Source: Octopus sinensis
Lineage: Eukaryota
Direction: 5' to 3'
DNA: 64,000 nucleotides
Assembly: GCF_006345805.1 (NCBI RefSeq)
Contig: NC_043019.1
Location: 4,277,360-4,341,359 of the forward strand
The translations under genes and the position numbers were made by a program. The first letter of the stretch is position 1, and each line of letters starts with the position of its first letter. Shown one piece after another: positions 1-64,000 of the stretch. The notes under the pieces were generated by a model that worked only from the letters and a program-made list of their open reading frames with translations, was not told where the DNA came from and did not search any database.

Positions 1-210
1 AGTCTTCCTCTTCCACAGGTACCATTCACTTTCAGTGCCGGGCACTTCTCTAGACAGCTGTCTTTACTCATACGCATCACATGTCCAAACCAATATATTC
101 TCCTCTCCTGCATGCCACATTTAATTCCTCTTCTGTCCAACTTTTCTCTCAACACAGTTTCATTTATGTAATTTATGCACACTGATGTTGTACATCCAAT
201 GGAGCATACT
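1..210 (-). mobile_element. RTE LINE ORF C-terminal fragment
   Basis: Manual translation SMLHWMYNISV / VLREKL...QERRIYWFGHVMRM...GTCGRGR. Confidence 0.75.
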
Positions 211-1087
211 ACCTATATGTATGTATGCATGCATGCATGTATGTATGTAGATATGTAAGTACGTACGTATGTTCCAAATCATTTTCTCTCTCCTTCACAG
301 TTCTCTGTCTTCCACCCTCTCCCTCACTATTCCTCCTTTGCTCACGTGACCATCGGCTATTTTTCTTTCTTCTCCTAACTTGTGTTTCATTCTTTCTTCT
401 TGTTGCAGCTGGACAAGGAAGACGTATTCTTTTCTGTCTCCTGTCCAAGCTTATTTCTTAATGCTCACCACCACAACCTCGTTTAGGCTTATCAGCCCTT
501 CCTGTTTGTTTTCACACTCCTGTTTTTGTCACTAATTTTGACCCTCCGCAAAATTGCAAATTTTATTTCATTTGCTTTGCGGGATCAACTGTTTTATCGA
601 AGGCGTATCTTGTCATGAATTGCTCGAAATACGGATTAGAAAAACAGCCGACAACTGATGAAGGGTCGTTCTTTGTGCTGTTTGTCTTGCTTTAAATTTG
701 TTTCTTTTCTTGTTCGCAAAATGTCCTCGTACTTCATATCTTTTGTTGTTTATGTTTTGGGACATCCTGTGCCCACATATGCATACGTATATATGTATAC
801 ATGTAAGTATGTATGTATACGTATGTATATATGCATATATATATACTCTTTTACTTGTTTCAGTCATTTGATTGCAGCCACGCTGGAGCACCGCCTTTAG
901 TCGAGAAAATCAACCCCTAGGACTTATTCTTTGGAAGCCTAGTACTTATTCTATTGGTCTCTTTTGCCGAACCACTAAGTTACGGGGACGTAAACACACC
1001 ACTATCAATTGTTAAGCGATGTTGGGGGGGACAGACAAACAAACACACAAACACAAACACACACACACACACAACACACACACACAC

Positions 1088-1127
<40 letters not shown>

Positions 1128-1457
1128 CATATATACGATGGGCTTCTTTCAGTTTCCGTCTACCAAACCCACTCGCAAGGCTTCCATCGACCCAAGGCTA
1201 AAGACACAAGGTGCCATGCAGTGGGAATGAACCCAGAAACCATGTGGTTGGTAAGCAAGCTTCTTACCACACAGCCACTCCTACGCCTATATATATTATT
1301 TATATTATTATCCATGTATATACATATACACACACATACATATCTATAAGCGTGTGCGTGTGTGATTCGGGTGATCAGATGATGACGTAATTTTTGTAGA
1401 CACATCCAACTAATTTTCTAGTTGACTTCCTGCTTAAACCTCCAACTTAAACTGCAT

Positions 1458-1547
<90 letters not shown>

Positions 1548-1848
1548 TGTGTGTGTGTATGTGTTTGTGTGTCTGTGTTTGTCCCCCCAACATCGCTTGA
1601 CAACCGATGCTGGTGTGTTTACGTCCCCGTAACTTAACGGTTCGGCAAAAGAGAGCGATAGAATAAGTACTAGGCTTACAAAGAAGAAGTCCTGGGGTTG
1701 ATTTGCTCGACTAAACTGAAATTTAGCTATAGATAGCGTTTCACTTCAGCAACTATGTACATATGTAATAGAATATATATATAGACAGGCAAACAACTGT
1801 GATTTCAGGTCAGATCTGAACATTTTCGTATTTATATATTTGATACGT

Positions 1849-2160
1849 GGAGGCGCAATGGCCCAATGGTTAGGGCAGCGGACTCGCGGTCGTAGGATCG
1901 TGGTTTCGATTCCCAGACCGGGCGTTGTGAGTGTTTATTGAGCGAAAACACCTAAAAAGCTCCACAAGGCTCTGGCACGGGGTGGTGGCGATCCCTGCTG
2001 TACTCTTTCGCCACAACATTCTCTCACTCTTTCTTCTGTTGGCCTGCTCGCTTAGCCAGCGAGGTGGCGTCATTCGGAGGCTAAAACAATGCGAAGCGCA
2101 TTGTGACCAGCGATGAGTAGCAACATCTGATGGTCTGGTCGGTCACGTGATCGCGTGATA
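1849..2160 (+). mobile_element. tRNA-Arg(TCG)-derived SINE (further copies 24899-25275 and 43441-43690)
   Basis: GGAGGCGCAATGGCCCAATGGTTAGGGCAGCGGACTCGCGGTC...GGTTTCGATTCC head with anticodon TCG; ATATTTGATAC target duplication. Confidence 0.8.
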
Positions 2161-2903
2161 TTTGATACACTTGGGAGTAGAGGGAACGTTAGAGGAGTTT
2201 AAATCGCAAAAATCACTAAAAAATAGTTGAGGAATCTTCAAAATGTTGGTATTCTCGTGAAACAGTTTTGGACTTAACTCTTTTATTCTTTTACTCTTTT
2301 ACTTGTTTCAATCATTTGACTGCGGCCATGCTGGAGCACCGCCTTTAATCGAGCAACTCGACCCAGGGACTTATTCTTTTGTAAGCCCAGTACTTATTCT
2401 ATCGGTCTCTTTTGGCGAACCGCTAGGTGACGGGGACATAAACACACCAGCATCGGTTGTCAAGCAATGCTAGGGAGACAAACACAGACACACAAACACA
2501 CTCACACGCACACACACATATATATACATATATACGACGGGCTTCTTTCAGTTTCCGTCTACCAAATCCACTCACAAGGCTTTGGTCGGCCCGAGGCTAT
2601 AGCAGAAGACACTTGCCCAAGGTGTCACGCAGTGGGACTGGACCCGGACCCATGTGGTTGGCAAGCAAGCTACTTACCACACAGCCACTCCTGCGCTTAA
2701 CTGTATAATTTTTGTGGGAAAATACTAGAATTTACCATAACCAGTATGGACATTCCTTTACTGATCTTTTATGATGTACACCTCCGTGACATTCAATTTT
2801 ACTCTTATATGTCAATGCAGGAATATATAAATGTCATAGAGCTGACCTGACAGCAGTTTTTTGCTTCTTTACACATTTATAATTTTATTCTACTTCATAT
2901 AAG

Positions 2904-3066
2904 GTGCAGGAGTGGCTGAGCTATGTGGTAAGTGGCTTGCTTACCAACCACATGGTTTCGGGTTCAGTCCCACTGCGACGCACCCTAGGCAAGTGTCTTC
3001 TACTAAAGCCTCGGGTCGACCAAGCCTTGAGTGGAGTTGGTCGACGGAAACTGAAAGAAGCCCGTC

Positions 3067-3111
<45 letters not shown>

Positions 3112-3116
3112 TAGAT

Positions 3117-3188
<72 letters not shown>

Positions 3189-3428
3189 TGTGTGTGTGTG
3201 TATGTGTTGTGGTGTCGTGTTTGTGTGTCTGTGTTTGTCCCCCCAACATCGCTTGACAACCGATGCTGGTGTGTTTACGTCCCCGTAACTTAACGGTTCG
3301 GCAAAAGAGAGCGATAGAATAAGTACTAGGCTTACAAAGAAGAAGTCCTGGGGTTGATTTGCTCGACTAAGAGGCGGTGCTCCAGCATGGCCGCAGTCAA
3401 ATGACTGAAACAAGTAAAAGAGTAAAAG
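2904..3428 (+). mobile_element. Dominant tRNA-derived SINE with internal (TA/TG) microsatellite and (GAGTAAAA)n tail
   Basis: Head GCAGGAGTGGCTG...GGTTCAGTCCC. About 20 full or partial copies, e.g. 845-1290(-), 2280-2698(-), 23414-23722(+), 31728-32130(+), 44915-45332(+), 46327-46736(-), 47235-47642(+), 53905-54330(-), 54710-55495(-), 55870-56293(+), 58655-59069(-), 59800-60203(+), 63172-63557(-). Confidence 0.9.
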
Positions 3429-4532
3429 AGAGTAAAGAGTACATACACGAATGCAGGCACACACACACACACACACACAGACACACACACACACACCACA
3501 AATACATGGGGTTGTGCTGAACAACTTCTGATTAATAAAGCTGTACTGTCTGATTATAGGAAAGTAATTGATTCTTATTTCTTTACTACCCACAAGGGGT
3601 TAAACACAGAGGGGACAAACGGGGACAGACAAACGGATTAAGTCGATTATATCGACCCCAGTGCGTAACTGGTACTTAATTTATCGACCTCGAAAGAATG
3701 AAAGGCAAAGTCGAGTTCGGCGGAATTTGAACTCACAACGTAACGGCAGACGAAATACCTATTTCTTTACTACCCACAAGGGGCTACACACAGAGAGGAC
3801 AAACAAGGACAGACAAACGGGTTAAGTCGATTATATCGACCCCAGAAGGTAACTGGTACTTAATTTATCGACTTCGGCGGAATTTGAACTCAGAGCGTAG
3901 CGGCAGACGAAATACCTGTTTCTTTACTACCCACAAGGGGCTAAACACAGAAGGGACAAACAGGGACAGACAAACGGATTAAGTCGATTACATCGACTCC
4001 AGTGCATAACTGGTACTTAATTTATCGACCCCGAAAGGATGAAAGGCAAAGTTGACCTCGGCGGAATTTGAACTCAGACAAACGGATTAAGTCGATTACA
4101 TCGACCCCAGTGCGTAACGGGTACTTATTTAATTGCTGAGTGGGGAAAAACCAGTCTCTTAGACACAAAACCTGGGCATCAGTGGTCTCATTATCTCACA
4201 CAATGCTACAAGTACCTTCTTAGCATTGATGAAAATATATCAATGTCGAAATCAAACTCGGTGGCTGGCATCCGGCGCTAGGATTACCATGCGAGTGAGA
4301 TCGTTGCCACAGCAACTAGTTGGCCTTCGCGCCGATGCACTTGAAACACACCATTCGAGCGTGATCGTTACCGCGTCGTCTTACTAACACCTGTGCTGAT
4401 GGCACGTGAAACATTCGAGCGAGGTCGTCGCCAGTGCAGCTGGACTGGCTCTTGTGCAGGTGGCACATAAAAAGCACCATTTGGGCGTGGTCGTTTCGAA
4501 TTTGTTTCTCCATTTTCTTATTTGTATTATAC

Positions 4533-4577
<45 letters not shown>

Positions 4578-6259
4578 ATATATATATAATATATATATTA
4601 TATATATGTATTATATATATGTATTATATATATATGTACATATATATTATGTGATATATATATATAAGTATATAATATATATATATTATATATAGATATA
4701 TATATATATACCATATGTATATACATAAATACATACATACATACATACATACATCCAAGCATATGTAATGATAATAATAAGTGGATGTAAACACATGAAC
4801 AAAATAAGAATAAACAACAACAACAAAAACAAGTTACATGAACGTATATAAACAGAAGATACAAATATTACAGGCATCCCCCCCACACACACTAAATAAA
4901 CATAGACGCACATAGAGATATAAGCATGCGCAATGAAGACATACAATAGAAATACAAAATGGCTGACGGTTAGTAAGGAGAGACACAAATAAGAAAGAAG
5001 AAAACAAAGGACCGATGATGCAGTCACAGGAGTGTGACGAAAGAACTCTGGCCGAAATAAGATTAAGATTAATGTAAAAAATAAATAACATTGAAGTAAA
5101 ATAACACCAAATATATAGTGCGTGTGTTTTTATTGGCTAAACTGGCAAAATGACCATTCCGAAATATAACAATATCTGTTTCAACACACGACATCACATA
5201 AAAAATCTTGCACAACAAATATATATATATATATATATAGGTAAACAGTAAAAATAATACAGACATGGACAAGAACATGAAACACACAGAGACGACACAA
5301 GAACCACAGGAGGGACATTCGAAGCCATCAGTCATCATCAGTCAGAACCAGATCATCTTAGCAATTTCGGCTGATTAATCTTGAGATTGCTCCGATATGG
5401 GCAGCCCGCCAAGGGAAATCTAAGCCAAGCGCATTAGATCCCTGGAAGAAGAAAGCTTCGAATGTATACAACACGAGGACGGAAAACGACGAAGTACACG
5501 AACAAAATACAGAATACGTGACACCAATAAGAATACAAAACGTAAAAACAATAACGGTAAAAATAAAAAATAAACAAACAAAACAAAACCAGGACGTAGG
5601 ACAAGGGTCTTTCGACAGGACGAGTGAGTATGGGGCTGGCTTATGAAGTTGTGCCTAATGGCCGCAGGGAGACGAACAAATACGTGTTGCTTCGGCGACT
5701 GCTGAAACGAAAAGAGCGCTCAACAGCGGCTAGCGGTCACGTGAGAACAAAAGACAGGAGAAAGGGACAGATGAAAAGAGAGAGAAGGTGGACGAGGGAG
5801 GAGAAGAAAGAGACAGATCGAGGGGGCTGGAGGTGAGAGAGATAGAGAAACGTAGAAGGGGGGGAGACGGATGGAGAGGGGAAAGAAAGGAAGGGGAATA
5901 AGGGGGAGAGAGAGAGAGAGAAAGAGACAGATTAAGAGTCGTATCAATGCTAGAGAAAAAATATACTTATCGTATAAGGACAATTGTGGATACGTAGCCG
6001 CCGATTATATAGGTAAACAGTAAAAATAATTACAGACATGGACAAGAACATGAAACACCACAGAGACGACACAAGAACCACAGGACGGGACATTCGAAGC
6101 CCTCAGTCATCAGTCTATATATATATATATATATATAATATATATACACACTTATATATATACGGCGGTGCATCAGCATGGCCGCAGCTCTGAGCTGAAA
6201 CTTTAAAAAAAAAAAAAAAATATATATATATGTATGTATGTATATGTATATGTATATAT

Positions 6260-7960
6260 ACATGAAATTTTATAGAAATACCGTTTCAAATGGCACAGAT
6301 TGTGATTATAAAGAAGTTTGCGGGGAAAGTGTTTTCCGAAGGGGTTGGGGAGAAGATTTCAGAAAATTCACTCGATCCGTTTTTTTCCTCCCGTATAACT
6401 TCCAGGAAAATGGATATCTTTTGGTGAAATTTTACAGTAACACCTGTAAAACAGCTTAGATTACGATTATAAAGAAATTTGTGGGAAAAATGCTTTCCGA
6501 AGGGGTAGGGAGAAGACTGTTGGAAAGTTCACACGATCCGTTTTTTTCCCCCTCATAACTTTTAGAATCTAGTTTAGCGCCTGGTCACCAAAACGTAAAA
6601 AAAAAAAAAATCTCAGTCTAATGGGTGCACAAAAACGGGTAGAAAACGAATATGAAAGAAAAAATTTGTGCGAACTAAATGGAGTGGGGTGGGGAAAGGA
6701 CTTGCGGAAAATTCACATGATCCTATTTTTTCCCTCATAGCTTTCAGGAAACTGGATATCTTTCAATGAAATTTTACAGAAACACCTTTCAAACAGCATA
6801 GATTACGATTATAAAGAAATTTATGGGGAAAGTGTTTTCCGAATGGGTGGTGTAGAGGACTGTCGGAAAATTCACACGATCTGTTAGTTTCCCTCATAAC
6901 TTTCAGGAAAGCATTTTCCCCGTAAATTTCTTTATAATCGTAATCTATACCGTTTGAAAGGTCTTTCTGCGAAATTTCATTAAAAGATATTCATTCTCCT
7001 GAAAGTTATGGGGGTAAAAATCGGAGGATCTTTTCGGTTTGAACGGCAGTTTTTAACATAATTTCTAGGTAACTAAAAAATTTTAAACTTCGTATTCTGG
7101 TAGAATGTGTTTATAAAACATTTTTTTTACTCTTGGCTTTATTGAGGAAATTCTATAGTTTGCAAGATATTTGTTGTGTTTTTTTTCTGCAATTTCAACC
7201 AATCAATGACGTCTATTGAGGTAATAAACATTTTGTGCCATATGAATATGTCCCTCGTTTAAGAAACAGATTGGGTTTATTTACATTTGTGAAGAAAAAA
7301 AAGATACCCTTCCCCCCACCCTTAACCCTAACTAACCCTAACCCTAAAATAGATTGAAATGCAACAGATCGATACTAGGGTCATAATTATGGGTGACAAT
7401 TTCATATGACACGGCTAGAAAAACTGCCGTTCAAACCGAAAAGATCCAAATCGGATCGTATGAATTTTCCGAAAGTCCTCTCAACACCCGACCACCCGTT
7501 TGTTTGCGCAAATTTTTGTTTTCATATTCGTTTTCTACGTCTATGTCTGTTTTTCTATGTCTTTTTCTTACTCCTAGTAGACTATTTTTGTTTTCGTTTT
7601 GGTGGCCAGGTGCTAAACTAGATCCTGAAAGTTATGAGGGGAAAAAAACGGACCGTGTGAATTTTCCAACAGTCTTCTCCACCACCCATTCGGAAAACAT
7701 TTTCCCCACAAATTTCCTTATCCACTTTCCTGAAAGTTATGAGGGAAAAACCGGATCTTGTAATTTTTCTGAAATCTTCTCCCCACCACTTGTCATGGGA
7801 TTTTCCTGAAAGTTATGAAGGAAAAGTCGGATCTTGTGAATTTTCCTTAAGTCCTCCCCTCTCCCTTCGTTTGCGCAAATTTTTGTTTTCATATTTGTTT
7901 TCTACACATTTTTTTTTACACCTAGTAGACTCGTTCTTTTTGTTTTCATGACCGGGGCTT
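6260..7960. repeat. Fold-back-like element built of ~180-bp subunits in direct and inverted orientation
   Basis: Units with TTATAAAGAAATTT.GGGGAAA..GTTTTCCGAA and CCCTCATAACTTTCAGGA repeat at 6260-6900 and recur inverted at 6900-7040 and 7620-7900. Confidence 0.65.
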
Positions 7961-8958
7961 AAACTGTATATTTATTTCTTATTTCTTTATTACCCACAAG
8001 GGGCTAAACATAGAGGGGACAAACAAGGACAGACAAACGTATTAAGTCGATTACATCGACCCCAGTGCGTAACTGGTACTTAATTTATCGACCCCGAAAG
8101 GATGAAAGGCAAAGTCGACCTCGGCGGAATTTGAACTCAGAACGTAGCGGCAGACGAAATACCTATTTCTTTATTACCCACAAGGGGCTAAACATAGAGT
8201 GAACAAACAAGGACAGACACAGGTATTAAGTCGATTACATCGACCCCAGTGCGTAACTGGTACTTAATTTATCGACCCCGAAAGGATGAAAGGCAAAGTC
8301 GACCTCGGCGGAATTTGAACTCAGAACGTAGCGGCAGACGAAATACCTATTTCTTTATTACCCACAAGGGGCTAAACATAGAGGGAACAAACAAGGACAG
8401 ACACAGGTATTAAGTCGATTACATCGACCCCAGTGCGTAACTGGTACTTAATTTATCGACCCCGAAAGGATGAAAGGCAAAGTCGACCTCGGCGGAATTT
8501 GAACTCACAACGTAACGCAGACGAAATACCGCTAAGCATTTCGCCCGGCATGCTAACGTTTCTGCCAGCTCGCCACCTTATATATATATATAAACTGTAT
8601 ATTGAACAATAAATTTTCAAGGCGGTGCCCCAGCATGGCCGCAGTCAAATGACTGAAACAAATAAAAAATAAGGGTTGTCTAGCGTATGACTGAAGCATA
8701 AATTTAGCAATAGTGCTCTTGCTGTTGAGCACAAGGTTTAGGTGTGGTTAAGCAGAAACGTACCTAGATGCATTCCAGCCATGACTAACTCTACTTTTTT
8801 CTAGATCAAGGACTGGCTGCATGGGCCATTGTGTTCGGATAATGCTTTTGTTGTGAATGGAGCGAATTCGGTTGCTATTTCTCCGAGACGAAGCGACAGC
8901 ATTGTTTTTTTTTTCCTGTTGGCTCAATGCACTGGAGTTGTCAACGGTCTACATGTGT

Positions 8959-8994
<36 letters not shown>

Positions 8995-9649
8995 TGTGCG
9001 TAGCCGTATTTCGTCTGCCGCTACGTTCTGAGTTCAAATTTCGCCGAGGTCGACTTTGCTTTTCATCCTTTCGGGGTCGATAAATTAAGTACCAGTTACG
9101 CACTGGGGTCGATGTAATCGACTTAATACCTATGTCTGACCTTGTTTGTTCCCTCTGTGTTTGGCTCCTTGTGGCTAGTAAAGAAACAGTGTGTGTGTGT
9201 GTGTGTGTGTGTGTTGTGTGTGTATGTGTATGTGTGTGTGTATGTGTGTGTGTGTTTGTGTGTGTGTGTGTCTATGACTGTGTATTTATATGTATACGTT
9301 TGTGTATATGTGTATACGTGGGAGTGTCTGCTCGTTTGTATACGTGTGAATGTGCGTTTTGAGTGCTTGCTTTTATGTATATATGGGTGCGTGTCTTTTA
9401 TAGAGAAATGAAAGAGAAGAGAGAAGAATTAAGTTAGAGTGACCTAGAATTTGACAATGGAAGTGACTGGAAGAGAAACGACGAAAGAAAAAAAACAGAA
9501 AGAAAAAGAGAGTAAGAGAGAAAGAAAAAAAGGAAGAAAAGAAAGAGAGAGAGAGAGCGAGAGCGAGAAAGAAGGAGAGAGAGAGAAAGAGTAAGAGAGG
9601 AGAAAAAAAAAAAAAGACTAGATGTACGTCTGATCCGTGACACAGATTC

Positions 9650-9955
9650 GTGCGACGGAGAATTATCAAGTTTATCCGACCGAATCGGTGACTGATAAAT
9701 AGATAGGAAGTGATATACTTTTCTATATTACTGATAATATATAAATAAATATATATTTATATATATATAAATGAAGCAGTTATACATGCGTATAATAACA
9801 AGAGAGGGCGACAGAGCGAGACTAAATACTGGATGCTTTTGAATTCGCCTGTTATCCTGGGACGAAACCACCTTCGAAGTTGACACTATACGTGGCTCTG
9901 GACTCACAGTCGAAATATAATCACCTCCTCGGATTTTGTTTTTATTCCACAAAAG
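9650..9955 (+). promoter_or_regulatory. Candidate promoter and first non-coding exon of the STAND-TPR gene
   Basis: Non-repetitive, relatively CpG-rich stretch ending in a consensus donor AAG|GTAAGT at 9955/9956. The start is approximate. Confidence 0.45.
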
Positions 9956-10304
9956 GTAAGTTTTTTTTTTATTTTAGATTTTCTTTTGTGTAATTAAATG
10001 TCGACTTTATTTATTACGAAGCTGTGTTGGTTTGGTTTTGCGTGTTGTCGTTTTCTTCCAGTCAGTCGAGCAAAATTTATGAGCAAAAAAAAGTTTTTAG
10101 CCATGACAAAAATCTGCCTAAAAGTACTTTTATTACATCGACCCTGTATTCAGCAATTACTTTATTTTATCGATGTCGAAAAGATAATTATATATATATA
10201 TAATTTTGAAATATATTTAAAATAATATAAATTAATTTATCTTATGTATTGGCTTAAATTTTTCATTGTATGATTTGCCTAATAGTGGTTTTATCTCTAA
10301 TTTA

Positions 10305-10370
<66 letters not shown>

Positions 10371-11152
10371 CCGGAGTAAACACATAAATGTGAAACAAGG
10401 TGGAAAAAAAGAGTACTCAAATACCAGTGGTAGAGTAATATCGTAAATATACATATATATATATATATATTAGACATATATATATATCATATCATTCAGA
10501 TCATATCATTCGGATTATTAGCCTTTTCTCCCATTCCAGTGGGGTTTTCAAATCAAATTAATCCCTTTGTGGGCAATTTGATATATATATATATAAACAA
10601 CATCATAAAGAGCCGGGGAAAATTCTGGTCAGCATTTTATCCGGGTTTATCAGTTTATCGCTTTCGACGAATTATTAAATAGTCTACTAAAATACTAAAA
10701 TCGAAAAATCGACTTAATTCATTCCCCAGACGGGGTCTTTATGGTCATTTTAATGATGGTAAAGAAGAGGGTAAGACCAGCTGCGGTACTTGTTGTCGGA
10801 CAGTTCTAAACTATAAGGAATATATTTACGCAGTGTCTGTGTTTGAAATCAGTGTTAATAACGATTAAAAAGTGGGGGAGGAGGGGCGAACTTTCGTTTT
10901 ATGTACACGTAATGCATAAAACAGCAAAATGATAAGATAACATGCCAAGATCATTCCTCAATACAAACTCCGGCTTCGGTTCGTATTAAGACCATCCATA
11001 CATCAAGTTTGTGAAAATGATGCCTTGTAAACCCTATCTACCTACCTATCTATCTACCTACCTATCTATCTGTTTACTTGTCTACCTACCCCCTACTTAC
11101 CTACCTATCCGTCTGTCTGTTAACTCGTCTACCTGCCTACCTACCTATCTAA

Positions 11153-11183
<31 letters not shown>

Positions 11184-12619
11184 CTCACATATCTATCTGC
11201 CTGTCTGTCTTTCTCTTTCTATCCATCCATCTCTCTCTCTCTATCTGTCTCTCTTTCTCTCTGCCTCACTCACTACCTGTCTGTCTCTCTCCTATCAATT
11301 GAAAAGAGAAGAGAGTGTCTTAAGTCCTATGCATGGTTGCGATATTTTCCCTCGTTGAAGTTGCCATATTTTCCTTCATTTGTGATCACGTAACTTCACA
11401 ACTTTGGGAATTCACAAAACGATGTCTGCCGTTCACCGTGTGATGGTTCGACAGTTGCTTTCTTTTTTCTCTAACTTGTTTCAGTCATTCGACTGCGGTC
11501 ATGCTGGAGCACCGCCTTGAAATGACTAGTCAAACAAATCGACCCACTAGCATAGCTAGGGTGGGGCAGATAGAGACGGTCCCACCCGGACGACTCTTTT
11601 AATGGGGCACCACTTTTGGGCCTGCTGTAGATAACATGTATTTTTTTTGTAGGATCGGGGGGTGACAAACGGAAGGGCCGCCCCGGGCGCCACACACTCT
11701 GGCTACGCTAGTGAATTGACCCCAGCACTTACTATTTTTTTAAAAAGTCTGATACTTACTCTGTCGGTTTGTTTTGCCGATCGGCAAAGTTACAGCGAGA
11801 CGGAAACAAACCAACACCTGTTGTCACATGTCGAGGGGAGACTCCCAGACACACACACACATGCATACATACATGCATACATACATGCATACATACATGC
11901 ATACATACATACATACATACATGCATACACACACGCATACATACATACATACATACATACATACATACATACATACATACATACATACATACATACGACG
12001 TGTTGGTGTTGAAATTCCAATGAAGGAGCTTTGGGTCTAGGTTAGAAACCAGCTCTTTCTTTGTCGGCAAGAAATCTTGAAATTAAAACTGAATAATGAC
12101 ATACATATCCACACACACACACATACAAACGCACATACTACGCACACACATACAAACGCACATACTACGCACACACATACAAACGTACATACTACGTACG
12201 CACACAAGCACACACACACACGACGAGTTTCCACACACTTTCTACCCACTAAATTCACTTAAAAAGTTTTGGTCAGCCTATGGCGAAGGTACTGTGTGGT
12301 GAGATTGAACCTGAAACCACAAGGTTACAAAGTGAGCTTCTACCGGTCTAAACTGCCATAAACTTATAGTCTTCACGTTTTGTGTTGAAATACCGCAAAG
12401 TTCGATTTCGTCGTCTTATTTAATGTTTATGCGAATGTGAAAACCCCTTTTTATATATTAGTCCTTGTGGCCAATAAATGAATAAATTATCATTGTTCTC
12501 TCTGTCCCCTGAGGTAGATATAAACAACACACTAGTCAACTTAGGGTATCTACGAGAATTACGTTTCAGGACAAATATTCATTTCGGCAAGACTTCCGCC
12601 CGTCCCCCACAAATAACCA

Positions 12620-12985
12620 CCCTTAAAAAATAAATTTTTTGATCTTTTCACTTTGACCGGCAGATTTTTAAAATAATTTCTTTGTAGCTAAACACTTTTA
12701 AACTTCGTATACTAGTAGAATGTGTTTATAAAACATCTTTTTCACCGCCAGAAAATGTTGTTGACAAAATACGGCAGGTATTGTATTCACCTCAATAGAC
12801 ATCATTGATTGGTTGAAATTGCCGAAATGCAAGAAATTTACAAACTACAGAATTTTCTCAAGAAAGCCAAGAGAAAAAGATGTTTTATAAACACATTCTA
12901 CCAAACGAAGTTTAAAAGTGTTTAGTTACCTAGAAATTATTTTAAAAATTTGCCGGTTAAAGTGAAAAGATACAAAATTTTTTTT
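12620..12985. repeat. Fold-back MITE-like element (partial relative at 7040-7400)
   Basis: TTTTGATCTTTTCACTTTGACCGGCAGATTTT...TTATAAAACATCTTTTT mirrored by AAAAAGATGTTTTATAA...TTGCCGGTTAAAGTGAAAAGATAC. Confidence 0.75.
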
Positions 12986-13254
12986 CGATACAACCCTACC
13001 CCCTTTTCGGCTACGGGGAATACGAATCTGCAAAAAAATTGACAAAAATCGGCATTTTTAAATTACCAACCCCCACCTCCATTTCCTTCATTTTTTTTAC
13101 TTTGTTCAGAAATTTTTTTCAAAATATGCGGGAAAATACGGAGATTATGATTCTGTAAAATTTCCAAAAATTTTTGTAAAATTTTTTTTAAAGAATTTTC
13201 TTTTTTATAAATATCCGGAAAACTGTGGACAAAAATTTCAAAACATTTCTGTTC

Positions 13255-13325
13255 TTACGGTTAGAGCTAGAGTTTTAGGGTAAGGGTTAGGGTTAGGGGT
13301 TAGGATTAGGGTTTTAGGGTTAGTG
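13255..13325 (+). repeat. Degenerate interstitial (TTAGGG)n-like tract
   Basis: TTTTAGGGTAAGGGTTAGGGTTAGGGGTTAGGATTAGGGTTTTAGGGTTAG; a shorter CCCTAA tract at ~7320-7346. Confidence 0.6.
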
Positions 13326-13559
13326 TTGGGGAAAAAGTCAATATTGAAGAAGTTGTGGGGGAAGGGGGGAAAAATTTCATAATGCCCGATTTTTGGCAAT
13401 TTTCCAGAAACTCTGTATCTGAAAATGAGGATTTTTGGCAAAAAAAAAATTTTTTTTAAATAAACAAATTTGGGAGAAAATGGGAGAGGGGACAGACGGA
13501 AGTCTTTCCTTAATTTCTAGCTTAGAGACAAACTTAAAATTATTGGTGAAGGGATTTTA

Positions 13560-13700
13560 TAAGGTTGTCCCAAAAGTTTGTAGAAAGTCTTGGAAAATAA
13601 TGGTCTTTATTTTGAGGAATAATTTTTGTTGTTTTTGTTAGTACTTGGCGAGTAAAAATTCAATTTTCGCAAGTGTTTACGAACTTTTGGGACAACCTAA
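13560..13700. mobile_element. Mariner-type MITE with TA target duplication
   Basis: TA|TAAGGTTGTCCCAAAAGTTTGTA ... TACGAACTTTTGGGACAACCTAA|TA. Confidence 0.75.
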
Positions 13701-14590
13701 TAGTTTAATGAACACTCCCAAAGCACTTAAACTTTTGGTCCGCAGACGACCCCCCCTCTCTCTCTTTCTGCACCAGACACTAGTCTGATTTATATATATA
13801 ATCTATACTGTAATAAGAGCCACATCTGTCTGTCTGTCTGTCCGCCACACTTTTTTCAGTATTAAGACAGAAAGAAATTCAATCGCATAGGAAGAAATTC
13901 AAGAATGCTATCACATATACTAAGATTAAATAATTCTGTTTAAATGGAAGAGAAAGAGTGAGAGAGAGGGGGAGTAAGAGAGAGAGTGGTGACTGAAAGG
14001 AAGAGAGGAAAAATATATTTCTTTATTGCCCACAAGGGGCTAAACATACAGGGGACAAACAAGGACAGACAAACGGATCAAGTCGATTACATCGACCCCA
14101 GTGCGAAACTGGTACTTAATTTATCGACCTCGAAAGGATGAAAGGCAAAGTCGACATTGGTGGAATTTGAACTCAGAACGTATTGGCAGACGAAATACCT
14201 ATTTCTTTACTACCCACAAGGGGCTAAACATACAGGGGACAAACAAGGACAGACAAACGGATCAAGTCGATTACATCGACCCCAGTGCGAAACTGGTACT
14301 TAATTTATCGACCTCAAAAGGATGAAAGGCAAAGTCGACATTGGTGGAATTTGAACTCAGCACGTATTGGCAGACAAAATACCTATTTCTTTACTACCCA
14401 CAGAGAGGACAAACAAGGACAGACAAAAGGATTAAGTCGATTATATCGACACCAGTGCGTAACTGGTACTTAATTTATCGACCCTGAAAGGATGAAAGGC
14501 AAAATCGACCTCGGTGGAATTTGAACTCAGAACGTAACTGCAAACGAAATACGGCTACGCATTTCGCCCGGCGTGCTAACGTTTCTACCA

Positions 14591-15619
14591 GATCTGGGGA
14601 CTGTGGTGACCAGATAAGATTAGCAACTTCACTAGAATGTTCCTTGTGCCATTCAGTAACAACTTTAGCTGTGTAAATTGGTACATTATCATCCTGAAAG
14701 ATTGTGTTTCCCTCCAGAAACAGTTCTGCAACTATAGGATGATTTTGATCAGATAAAATGCTTAAATAGTCTTAACTATTAATTCTGCCATGAAGGGAAA
14801 CCATTGGGCCGGCGGATTTCCAAGATATAGCACCCCCACCCCCGATCATCACAGATCCTCCTCCATGTTTAACGGCTGGAAGAAGGTAGCCTGGATCAAC
14901 TGCTTCTTTTGGCTGTCTCCAGACGGATACTTGGCCTGTGGTTGGAAATAAGGTAAAAAATGACTTGTCGGAGAAAATAACATTATTCCACTGCTCTAGA
15001 TACCAATTTTGTAGGTTTTACTCCACTCTAAATGCTTTGCACTGTTTTTGAAAGTAGTGGTTTTCTGATTGCAGCCTTCCCATGAAATCCTGCTTTGTGC
15101 AGCTCCTGGCAAAGTGAACAGTTTTTGTGGAAACTGGGTTCTTGAGGTGGTCATTAAGCTCTACAGTAATTTTGGGAGCTTCACTTTTCTGATCCTTTCT
15201 AACAATTTGTGTAAGAGTCCAACAGTCCCTATCTGAAAGTTTTGGTTTTCTTCCGGAGTTCTCTTTCAACGAGGAGATTTTTTTCCCTCTTTCTCAAAGG
15301 CTGTCATTACTTTCGAGACAGTACTTCTTGATACACCAAACATTTTTTAGCTGATTTCGTTAAGCTAACGCCTGCCATACGAGCACCAACAATTTGACCT
15401 CTTTGAAAGTCCAAGAGATCTGTCATTTTAATGAATTTTAATTACCTTTTTCTGATGATATCTGAAAAGAAACAGCAATTTTAACAAAACATATTAAGCA
15501 ACACTAATAATAAATAAAAACAAAAACATAAAACTAAACAAGCTTTTCATGGTTTTATAGATATTTCAAAATTATGATGCTATGATGCAAGGTGTTTACA
15601 ATATTTTATCCAACCCCTG
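14591..15619 (-). mobile_element. Tc1-family transposon remnant with frameshifted transposase
   Basis: TA|CAGGGGTTGG terminus at 15619; MTDLLDFQRGQIVGARMAG, SGRKPKLSDRD, PAVKHGGGSVMI, IFQDDN, WSPQSPDL. The 3' end is cut by a SINE array. Confidence 0.88.
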
Positions 15620-15624
15620 TAGGT

Positions 15625-16210
15625 TGAATCAACATAAGTATTCAACCAAGTGAGAGATAAGCACCAACTTAAATGTACAATTATGAGAGAGCTACTAATA
15701 GTTTCATACTTAATGATACTTTAAATTGGCAGATTTATAAAAGACATCCTGTATCTCCAAGCAATCTTTGAGGTTTAGTTCATACATTTGATGTATTTAA
15801 AAACCAAGATGCTGGACTCCTAGATGTTTATATCTCACTACTTTTAGTGATTTTAATGTCTGGCCATTTGGTAATTGAACACCTTCACTGTTGACTATCC
15901 CTTTTTGTATTACTAATATTGTGCTCTTATGCAAAATTTCATACCTATATCTTTGCTGAAGAATCTTACAGTTAGTATTAAAGAATATTTCTCTTTTTTC
16001 TATTCTTACTAAAAAGCTTCAGATCATCCTTGGAGAGTAAATGGTTAATTCTTCCTTTAAAATCTCTAAACTGAAACCCTACCTTTGCTTTTCTTAATAC
16101 TAAACTGAGGGGGATTAAGCATAATGCAAATATTAAAAAAGATAACAAGTCTTCTTGGAAAAACCCTCTCTTGATGTTAACTTTCCCTACAGCTGTATCC
16201 TGTCATTAGC
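15625..16210 (-). mobile_element. R4/Dong-like non-LTR retrotransposon RT fragment
   Basis: Manual translation GKVNIKRG / FQEDLLSFLIFALCLIPLSLVLRK...INHLLSKDDLKLFSK / SKDIGMKF / EGVQLPNG, resembling RGIFQGDxLSP and INHLLYMDDLKL. Confidence 0.7.
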
Positions 16211-16229
16211 ACCATTAATGATATTGGTA

Positions 16230-16680
16230 GTACTATAAATATTACTTCCGATGTATCCATTATTTAATTTCATAATTATTGTAAATGTAGTCATTACATG
16301 ACACAACTGGCAGAGGGTGATTAAGTGAGCTAATTGAATGTGAACATTTTGAGACACTATTATCCACATTATTACACATACACATCCAGCCCAGATTCAC
16401 TGTGTTGGAATTAGGATTACAATAAGAAATGCTGTGGTTAGCTTCATCTTCCATGAGTGAATTTCTCAGTTTGCCATTATCAATAGTAGTTATGCAATCA
16501 GCAACATTCATGGTAGTAGAATATGAAAATTTAATGATGTGCTTGTTAAATATCTTCTTATATTTACTTGAAGGTGGAAGTGTCTTTCCAGGGCTGTAAA
16601 AAATATGACAAGTAATCTTTGTCTTTACATTTACAGTGCAAGGTGGATTATATCAGCTGATATTATTTTTATGTAATAAT
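16230..16680 (-). pseudogene. Decayed Penelope-like retroelement ORF fragment (post-RT region leading to GIY-YIG)
   Basis: Manual translation KNNIS*YNPPCTVNVKTKI / LERHF / PPSSKYKKIFNKHIIKFSYSTTMNV...CMC...YIY / GYIG, with a stop and frameshifts. It matches the WxNPP...HFP...KIFN...SYS signature of Penelope-like elements. Confidence 0.65.
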
Positions 16681-17540
16681 TTACCATTATACTTACTATA
16701 TTATCTCCTGGATTCATTGCTATCACTATGAGTGTTTACTGTTGAAGTGATATCTGGAGGAATAGGTTGGTTCTTAAACACAAAAGGATTTCTACCTACT
16801 GGAAGTACACTTAATACAGGTAATGTCTTTTCTTATATTTCTGTTGTATCTTAGTGAGATGTATCGTTATTTCTGAGTTATTAGGATTATTATTCATAAT
16901 ATGTATGTGCTAGTGTGTGTGTGTTTGTCAGCCAGTACTGCTTGACAACTGGTGTGTTTACATCCCTGTAACTTAGCGGTTTGGCAAAACAGACCAAAAA
17001 GAATTAGTATGAGGTTTAAAAAGAAATGAGTATTAGGGTTGATGCAGTTGACAAAAAATTCTTTAAGGTGGTCTACCAGCATGGCTGAAATAAATGAAGA
17101 AAATTTTTTTAAATCACATTCTCTTGGTCTTTCCACAATGTTAATCTGCTGTCTTTTGTCTTCAGTTTCAGATCTCGCACAAGTGATTATCCAGGACTCA
17201 TAAAGCCACAGTTTAACACAGTTTTCATGTTGTATAAGTGAGTTTGATTATAACACACCCCACTGGATGGGATGCCAATCACTTGTAGGGTCAACTTCCC
17301 AGCTATTGCTGGGACTCATTTAAAGCTGAGTGAAAATGAGAAATTTGAAATAAAATGCTGTGCTCAGGAACACAATGAATCACCCAGTCCAAGAACTGAA
17401 ACCATGGTCTTGTGATTGAGAGTGCAACACCCTAACCACTAGGCCATGCATCTTACTGCTTTATTTCTGTCCTTGCCTAGATTACAACTTATAGAAATAC
17501 AGAAAGACAAAGAAAGGTAAAATACATACAAGTTATTGAT

Positions 17541-17720
17541 ATGGCAACCCCGTATCGCCTAGAGGCCATTCATTCCTCAAGACAGCAACACGCTGGCAGG
17601 AACTTTATTGGACGACATGACGAGAGGGAAAAACTGAAAAACTTGATTAAGGATGAAAATACTCAAATAATACAAATCTTTGGCCTACCATATGTTGGTA
17701 AAACAAGTCTCATCAAAACT
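17541..17720 (+). CDS. Coding exon 1: ATG, FIGR motif and Walker A
   Basis: MATPY...[16 protein letters not shown]...[15 protein letters not shown]. Acceptor CCTTGCCTAG at 17471-17480 (exon starts 17481), donor GTAAGA at 17721, phase 0. Confidence 0.9.
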
Positions 17721-18125
17721 GTAAGAATTTTTCTTTAAGAATTTCATATATATATAAAAATACAGTGTACATTTAAACAGATAAGAGATGGCCATAATAG
17801 GACATCTGACTCGCTAGAAAGAGTACTGAAAAAAGTTGAAAATAAAATGGCCCAAAGTATCTTGTCCAACACTTCATAATTTTTGCTATAACACTGTCCA
17901 TTGATATACACATAGACAGAATTACAACTATTCGTGGTTAGTAGTTTAACTACTCTTTCTAGTGAGTCAGATGTCCTATTATGGCCATCTCTTATGTGTT
18001 TAAATATACACTGTATTTTTATATGAATAATATATAGTCTATTGACTAATTTTTCCTTCTTGCTAGACCACTGGTAGCAAAGAAGTTTTCTAAAAATTTT
18101 TTGCTACCCTAAGGTTTATTAATTA

Positions 18126-18194
<69 letters not shown>

Positions 18195-18459
18195 TATATA
18201 TTATATATATGTATATATATATGTATATATATATGTATATATATGTATATATATATGTATATATATGTATATATATAATATATTATATGTATATAATATG
18301 TTAATTATATATATATATATATATATGTATAATTATATGTATTATATAATATATATATTGTATATATATATATATATATTTATTATATATAATAAATGTA
18401 TATATAATATTATATAGTATATATATATATATATTATGTATATATATATATATATATAG

Positions 18460-18494
<35 letters not shown>

Positions 18495-18502
18495 TATGTA
18501 TC

Positions 18503-18534
<32 letters not shown>

Positions 18535-18589
18535 TATGTAATATATATATATATATGTATATATATAATATTATAGAGTATATATATAG

Positions 18590-18658
<69 letters not shown>

Positions 18659-19051
18659 ATAATATATATGTATATATATATATATATATGTATTATATAT
18701 ATATATATATGTATGTATATATATATATAATATATGTATATAATATATATATGTATATATATATGTTATATATATGTATATATTCTGTATATATATATGT
18801 ATATATTAATGTATATAATATATATATAGTAATTATATATGTATATATATATATGATATATATATATGTATATATATATGTATATATATATATTATGTAA
18901 TATATGTATATATATGTATATATATATATATATATGTATATATATGTATATAATATATATAACATGTATATATATGTATATATATATGTATATATAGTAT
19001 ATATATAATAATGTATATATAATGATATATATAATTACATGTATATATATG

Positions 19052-19085
<34 letters not shown>

Positions 19086-19359
19086 CATGTATATATATGT
19101 ATATATATATGACATGTAGATATATGTATATATATTATATATGTATATATATTATATATATATATATAATATATAATATTGTATTATATGTATATATATA
19201 TATATATTATATATATATGTATATATATATATACATGTATATATATGTATAATATATATAAATATATGTATATATATGTATATATATATATATTATATTA
19301 TATATATGTATATATATATATTATATATGTATTAGTATGTATATATGTATATATAATAT

Positions 19360-19391
<32 letters not shown>

Positions 19392-19458
19392 ATATATGTA
19401 TATATATATATATTGTATATATATATATATATATGTATAATATATATATAAATATATG

Positions 19459-19548
<90 letters not shown>

Positions 19549-19905
19549 ATATATGTATATGTATATATATGTATATGTATATATGTATATATATGTATAT
19601 GTAATATATATAATAATGTATATATATGTATATGTATATATGTATATATATGTATATGTATATATGTAATATATATGTATATATATGTATATATGTTATA
19701 TATAATGTATATGTATATATTATATATATATATATAGTATATGTTATGTATATATGTATAATATATTATATATGTATATATATTATATATATATATGTAT
19801 ATATATATTATATGTATATATATGTATATATATTATGTATATATATTGTATATAATATTATAGTATATATGTTATATATATGTATATATATATATATATG
19901 TAATA

Positions 19906-19962
<57 letters not shown>

Positions 19963-19967
19963 TAATG

Positions 19968-20006
<39 letters not shown>

Positions 20007-20045
20007 TAATCTATATATATAGTATATATATACTATATATATATG

Positions 20046-20077
<32 letters not shown>

Positions 20078-20123
20078 ATATATAGTATATTATATATATA
20101 TGTATATATATATATATATATGT

Positions 20124-20156
<33 letters not shown>

Positions 20157-20198
20157 GATATATATATGTATATATATATATATATGTATATATGTATA

Positions 20199-20234
<36 letters not shown>

Positions 20235-20989
20235 AGTATATATATATGTATTATATATATATATATTATATATATATATATTATGTATATATTATGTATA
20301 TAATATATATATATATATGTATATATATTATATATATATGTATATATATATATATTATTATATATTATATGTATATATATATATATAATATATGTTAATT
20401 ATATGTATATATATATATATATATGTATATGTATATATGTATATATGTATATATATAGATATATATATAATATATATATGTATATATATGTATATATATA
20501 TATATATATATATCATCATCATCATCATCATCATCATTTAGCGTCCGTTTTCCATGCTAGCATGGGTTGGACGGTTCAACTGGGGTCTGGGGAGCCCGAA
20601 GGCTGCACCAGGCCAGTCAGATCTGGCAGTGTTTCTACAGCTGGATGCCCTTCCTAACGCCAACCACTCCGAGAGTGTAGTGGGTGATTTTATGTGCCAC
20701 CGACACAGGTGCCAGACGAGGCTGGCGAACGGCCACGCTCGGATGGTGTTTTTATGTGCCACCGACACAGGTGCCAGACGAGGCTGGCGGACGGCCACGC
20801 TCGGATGGTGTTTTTATGTGCCCCCGACACAGGTGCCAGATGAGGCTGGCGGACGGCCACGATCGGATGGTGTTTGTTACGTCCCCAAAGCACGGAGGCC
20901 AGTCTATGCGGTATATATATGTATGTATATATATAGTCTATATGTATATATATGTATTATATGTATGTATATATATATATATATATATT

Positions 20990-21025
<36 letters not shown>

Positions 21026-23577
21026 TATATATATATATATATATATTATGTATATATATATATATATATATTTAATATTTATATATATGTATATACAGGG
21101 TTTGTTGAATAAATTGTCGTCTAAATTATGCAAAAATGAAAATAACACTGACATCTCATTTTAATAGATATATTTACCAAAATTGCATAAAAATATCTTG
21201 AAATACTAAAGAGTAAATTTATTCAGTAAAATCACCATTCGCTTTGACAGCCTCCAGATGATTTCAGAATCTCCTGCAACTCTTCTGGACAGTCTCCTTG
21301 TTTAAGTTGGTGAATCCTGCCATAATCCTTGCCTTTAGTTCATCTTTGGTGTTACAAGGAGTTTTGTCGGTCTCTCACTCAACTGTGCCCTACACATAAT
21401 AATCAAGGGTGTTGCAGTTTGAGTAGTTTGGTGGCCAGATGTTAGGGGTGATATGGTTGCAGAAATTGTCTGACAGCCATGACTGGGTTCTCCTGCTTGT
21501 GGGACATGGCGCAGAGTCCTGTTGCCAGACATAGGAACTTCCAGTAGCCACCCTCTTGACCCAGGGCAGCATTACTTCCTCCAGGAACTTGATGTGAGCC
21601 TCTTATCAATGAATGGAATATTTATCAGTTGTTTGGCAGAATGGACAAAGCAACAGTGAAATTAAATGGAGAGATAGGAAGATAACATTGTGTAACACGA
21701 TTTTTGTCCTTGGCGAGCAACTGTTATTCCCTATTTGCTGACCCCTAGAAAGTATGAAAAATGGCTACTATTTCCTTCAAACTTTGCTTTTGTTACATTT
21801 TGTCAGACCCTAAAGAATCCCTCTCAACACATGGCTATGATGCTACCCTGCTACTCCTCACATGCTCAAGTGGTTACGGTCAAGAAAATCCGTGATATTG
21901 AACAGAATATTTTCTATAATGATATTTCTGCTTCAGCAATTCAGTGCTGAATCTGTCTGAAATGTAATGGAAAATAGGTCAGTTTCAAAACAATGATGTC
22001 CATATGGCAAAAGGAAAGTATGAAGGGAATAGCAGTCATTTCCTTTGTTTTCTAGACAGAAGCAAATAGGAAATAACACTCTCTGATCAAAGACAAAAAA
22101 AAAAAAAATTTAATTTTGTTACGCAGTATAATTAGTGAAAGGGAATGAGACAAACTGAGAGACCGATAAATTGATAAGTGAATCTATGGAAATCTTTGAA
22201 CTTGTTCTAATGTTATGTTTCTAATATGTCAGGTCTGTCAAGAATTGAAGGATGAAATCAACCCCGAAAGACTCCACATAAAACACATCCATATTTCTAA
22301 TAATAGCAGTTGGTCTGATATTTCCAACATGCACAATACATTCACCAATTGTTCTAGTATCACCAATACGAAATGGAAAATTTGTATTTTTGATGATTTC
22401 CAGAACATTCAAGAAAGCTTCCTTCCAGGTTTCCAGGAGCTTTGCGACAATGACTTTCCACTGCACCCAAATCTAAAAATCATTCTCATATTAAGTGGTG
22501 GAAAACCATTTCAGTTTGATGGAATCAGGTTTGGAAAGTGTAAAGTGAGTCCATTGTCCATTAAAGACGGACAGCATCTTTTCTGCCGCTGTTCAAACAT
22601 TGAGAAAGATGATGATAATGAAGAGCAAATACACAACATCATCAGATATGCCTGTGGCCTGCCAGGACTTCTTATTTACTTTGCAGAAAAAATCTCCCAG
22701 TTTTATCATTTATCTTTTGATGATATCTACAAAATGATTTGTGATGAAACCAGCATCAATGATTTGCTGGACGAATGTACAATTAACAGACGTAATATTA
22801 AGCAAGAAATGGACAAGTATTTTTCTCAACTCTCTCAGAAACAGCAAGATGCTCTCAAAGTGCTTTCATATTTTCCTGGAAGATTTGGTATTGAGGAAGC
22901 TGTTGAAATGACTGATTCTTCTAGTCAACCAGCTTCCAAGATGCATGTTTTGATGCCACTTGTCGAACAAGGTTTGATCAATTCAGATTTAGAATTACAG
23001 AATTTCCAAGTACAAGAATTAATACGTGCAATTACTAAACAACAGATTGACAATGTACACAGCAATGATTTGGTAAAGCTCAAATATACAAACATTATTG
23101 GGAAAAGTCTGATGAAGGCTCAAGATATTTTTGATAAAGGTTTCATACATGAAGCACTCGGAATAATGAAGAACAACTGGGAAAATATTTCATTTATTTT
23201 GAAGAGAGGGATTGATGCACCCGCAGATGGAAGGACATATGGAGCTTATTATGAGGTAAGATTTTTTTTTTTAACAAATTTGTCTTTTATCCTTTTGGGG
23301 TCAAAAAATAAATACCAGATAAATACTATTCAATGCTGTTGGTCCTGATCTATCTTCTAAATTGGATGATTTGATATGGAATAACCCATATACATATATA
23401 TACATATACATAGGTGCAGGAGTGGCTGTGTGGTAAGTAGCTTGCTTACCAACCACATGGTTCTGGGTTCAGTCCCACTGCGTGGAATCTTGGGCAAGTG
23501 TCTTCTGCTATGGCCTCGGGTCGACCAATGCCTTGTGAGTGGATTTGGTAGACGGAAACTGAAAGAAGCCCGTCGTA

Positions 23578-23638
<61 letters not shown>

Positions 23639-26600
23639 GTATATGTTTGTGTGTCTGTGTTTGTCCCCCACCATCGCTTGACAACCGATGCTGGTGTGTT
23701 TATGTCCCTGTCACCTAGCGGGGTCTGATAAGCCATGGAGGCTGCCCCAGGCTTCAGTCCAATCTGACAGTGTTTCTACAGCTGGATGCCCTTCCTAACG
23801 CCAACCACTCCATGAGTGTAGTGGGTGTTTTTTTACGTGCCACCGGCACAGGGGCAACAGGTGGCTGGCAAACAGCCACAATCGATTGGTGCTTTTATGT
23901 GTCACCGACATGGCATCTGCCACGTTCGGACGGTGCTTTTTACGTGTCACCGGCACAGGTGTCATAAGAAAATAATCTGAATGGGAAAGGGTTAAGGGGT
24001 ATTAGTAAAAGAAAAGGGAGCAAAAGTTAAATAAAGTCTGAGAAACACAGAACCCTATCTATAAGCCACTGTGATACATGTGTTGTGCGCTATTGTTGTG
24101 TCCTAGTTGGTTCTCATTTCTTTTTGCCTTTCAGATAGCCACAAAAGCTTCACAAATACTTTGGTTATGTTACCCAGCAGAATCACAGGATTTTCTCTTG
24201 GCATGTCTACAAAATTCCATGTTATTTGGCAATGAAGAAGAGAAGGCATTGATGAATATAGCATATGGCATATCTTTGACAAATTTACCTGGTATGATAT
24301 ATTTATTAGTCTATGTCTTTATTTGTCTGTCTGCTGTTACTTTTACAAGGAATATATTGGTAGAAACTTGCAAGTTTTGACTTTCTTATCTTCATCAGAG
24401 TATGATTTACTTTGGTTCTTTTCAGCTTATATAGTCCCTGGCAACGTTTATTTTTCAGAGATAGGGCAATATCAATGCTAATTAGGTGTGGCATAGGTAT
24501 ACAGGGGAATTATGTGGGAAGTTTGGAGAATATAAGAAGATAGGAGAAAAGTATGTATTTATAGTGTGTGAATTTATAGAAAGGTATGGTGAGAAGATTT
24601 ATTTTGGTTTGATATAGGAATTTTGTTATTGTTTAGGCTTCAGTCAAGCATGGCAGTAAATGTTTTAAATAGATGTGTCAAATTCAGTTCATGACATTCT
24701 TTATAAATAAGGCATCGAATTTGAAATCCTGTCTGACCTATGCAAGCATGGAAAAGTGGATGGTGAATGATGAAGATGCTGATGATGAAAGAGGGTGTAT
24801 TTCAATGGATATATGGTAAAAAAAAGGGGCTAGAATTGTCTAAATTAGTGTTCATTAAATAGTAACTGTAGACATGATAATTCTACCATTGTTGTAGTGG
24901 AGGCGCAATGGCCCAGTGGTTAGGGCAGCGGACTCGCGGTCATAGGATCGCGGTTTCGATTCCCAGACCGGGCGTTGTGAGTGTTTATTGAGCGAAAACA
25001 CCTAAAAGCTCCACGAGGCTCCGGCAGGGGATGGTGGTGATCCCTGCTGTACTCTTTCACCACAACTTTCTCTCACTCTTACTTCCTGTTTCTGTTGTAC
25101 CTGTATTTCAAAGGGCCAGCCTTGTCACTCTTCGTGTCACGCTGAATATCCCCGAGAACTACGTTAAGGGTGCACGTGTCTGTGGAGTGCTCAGCCACTT
25201 ACACGTTAATTTCACGAGCAGGCTGTTCCGTTGATTCGGACCAACCGGAACCCTCATCATCGTAACCGACAGAGTGAGTGCTTCCACCACCATTGTTGTA
25301 ACTGTGACTATTTTTCTTGTGTTCTTTGCAGGTTTGGGAGGCTACATGGAAGCTATATCATACTATGAGAAGGCTATGAAGGTTTTGGAAACTAGAAACC
25401 TACAATATCGACAAATGCTGTTATACAATAGCATGGCTTACAACTACCATATGCAGGGCAAATATGTCGAATCCTTGAAGTAGGTTAAATCTTTGGTAAC
25501 CATATTTCTCATAAAATACAACCCCATGTGTTTTGTTGTGTCTTGGGAGGGTCATCAAGCCAATAATAACACACACACTGGTTTGATATTGATATCACTT
25601 CTTTATTATACATCAATTGGAAATTCAGCTGAGGTCTACTTTGCCTTTTATCCTTTAGGGGTTGATAAAATAAGTACCAGTCAAACACTGGGGTTGATGT
25701 AATCAATTTACCCCCTCCCCCCAAATTACTGGCCTTGTGCCAAAATTTAAAATCATTATTAGTCAATTGGTTAAGGCGGTAAGATGGCAGAATCATTAAC
25801 TTGTTGGAAAAAATGCTTAATGGCATTTCATCTGTCTTTGTGTTCTGAGCTCAAATTCTGTCATGGTTGACTTTGCCTTTAATCATTTAGGGGTTGATAA
25901 ATTAAGTACCAGTTGAGTACTGGGGTTGATGTAATTGACTATTCCTGTACCCCCTAATTTTAGGCCTTGTGCCTATAATCATCATCATCATCATCATTTA
26001 ACGTCTGCTTTCCATGCTAGCATGGGTTGGACGGTTCAACCGGGGCCTGGGAAGCCAGATGGCTGTACCAGGCTCCAATCTTGATCTGGCAGAGTTTCTG
26101 CAGCTGGATGCCCTTCCTAATGCAAACCACTCCGAGAATGTAGTGGGTGCTTTTTACATGCCAGAAAGGATTGTTAATCAACTGGTTAAACATTTAACCA
26201 ACCAACTAATTAATTAATTAATGGTTTGTTTAACGAGCAGGTTAAACAATCAGTTGGTTGTTTGTTAATCAAAGTTCTTTTGTTGATGTTTGTTACCTTT
26301 CCAGTGACTTCATGACTTCAGGTCTTGCTCCAAGCCATTTGTTCAGGTGAATTATGGAAAGAATCAAGAATTTGGAGGAATTTAGTGAAATAGGTTAACA
26401 TTTTCATGTTTATGCTTTCCTTTCATATTTATTCTAATACCATCATCATCATCATCATCATTTAACATCCGCTTTCCATGCTAGCATGGGTTGGACGGTT
26501 CGACCAGGGTCTGGGAAGTCCGAAGGCTGCACCAGGTCAGTCAGATCTGGCAGTGTTTCGACAGCTGGATGCTCTTCCTAACGCCAACCACTCCGTGAAT

Positions 26601-29600
26601 GTAGTGGGTGCTTTTTACGTGCCACCGGCACAGGTGCCAGGCGAGGCTAGCAATGGCCATGATCAGTTGGTGCTTTTTACGTGCCACCGGCACAGGTGCT
26701 AGGCGAGGCTAGCAATAGCCATGATCAGTTGGTGCTTTTTATGTGCCACCGGCACAGGGGCCGGGGGGGCTGGCAACGGCCATGATCGGTTGGTGCTTTT
26801 TACGTGCCAATATAAAAAGGAAAAAATATTTCAGAAAAATAAGCAAAAACAAAATGGAATCCAGTGTCACATATCTGGCTTGTAAAAAGCACCCTTCAAA
26901 CTTTGGGCCTCTCAGAGGCAATTACAAGACCTTTGGCAATATACTGTGCTTGAGAAGAAGTGTTGGGCTGAGTGAAGTCATGGCCAGTGCCGGTGTCTTT
27001 TATAAGTGGCACCTGCACCAGTGGCATGTAAAAAGCACCCACTACACTCTTGGAGTGCTTGATGTTAGGAAGGGCATCCAGCTGTAGAAACCATGCCAGA
27101 TAAGACAATAGAGCCTGGTGCAGCTCCGCAGCTTACTGGTTTTCAGTCAAACCGTCCAACTCATGCCAGCATGGAAAACAGACGTTAAATGATGATGATG
27201 ATGATGATGGTGGTGGTTGTGATGGTGGTGGTGGTGGTGATGATGATGATGATGGTGGTGGAAATGGATATAATTATTTAAAAGGCTAACCGGAAATGAA
27301 AACCAGGTTACAATAGAAAAACACTCCTTATAGTGAGAAGGTTCTTAGCACTACCAGTCATTGTACAATGCTGGGAATATCACAAGAGAAATAATCCCTC
27401 CGACAAGTGCCCTCTATCTGGTTTCTGTGACCAAAGAGGAAATAACCACTCTAAAATGCTTGCATCTCACAGTCTGGGTAGGTGGTGCTGCAAGCTGGCT
27501 TTAAGTGTATTTACAAAATTATTTTTACAGCGAGAAATTTTCTTCGTGACAAAACATAGTGAATGGCTTTCTTAAGGGTTCGAGAATGCCCCAAGCATAT
27601 TTGAACTGGTAACAAGTTTATATTTGTACACATCATTGGATAGCACTACCACTCTGTAATTTGTTTATGGTGAACAACCTATTAGCATTTCCAGTCATTG
27701 TTCAATGACAGGAATATCATAAGACAGACAATCTCTCTTATCAGCTTGCAGCCCTCCACAATAATGGTTTCAAATTTTCAAGGCCAGCCGTTTTGATGGA
27801 GGTGGGAGTATGTTGATTCAAGTGGGACTTATTTCATTGACCCCTAAAGGATGAAAGGAAAATTGACTATTCCTCTACCCCCTAATTTCAGGCCTTGTGC
27901 CTATAATCATCATCATCATCGTTAAATTCAAACTGTGCCCCACCTGCAAAGCCATGCGCTGTTTATCTTGATATGAGATCACCATGTCATAACACTTCCA
28001 ATCAGTTAAGAACAGAAGCCATGAGGGTATTGGTACTGCATCAGGGCATTATTATTATTATTATTATTATTATACCTTTTCATATTTCGGGTTCGATAAA
28101 TTAAGTATCAGTTGCATACTGGGGTTGATCTAATTGACTGGCCCCTCCCTGAAATTTGAACCCAGAATCTAAAGAAAAGTGAAATGCTTCTAAGTTTTTG
28201 TTTTTAATCATAATAATAATAATTACAAGAGCTCTCAGAGAGTGCAAACCTCTGCCCAGGTAACACCGGTGTCCTCTCAATGATTAGTCAGAGGTGATTT
28301 TTAAAATGAGAATATCTGAAATAAACTCAACTGCTCTCACAAATGAGAATACTAAAAATGAACCTGACCGATCTCAAAAGTTAAATTTAAAAAAAACGGG
28401 AAAATAATCCAGAATCCTTGTCTGGTACCTGATCGGTCCCAATGGTAGTCATGGAATGTGGAAGGTGGCTGTAGAAAATTTAGTAACAGTAATGAATAGT
28501 TTATCCGTATCTAATACAAGCCAAAGTTAACAAGTTCACCATTCAAAATAGTTTCAATAGTGGAAGGAATTTTTATAAACGAATAGCATGAGATCTTTTG
28601 GTTTTCTCTTCTCTTCTCTTAAATTCCGGCCTTTCTTTAGTTTTCCTGTTGTTTTAGATTGATGTATAGATGTATGTCTATATGTAAGTATACTGTAAAG
28701 TGTTAATATGTATGTATAATATATAATATCTCTCTATATATAAACGGCAAAATGTCTGTGTGTGTGTCCTTTATACAAATCCACAATTTTTCATTTAGAG
28801 GGCTTGCACTTTCTATGGTCATTCAAAACCATCCAAGGGTGGTCGTGCATATCTTTACATTTCCCCAGTCACCCTGCAAAGCCATTAAATATATATATAT
28901 ATATAAACGGCAAAATGTCTGTCTGTGTGTGTGTCCTTTATACAAATCCACAATTTTTCATTTAGAGGGCTTGCACTTTCTATGGTCATTCAAAACCATC
29001 CAAGGGTGGTCGTGCACATCTTTACATTTCCCCAGTCACCCTGCAAAGCCATTAATATATATATATATATAAACGGCAAAATGTCTGTCTGTGTGTGTGT
29101 GTCCTTTATACAAATCCACAATTTTTCATTTAGAGGGCTTGCACTTTCTATGGTCATTCAAAACCATCCAAGGGTGGTCGTGCACATCTTTACATTTCCC
29201 CAGTCACCCTGCAAAGCCATTAAATATATATATATATATAAACGGCAAAATGTCTGTCTGTGTGTGTGTCCTTTATACAAATCCGCAATTGTTCATTTAG
29301 AGGGCTTGCACTTTCTATGGTCATTCAAAACCATCCAAGGGTGGTCGTGCACATCTTTACATTTCCCCAGTCAACCTGCAAAGACATTAAATATATATAT
29401 ATAAACGGCGAAATGTCTGTTTGTGTGTGTGTCCTTTATACAAATCCGCAATTGTTCATTTAGAGGGCTTGCACTTTCTATGGTCATTCAAAACCATCCA
29501 AGGGTGGTCGTGCACATCTTTACATTTCCCCAGTCACCCTGCAAAGCCATTAAATATATATAAACGGCAAAATGTCTGTCTGTGTGTGTGTCCTTTATAC

Positions 29601-32600
29601 AAATCCACAATTGTTCATTTTGAGGGCTTGCACTTTCTATGGTCATTCAAAACCATCCAAGGGAGGTCGTGCACATCTTTACATTTACCCAGTCACCCTG
29701 CAAAGCTATTAAAAAAATCAATAGAAGTGACTTTTTTTGTGAATTTTCTATTCAAAACTTAATGAAAATGCCCGAAACTTGATACGCCAATTGAATGCCA
29801 GCTAGCTGTATGTGATTGGTCGGAGATTTGGACAGTACTCACGTGTATGTGCGCACGAACACACAGCTGTATATGCATGCACTAGCACTATGACCCGGCG
29901 TTGCTGGGTCATAGTGCTAGTATATATTATAAAACTATGTTAGTGTTAGGAAATGTGTCAAGTCCAACAGGAAACGGTGTTTCCTAGGGCTAAACAACAG
30001 TAGCATTCTTCCCTTTTATGGGACTGTCACATTAAGTTGACAACATGCTATCATTTTAATTTCTGAATGGTTTTTGCTGCCGTTTCTTTATGTTGTTTGA
30101 TTTCTTTATCCATCAGTTTCTATTAAGATATAGAGATACCCTCTCTATTTTACTCTTCTACTTGTTTCAGTCATTTGGCTGCGGCCATGCTGGAGCACCG
30201 CCTTTAGTCGAGCAACTCGACCCCCGGGACTTATTCTTTTGTAAGCCCAGTACTTATTCTATCGGTCTCTTTTGCTGAACCGCTAAGTAACAGGGACATA
30301 AACACACCAGCATCGGTTGTCAAGCAATGCTAGGGGGACAAACACAGACACACAAACACATCATCATCATCATCATCATCGTTTAACGTCCGTTCTCCAT
30401 GCTAGCATGGGTTGGACGGTTCGACCGGGGATCTGGAAAGCCAGAAGGCTGCACCAGGCTCCAGTCTTATCTGGCAGTGTTTCTACAGCTGGATGCCCTT
30501 CCTAACGCCAACCACTCCGTGAGTGTAGTGGGTGCTTTTTACGTGCCACCTGCACAGGTGCCAGGCGAGGCTGGCAACGGCCACGGTCGGATTGGTGTAT
30601 TTTATGTGCCACCTGCACGGAAGCCAAACGAGGGGGTGCTGGCATCGGCCACGAGTCGGATAGTGCTTTTTACGTACCACCAGACTAGGGATCCTAGCTG
30701 GTTCAATTCGATTTCGATTTCGCTTGCCCCAACATGTCTTCGCAAGCAAGGGGGTTGGCATGGGTGCCTGTCGTACGGTCAGATTGGTGTATTTTACGTG
30801 CCACCGGCACGGAAGCCAGTGGAGGCGGCGCTGGCATCGGCCACGAGTCGGATAGTGCTTTTTACGTACCACCAGACCAGGGATCCTGGCTGGTTCAATT
30901 CGATTTCGATTTCATTTTCGCTTGCCCCAACATGTCTTCGCAAGCAAGGGGGTTGGCATGGGTGCCTGTCGTACGGTCAGATTGGTGTATTTTATGTGCC
31001 ACCGGCACGGAAGCCAGTGGAGGCATCGGCCACGAGTCGGATAATGCTTTTTACGTACCACCAGACCAGGGATCCTGGCTGGTTCAATTCGATTTCGCTT
31101 GCCCCAACATGTCTTCGCAAGCAAGGGGGTTGGCATGGGTGCCTGTCGTACGGTCAGATTGGTGTATTTTACGTGCCACCGGCACGGAAGCCAGTGGAGG
31201 CGGCGCTGGCATCGGCCACGAGTCGGATAGTGCTTTTTACGTACCACCAGACCAGGGATCCTGGCTGGTTCAATTCGATTTCGCTTGCCCCAACATGTCT
31301 TCGCAAGCAAAGGGGGTTGGCATGGGTGCCTGTCGTCGGATGAGGTTCTATATCGACTTCGCTTGCCTCAACAGGTCTTTGTGTCCAAGGTAGGAAAGGC
31401 ATTCATAAGTGGGCTGGGCTCACTTGTCCTGCCTGGTCTTCTCACGTACAGAATATTTCCAAAGGTATATATATACATATATACGACGGGCTTCTTTCAG
31501 TTTCCGTCTACCAAATCCACTCACAAGGCATTGGTCGGCCCAAGGCTATAGTAGAAGACACTCGCCTAAGGTGCGACGCAGTGGGACTTAACCTGGAACC
31601 ATGTGGTTGATAAACAAGCTACTTACCACACAGCCAAAGAGAAACAAAAATAAAACTTTAGGAACAGCCTAAAGGGAGATAACTGAGAAAGACTTGAAAG
31701 TGAATGCAAGATCATAATCATGTAAAGTAAGTGGCTGTGTGGTAAGTAGCTTGCTTATCAACCACATGGTTCCGGGTTCAGTCCCACTGCATGGCACCTT
31801 GGGCAAGAGTCTTCTACTATAGCCTCGGGCCGACCAAAGCCTTGTGAGTGGATTTGGTAGATGGAAACTGAAAGAAGCCCATCGTATATATGTATATATA
31901 TGTATATGTGTCTGTGTGTGTGTCAGTGTTTGTCCCCCCCCCAACATCTTTTGACAACTGATACTGGTGTGTTTGTGTTCCCGTAACTTAGCGGTTCGGC
32001 AAAAAGAGACCGATGGAATAAGTACTAGGCTTACAAAGAATAAGTCCTGGAGTCGCTTTGCTCGACTAAAAAAGGCAGTGCTCCAGCGTGGCCACAGTCA
32101 AATGACTGAAACAAATAAAAGAGTAAAGAGTAAGTACCGCAAATAATCCAGAATCCTTGTCCGGTGTCAGATCGATCCCAAAATCCAATCAGTTTGTGCC
32201 AGTCCTGAGGCCAAACATCCCTGGAAGTTTCATCCGAATCCATCCAGCGATTCTTGAGATATCTTGTCCATGGACAAACAAACGAACAAATACAACTGAA
32301 AACAATACCTCCACCTTTGCTAAGGTGGAGGTAATTATGATCCTTTTGTACTATAGGCAGAAGGCCTGCAATTTTGCAGGCGGGGACTGGTCGATTACAT
32401 CAACCCCAGTATTTCACTGGTATTTAACTTCAGCAGAATTTGAACTTAGGATGTAAAGACAGAGAAAATGCTGCTAAGCATTTCACCCAGCATGGTGACA
32501 TTTCTTCTAGCTCACCACCTTAGTAATAATAATAATGATGAAGATGATGATGATGATGATGACGATGATGACGATGATGATGATGATGATGATGACGATG

Positions 32601-35600
32601 ATGATGATGATGACATTGACGACGATGATGATGACGATGACGATGATGATGATGACGACTATGATGATGATGATGACGATGACGATGATGATGACGATGA
32701 TGATGATGATGACTATGATGATGACGATGATGATGATGATGACGATGATGATGACAATGACGACAACGATAATAATTGCCCTTGTGCAGTACCAGGCAGT
32801 GGCTCTCGTGGCTTCTGATCTTAACTGTATGGAAGTGTTATCATGTACATTGTTTTGTCTTGGTATAAAAGATGGCCTACAGCAAATATTCTGCTCAATA
32901 CCACAGATTTGCTTGTCAGTTGTTTGACCTTAACCAGTTGAGCATGTCCCTTAGTGGCTGACGATATGTGCATCTCTGATCACGAGCAGAAGTAGTTGGG
33001 GAGCATCATAGCCATGTGTTGAGAGAAATTCTTTGGGGTTTGAATAATTCATCCTTGGAAACATATGTGTTTCGTTCAACATCATTAAACAATCCTTATT
33101 CAGGGACCTTTTGAGTGGGATGGGCTACTCGACCTGAAGAAAATTCTAACTGGGCCCCCACCTGCAAGGCCATGTGCTGTTTATCTTGATATGAGATCAC
33201 CATGTTGTAACACTTCCAATCAGTTAAGATCAGAAGCCATGAAGGTATTGGTACTGCATCAGGGCATTATTATTATTATTATTATTATTGTGTCGGTGGC
33301 ACATAAGAAAACACCATCCGAGCATGGCTGTCTGCCAGCCTCGTCTGGCACCTGTGTCGGTGGCACATTAAATCACCCACTACGCTCTCGGAGTGGTTGG
33401 CGTTAGGAAGGGCATCCAGCTGTAGAAACACTGCCAGATCTGACTGGCCTGGTGCAGCCTTCGGGCTTACCAGACCCCAGTTGAACTGTCCAACCCATGC
33501 TAGCATGGAAAGCGGACGTTAAACGATGATGATGATGATTATTATTATTATTATTATACCCTTTCATCCTTTCAGGGTCGATAAATTTAGTACCAGTTGC
33601 ATACTGGGGTCGATCTAATTGACTGCCCCCCCCCTCCCTGAAAATTTCAGGCCTTTTGCCTAGAGTAGAAAAGACTACTACTACTACTACTACTACTATA
33701 AATATGATGGTAAAAATGAGTGAAATGTTGCTAAAGCATTTTGCTTGGCATGTTAATAATTCTGCCAGTTTGCCACCCTCACATGAAATAATAATAACAA
33801 TAATAATGATAATTACAATAATGATAATGATGATAATAATAATGATGATGATAATAACAATAATAATAATAATAATAATAGTAATAATAATGATAATAAT
33901 AATAATAGTAATAATAATAATGATGATGATAATGTTAATGATGACAACAACGGCGACTGCGGCGGTGGTGGTGGTGGTGGTGGTGGTGGTGGTGGTGGTG
34001 GTGGTGACAATGAGGCTGATGATGAGGGCAATGATGATGATGATGATTGTGGTGGCGGTGGCGGGGGGGGGGGCAATGATGATAACAATGACAGTGATGT
34101 TTTCTGTGAAAGCTTTAGTGTTGACCTTTACGAGATTTTATTAGTATCAAGCTAATTATGAAAAAAATGTTTGTTTGTTTTGCAAATTCGCATTATTCAC
34201 TTCCTATAAATAAACGATTCTATTACATCCTGTGCTGACTCAGAAAATATATATCTCCCACTTGATGTAGAATATGTACTTAGACACTGAAGTAGGATTT
34301 GTTCCTCCACAACGCCTCCCCCCCCCGCCCGTGCCCGGCAGGATAAATGTGTTTCCCCACTGATAGTTGCAAACGGGACATGGCTGTGTGGTTAAGGAGC
34401 TCGCTTTACAACCCCTAGGTTTCATGTTCAATCCATCATTCCTGGTATTTTTACCCTCTTCTTCTCTTATATGACCTCCACTCCTTTTTCTTTTTTCTCT
34501 CTCCTTGGACCTACTTAATCCTAGGAGCTAAGACAACGCCATATTTCGAATAGACGTCATCAGTAATGTCATCATTATCATCATCATCATTGTTGTCATC
34601 ATCATTGTCATTATCGTTGTCGTCGTCGTCGTTGTCATTGTCATCGTCGTCATCGTTGTCATCGTCGTCATCGTTGTCATTGTCGTGGTCGTTGTCATCG
34701 TTGTCGTCATCGTCGTCGTTGTCATTGTCATCATTGTCGTCGTCATTGTTGTCGTCATTGTCATCATCGTCATCGTCGTCATCGCTGTCATCATCGTAGT
34801 CGTCATCATCATCATCACTTTCATCATTTGACATCCACTTTCCCATGCTTGCATGACTCAGACGGAATTTATCGCGGCTGGAAATTTCTACTGTCGTCAA
34901 TCCTTGCCTGTTTTCCAAGTAAGGTTAATGTTTCCCCATGGCCAGATATGTTTTTCATGAAAGACTAGAAATGAACAACCTCGCTGGTATGATGGTGACA
35001 TTTGTTTACAGCCATCACATGATGTCAAGACAAAACTATATACAAACACATGCACACATACATGGTGGTTCAGCTGTCTCCAAAAGATGATTACCATCTC
35101 CTTGTGCTTACTTGTTGTCAATGGCATTTCCAACTTTCCATCCATGACCCCTCAGATGATTATGTCCTATAGCAGATCTTTATGGTTTGAAGTCTAGGCA
35201 CAATTCCAGATGGTTAGGTCTGTCACCCTTCTATCACTGTAGCACTTTTAGTTGTTAATAATTCATTCTTTGGCAACTGTTTGTGCTGCCATCTGTGGAT
35301 GCTTTCAGAGTAAAAGACAGAGAGAGAAAGAGAGTTTGCAGAAAAGAGGCAGAAATTTCCCTTAAGGGGAGAACCACTCCTGGCTAATAACCTTTCTTTT
35401 TTGTCTTTATCATTATTACCAGTGAGCTGGCTGACTCGGTGGCACGCTGGGCAAAATGCTTAGTGGCATTTCATCTGTCTTTATGTTCTGAGTTCAAATT
35501 CCACCGAGGTCAACTTTGCCTTTCATCCTTTTGGGGTCAATATATTACGTACAAGTTGATTACTTGAATCGATGTAATCAACTTAACCCCCTTCCACAAA

Positions 35601-38600
35601 ATTGTTGCCCTTGTGGTAAAAATTTGAAACCATTATTGTTATATCGAACGTAAATAATGTAAATAATCAAAATATTTTCGTCGCTTTGAAACTGTGACCT
35701 GTTCGCTGACAAAGAGATGCTGCACGATGTTTCGTCAGTGAAGATGTTGCGGTTTCAAAGCGATGAAAATATTTTGACACATATCTTTATATATAAAAGT
35801 GAAGCTGTGTGTCTCTCCTACGATTTAGATTCCTAACTACTCCCACATTTTGCGGTGTAGTTTAACCAAAAGCGGGTATCTTATAGTCGTGATTCATATC
35901 GAGCCCTTCTGGGTATTAGCACGCGTCTACGATGAGTCTACGATTTAAAAAAAAATTTACCATCATTTTTTCCATTTTAATGCATTTTTTTCGCTATTAT
36001 ATAATAATATATATTATATAAAAATGTCTACGATGAGTCAACGATTTAAAAAAAATTACCATAATTTTTTTTCCATTTTTAATACATTTTTTTGCTAGTT
36101 TTTGGCTATAACTCTCTCAATATGCTTATATAGTTATTTCCCTTACAAACCCGAGCAACGCCGGGCGATACTGCTAGTTAAATTTAAATGTAAAATTTAA
36201 TTTTGACACAAATTAAACTTAAATGTTGAAGTGAATCGAATGGCTTTTGTGTGTTCTTAAATGGCTTATAAACACCTTCCACACTGCAATTGTTTTCGTT
36301 CCAGCACACGATCTCAGATCAGGTCACTTGCTATGCGAGTACATGTCCCTAAATTTAAATGTTGAAGTGAATCTAACGGCTTTTGTGTGTTTCTTAAATG
36401 GCTTACAAACACCTTCCATGCTGCAATTGTTTTCGTTCCAGCACACGATCTCAGATCAGGTCACTTGCTATGCGAGTACATCTCCGTAAATTTAAATGTT
36501 GAAATGAATCTAACGTTTTTTTTTTGTGTGTTCTTAAATGGCTTACAAACATCTTCCACACTGCAATTGTTTTCGTTCCAGCACACGATCTCAGATCAAG
36601 TCACTTGCTATGCGAGTACATCTCTGTAAATTTAAATGTTGAAGTGAATCTAACGGCTTTTGTGTGTTTCTTAAATGGCTTACAAACACCTTCCACGCTG
36701 CAATTGTTTTCGTTCCAGCACACGATCTCAGATCAGGTCACTTGTTATGCGAGTACATCTCTGTAAATTTAAATGTTGAAACTGAATCTAACGGTTTTTT
36801 TTTTGTGTGTTCTTAAACGGCTTACAAACATCTTCCACACTGCAATTGTTTTCGTTCCAGCACACGATCTCAGATCAAGTCACTTGCTATGCGAGTACAT
36901 CTCTGTAAATTTAAATGATGAAGTGAATCAAAGGGCTTTTGTGTGTTTCTTAAACGGCTTACAAACACCTTCCATGCTGCAATTGTTTTCGTTCCAGCAC
37001 ACGATCTCAGATCAGGTCACTTGCTATGCGAGTACATCTCTGTAAATTTAAATGTTAAAGTGAATCTAACGGCTTTTGTGTGTTTCTTAAATGGCTTACA
37101 AACACCTTCCACGCTGCAATTGTTTTCGTTCCAGCACACGATCTCAGATCAAGTCACTTGCTATGCGAGTACATCTCTGTAAATTTAAATGTTGAAATGA
37201 ATCTAACGTTTTTTTTTTGTGTGTTTCTTAAATGGCTTACAAACACCTTCCACGCTGCTTTTGTTTTCGTTCCAGCACACGATCTCAGATCAGGTCACTT
37301 GCTATGCGAGTACATCTCCGTAAATTTAAATGTTGAAGTGAATCAAACGTTTTTTTTTTGTGTGTTTCTTAAATGGCTTACAAACACCTTCCACGCTGCT
37401 TTTGTTTTCGTTCCAGCACACGATATCAGATCAGGTCACTTGCTATGCGAGTACATCTCTGTAAATTTAAATGTTGAAGTGAATCAAACGTTTTTTTTTT
37501 GTGTGTTTCTTAAATGGCTTACAAACACCTTCCACGCTGCTTTTGTTTTCGTTCCAGCACACGATCTCAGATCAGGTCACTTGCTATGCGAGTACATCTC
37601 CGTAAATTTAAATGTTGAAGTGAATCTAACGTTTTTTTTTTGTGTGTTTCTTAAATGGCTTACAAACACCTTCCACGCTGCTTTTGTTTTCGTTCCAGCA
37701 CACGATCTCAGATCAGGTCACTTGCTATGCGAGTACATCTCTGTAAATTTAAATGTTGAAACTGAATCTAACGGTTTTTTTTTTGTGTGTTCATAAACGG
37801 CTTACAAACATCTTCCACACTGCAATTGTTTTCGTTCCAGCACACGATCTCAGATCAAGTCACTTGCTATGCGAGTACATCTCTGTAAATTTAAATGTTG
37901 AAATGAATCTAACGTTTTTTTTTTGTGTGTTCTTAAATGGCTTACAAACATCTTCCACGCTGCAATTGTTTTCGTTCCAGCACACGATCTCAGATCAAGT
38001 CACTTGCTATGCGAGTACATCTCTGTAAATTTAAATGTTGAAACTGAATCTAACGTTTTTTTTTTGTGTGTTCTTAAATGGCTTACAAACATCTTCCACG
38101 CTGCAATTGTTTTCGTTCCAGCACACGATCTCAGATCAAGTCACTTGCTATGCGAGTACATCTCTGTAAATTTAAATGTTGAAACTGAATCTAACGGTTT
38201 TTTTTTGTGTGTTCTTAAATGGCTTACAAACATCTTCCACACTGCAATTGTTTTCGTTCCAGCACACGATCTCAGATCAAGTCACTTGCTATGCGAGTAC
38301 ATCTCTGTAAATTTAAATGTTGAAACTGAATCTAACGGTTTTTTTTTTGTGTGTTTCTTAAATGGCTTACAAACATCTTCCACACTGCAATTGTTTTCGT
38401 TCCAGCACACGATCTCAGATCAAGTCACTTGCTATGCGAGTACATCTCTGTAAATTTAAATGTGTGAACTGAATCTAACGGTTTTTTTTTTGTGTGTTCT
38501 TAAATGGCTTACAAACATCTTCCACACTGCAATTGTTTTCGTTCCAGCACACGATCTCAGATCAAGTCACTTGCTATGCGAGTACATCTCTGTAAATTTA

Positions 38601-41600
38601 AATGTTGAAACTGAATCTAACGGTTTTTTTTTGTGTGTTTCTTAAATGGCTACAAACATCTTCCACACTGCAATTGTTTTCGTTCCAGCACACGATCTCA
38701 GATCAAGTCACTTGCTATGCGAGTACATCTCTGTAAATTAAATGTTGAAACTGAATCTAACGGTTTTTTTTTGTGTGTTTCTTAAATGGCTTACAAACAT
38801 CTTCCACACTGCAATTGTTTTCGTTCCAGCACACGATCTCAGATCAAGTCACTTGCTATGCGAGTACATCTCTGTAAATTTAAATGTTGAAACTGAATCT
38901 AACGGTTTTTTTTTGTGTGTTCTTAAATGGCTTACAAACATCTTCCACACTGCAATTGTTTTCGTTCCAGCACACGATCTCAGATCAAGTCACTTGCTAT
39001 GCGAGTACATCTCTGTAAATTTAAATGTTGAAACTGAATCTAACGGTTTTTTTTTTGTGTGTTTCTTAAATGGCTTACAAACACCTTCCACACTGCAATT
39101 GTTTTCGTTCCAGCACACGATATCAGATCAGGTCACTTGCTATGCGAGTACATCTCTGTAAATTAAAGTTGAAACTGAATCTAACGGTTTTTTTTTTTGT
39201 GTGTTCTTAAATGGCTTACAAACATCTTCCACACTGCAATTGTTTTCGTTCCAGCACACGATCTCAGATCAAGTCACTTGCTATGCGAGTACATCTCTGT
39301 AAATTTAAATGTTGAAACTGAATCTAACGGTTTTTTTTTGTGTGTTCTTAAACGGCTTACAAACATCTTCCACACTGCAATTGTTTTCGTTCCAGCACAC
39401 GATCTCAGATCAGGTCACTTGCTATGCGAGTACATCTCTGTAAATTTAAATGTTGAAACTGAATCTAACGGTTTTTTTTGTGTGTGTTCATAAACGGCTT
39501 ACAAACATCTTCCACACTGCAATTGTTTTCGTTCCAGCACACGATCTCAGATCAGGTCACTTGCTATGCGAGTACATCTCTGTAAATTTAAATGTTGAAA
39601 CTGAATCTAACGGTTTTTTTTTTGTGTGTTCATAAACGGCTTACAAACATCTTCCACACTGCAATTGTTTTCGTTCCAGCACACGATCTCAGATCAGGTC
39701 ACTTGCTATGCGAGTACATCTCCGTAAATTTAAATGTTGAAATGAATCTAACGTTTTTTTTTTTGTGTGTTCTTAAATGGCTTACAAACATCTTCCACGC
39801 TGCAATTGTTTTCGTTCCAGCACACGATCTCAGATCAGGTCACTTGCTATGCGAGTACATCTCCGTAAATTTAAATGTTGAAGTGAATCGAACGTTTTTT
39901 TTTGTGTTCTTAAACGGCTTACAAACATCTTCCACACTGCAATTGTTTTCGTTCCAGCACACGATCTCAGATCAGGTCACTTGCTATGCGAGTACATCTC
40001 TGTAAATTTAAATGTTGAAACTGAATCTAACGGTTTTTTTTTTGTGTGTTCTTAAACGGCTTACAAACATCTTCCACACTGCAATTGTTTTCGTTCCAGC
40101 ACACGATCTCAGATCAGGTCACTTGCTATGCGAGTACATCTCTGTAAATTTAAATGTTGAAATGAATCTAACGGTTTTTTTTTGTGTGTTCTTAAACGGC
40201 TTACAAACATCTTCCACACTGCAATTGTTTTCGTTCCAGCACACGATCTCAGATCAGGTCACTTGCTATGCGAGTACATCTCCGTAAATTTAAATGTTGA
40301 AACTGAATCTAACGGTTTTTTTTTTTGTGTTCTTAAATGGCTTACAAACATCTTCCACGCTGCAATTGTTTTCGTTCCAGCACACGATCTCAGATCAGGT
40401 CACTTGCTATGCGAGTACATCTCCGTAAATTTAAATGTTGAAATGAATCTAACGTTTTTTTTTTTGTGTGTTCTTAAATGGCTTACAAACATCTTCCACA
40501 CTGCAATTGTTTTCGTTCCAGCACACGATCTCAGATCAGGTCACTTGCTATGCGAGTACATCTCTGTAAATTTAAATGTTGAAACTGAATCTAACGGTTT
40601 TTTTTTTGTGTTCTTAAATGGCTTACAAACATCTTCCACACTGAATTGTTTTCGTTCCAGCACACGATCTCAGATCAGGTCACTTGCTATGCGAGTACAT
40701 CTCCGTAAATTAAAATGTTGAAACTGAATCTAACGGTTTTTTTTTTGTGTTCTTAAACGGCTTACAAACATCTTCCACGCTGCAATTGTTTTCGTTCCAG
40801 CACACGATCTCAGATCAGGTCACTTGCTATGCGAGTACATCTCTGTAAATTTAAATGTTGAAATGAATCTAACGGTTTTTTTTTTGTGTGTTCTTAAACG
40901 GCTTACAAACATCTTCCACACTGCAATTGTTTTCGTTCCAGCACACGATCTCAGATCAGGTCACTTGCTATGCGAGTACATCTCCGTAAATTTAAATGTT
41001 GAAACTGAATCTAACGGTTTTTTTTTTGTGTGTTCTTAAATGGCTTACAAACATCTTCCACACTGCAATTGTTTTCGTTCCAGCACACGATCTCAGATCA
41101 GGTCACTTGCTATGCGAGTACATCTCCGTAATTTAAATGTTGAAATGAATCTAACGTTTTTTTTTTTGTGTTGTTCTTAAATGGCTTACAAACATCTTCC
41201 ACACTGCAATTGTTTTCGTTCCAGCACACGATCTCAGATCAGGTCACTTGCTATGCGAGTACATCTCTGTAAATTTAAATGTTGAAACTGAATCTAACGG
41301 TTTTTTTTTTTGTGTTCTTAAATGGCTTACAAACATCTTCCACACTCTTCCAACTGATTGTTTTCGTTCCAGCACACGATCTCAGATCAGGTCACTTGCT
41401 ATGCGAGTACATCTCCGTAAATTAAAATGTTGAAACTGAATCTAACGGTTTTTTTTTTGTGTTCTTAAACGGCTTACAAACATCTTCCACGCTGCAATTG
41501 TTTTCGTTCCAGCACACGATCTCAGATCAGGTCACTTGCTATGCGAGTACATCTCCGTAAATTAAAATGTTGAAACTGAATCTAACGGTTTTTTTTTTGT

Positions 41601-44600
41601 GTGTTCTTAAACGGCTTACAAACACCTTCCACGCTGCAATAAAAGAATAATAGTTAATTTTGGGTTAAAAATAAGTGATAAATACCACAGAGTACAGTGA
41701 ATGTATGTTTTCATTCAAATATATACTTGCAAAACGTCTCTGAATGAAAATATATGGGATGTCAAAAGTGGGACAAAAGAGGTCAAAAGTGGGACTGCAG
41801 GAAGTCCATCAGTTGCACCATAATGGTGCGATCTGATAAGAAGTTACCTGTCCAAGAGGTGAGAGATTGGTGGGGCCCTCTAGGGAGGAAGATTTGACAG
41901 GTGTTTTTTTGCATGTCAGGCACCATAAAAAGGGTTTTTGTTTGTATCTGGAGGAGCAGCATTGCTTTCATCAAACTTCTGTAAAGTGAGAGTCCTTTGG
42001 TGAGTGACGTAAGTCAGGAGGGGTCTTGTGGATCTGGGTCACTGAGAGATGTTCTGGGGGGTCAGTGAGCGGACAGAGAGAGAGAGAGAGAGAGAGAGAG
42101 GAGGAAGGAAGTGAGAAAGAGAAAGATGGAGAGATAAATAGAGGAAGAAAGACGGAGAGAGAAAGAGAAAGAGAGGAAGAGATTCAAGGTGATCCAGAAC
42201 ATTGTTGCTAATAGCTGTCTCCACTACCTTAGAGATGTGATCATGATGATGATGATGATGAGGAGGAGGAGGATATATCAGCAGATAATAGTGGTGTAAA
42301 CAATAATGACAAGTCTAAGAAAGCTATTGTTGCTGATGATAATGATTGTGATGATAGCAGTGGTGATGGAGATGATGATGATGATGATAGTGGTGGTGGT
42401 GGTGGTGGTGGTGGTAATGATGATTGTAATGAGGGTGTCAGTGATAGTAGTTATGGTGGTGGTGGTGATGATGATGTTGATGATGATGATGGTAATGGTG
42501 GTGTCAGTGATAGTAGTAGTAAGTGATGATGATGATGATGATGATGATTGTTCAATTTCTTCATCAGTTCTGCAGAAAAAGGCTACAGCATGGTCGTCAA
42601 AGATGTCAGTCCTCAGATGGCGCAACACGTGAAGATCAACTCTGCCTCTATCATGGCCTACAACCTCTCGCTCATTGGTAATAAACTGTATTATGTTCTT
42701 TAATGGTGGTGGTGGTATGGATGGTCTTGGCGGTGGTGGTGTTGTAGCATTGTTGCCATTGTTGGTGGTGGTGGTGGTGGTAATGGTAATACTAGTTGTT
42801 TGAAGGCGGTGAGCTGGCAGAAACGTTAGCACGCCGGGCGAAGTGCTTAGCGGTATTTCGTCTGCTGTTACGTTCTGAGTTCAAATTCCGCCAAGGTCAA
42901 CTTTGCCTTTCATCCTTTCGGGGTCAATTAAATAAGTACAGTTACGCACTGGGGTCAACATAATCGACTTAATCCGTTTGTCTGTCCCTGTTTGTCCTCT
43001 CAGTGTTTAGCCCCTTGTGGGTAGTAAAGAAATAAGTATTTCGTCTGCTGTTACGTTCTGAGTTCAAATTCCGCCGAGGTCGAGTTTGCCTTTCATCCTT
43101 TCAGGGTCAATTAAATAAATACAGTTACGCACTGGGGTCAACATAATCGACTTAATCCGTTTGTCTGTCCTTGTTTGTCCTCTCTGTGTTTAGCCCCTTG
43201 TGGGTAGTAAAGAAATAAGTATTTCGTCTGTCTTTACGTTCTGAGTTCAAAATTCGCCAAGGTCGACTTTGCCTTTCATCCTTTCGGGGTCGATTAAATA
43301 AGTACCAGTTACGCACTGGGGTCGATATAATCGACTTAATCCATTTGTCTGTCTTTGTTTGTCCTCTCTGTGTTTAGCCCCTTGTAGGTAGTAAAGAAAT
43401 AGGTAATACTAGTTGTGGTTGAGCAAACTATATAGTGTGTAGAGGCACATGGCCTACTGGTTAGAGCAGCGGACTCGTGGTCGAGGGATCGCCGGTTCGA
43501 ATCTCAGACTGGGGGATGTGTGTGTTTATGAGCGAAAACACCTAAGCTCCACGCGGCTCTGACAGAAGGTAATGGCAAAACTTCTGCTGACTCTTTCACC
43601 ACAACTTTCTCTCACTTCTTACTCCTGCATCTTGTAGCTCACCTGCCAAGAGACAGGGAAATCAGCCCTAATGAGCCAGGCGTGGCTTGAGAAAAAAACT
43701 ATATAGTGTGGTTCTCAAATCTTTTCAAACTCATGCTTCACTGAAGATCAAATTCCCCTCTGCCCTCAAAGGTTACTGGTACACCACTAAACACAAATTA
43801 CTGGAATGCTCCATATAGAAAGTTAAAAGAAAAATTGTTTTAAAGCTAACAGCGTCAGTGTTGGTCGACTTTGGGGTCCAGCCTAGCACTTTGTTCATTT
43901 GTGTACCCTTGTGGGGGATAATTGTTTTTTATTTCTTTATTGCCCACAAGGGGCTAAACATAGAGGTGACAAACAAGGACAGACAAAGGGATTAAATCGA
44001 TTACATTGACCTCAGTGTGTAACTGGTACTTAATTTATCGACCCTGAAAGGATGAAAGGCAAAGTCGACCTCGGTGGAATTTGAACTCAGAACTTAGCGA
44101 CAGGCAAAAAAAACAGGAGGCTAAACATAGAGGGGACAAACAAGGACTGACAAAGGGATTAAGTCAATTACATCAACTCCAGTGCATAACTGGTACTTAA
44201 TTTATTGACCCCGAAAAGATGAACGGCAAAGTTGACCTCGGCAGAATTTGAACTCAGAACGTAGCGGCAGACAAAATACCGCTAAGTATTTTGCCCGGCG
44301 TGCTAACGATTCTGCCAGCTCGCTGCCTTCTTGTGTGGGATCCTTGTTTCTGCCATGTTTGTGAGAGATATTGGTGCTTGGTGCCAAGAATTTGTCCTAA
44401 GTTGTTGTGGTTTGTGTAGAGCCGCAGCAGCTCTCTCCACCTGTCTCCACACATTCAGGGTGAACCAAGATAAGACAGCTCTTCTCACAAGAGACAAAGA
44501 TGATTAAAATAGCAGGTGGCAGGTCACAGAATATGGCTAAACCCATGAGCAGTGCTCTGTAGCAGTGCCCTTCATGCAGTATGCAATTTCAGGATTTTCT

Positions 44601-45084
44601 GTCTGAGTTTACTCCCATAACCTTTCCCCACCTAATAACTAAAATAAAAATATGGTCCTGGGTTCAGTCCCACTGTGTGGCACCTTGAGCAACTGTCTTC
44701 TACTATAACCTCAGGCTGACCAAATCTTGTCCCTCACCATCAATTGACTGCAAATGATGGTGTGTTTATGTCCCTGTAACTTAGTGGTTTGGCAAAAGTG
44801 ACTGATAAAATAGGTACTAGGCTTACAAACAATAAATTCTGGGGTCAGTTTCTTGGTGATAGTCAAATGACTGAAACAAATAATAGAATAAAAGAATATA
44901 TATATATATACATAGACGTAGGAGTGGCTGTATGGTAAGTAGCTAGCTTACGAACCACATGGTTCCGGATTCAGTCCCACTGCATGGCACATTGGGCAAG
45001 TGTCTTCTACTATAGCCTCGGGCCAACCAAAGCCTTGTGAGTGGATTTGGTAGACAGAAACTGAAAGAAGCCCGTCGTATATAT

Positions 45085-45116
<32 letters not shown>

Positions 45117-46733
45117 ATATGTTTGTGTGTCTGTGTTTGTCCCCCCAACATTGCTTGACAACTGATGCTGGTGTGTTTACGTCCCCGTAACTTAGCGGTT
45201 CGGAAAAAGAGACTGATAGAATAAGTACTAGGCTTACAAAGAATAAGTCCTGGGGTCAATTTGCTCGACTAAAAGGTGGTGCTCCAGCATGGCCACAGTC
45301 AAATGGCTGAAACAAGTATAAGAGTAAAAGAGTATACATATATATATAAAACTATTTAGTATCTTGCAGGGGTTATAATCAAGGGCTGTATCCTTATTAA
45401 GCACATCTGCACATTTCAATATTCAAAATTATGTATGAAGGGGAGCTGAAAAGTTTCTGGCTTCAAAGGTATTGTGAAAGGCTTGGGCTGGAGGCCCAAC
45501 ATTTCTGAGGTTTTTTACAGGGCTCATAAAAACTGAAGGACTGCTGTATTAAGTGTGTGGATGTGAGAGAGGAATATGTTGAATAAAATCATAATTAACT
45601 GATCTTCCTGAACTTTCCTTAACTCAAAACCAGGAACTTTTAGCACAACCTCATATATATATATATATATATACATAAAAGTAAATAAATGGTACAACGA
45701 AGCACCGATATCTACTGGAAAATAGTGAACGTAATAAATACGACGCTAATGTATAGCTTCACTGCGTATGTACTAGTAAAGATGCGTGTGTGCAACAAAC
45801 ATGAAAAGAATTGTCTTACCTCTTGGAAAAACATCTGAAAAATGAAAAACCTAGATAAAGGATAATGCAGTACCGGTTTCGGATTTTTCAAAATATGCTT
45901 GGCAAGCGTATATTTGATATATCTTCATCAGCTGCATAAACCTCGACAATATTTCAAATGTTGCCACATCTATGCCAGTACATTCGTCTGAATGCCAGAA
46001 CGAGAACAGTGAAGAAGTTTCAATGAAAATAGTAATGCAATACGAGAGTATTGCTTTCCAGTATATATATATATAAGTTCAGCAAAATTTAGATTCAGAT
46101 GAATATGGTAATTAAGAATTTGGTATGGTATTATCCATATAAATCAAATGGGGTGATTGTAATCAAAATAAGCAACAAGGATATCCAAGGTAGTGTAGTA
46201 CATTTTATTAAACACTTTTAAAACTGATGTAATACTTACAGTGTTTAATAAAATGAAGTAGCATGAAACGATTGTACTACACTACCTTGGATATCCTTGT
46301 TGCTTATTTTGATATATATATATATTTTACTCTTTTACTTGTTTTCAGTCATTTGACTGTGGCCATGCTGGAGCACCGCCTTTAATCGAGCAACTCGATC
46401 CCGGGACTTATTCTTTTGTAAGCCCAGTACTTATTCTATCGGTCTCTTTTGCCGAACCACTAAGTAACGGGGACATAAACACACCCGCATCAGTTGTCAA
46501 GCAATGCTAGGGGACAAACACAGACACACAAACACACACACGCATATATATATATATATATATACATATATACGACGGGCTTCTTTCAGTTTCCGTCTAC
46601 CAAATCCACTCACAAGGCTTTGGTCGGCCCGAGGCTATAGTAGAAGACACTTGCCCAAGGTGCCACGCAGTGGGACTGAACCCAGAACCATGTGGCTGGT
46701 AGACAGGCTACTTACTACACAGTCACTCCTGCG

Positions 46734-46775
<42 letters not shown>

Positions 46776-47714
46776 AAGGGGTGTTGGAAAATTCTTGGTT
46801 GGAGGGCCCAACCTTCTAAGTTTTATACACGGCTTAGAATAACTGAAGGACCACTGTAATAAGTGTGTGAATCTGAGAAGGGAATATGTTGAATAAAATC
46901 ATGATTTAATAGATCCTCCTGTATTTGGTTTTACCCAAAGCCAGGAGGTTTTCTACACCCCTTCATATATGTAGAAAACATGTATGAAGTCTTCTATTTG
47001 TAATTCATTAAAGATTTTTAAAAATACCCCCCAAAAAAAACCCCAACAAAAAACAAGCTATTTCCTCGTTTCATTAATTATACTTGTGTTTAAGTAAATT
47101 ATGAATTACATATTTTCCAAGAAGACTGTTTTAAATATTTCCATTCTACAGATATGAATTTTAAAATAGGAAACAGAGGAACAGAATATGGTGCTTTGAT
47201 TTTGAGGTTTAAGTGACATTGATTATTTGCAATGTAGGAGTGGCTGTGTGGTAAGTAGCTTGCTTACCAACCACATGGTTCCGGGTTTAGTCCCACTGCG
47301 TGGCACCTTGGGCAATTGTCTTCTACTATAGCCTCTGGCTGACCAAAGCCTTGTGAGTGGATTTGGTAGACGGAAACTGAAAGAAGCCCGTCGTATATAT
47401 GTATATGTATATATATGTATGTGTGTGTGTATACGTTTGTGTGTCTGTGTTTGTACCCCCAACATCGCTTGACAACCGATGCTGGTGTGTTTACGTCCCC
47501 GTAACTTAGCAGTTCAGCAAAAGAGACTGATAAAATAACTACTAGGCTTACAAAGAATAAGTCCTGGGGGTCGATTTGCTCGACTAAAAAAGGTGGTGCT
47601 CCTTCATGGCCACAGTCAAATGACTGAAACAAGTAAAAGAGAAAAGTTGCAAATTTATCCTTTCATGGGTGGGGGTGGGGTTACTTTTTGGCCCTCTTCA
47701 TTATCATCACCCCT

Positions 47715-47745
<31 letters not shown>

Positions 47746-48522
47746 TCATCATTATCATCATTGTTATCGTTATCATCATCACTATCATCGTCATTGTTAT
47801 CTCCATCATCATAAGGCGGCAAGCTGGCAGAATCGTTAGCATGCTGGGTGAAATATACTTAGCGTTCGGAGTTCAATTCTGCCGAGGTCAACTTTGCCTT
47901 TCATCCTTTTGGCCCATTGTGTAACATAATTTTTGTCCTTGGGTAACAACTGTTATTTGGTATTTCCTATCCCTAGAAAGTATGAAAAATATCTAATAAT
48001 CCTTCAAACTTTGCTTTTGTTACATTTATTCAAACCCCAAAGAATCCCTCTCAACACATGGCTATGGTGCTCCCCACCACCCCCAGCACATATTGTCAGC
48101 CACTGAGGGACGTGCTCAAGTGGTTAAGATCAAGCAACTGATAAACAAATCTGTGGTATTGAGTAGAATATTTTCTATAATGATATTTCTGCTTCAGCAA
48201 CTCAGCACTAAATCTGTCTGAAGTGTAATGAAAAATAGGTCAGTTTCAAGGCATTGATGTCCAGGTCTCAAAAGCAAAGTTTGGAAGTGAATAGTAGTCA
48301 TTTCCCTTTATTTCTAGACAGAAGCAAAAAATAGTTACAGATCAAAGACAGAAAATATATAAATAAATTATTTACATTGTTTACCTTATTTATATTTGAT
48401 GGATATTTGTCCTCATCTTGTTTGTTGTTAACACAACATTTCAGTTGATATACCCTCCAGCCTTCATCAGGTGTCTTGGGGAAATTTCGAACCTGGGTTC
48501 TCATTACTAAGGTATTTTTCAA

Positions 48523-48562
<40 letters not shown>

Positions 48563-50447
48563 GTTCAGGTCACTGCTTGGAATCGAACTTGGAATCTTGG
48601 AGTTAGTAGCCTGCACTCTTAACCACTACGCCCATGGGCATATGGCTTAGTGGTTTATAGCACGGGCTACTAACCCCAAGATTCCAAGTTCGATTCCAAG
48701 CAGTGACCTGAATAATAATGATAATAATAATAAGAAGAAGAAGAAGAAGTAGTGTGGGAGCATCATAGCCATGTGTTGAGAGGGATTCTTTGGGGTTTGA
48801 ATAATTCACCTCTGGAAACATGGGTGGTTCTTTCAACATCCTTAAACAACCCTTATTCAGGGACCTTTTGAGCCGGATGGGCTACTCAACCTGAAGAAAT
48901 TTCTAACTGGGCCCCACCTGCAAGGTCATGTGCTGTTTATCTTGATATGAGATCACCATGTCGCGCACATATGGTTGTGATGCATGTGCCTGGTGTACCC
49001 TTATCAGACGGGTAGTCATGATGGGTATATTGGGCTTCGTATATTTTACCCCAGTGTCACTTTGATGGCATGAACTGCTCTCTCACTCAATAATAATAAC
49101 ATTGAAAAATACCTTAGGAATGAGAACCCAGGTTTGAAATTTCCCCAAGACACCTGATGAAGGCTGGAAGGTATATCAGCCGAAACATGTTAACAAACAA
49201 GATGAGGACAAATATCCGTCAAATGTAAATAATGTACATAATTCCTCATCTCTAAAATATAGAACTGTATAATATAAATAAATGAATTAAAATTTTGTTA
49301 AAATGTTATTAATGGTTAACAGAAGGTTTCACGAGCTTAATTACCTCTAGATGATCTCATAAAACCATTGTCTTTCTTTTTTCTGTTCAGGTGGGTTTTT
49401 TTTTTTTATTTATCCATATAAAGGTGATGTTTCTTTTTGCAGGTTACTATGATAGATGTGAAAAACTACTGTCAGAAAATTTGGGGAAAATTCCATCACA
49501 TCATCCCAGTCTAGCTATTATGTTAAATACAATGGGTATTAATTATGAAAGGAGTGAGTATAATGGTTTTTATTTATTGTTGTATTTCGTCTTCCTTTTC
49601 TATTGGACTTTCCACTGTTTCCGAAGAAGAGCTCTGCTCGAAATGTAAAACCACCCTTCTTTCCTTCCCCAAGCTTCTGCTAATACTTTACATGTACCAT
49701 GTCCTTGCATTGTTGTTTTTTTGTGTTTGTTCTTCATTTTTTTTGGATTTACTATATATATATATATATAAAATTAATTAAGGGTAGAAATCAATATTTA
49801 TCAATTAAAACCAGTGGTCTAGCATATTAAAAAAAGAATCCGAAGATTAAATATTTATATATACCAATTAAAGACTGAACACGAAAAAGTGGACAGTCAA
49901 CATGCTAGATATAGACGTCAAATCGCCATTCTCCACAAAAGATTATGTTCTCAGATCAAACTCAACACCAACCCAAGCAATAAACAAGTGAAAATATACG
50001 AAAAACAATACTCATCCATGTACTGAATCAGTTTCGACCATTATTATCCGTAAGGATACCCGTATTCTCGTCAGCATGGCCGGTCTGAATGAAATCTGCT
50101 GAACTAGATGCAAAAACGATACCGGAGTATCATCATGTGCGTAGAGTTCAACCGATTACATTCGAATGTGTATTTCAAATGCCTTTCACCTCGTTTTTGC
50201 ATCTAGTTCAGCAAATTGCATTTATATCAGCCATGCTGACGAAGACTACAGGTATCCTTACGGATAATAATAGTCGAAACTGATTCAGTACATGGATGAG
50301 TATTATTTTTCGTATATTTTCAATTGTTTATTGCTATGGTTTTGTGTTGAGTTTGATCTGAGAACATAATCTTTTGTGGAGAATGGCGATTGACGTCTAT
50401 ATCTAGCATGTTGACTGTCCACTTTTTCGTGTTCAGTCCTTAATTGG

Positions 50448-50479
<32 letters not shown>

Positions 50480-53400
50480 ATATATATATATGAATAATAT
50501 TAGGGTAATAAGAATTTAGGAATTATTATTACCAGTGGCCTAGCACAAAAAAATTAGTCAATAGACTATATATTATTCACATAAAAATATCGTGTACATT
50601 AAAACACATTAAGAGGCTTCCATCATAGGAAAGCCTTGTGCTAGAAAGAGCAGTAGAAAATTCAAACCACTAACTAGGGATAAATTCTTGAAAGGAATGA
50701 AAATTAAAAACGTTTACCATTTTTACTGCTCTTTCTAGCATAAGGCTTTCCTATTTGGAAACCTCTTAATGTATTTTAATGTACACGATATTTTTATGTA
50801 TATCCAAGGGATGCAGTATATATATATATATATGGATGTCAAGATGACCTGTACCCCACAGCAGAAGTGTTAAGACTGAAACTTCTGGTTGTGTAAAGCA
50901 CCCATATTGATGCCATGTAAAAGTACCCATGTGGCGACATGTAGAAGCACCTGTGTGGCGTCACAAAAAAGCCTCCATGCAGTGTCACATAGAAGTTCTT
51001 GTGTGGTGGCATGTAAAAATGCTCATGTGGTCCCATGTAAAAGGATCCTGCACACTTTGTAAAGTGGTTGGCATTAGGAAGGGCATCCAGCCACAGAAAC
51101 CATGCCGAATTAGACTAGGGTCTCGTACAGCTACCCAGCCTGCCAGCTCTGGTTGCATCATCCAACCTATGCCAGGAGAGACAATGGACGTAATATGGTG
51201 ATGATGATGATGATGGTAATGGAAATTTTTTTTTCTATTCTTTTTGTATTTTTTGACTTCAGTTTTAAATTTCTGATCCTGCCACATGTGTGAGGAGATA
51301 GTTACCTCCCTTTGCATTAACTGCCATCCAGAGGTCACCACATGTGTCTTCAGACATTTTTACCTGATATTTCCTTTTCTCTTTCCACAGAAGGCTCACA
51401 GAATGACGAAGCGTTCATTTTTTATAATGCTTCTCTAAGGGAAAGAATGAAAGTTGCTCCAATAAATCCCAGATTATCTGTCGTGGCGAATTGTAATGTG
51501 GCAAAATTAATGTCTCGTGATCGTGGAAACCATGGTAAGTATTCTTTTGTCAAGTTTTACTTCTAAAATCTATGAGGTGAGTGTTGAAATGTTCCTGGCT
51601 TTAACCCTTTAGTGTTTAAACCGGCCATATCCGGCCCAAATATTCTATATGTTTTATATTCAAACTGGCCATATCTAGCCCCTCACACCTAACCTACATT
51701 GACATTCTAAAACTAAGCAATCACATCATTGAAACTTCAAAGCTATAAGATAATGTATGATTAATTCAAAACAATTTGAGTAAAAAAAATATTACATTTA
51801 ACAGAGTAATCTGAACATTAAAGGGTTAAAGATATTGCAAAAGGCCTTGCATGTTGGATCAACTTTCTAAATTCTTTTACAGGGTTTAGAAAAAACTGAA
51901 GAACTGCTGCAATCATCGTCATCGTTTAACGTCTGCTTTCCATGTAGCATGGGTTGGACGGTTTAACTGTGGGCTGTTGAACCAGATGGCTGCACCAGGC
52001 TCCAGTCTTGATCTGGCAGAGTTTCTACAGCTGGATGCCCTTCCTAACGCCAAACACTCCGAGAGTGTAGTGGGTGCTTTTACATGTCACCGGCATGGGG
52101 CCCAGTCAAGCAGTACTGGCAGCGACCTCGCTCGAATTTTTTCCACATGCCAACAGCACAGGTGCCAGTAAGGTGATGCTGGTAACGATCCCACTCTAAA
52201 GGTGCCTCCTACATGGCACCGGCATGGAAGCCAGTTAGCTGCTCTAGCAACGATCATGCTCGGATGGTGCTCGTAGCACCCTACTAGCATGGGTCACAAG
52301 TGCCAGTAAGGTGAAGCTGGTAACGTTCTCACTCGAATGGTGCCTCCTACATGGCACCAGCACAGAAGCCAGTTAGCTGCTCTGGCAACGATCATGCTCA
52401 GATGGTGCTCTTAGCACCCTACTAGCATTGGGCACAAGTGCCAGTAAGGTGAAGCTGGTAACGATCACACTTGAACGGTGCCTTTTATGTGCCACTGGCA
52501 CAGAAGCCAGTTAGCTGCTCTGTCAACGATCATGCTTGTAGAGTGCTCGTGCCCGTCATCGAATTTCACTTTGACTTTGATTTCAATTTCACCTGCCTCA
52601 ACAATAAGGGTTTAAATCTGAGAGGGGAATATGTTGAATAAAATCATAATTAACTGATCCTCTTGTATTTTCTTTTACCAAAAGCCAGGATCTTTTCAGC
52701 ATTCTCTCGTACATATATAATCACTTGCTTTTTGAAGGGGTGCTGAAAAGTCCTTGGCAATAAGGATATTCAGAAAGGCCTGTTTGGAGGCCCAACTTCC
52801 TGAGTTCTTTTACAGGGGTTTGAAAAACTGAAGGGCTACTGCAATAAGTATGTGAATCTGAGAGGGGAATATGTTGGCTAAAATCATTATTTTCTGATCC
52901 TCCTGTATTTTCTTTTGCCCAAAAGCCTGGAACTTTTCAGCACCCTCCTCGAATTTTTAGTACAAGCCCACAGGCATTCAGTCTGCTAGAAATAACAGGA
53001 GAATCTCATTGAACTCATGCCTAGGAGCAAACATAATTGTGTAGTGCGTGGTTAAGAGATGTTTACTTCTCAATCATGTGGTTTTGGGGTCTATCTCACT
53101 TTGGGGTACTTTATACTGGATGGAAGCACTCCGTCGGGTACGACGATGAGGGTTCCGGTTGATCCGAATCAACGGAACAGCCTGCTCATGAAATTAACGT
53201 GTAAGTGGCTGAGCACTCATACACGCATACATACTTATTCACAGACCACACACACACCACATACAAGCCTGTATATGTATGTGCATATGTACATATATAC
53301 ACACACGCATGCAAGCATGCATATATATATGTATACATACATACATGTATATGCACATTGTGGCCTCAGAATCTCCTGCAACTCTTCTGGATGGTCTCCT

Positions 53401-54965
53401 TGTTTAACTTGGTGAATGCTGCCATAATCTTTGCCTTCAGTTCATCTTTGGCATTACAAGGAATTTTGTTTGTCTCTTGCTTAACTGTGCCCCACACATA
53501 ATAATCAAAGGGGTTGTAATCTGGGGAGCTATGTAGCCAGATGTTAGGGGTAGTGTGGTCGCAGAAATTGTCTGACAGCCATGGCAGGGTTCTCCTGCTT
53601 GTACGGCATGGTGCAGAGTCCTGTTGCCAGAAAACAAGGTCTTCCAGTAGTCACCCTCTTGACCCAGGGCAGCACTACCTCTTCCAGGAACTTGATGATG
53701 TAGGCCTCTCTGTTGAGTCAGAAGCTATGTGGGAAGATGAATGGAGGCACAACGTCAACATCGCTGGTGATCACTCTAAACACTATGATGTTGACTGGAT
53801 GTTTGATTATCGTAACCCTCGGTACATGTTTTGAGGAAATAGCAAGCCGATGGTTGTTCTGTCAGATGAGTGAAACAAGCAAATATTTAAAGAATATATG
53901 TAATATATACTCTTTTACTCTCTCTCTTTTACTCTTACTTGTTTCAGTCATTTGACTGCGGCCATGCTGGAGCACCGCCTTTAGTCGAGCAAATCGACCC
54001 TGGGACTTATTCTTTGTAAGCCCAATACTTATTCTATCGGTCTCTTTTTGCCGAACCGCTAAGTGACGGGGACGTAAACACACCAGCATCGGTTGTCAAG
54101 CGATGGTGGGGCGACAAACACAGACACACAAACATATACACACACATATATATATATATACATATATACGACAGGCTTCTTTCAGTTTCCGTCTACCAAA
54201 TCCACTCACAAGGCATTGGTCGGCCCGAGGCTATAGCAGAAGACACTTGCCTGATGCCACGCAGTGGGACTGAACCCGGAACCATGTGGTTGGTAAGCAA
54301 GCTACTTACCACGCAGCCACTCCTGCGCCTATATATATATATTATATGTGGAAGCACTTTTCTTAGTGGTTAGGCTGTCAGCATCATGATCGTAAGGTTG
54401 TGGTTTCGATGCTTGGACCGGGCGACACATTGTGTTCTTGAGCAAAACACTTCATTTCACATTGCTCCAGTTCACTCAGTTGGCAAAATATGAGTAACGC
54501 TGCAATGGACTGGCGTCCCTTCCAGCTGGGGAACACATACGCCATTGAAACCGGGAGACGGGGCTCATGAGCCTGGCTAGGCTTTAAATGGGCACATTTA
54601 TTTGTTTTATATATATATATAGTTGAAAAGGGGTTAAGAATTCATACAAATCAAAAGTTATAGTTAGAAAGTAAAGGGAGAAACAACAGATGAGTATCTT
54701 TCTTTTTCTCTTTTTTTTATTTGTTTCAGTCATTTGACTGCAGCCATGCTGGAGCACCACTCTTAGTCAGGGAAATCAAGACCATTACTTTTTCTTTGTA
54801 AGCCTAGTACTTATTCTATCGGTCTCTCTTGCCAAACTGCTAAGTGACGGGTACATAAACACACCAGCATCGGTTGTCAAGCGATGTTGGGGGGGGACAA
54901 ACACAGACACACAAACACACACACACACCATATATATATATTATATATATATATGTATATATATT

Positions 54966-55063
<98 letters not shown>

Positions 55064-56967
55064 ACATATATATATTATATATATATATATACATATATAT
55101 ATCTACATATACATATATATATATACATATATATATAATATATATATATATATATACATATATAATATATATATATATAATATATATATATACATATAAT
55201 ATAATATATATATATTATTATACATATATATATACATATATATATACATATATATATACATATATAATATATACATTATATATATATATATATATACCAT
55301 ATATATAGATATATATATATATATATATTACGACGGCCGTTTTTTTCAGTTTCCGTCTACACAAATCCACTCACAAGGCCTTGGTTGGCCCGAGGCTATA
55401 GTAGAAGACACTTGCCCAAGGTGCCACGCAGTGGGACTGAACCGGGAACCATGTGGTTGGTAAGCAAGCTACTTACCACACAGCCACTCCCGCGTCTTTT
55501 TATATATAAAAAATTTTGCTAATAATAATAAATCTCTGAGCGTGGTATAAATAGTAGCTGCAACTCATCGTGAAGTATATTTGCCATTTAAATATGGCTA
55601 ACCCGTAAGGGTGGATGCTACTGTAGCTTGTAGCCCCTGGAGGACACCTCCTCCTGCTGGCTATAGACACACTTTCTGGCCTATCAGTATTTGCAAAGGG
55701 AAGTCATCGTTCCTGTCTTCAACATATGATACACACTAATAATATTACCAAGTCAAAGATGCTATCCGTATATGCGTTTTTTCTCAGTCCGAACAGAAAG
55801 AACTATGGGTCAAGTTTCATATTGCGAACATGTATGCTCTTTTCATACAGCAAATCTAAGAAGATTTGCACAGGAGTGGCTATGTGGTAAGTAGCTTGCT
55901 AACCAACCACATGGTTCCGGGTTCAGTCCCGCTGTGTGGCATCTTGGGCAAGTGTCTTCTGCTATAGCCCCGGGCCGACCAATGCCTTGTGGGTGGATTT
56001 GGTAGACGGAAACTGAAAGAAGCTTGTCGTATATATGTATATATATATATATTGTGTGTGTGTGCGTGTGTGTGTTTGTGTGTCTGTGTTTGTCCCCCTA
56101 GCATTGCTTGACAACCGAAGCTGGTGTGTTTACGTCCCTGTCACTTAGCGGTTCGGCAAAAAGAGACCGATAGAATAAGTACCCGGCTTACAAAGAATAA
56201 GTCCTGGGGTCGATTAGCTCGACTAAAGGCGGTGCTCCAGCATGGCCGCAGTCAAATGACTGAAACAAGTAAAAGAGTAAAGAGTAAAGAGTAAGGCCTT
56301 TTTATTTTATCTATATTTTTTTTTTTGTTTGTCATTCTTATTTTCCTTCCAGAAACCGCACTGAGATTCCTCTCGAAATCGAAAGCCATTCTAAAGAAAC
56401 AAAGTTGGCACCATCTGATTACTTCTGAACTGTTGAACCAGACTGGTCAAGTGTATTTGAGGATGTAAGTACTCCTCATTTGGTCTGTCGTATTAGTGAA
56501 GTATCTTTATTTAGCCATTGGTCAAGTTATTTGAGAATTTGTTTTTATTTGACCAACTAAATTTTATGGTCAAGGTCAAAGTATTTGAAAATGTGGTGAT
56601 TGTATTGCTCAAATCCCATTTGAAAATGTAATTACCTTAATTAGGCCAACCACTCTAGTCAAGTGTGTTAGCTCCACTATTCTCGTAGCACCACCACCAC
56701 CACCACCACTACCATCACAACCACTACCATCACAACCACACATGACTATCACTGCTACTCACTCAATACCAGCAAACATTAAGTGCTACATGCTGTTGCT
56801 GCTGCTGCTACTATGTCTACTACTACTACTAGTAGTACACTATCACTACTGCTACTACTACTATTACTACTACTGCTGCAGCTGCTAGTACTACTAGTAT
56901 AATACCACTGCTGTTACTACTACTAGTACCACCAGCAGCAGCAGCAGCACTAGCGCCACCACCACTA

Positions 56968-57000
<33 letters not shown>

Positions 57001-57137
57001 CACCACTACTACCACCACCACTACCACCACCACTACCACCATACCACTACTACTACTACCACCACCACCACTACTACTACCACCACCACCACTACTACCA
57101 CCACCACCACCACTACCACCACCACTACCACCATACC

Positions 57138-57172
<35 letters not shown>

Positions 57173-58629
57173 AGCTGCTGCTAACAATATCAGTGCCAAA
57201 AAAGCTGACAGCGAGGTCTCACTGCACTTGCCTACAAAAAATAGCAGCCAAATCGCCTTCCAGACACATTTTTTATCATCACCATCATCACCATCATTAT
57301 CATTATCGTCATGATCATATCATTATCATCATCTTCATTGTCACATGCTATCACATACGCACGCACGCACACCTTCATTTTGGGATCACTACTACTTTAT
57401 TATCTCCCCTTCTTCCTAGCTCTCCTGTCTGACCACCTCCTTCTGGCCATTGCCATGATTGACCACTAGCTACTAAAGCTTTCTTTTTTTATTCTCCCTC
57501 TGTCTATTTCCTCGTGTTCCTTTCTGCTGAAGAGCGTAGGCTCAAAACATAAAAGACTTTCTCACCTTCCCGAGCGTTAAACTATTACACCTGCTTGTCG
57601 TTTACACACCTGTCTTCATCTTTTGCTTTTTGTAAATCTCAACTCAATATAGTTGTCACCATCACCAGCACTTATAACAACAGCAGCAGTACCACTGCTA
57701 CCACTACCACTATCACTGTTGACATCATCATCATCACCACCACCGCCACCATCACTATTACTACTATGACCATCAAAATCCCTACTATTACCTATTTCTT
57801 TACTACTCACAAGGGGCTACATCACCACAACTGCAATCACAACCACCACCACCACCGCCTCCACTACCATCTCTATCACCATCACCACAACTGCGACCAT
57901 GACCCCCACCCCCACCACCACTGCCTCTACTACCATCTCTATCACCATCACCACAACTGCAACCACGACGACAACGACCACCACCACCACTGCCTCCACT
58001 ACCATCTCTATCACCATCACCACAACTACCACCACCAAAACCACCACCACCACCACGACCACCAAAACCACCACCACTGCCTCCACTACCATCTCTATCA
58101 CCATCACCACAACTGCGACCATGACCACCACCACCACCACCACCACCACAACCACCACCACCGCCTCCACTACCATCTCTATCACCATCACCACAACTGC
58201 CACCACAGCGACCACCACCACCACCAACACCATCAACCCCCACCTCTATGCTCTGCTATTCATTAACCTTACCTTATCGTATTACAGGCATGACATGAGC
58301 AGTGCTCTACAAGCATTCCTGGAGTCGTTGTACATCTACAACAAGATCGATCCCAACAACAGTGCCAAAATCGAGGTTCTTAACATCGTTGCCCACTGCA
58401 GTCTTCTTCAAGAGTCATTCGATAATGCCAGGGAATATTTCCAGGATGTTCTGCAAGTCAACCCCAAAGCAACTATGAGCTGTGTCCTAGAAGTTGAAGG
58501 TTACGCAATAGCTATGGAACATCTTGTCTACCTTAGTTTTGAGAGTTGTGAGGTATGGAAAATCACTGGGCTTTGTTGTTTGTTGTTTGCTTCAATAGTT
58601 GTTGTAGTTGTTGTTGCTGATGATATCAC

Positions 58630-58669
<40 letters not shown>

Positions 58670-58860
58670 TCTTTTACTTGTTTCAGTCATTTGACTGCGG
58701 CCATGCTGGAGCACTGCCTTTAGTCGAGCAAATCGACCCCGGGACTTATTCTTTGTAAGCCCAGTACTTATTCTATCGGTCTCTTTTGCCGAACCGCTAA
58801 GTGACGGCGACTTAACACACCAGCATCGGTTGTCAAGCAATGCTAGGGGGACAAACACAA

Positions 58861-58897
<37 letters not shown>

Positions 58898-60519
58898 CAT
58901 ATATATGACAGGCTTCTTCCAGTTTCCGTTTACCAAATCCACTCACAAGGCTTTGGTCGGCCCGAGGCTATAGTAGAAGACACTTGCCCAAGATGCCACG
59001 CAGTGGGACTGAACCCTGAACCATGTGGTTGGTAAGCAAGCTACTTACCACACAGCCACTCCTACGCCTATATATATACAAAAAAGGGTGAATAAATTTC
59101 GCCTAGTAGATTTTTCGGTATGAAAAAGACCATATTTGGTAAGAATTATATTAATTATAATAAAGGGTTAATTGCAACAAGTTGCTCAAAACCACATACC
59201 GAAAATATTAGAAATAGATCACTATTTCTCCTACTAGTAAAAAAGTTTCCACAAACAAACAGAATTTATAACCCGTATATATATATATAAGAGAAAGAAA
59301 ATAACGAAATCCCAGCCTATTGGATTAATTATAGATGAATCGTTTCTGGACTAGAACCAAAGTTCATTTCCTTGTTAATATAATATTTCCTATAAATCTA
59401 GAAATGCTTGGAAAAAAACTCACCCATTACACCTGCTCGATCAGGCGACATTGAACGATCTAACGGTCCGCTAGCATCTCTACATTTATGGAGACTTTTT
59501 TATTAGTAGGAGAAATAGTGATCTATTTGGCTGCTATTTCTAATATTTTCGGTATGTGGTTTTGAACAACTTGTTCCACTTAACCCTTTATTATAATTAA
59601 TAAGGGTTATATATATATATATATATATATCCACATCTTTGTCTATATATATACATTCTCTTGAATGTTGCCACTTGATATGAAAATGTTTGTATTAATG
59701 GAAGACCTCTATAATTGGCTGATGAGTGCTCAGCATTTTAAAGCTGTTGTAATACTTACAACATTTAATAAAATGATGTAGTACGAAACGATCGTACCAG
59801 GAGTGGCTGTGTGGTAAGTAGCTTGCTAACCAACCACATGGTTCCGGGTTCAGTCCCGCTGCATGGCATCTTGGGCAAGTGTCTTCTGCTATAGCCCCGG
59901 GCCGACCAATGCCTTGTGAGTGGATTTGGTAGACGGAAACTGAAAGAAGCCTGTCGTATATATGTATATATATATAAGTGTGTGTGTATATGTTTGTGTG
60001 TCTGTGTTTGTCTCCCTAGCATTGCTTGACAACCGATGCTTGTGTGTTTACGTCCCCCGTCACCTAGCGGTTCGGCAAAAGAGACCGATAGAATAAGTAC
60101 TGGGCTTACAAAGAATAAGTCCCAGGGTCGATTTGCTCGACTAAAGGCGGTGCTCCAGCATGGCCACAGTCAAATGACTGAAACAAGTAAAAGAGTAAAA
60201 GAGTATATATATATATAAGTTCAGCAAAAATTTAGATTTAAATGAATATGGTACTTAATTTAGATGCACCAGAATTCTGTATGGTGTTATCCATAAAAAT
60301 CCGTGGAGTGATTATAATCAAAATAAGCAACAAAAATGACTCTGGTAATTTGGTACGATCGTTTCGTACTACATCATTTTATTAAATGTTGTAAGTATTA
60401 CAACAGTTTTAAAATGCTGAGCACTCATCAGCCAATTATAGAGGTTTTCCATTAATACAAAAATTTTCATATCAAGTGGCAACATTCTAGAGAAGGTATA
60501 TATATAGACAAAGATGTGG

Positions 60520-60554
<35 letters not shown>

Positions 60555-60993
60555 TCATGCAGACATGGCTGTGTGGTAAGAAGCTTGCTTTCTAACCCCA
60601 TGGTTCCAGGTTCAGTCCCACTTCTGGAACTTTGGGGAAAGTGTCATTTATTATAGCTGTGGGCTGACTAAAGCTTTGTGAGTGGATTTGGTAGATGGAA
60701 ACTGAAAGAAGCTCATTGGTGGTATGCATCTCTTAGATACCCTAAATTATAATTTTAATAATAATGATTACCTTTGAAGGTTTTTATTCCCATGCTAGCC
60801 ACCTGATAAGATTGGTATTTAAATAATGATCTTATCCTTATTTATATAAATTTATATATTTATTTTGTCATTATATTCACTGCGGTGGTATTTTGGCCAT
60901 ATCACATGAGGAGATTTAGGCGGGCAATTTAAACTGGTCATGTGCATACGTGCATATATATGTATGTATACATTCGTATATGTAAGTATATCG

Positions 60994-61031
<38 letters not shown>

Positions 61032-61290
61032 TATCTTTGTATTTATGTGCTATCTGAGTATATTCCACTGATGAAGGCAGAGCATTTCTTATGCAGAGCC
61101 AGAAATCCTGCGGCCTTAAGTCGAGCAAATCGACCCCAGGACTTATTCTCTGTAAGCCTAGTACTTATTCTATCGGTCTCTTTTGCTGAACCGCTAAGTT
61201 ACGGGGACGTAAACACGCCAGCATCGGTTGTCAAGCAATGTTGTGGGGGGGGGGACAAACACAGAAAACAAATACACACACACACACACA

Positions 61291-61340
<50 letters not shown>

Positions 61341-61512
61341 ATAATAATAATATTAGGGAGTAAATCCAAACTTACAGGGAAAAATTAGATTTAGGATTAA
61401 ATCTAATTTTACGGTATAAATATATATATATATATATTAAATTTATTTTGTTTCTATGTTTTTGTTTATGTTTTTCACTGTTTGATTTGCCTAATAGTGG
61501 TTTTATCTCTAA

Positions 61513-61554
<42 letters not shown>

Positions 61555-63034
61555 AAATGGAAAGATGAATTTTCTTGTTACAGATTATTCAAAAGTTTAA
61601 CCGATACCTGGGTAGCAAAAATCACAGCAGAAAAAAACACGGTTGGAGATAAGACCATTTGGTGTTGCAACCGTGCGTTGGTGCGGATAATTGAAGTTCA
61701 ATATAATTAGTGAATGGAAGAAATGGAGTTGAACGAAGATTGTACAGAATTCCTTTTATTACATTCTACTCATGTTTCAAAGGCCACAATTTTCCAAATT
61801 CTGATTAAATAAGGATACCATATTGCAGCTTTCTCTTCAGGAAAAACCAGGAATTACGTTGTCAGAACAAAACAAAACAGAGGCGCAGCAAAGCAATTCG
61901 AACGAGGACGCTCCTTAAGAGCACATGGGCAAACTGTTTATCAATGTACGTTGGTGGGGGCCGACAAAAGGTCCGTTGCAATAATTACAGGTCAGGCCGC
62001 GGTCAAATCTAGTAGGTGAGGAATTAATGAGAACAACGGGTGTGGAGATGTTCTGTGTGACCAAAACTAATGTTCTGAATATTTTAAGAATACAGGGTGT
62101 ATTTTTTAGGGGCGAGACAAAACCTACCTAAAAGCATGTATGTGTATACTAGCCTATGTGTGCGCGGCCGTATGTTGGCGGGGGGATCTAGATAATGAGC
62201 ACTGCTGAAAAAAGCCTGTCACGCGGCTGAAAAAATTCTGTGTTCGTGTGTTCGTCTGTGGCCTGCTTGTCTAAAAATTAACATCGTCAAAGAATCATAA
62301 GGGTATATATAATTCCAGCGTTTGCTTCTAAAAAAAACCGACCAATCTCCTAATGGGAGTAATTTCCCCTTGCAAGAGTTATTCATAGATTTTTTAAAAA
62401 GTTTTTTCAAAATTTATTTCCAAAAATTATTTTCATTTTAATATGGTAACAAGGTGTTAATTGTCTTAGGTATCATTTATATGTAAGATAAGTATGACGC
62501 CGCCAATGGGGACATCGAAAAGCCGTCATATATACGATGGGCTTCTTTCAGTTTCCGCCTACCAAATCCACTCACAAGGCTTTGGTCGACCCAAGGCTAT
62601 AGTAGAAGAATCCGGAACCATGTGGTTGGTGAGCAAGCTACTTACCACACAGCCACTCCTGCGCCTATGTTTGTTTATGAAATTTAATTCTTAATATTTT
62701 GTTTTTATTTTTCTAGGACCAGATGGCTGCTTTGGAGAATCTTCTAGAAGAATTACGTCAGATCAATAAACTTAGTGTTAATATGGAACAAAAAATGCAA
62801 TATTCAAGTGCCATTGCCAAGTACCAAGGACTGAAAATACATCTTCTTAAAAAATTCGACTACCGTAACAAAAGAACCGGCCTCCTTATAGATTCGCTTC
62901 CTGTAATTTGTGACATCTGCCAAGACTACAAACGTTATGTAAATTGCTCACAAGAGAATTATATTTTTAAGTTGTGTGGATTGAGATCACATATAAAGGA
63001 CTTTGATCTTCAAGAATTAAGTTTACAAAGTTAA
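17541..63034 (+). CDS. Spliced gene (10 coding exons, 855 aa): STAND/NB-ARC-like NTPase + winged helix + TPR-like repeats (NLR-like protein)
   Basis: Exons 17541-17720, 22233-23255, 24135-24291, 25332-25479, 42568-42677, 49443-49553, 51391-51534, 56353-56464, 58288-58552 and 62717-63034 join in frame. Intron phases are 0,0,1,2,1,1,1,2,0, all GT-AG, total 2568 nt. Motifs: FIGR, Walker A GLPYVGKT, Walker B ICIFDD, GLP (CGLPGLL), LSYFPGRF winged helix, then TPR-like helices. Confidence 0.88.
17750..18025. repeat. Fold-back element with ~75-bp arms (related design at 50580-50800)
   Basis: ATAAAAATACAGTGTACATTTAAAC...CTAGAAAGAGTA mirrored at 17950-18025. 50580-50800 starts ATAAAAATATCGTGTACATTAAAAC. 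Confidence 0.8.
18120..20515. repeat. 2.4-kb degenerate (AT)n/(ATGT) microsatellite field in coding intron 1
   Basis: Almost exclusively A/T with sporadic G; all ORFs here are Y/I/M/C artefacts. Confidence 0.95.
21096..21600 (-). mobile_element. maT-like (DD37D-type) Tc1/mariner transposase C-terminal remnant
   Basis: VWQQDSAPC...[16 protein letters not shown]; TA|CAGGG terminus at 21096. Confidence 0.78.
22233..23255 (+). CDS. Coding exon 2: rest of NTPase, helical domain and winged helix
   Basis: 341-codon stop-free stretch VCQELKDE...GAYYE containing [26 protein letters not shown] and [10 protein letters not shown] at 22231-22232, GTAAG at 23256. Confidence 0.93.
24135..24291 (+). CDS. 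Coding exon 3
   Basis: TTTTTGCCTTTCAG acceptor; [26 protein letters not shown]...ISLTNLP; donor GTATGA at 24292, phase 1. Confidence 0.88.
25332..25479 (+). CDS. Coding exon 4: TPR-like
   Basis: TTCTTTGCAG acceptor; [20 protein letters not shown]...[19 protein letters not shown]; donor GTAGGT at 25480, phase 2. Confidence 0.9.
28729..29920 (+). mobile_element. Non-autonomous Helitron with six tandem ~165-bp 5' units
   Basis: A|TC start, six repeats of TATAAACGGCAAAATGTCTG...CCCTGCAAAGCCATT (28740-29710), 3' hairpin and CTAG|T at 29917-29921. Confidence 0.72.
30360..31420 (-). mobile_element. RTE-tailed repeat with (GAT)n end and ~4 internal ~175-bp tandem units (family also at 20513-20905, 25978-26165, 26440-26815, 26975-27240, 33290-33540, 50830-51220, 51915-52570)
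   Basis: CATCATTTAACGTCC...GCTGGATGCCCTTCCTAACGCCAACC signature. Confidence 0.75.
32525..32775. repeat. (GAT/GAC)n trinucleotide microsatellite (similar tracts at 33790-34090, 34563-34830, 42240-42550, 56690-57180)
   Basis: Direct inspection; these produce the poly-D, poly-M and poly-T ORFs in the track. Confidence 0.95.
35784..36177 (+). mobile_element. Non-autonomous Helitron
   Basis: A|TCTTTATATATAAA start; CCCGAGCAACGCCGGG hairpin followed by CTAG|T. Confidence 0.8.
36178..41640. repeat. Tandem satellite, ~140-bp unit, about 38 copies
   Basis: Repeated AAATTTAAATGTTGAAACTGAATCTAACGG(T)nGTGTGTTCTTAAATGGCTTACAAACATCTTCCACACTGCAATTGTTTTCGTTCCAGCACACGATCTCAGATCAGGTCACTTGCTATGCGAGTACATCTCTGT. 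Confidence 0.97.
41790..42030 (-). mobile_element. CR1/Jockey-like LINE RT fragment
   Basis: LLTYVTHQ...KFDES and [18 protein letters not shown] resemble the RT segment WIxSFLSDRxIxVxVDG. Confidence 0.5.
42568..42677 (+). CDS. Coding exon 5: TPR-like (this frame is absent from the ORF track)
   Basis: TTTCTTCATCAG acceptor; (N)[36 protein letters not shown](G); donor GTAATA at 42678. The 110 nt bridge phase 2 to phase 1 exactly as the flanking exons require. Confidence 0.8.
42803..43401 (+). mobile_element. Second tRNA-derived SINE family as a tandem trimer (arrays also at 3575-4130, 7975-8580, 14015-14590 and 43930-44325, all on -)
   Basis: One head (AAGGCGGTGAGCTGGCAGAAACGTTAGC...GAGTTCAAATTCC), then ~180-bp GCCTTTCATCCTTTCGGGGTC body units; 15-bp TSD GGTAATACTAGTTGT at 42785-42799 and 43402-43416. 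Confidence 0.85.
45434..45654. mobile_element. Mariner-type MITE (related copies at ~46776-46966, ~52733-52950, and split at 51840-51910 / 52610-52710)
   Basis: Termini like GAGGGGTGCTGAAAAGT...ACTTTTCAGCACCCTC with a shared internal sequence. Confidence 0.65.
45865..45937 (-). ncRNA. Type I hammerhead with palindromic stem III and long stem II
   Basis: Minus strand ATGCAG-CTGATGA-[AGAT ATA TCAAATAT AC GCTT GCC AAGC ATATTTTGA AAA ATCC]-GAA-ACCGGT-A-CTGCAT. Stem I is 6 perfect bp. Confidence 0.82.
46070..46313. repeat. Fold-back member of the 60210-60519 family retaining only the 3' half of the hammerhead
   Basis: Perfect 40-bp arms 46162-46201 and 46274-46313; GAAAC GATT GT A at 46265-46276; shares TATAAGTTCAGCAAAA...ATCAAAATAAGCAAC with 60210-60335. 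Confidence 0.75.
48430..48475 (-). ncRNA. Minimal hammerhead, CpG-decayed, within a tRNA-headed element
   Basis: Minus strand GACAC-CTGATGA-A-GGCTG gagggtatat CAACT-GAA-AT GT-T-GTGTT. Confidence 0.6.
49149..49196 (+). ncRNA. Minimal hammerhead, 3' arm of stem I lost by a small deletion
   Basis: GACAC-CTGATGA-A-GGCTG gaaggtatat CAGCC-GAA-AC AT GT-T-AACAA. Confidence 0.6.
49443..49553 (+). CDS. Coding exon 6: TPR-like
   Basis: TTCTTTTTGCAG acceptor; [37 protein letters not shown]; donor GTGAGT at 49554. Confidence 0.9.
49617..49651 (+). ncRNA. 35-nt minimal hammerhead-like motif (U4C in core)
   Basis: GTTT-CCGAAGA-A-GAGC TCT GCTC-GAA-AT GT-A-AAAC. Confidence 0.62.
50016..50079 (-). ncRNA. 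Type I hammerhead, mirror copy in the left arm of an inverted repeat
   Basis: Minus strand CCATG-CTGACGA-GAATA...TGGTC-GAA-ACTG ATT CAGT-A-CATGG. Core intact; stem II base has one A-G mismatch. Confidence 0.75.
50231..50295 (+). ncRNA. Type I hammerhead ribozyme, intact core
   Basis: CCATG-CTGACGA-A-GACTA[CAGG TATCC TTAC GGATA ATAA]TAGTC-GAA-ACTG ATT CAGT-A-CATGG. Stem I 5 bp, stem II 5 bp plus extension, stem III 4 bp, GUA cleavage triplet (cut after 50290). Confidence 0.85.
51391..51534 (+). CDS. Coding exon 7: TPR-like
   Basis: CCTTTTCTCTTTCCACAG acceptor; (K)[20 protein letters not shown]...[13 protein letters not shown]; donor GTAAGT at 51535. Confidence 0.9.
51605..51825. mobile_element. 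piggyBac-type MITE
   Basis: TTAA|CCCTTTAGTGTT ... AACATTAAAGGG|TTAA. Confidence 0.8.
53366..53815 (-). mobile_element. Second maT-like transposase remnant
   Basis: High nucleotide similarity to 21260-21600. Confidence 0.75.
56353..56464 (+). CDS. Coding exon 8: TPR-like
   Basis: TTTTCCTTCCAG acceptor; (E)[36 protein letters not shown]; donor GTAAGT at 56465, phase 2. Confidence 0.9.
57520..57555 (+). ncRNA. Decayed minimal hammerhead of the same design as 49617
   Basis: CTTT-CTGCTGA-A-GAGC GTAG GCTC-AAA-AC AT-A-AAAG. A6C plus two CpG-type G-to-A changes. Confidence 0.5.
58288..58552 (+). CDS. Coding exon 9: TPR-like
   Basis: ATTACAG acceptor; (M)[22 protein letters not shown]...[13 protein letters not shown]...FESCE; donor GTATGG at 58553, phase 0. 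Confidence 0.88.
59150..59605. repeat. Fold-back element with ~115-bp arms
   Basis: TTAATTATAATAAAGGGTTAA...CTACTAGTAAAAAAG mirrored at 59485-59605. Confidence 0.8.
59713..59800 (+). ncRNA. Type I hammerhead with long stem II; 3' arm of stem I clipped by a SINE insertion
   Basis: AATTGG-CTGATGA-GTGCTCAGCATTTTA..TGTTGTAA TAC TTACAACA..TAAAATGATGTAGTAC-GAA-ACGATCGT-A-CCAG. GUA triplet, cut after 59796. Confidence 0.8.
60347..60437 (-). ncRNA. Type I hammerhead, intact inverted partner of 59713-59800
   Basis: Minus strand AATTGG-CTGATGA-GTGC...GTAC-GAA-ACGATCGT-A-CCAAATT. Confidence 0.82.
61068..61106 (+). ncRNA. 3'-truncated hammerhead remnant
   Basis: CTGATGA-A-GGC ag a GCAT ttctt ATGC aga GCC-a-GAAAT, followed by a SINE junction; no cleavage triplet or stem I. 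Confidence 0.35.
61764..61843 (-). ncRNA. Type I hammerhead, near intact
   Basis: Minus strand TTC-CTGAAGA-GAAAGCTGCAAT...ATTGTGGCCTTT-GAA-AC ATGA GT-A-GAA. Stem II pairs at 11 of 12 positions counting G-U; stem I is only 3 bp. Confidence 0.7.
62717..63034 (+). CDS. Coding exon 10 (terminal)
   Basis: TTTATTTTTCTAG acceptor; [15 protein letters not shown]...CDIC...LSLQS then TAA. Confidence 0.88.
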   Translation, partial: DQMAALENLLEELRQINKLSVNMEQKMQYSSAIAKYQGLKIHLLKKFDYRNKRTGLLIDSLPVICDICQDYKRYVNCSQENYIFKLCGLRSHIKDFDLQELSLQS

Positions 63035-63151
63035 ATGATTATTTCACTAACATTGTTCAGCATTTTTCCATGGAAACGGTTTATTGGTAAGATAAGATGA
63101 AAGGGAAATGATGAATCAGATGAGACTAAATTCCTTATTCTATTATATTCT

Positions 63152-63157
63152 AATAAA
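63152..63157 (+). terminator. Candidate polyadenylation signal
   Basis: AATAAA about 118 nt after the stop codon, just before a SINE. Confidence 0.45.
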
Positions 63158-64000
63158 CTTATTTGTTCTCTTTACTCCTTTTACTCTTTTACTTGTTTCA
63201 GTCATTTGACTGTGGCCATGCTGGAACACTGCCTTTAGTCGAGCATATCAACCCCAGGACTTTTGCCGAACCGCTATGTTATGGGGATGTAAACACACCA
63301 GCATCGGTTGTAAAGCGATGTTGGGGGGGACAAACACAGACATACAAACATACACACACACACACACACACACAAATACACACACACATATATATACATA
63401 TATACGACGGGCTTCTTTCAGTTTCCATCTACCACAAGGTTTTGGTTGGCACAAGGCTGTAGTAGAAGACACTTGCTCAAGGTGCCACACAGTGGGACTG
63501 AACCCTGAACCATGTGGTTCGTAAGCAAGTTACTTACCACACAGCCACTCCTAGCCTATAGGATAAGTGCCAGACTTAAAAGATAAACAAGTACTACGGC
63601 CAATTTCTTTGACTGAAAACCTTGAAGGAAGTGCCCCAATATGGCCACAGTCTAATGACTGAAACAAGTAAAAGATACAACATAGAAGACAGCTTTATTT
63701 GTAGAGAGGGGACACCTAACACTAACTAACACACCCTTTCAGCTGTATTGGGTTCTCCTTTTTTATAATTACCTTTATTTTCCTACTGTTTCTTTGCCCT
63801 CACCATCACATTCTCGGTCACTGTTGTGCTCCTCTGTACTCCGACACCCTCCAAGCTACACTTCACTTTGCCTTACTAATGTGCCTACTCCCGTTCATGT
63901 TTCTTGTCTGTATGCCTACCTCCCTCCGTACTGCTTGCAACAACTTCTCCAGTACTTCTCTCTATTATTAGCCCCGCCTCTTTTTTTAAATAAAAAGTAC

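Follow-up and report, generated by a model that had tools for sequence, protein, structure and literature searches.

A predicted STAND NTPase of the NB-ARC type with a TPR sensor and no N-terminal effector domain, encoded in a tandem gene cluster of Octopus sinensis

How a receptor-like NTPase that carries no output domain of its own could pass a signal on is the question raised by a gene in the 64,000-nt stretch of DNA analyzed here (the window). The earlier note, written from the sequence alone, had described its product as a STAND NTPase with a TPR sensor and no N-terminal effector, from a probable cephalopod. We rebuilt from the sequence a 10-exon gene at 17541-63034 (+ strand) of Octopus sinensis, with a CDS of 2568 nt encoding 855 aa; all introns were found to be GT...AG with consistent phases, and the TAA stop is at 63032-63034. 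An eight-exon draft of 777 aa was dropped because of two phase mismatches, and homologues gave two more small exons (42568-42677 and 56353-56464). The final product was identical in 855 of 855 residues to XP_029650059.1 / XP_036368277.1 (LOC115223562, O. sinensis, RefSeq "uncharacterized protein"), encoded at CM016881.1:4294900-4340393 of GCA_006345805.1, and the suspected cephalopod origin was thus correct. The gene is more than a chance assembly of open frames, since tblastn of 16 octopod homologues marked the same exons and comparison with the O. bimaculoides orthologue gave a dN/dS of 0.21-0.25. LOC115223562 is therefore a real, intact gene under purifying selection, which is already in RefSeq as an uncharacterized protein and belongs to a known protein class; in the literature, the LOC identifiers of these loci are mentioned in no paper. 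Its introns are very long and filled with repeats, including a 5.4-kb satellite and a 2.4-kb AT microsatellite, and the short transposon-like ORFs had no Pfam match.

Table 1. Features of LOC115223562 in window coordinates, with residues numbered in the 855-aa product.
Feature	Position	Strand	Remarks
Open-frame stretch, 20 codons, ITTYRNTERQRKVKYIQVID	17481-17540	+	most likely 5'-UTR part of first coding exon
Exon 1	17541-17720	+	aa 1-60; donor gtaaga
Disordered N-terminal peptide	17541-17603	+	exon 1, aa 1-21
FIGR motif	17604-17615	+	exon 1
Walker A, GLPYVGKTS	17682-17708	+	exon 1, aa 48-56
Gene-conversion tract	22137-23291	+	92-94% nt identity to cluster paralogues (blastn against L005-L007)
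Exon 2	22233-23255	+	aa 61-401; remaining NBD, helical domain, winged helix, arm start
Walker B, ICIFDD	22380-22397	+	exon 2, aa 110-115
Sensor-1 position, LILSGGKP, without Arg	22485-22508	+	exon 2
GxP motif, CGLPGLL	22653-22673	+	exon 2, aa 201-207
WHD	22797-23045	+	exon 2, aa 249-331
MHD-equivalent, FQVQEL	23004-23021	+	exon 2; Gln for relatives' His
Exon 3	24135-24291	+	aa 402-454; arm / first TPR-like helices; tblastn homologues and AlphaFold
Exon 4	25332-25479	+	aa 454-503; TPR; tblastn homologues
Exon 5	42568-42677	+	aa 503-540; TPR; found by homology
Exon 6	49443-49553	+	aa 540-577; TPR; tblastn homologues
Exon 7	51391-51534	+	aa 577-625; TPR; tblastn homologues
Exon 8	56353-56464	+	aa 625-662; TPR; found by homology
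Exon 9	58288-58552	+	aa 662-750; TPR; Pfam TPR_12, TPR_1, TPR_2 above cut-offs
Exon 10	62717-63034	+	aa 751-855 and TAA; ends disordered
Long helix	62783-62860	+	exon 10, aa 773-798
Conserved Cys motif	62900-62986	+	exon 10, aa 812-840; C815, C818, C827, C837

The protein was modeled by AlphaFold with a pLDDT of 85.2 and a pTM of 0.75. In this model, about 21 disordered residues precede an NBD with a five-stranded parallel sheet, a helical domain (HD), a winged helix (WHD, aa 249-331, with a beta-hairpin at 309-320), an arm, the TPR (helical repeats at aa 339-770) and a short Cys-containing tail, in agreement with the order read earlier from the sequence (NTPase, helical domain, winged helix, TPR-like helices and a tail), the TPR-like helices taking up about 430 aa. 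The start codon lies 21 residues before F22-I23-G24-R25, close to the 20 or so first estimated. When scored by the STAND definition of Leipe et al. 2004, the protein was found to have a P-loop NBD (Walker A GLPYVGKTS and Walker B ICIFDD in all octopod members), a helical domain with a GxP motif (CGLPGLL, P204 being the sole invariant column across 26 relatives), a winged helix after it and a repeat sensor (TPR_12 at 60.5 bits for a cut-off of 30.1, with TPR_1 and TPR_2 also above their cut-offs). The effector that would complete an effector-NOD-repeat layout is missing at both ends, with only 21 disordered residues before the NOD and no Pfam match in the C-terminal 105 aa. Two NB-ARC hallmarks are altered in octopods, which have LILSGGKP at sensor-1 and VQE at MHD; the sensor-1 Arg is kept in relatives P0023, P0069 and P0037, and the MHD His in P0027, P0023 and P0038.

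Of the Pfam families that had been proposed as a check, TPR passes, NB-ARC and AAA_16 stay below threshold and NACHT is absent. NB-ARC (PF00931) reached 21.8-22.2 bits for a cut-off of 23.5 and over aa 32-102 only, the partial sub-threshold matches to ATPase_2, NB-ARC and AAA_16 all fall within aa 21-102, and neither NACHT nor LRR was reported for the protein at E<=1. The label "NLR-like" is therefore acceptable in a loose sense only. By use of phmmer with aa 1-401 against 1.8 billion representatives, 54 matches were obtained at E<=1e-3. Among them, Saccostrea P0027 (E 3.7e-9, aa 22-357) scores above the Pfam cut-offs for NB-ARC, AAA_16 and nSTAND6, and the bacterial proteins P0044, P0054, P0045 and P0061 pass NB-ARC, as do relatives P0023 and P0026. 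A family profile built from the wider alignment matched PH0952 (6mfv, 1.5e-20), AfsR (8k60, 5.5e-15) and the plant NLRs NRG1, MLA13, Sr35 and NRC1 in the PDB. Foldseek placed 6mfv_A at the top, then the Apaf-1 apoptosome, CED-4, ZAR1, NRC3 and Avs3, with the NOD of the model superposed on CED-4, Apaf-1, ZAR1 and PH0952. The NOD alone found no match in the PDB by phmmer, and an octopod-only profile found TPR proteins and no STAND, such that the STAND matches required the wider alignment. Since the protein by itself misses Pfam NB-ARC, and neither its single sequence nor the octopod-only profile reaches the PDB STANDs, the class assignment rests on transitive homology and predicted structure. 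Taken together, the relatives, profile, fold and motifs agree with the earlier reading of a STAND NTPase with a TPR sensor, and LOC115223562 very probably encodes a divergent STAND of the NB-ARC/AP-ATPase clade with a NOD, an arm and a TPR sensor. The nearest folds of the predicted structure are PH0952, Apaf-1, CED-4 and ZAR1. An ORC/Cdc6-type AAA+ was rejected on a fold TM of only 0.35 and the lack of a WHD-arm-TPR match. PADLOC returned only weak P-loop-region matches to the candidate families PDC-S27 and PDC-S01 and no Avs match, and NCBIfam returned no informative family for the protein.

The missing effector could be an annotation artefact if an undetected upstream exon supplied one. The frame of LOC115223562, and of this gene alone, is open for exactly 20 codons back to 17481, as had been pointed out before, where a TAG (17478-17480) lies in a pyrimidine-rich, acceptor-like "cctag" (17476-17480); in addition, an acceptor is found in LOC115223561 1 nt upstream of the ATG, and one of the O. 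vulgaris models is extended N-terminally by 94 aa. By contrast, in paralogues LOC115223560 and LOC118767588, which share the MATPYRL start, a TAA interrupts the frame 4 codons upstream of the ATG, in a stretch with the same pyrimidine tract and AG, and the frame is open in LOC115223562 because an 8-nt indel removed that stop. The O. vulgaris extension proved to be a Ty3-like RT/RNase H fragment. Both RefSeq accessions of LOC115223562 share their start with every full-length model listed for O. sinensis and Argonauta, as well as with O. vulgaris P0004 and P0007. Furthermore, + strand ORFs of 7387-17540 (concatenated after duplicate repeat ORFs had been removed by hand) contained no Pfam domain, stops interrupt every frame of the 596-nt 5' UTR in a transcript assembled for the distant relative P0019, and the relatives in other molluscs are equally short. 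The absence of exon 1 from the O. bimaculoides model is uninformative because the colinear alignment stops at an assembly gap (L001 8872-8971). Residues 1-20 were modeled at a pLDDT of only 35-42 and no Pfam domain was found before the NBD, as expected from the claim that no death-fold, TIR or HeLo-like domain is present. A fungal-type N-terminal amyloid signaling motif was also considered and found no support, as neither the sequence nor the length of the peptide (6-40 aa) is constant, even from Octopus to Argonauta. Thus, the short N-terminus is real and without a folded domain, the concern over a hidden coding exon is largely removed, and an annotation artefact is very unlikely.

We also examined whether this layout is peculiar to octopods. 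Homologues over the whole NOD were detected among the 1.8 billion sequences at E 2e-15 to 1e-4 and 19-26% identity, with Saccostrea XP_061176032.1, Pecten XP_033732421.1, a Pinctada "NB-ARC domain-containing protein", Haliotis and Glandiceps among those named and a Mercenaria relative auto-named "nephrocystin-3-like". A word-indexed search, even with a profile, returned octopods only, and P0019 as query added just one relative. The effector-less NB-ARC-like-TPR layout is the rule among the relatives in bivalves, gastropods and a hemichordate; in most aligned relatives no more than about 40 aa separate the FxGR motif from the N-terminus, and Potamilus P0026 is longer there. The proposed comparison of mollusc N-termini thus located relatives that mostly begin close to the NTPase, and the unusualness implied by the earlier note was overstated. 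None of these mollusc and hemichordate proteins is known to have been characterized. They share the NOD-TPR layout of the octopus protein, with no more than about 20 aa ahead of the NTPase, and, in some cases, its C-terminal CxxC...C; several keep the MHD His (IHD, MHS) and the sensor-1 Arg, both of which octopods lack, whereas Walker B is degenerate in the Pecten, Solemya and Haliotis relatives and intact in octopods.

Within O. sinensis, LOC115223562 is part of a tandem cluster of at least five paralogues, which also holds fragments of 120, 164 and 565-601 aa. Between cluster paralogues, dS of exon 2 is 0.125-0.137 compared to 0.57 to >2.6 in all other exons, and the tract of high identity around it reaches 96 nt into intron 1 and 14-36 nt into intron 2. 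In the sensor exons divergence is strong, with dS above 1 and aa identity of 45-65%. Exon 2, which encodes most of the NOD, has therefore been homogenized by gene conversion, while the TPR exons diverged anciently. Pairwise dN/dS between paralogues is 0.15-0.45, and no pairwise comparison revealed positive selection on the TPR, all values being well below 1. No effector domain was found in any full-length cluster paralogue read, and no partner gene with an effector domain was found within 10 kb of the four cluster genes examined.

The closest known counterpart is PH0952, the best PDB match both by profile and by fold (Foldseek E 5e-9 over 774 columns), although sequence identity to the octopus protein is about 12%. 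PH0952 and MalT have the same order, NBD-HD-WHD followed by arm and TPR, and autoinhibition by the arm and TPR has been worked out for this class (PMC6468293). Both are transcription factors, with a DNA-binding effector that is N-terminal and ArsR-like in PH0952 and C-terminal and LuxR-type in MalT (PMC6468293); the octopus protein has neither. CED-4 shares the NOD fold (TM 0.65 on target; rmsd 4.1-4.3 across some 350 columns, and 4.3 over 348), the Apaf-1 apoptosome is a fold match, and Walker A, Walker B, GxP and the WHD are common to the octopus protein and both. Apaf-1 and CED-4 carry an N-terminal CARD, and the sensors of Apaf-1 are WD40 repeats; the octopus protein differs in its lack of a CARD, its TPR sensor, the absence of the sensor-1 Arg and the change of the MHD His to Gln.

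Among animals, the cnidarian NACHT/NB-ARC-TPR proteins resemble the octopod family in combining STAND and TPR with expansion. The NLR-like proteins of Hydra and Acropora have TPR in place of LRR and lineage-specific expansions, with 103 of the TPR type in H. viridissima (PMC7642931). The cnidarian sets are described as tripartite, many members having Death, DED or TIR N-termini; such N-terminal domains are absent from the octopod family. Bacterial AfsR/SARP regulators also join an NB-ARC NOD to TPR, in line with the AfsR profile match, and BTAD-, kinase- and cyclase-NB-ARC-TPR proteins were direct phmmer matches, whereas Avs3 was only a generic fold neighbor among Avs. To our knowledge, all these bacterial NB-ARC-TPR and Avs proteins carry an N-terminal effector (BTAD/SARP, Ser/Thr kinase, cyclase or nuclease). 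Plant sensor NLRs that depend on NRC, ADR1 or NRG1 may offer a parallel in concept only, as their own N-terminus does not execute and a separate partner is activated. They keep a CC (degenerate) or TIR domain and use LRRs; the plant NB-ARC fold is related to the octopus NOD (NRC3 and ZAR1 fold matches), and likeness of function is an analogy.

If the protein works as PH0952/MalT, Apaf-1 and plant NLRs do, the arm and TPR would hold the NOD closed around ADP in the resting state. Binding of a ligand to the TPR would then free the arm, ADP would be exchanged for ATP and the NODs would oligomerize, and the oligomer would recruit a separate partner that takes the signal onward. A separate partner would be needed because the chain has no death-fold, TIR, kinase or DNA-binding output. 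Nucleotide binding is predicted since Walker A, Walker B (DD) and GxP are intact; with no Arg at sensor-1 and Gln in place of the MHD His, the protein may hydrolyze ATP and reset in an unusual way, and its ATPase cycling could be impaired. The explanation that we favor, with modest confidence, is a cytosolic, effector-less STAND switch with output through a separate partner. That its role is immune, most plausibly in innate surveillance, is suggested more tentatively and falls somewhat short of an even chance; a tandem expansion in which diverged TPR exons accompany a homogenized NOD exon fits receptors of different specificities.

A non-immune role would also account for much of the evidence. 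The protein may be a STAND-TPR scaffold or regulator, such as a cytoskeletal, ciliary or neuronal organizer like nephrocystin-3 or TANC, in which the NTPase controls, through TPRs of the kinesin-light-chain (KLC) type, whether a structural or trafficking complex is assembled. The TPRs are indeed of that type (TPR_12 at 60 bits, with KLC1/2 as best PDB sequence matches), the name given to the Mercenaria relative points the same way, and every pairwise dN/dS is well below 1. However, NPHP3_N scored 13.6 bits for a cut-off of 24.8 and TPR_NPHP3 was not reported by Pfam, on which grounds NPHP3 orthology was rejected; the nearest NOD folds are apoptosome, resistosome and PH0952-type switches, and a lineage-specific tandem expansion with strongly diverged sensor exons is unusual for a housekeeping scaffold. 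A scaffold is thus a minority reading, unlikely but to be taken seriously.

Considerably less probable is a regulatory or decoy member that co-oligomerizes with other STAND receptors, as a dominant-negative or as a sensor for a helper, and does not signal by itself. Such a role would suit the lack of an output domain and the conversion of the oligomerization-module exon, kept 92-94% identical among genes whose sensors differ, as homogenization would keep the NODs of paralogues mutually compatible. No helper is evident in the cluster, however, where the full-length paralogues read all lack an effector domain, and conversion of the one large exon may simply follow from the mechanics of the process. 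It is hardly credible that LOC115223562 is instead a duplicate that has lost or is losing its function amid abundant repeats: the long repeat-filled introns, the fragments in the cluster and the O. bimaculoides model without exon 1 could be read in this way, but the 855-aa ORF is intact with 10 canonical splice sites, its catalytic motifs are conserved, the dN/dS against the orthologue is low as given above, and the missing exon coincides with the assembly gap.

If a separate partner does receive the signal from an effector-less switch, the tail is where it might dock. Among octopods C815 and C818 never vary, Argonauta differs at the third and fourth Cys, and an hCxxC-x8-13-C motif is also seen in P0019, Pecten P0028, Solemya P0024 and Haliotis P0058. 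A docking or output element is best sought in this conserved CxxC...C module, which may bind Zn. The alternative of output through the C-terminus, raised in the earlier note, thus gains modest support from the motif; Pfam sees no domain there. An extension of it, which we regard as a long shot, is that paralogues with diverged TPR sensors co-assemble as mixed oligomers with output via the CxxC...C motif; if true, this would be a C-terminal-output, hetero-oligomeric NLR-like immune system of a kind not described in animals and invisible to domain-based cephalopod censuses.

Cephalopods are rarely credited with NLR-type cytosolic receptors. With an NB-ARC score under the Pfam cut-off and no match to NACHT, the octopod family would be missed by domain-based surveys of immune genes. 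A tandem cluster of intact, constrained NB-ARC-like-TPR switches is a candidate family for comparative immunologists and well suited to the question of how a signal leaves a STAND that has no effector. The converted NOD exon beside old sensor exons is, in addition, an example of concerted evolution confined to one module.

Candidate regions were read in three frames and splice phases were tracked, which yielded eight exons and two phase breaks; two additional small exons were traced by use of octopod homologues, bringing the final model of LOC115223562 to ten exons. Introns were GT-AG throughout, and the 2568-nt coding sequence encodes 855 aa followed by TAA. The product was identical (855/855) to XP_029650059.1 / XP_036368277.1, 'uncharacterized protein LOC115223562 [Octopus sinensis]', at CM016881.1:4294900-4340393 of assembly GCA_006345805.1. 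By tblastn with 16 homologues, the same ten exons were marked as a single gene copy in the window, and the 10 kb flanking it on each side had no other gene call. The FIGR motif lies 21 residues past the first ATG, upstream of which 20 open codons extend back to 17481, preceded by a TAG in an acceptor-like context; what the earlier note had observed is therefore borne out in each element. RefSeq already lists the gene as uncharacterised, and no mention of it was found in the literature; new here are the class assignment, a firm N-terminus, the cluster structure, exon-2 gene conversion and a conserved tail motif.

Coordinates of exons and repeats (window positions) and of tandem cluster members (CM016881.1)
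Feature	Position	Strand	Basis or remark
Exon 1	17541-17720	+	three-frame reading, phase bookkeeping, octopod homologues
Exon 2	22233-23255	+	as exon 1
Exon 3	24135-24291	+	as exon 1
Exon 4	25332-25479	+	as exon 1
Exon 5	42568-42677	+	small, located through octopod homologues
Exon 6	49443-49553	+	as exon 1
Exon 7	51391-51534	+	as exon 1
Exon 8	56353-56464	+	small, located through octopod homologues
Exon 9	58288-58552	+	as exon 1
Exon 10	62717-63034	+	as exon 1
LOC115223655	end near 4.035 Mb		cluster member
LOC118767588	4.045-4.087 Mb	+	cluster member
LOC115223560	4.124-4.148 Mb	-	cluster member
LOC115223561	4.219-4.260 Mb	+	cluster member
160-184-bp element (approximate size)	3711-4029, 7980-8530, 14016-14552, 43952-44276		
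160-184-bp element (approximate size)	42853-43405		opposite orientation
Satellite array	36245-41640		intron 4
(AT)n/(TA)n microsatellite	18126-20513		intron 1, 2.4 kb, GC about 8%
(AT)n/(TA)n microsatellite	54930-55328		0.4 kb
Short ORFs	21390-21572, 53544-53675	-	
Residue-rich long ORFs	32468-32927, 33656-34144, 34511-34918, 42278-42832, 57595-58723		

Pfam models matched the protein below cut-off (ATPase_2, 23.9 bits against 33.2; NB-ARC, 21.8 against 23.5; AAA_16, 19.7 against 32.6) and over only the first 70-100 residues, and neither the single sequence nor an octopod-only profile found a STAND protein in the PDB. An exhaustive phmmer search with aa 1-401 against 1.84 billion representatives returned 54 matches at E<=1e-3, among them animal proteins from Glandiceps (P0023, 2e-15), Saccostrea (P0027, 3.7e-9, aa 22-357) and Pecten (P0028, 1.5e-8) and the bacterial P0044, P0054, P0045 and P0061. 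The Pfam NB-ARC gathering score was passed by P0027, P0023, P0044, P0045 and P0054; judged from sequence, NB-ARC membership of the octopus protein itself is transitive and sub-threshold only. A 26-member family profile matched PH0952 (6mfv, 1.5e-20) and AfsR (8k60, 5.5e-15) in the PDB, as well as the NB-ARC domains of NRG1, MLA13, ADR2, Sr35 and NRC1. The AlphaFold model from the same alignment (mean pLDDT 85.2, pTM 0.75) comprised a five-stranded parallel nucleotide-binding domain (NBD), a helical domain, a winged helix (WHD) with hairpin and about 430 residues of paired helices. In the Foldseek ranking PH0952 came first (E 5e-9, 774 columns) and SAMD9 second, ahead of the Apaf-1 apoptosome, CED-4 (TM 0.65 on target, rmsd 4.1-4.3 over about 350 columns), ZAR1, NRC3 and Avs3. 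The protein carries Walker A, Walker B (ICIFDD), GxP (CGLPGLL) and WHD motifs, P204 of the GxP being the sole invariant column of the 26-sequence alignment. The classical NB-ARC sensor-1 Arg and the MHD His, both kept by relatives, are absent, with LILSGGKP and a Gln (VQE) in their places. Based on fold, Walker A/B, GxP, WHD and repeat sensor, the protein belongs to the STAND superfamily. Profile search and structure prediction, as the earlier note had proposed for the 855-aa product, bear out its STAND reading, with homology, profile, fold and motifs agreeing on this class rather than on a housekeeping non-STAND ATPase. The ORC/Cdc6 fold was far weaker in Foldseek (TM 0.35), and NACHT-LRR NLR, NPHP3 and Avs identities were all ruled out.

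Five lines of evidence place the translation start at MATPYRL. Every full-length paralogue model of O. sinensis begins this way, as do O. vulgaris P0004 and P0007, and the starts of the two Argonauta models align with it, FFLGRH following after just 6 residues in one of them. LOC115223560 and LOC118767588 both have an in-frame TAA 4 codons ahead of the same ATG, within the same exon segment and behind a conserved polypyrimidine-AG acceptor; an 8-nt indel took out this stop in LOC115223562, and its 20 open codons are therefore fortuitous. A distant relative seen as assembled transcripts (P0019, 28% identity over the NBD-helical-WHD unit, NOD) has a 596-nt 5' UTR with stops in all three frames and 40 residues ahead of its LIGR motif. 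A longer N-terminus occurs in a single model, O. vulgaris P0006 (+94 aa, named after LOC115227430), which begins with a Ty3-like RT/RNase H fragment (residues 1-94; 4ol8_A, E 4e-11) in frame with MATPYRL; here the annotation has probably fused an inserted retrotransposon to the gene. The plus-strand ORFs of at least 36 aa in 7387-17540 held no Pfam domain at E<=0.1, and residues 1-20 were modelled at pLDDT 35-42. That a hidden upstream exon supplies an N-terminal effector domain is very improbable.

The earlier note had suggested looking at mollusc orthologues and their N-termini. Named relatives were found in bivalves (Saccostrea, Pecten, Solemya, Potamilus, Mercenaria ('nephrocystin-3-like'), Pinctada ('NB-ARC domain-containing protein') and Mya), gastropods (Haliotis, Batillaria), Glandiceps (hemichordate) and Porites (coral). 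Nearly all carry the FxGR motif 3-20 residues from the N-terminus, and among the matches examined, those with long N-terminal extensions were all of prokaryotic type (BTAD, GerE and similar domains), with effectors of the BTAD/SARP, kinase, cyclase or LuxR kind. Lack of an effector is therefore the rule in this invertebrate family rather than something peculiar to octopus. From Hydra and Acropora, 'NLR-like' proteins of NACHT/NB-ARC-TPR type have been known for a long time (PMC7642931). In the wider alignment the acidic Walker B pair, retained as DD in octopods, is gone (…TK…, …KD…, …RL…) from P0019, P0028, P0024 (Solemya), P0058 (Haliotis) and P0037 (Batillaria), and part of the mollusc family may be nucleotide-binding yet hydrolysis-dead.

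LOC115223562 is the last examined member of a tandem cluster on CM016881.1 that also includes several fragments. Copies were found in O. vulgaris and Argonauta hians, and the O. bimaculoides orthologue is LOC106874622 (about 91% aa identity). By Nei-Gojobori comparison with three O. sinensis paralogues, exon 2 had a dS of 0.125-0.137, compared to 0.57 to more than 2.6 for all other exons, exon 1 included, with dN/dS at 0.15-0.45 throughout. A tract of 92-94% nucleotide identity spans 22137 to 23269-23291, reaching 96 nt into intron 1 and slightly into intron 2, and exon 3 is only 75-78% identical. Since synonymous and intronic sites are homogenised too, selection alone does not account for the likeness, and the pattern is that of gene conversion acting on the large NOD exon only. 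Compared with the O. bimaculoides orthologue, both halves had a dN/dS of 0.21-0.25, and thus the gene is under purifying selection; in the pairwise values nothing pointed to gene-wide positive selection for the TPR.

The 601-aa family member LOC115223659 (faint ATPase_2 match) is a minus-strand model spanning the whole LOC118767588 range (in CM016881.1:4034748-4096902), which suggests nested, antisense or mis-joined models. The O. bimaculoides model begins within exon 2, with exon 1 unaccounted for in its locus (L001, CM046623.1:24117880-24157620). There an assembly gap (8872-8971) ends colinearity with the window about 930 nt upstream of exon 2, and past it lies a head-to-head TPR-only paralogue fragment at 547-5468 (-).

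After the TPR, a long helix (aa 773-798) is followed by a small helical element, modelled with confidence (aa 816-836, pLDDT about 80-87), with the pattern C815-x2-C818-x8-C827-x9-C837, for which there is no Pfam model. Its CxxC is invariant across octopods, and the pattern h-C-x2-C-x8-13-C recurs in P0019, P0028, P0024 and P0058; in Argonauta the third Cys is missing from both models and the fourth from one. This small element may serve in metal binding or docking, and we infer that it is the best candidate output or partner site, as it is the sole conserved feature besides NOD and TPR.

Taken together, these results reveal a NOD-arm-TPR STAND protein without an effector domain, with intact nucleotide-binding motifs and under constraint. 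The PH0952/MalT mechanism (PMC6468293) was used as a model for its action. By analogy to PH0952/MalT, Apaf-1 and plant NLRs, arm/TPR-NBD contacts would keep an ADP-bound closed form, ligand on the TPR would free it, and nucleotide exchange and then oligomerisation would follow; because the chain lacks an output domain, the oligomer would need to recruit a separate protein for output. The protein probably works like a PH0952/Apaf-1-type switch. Of the rival readings, a non-immune scaffold is the most credible, though unlikely, and a modulator of other STANDs is a good deal less probable. A decaying duplicate is hardly credible, the dN/dS values indicating purifying selection.

Within intron 4, about 38 copies of a 141-bp unit (95% matches) form a 5.4-kb satellite array that gives rise to many spurious ORFs, and the very long (AT)n/(TA)n microsatellites produce YIYIYI pseudo-ORFs. 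Trinucleotide-type simple repeats in the introns (GAT/ATG/ACC-like) yield long non-coding ORFs with an abundance of Asp, Met/Thr, Ile/Val or His, one of which reads in frame into the genuine ORF of exon 9. Two short minus-strand ORFs, without a Pfam match at E<=0.01, may correspond to the C-terminal part of a mariner/Tc1-type transposase. An element of roughly 160-184 bp occurs in short tandem triplets flanking and inside the gene and many times in the O. bimaculoides locus; it probably represents a family of SINE-like or satellite repeats in the octopus genome.
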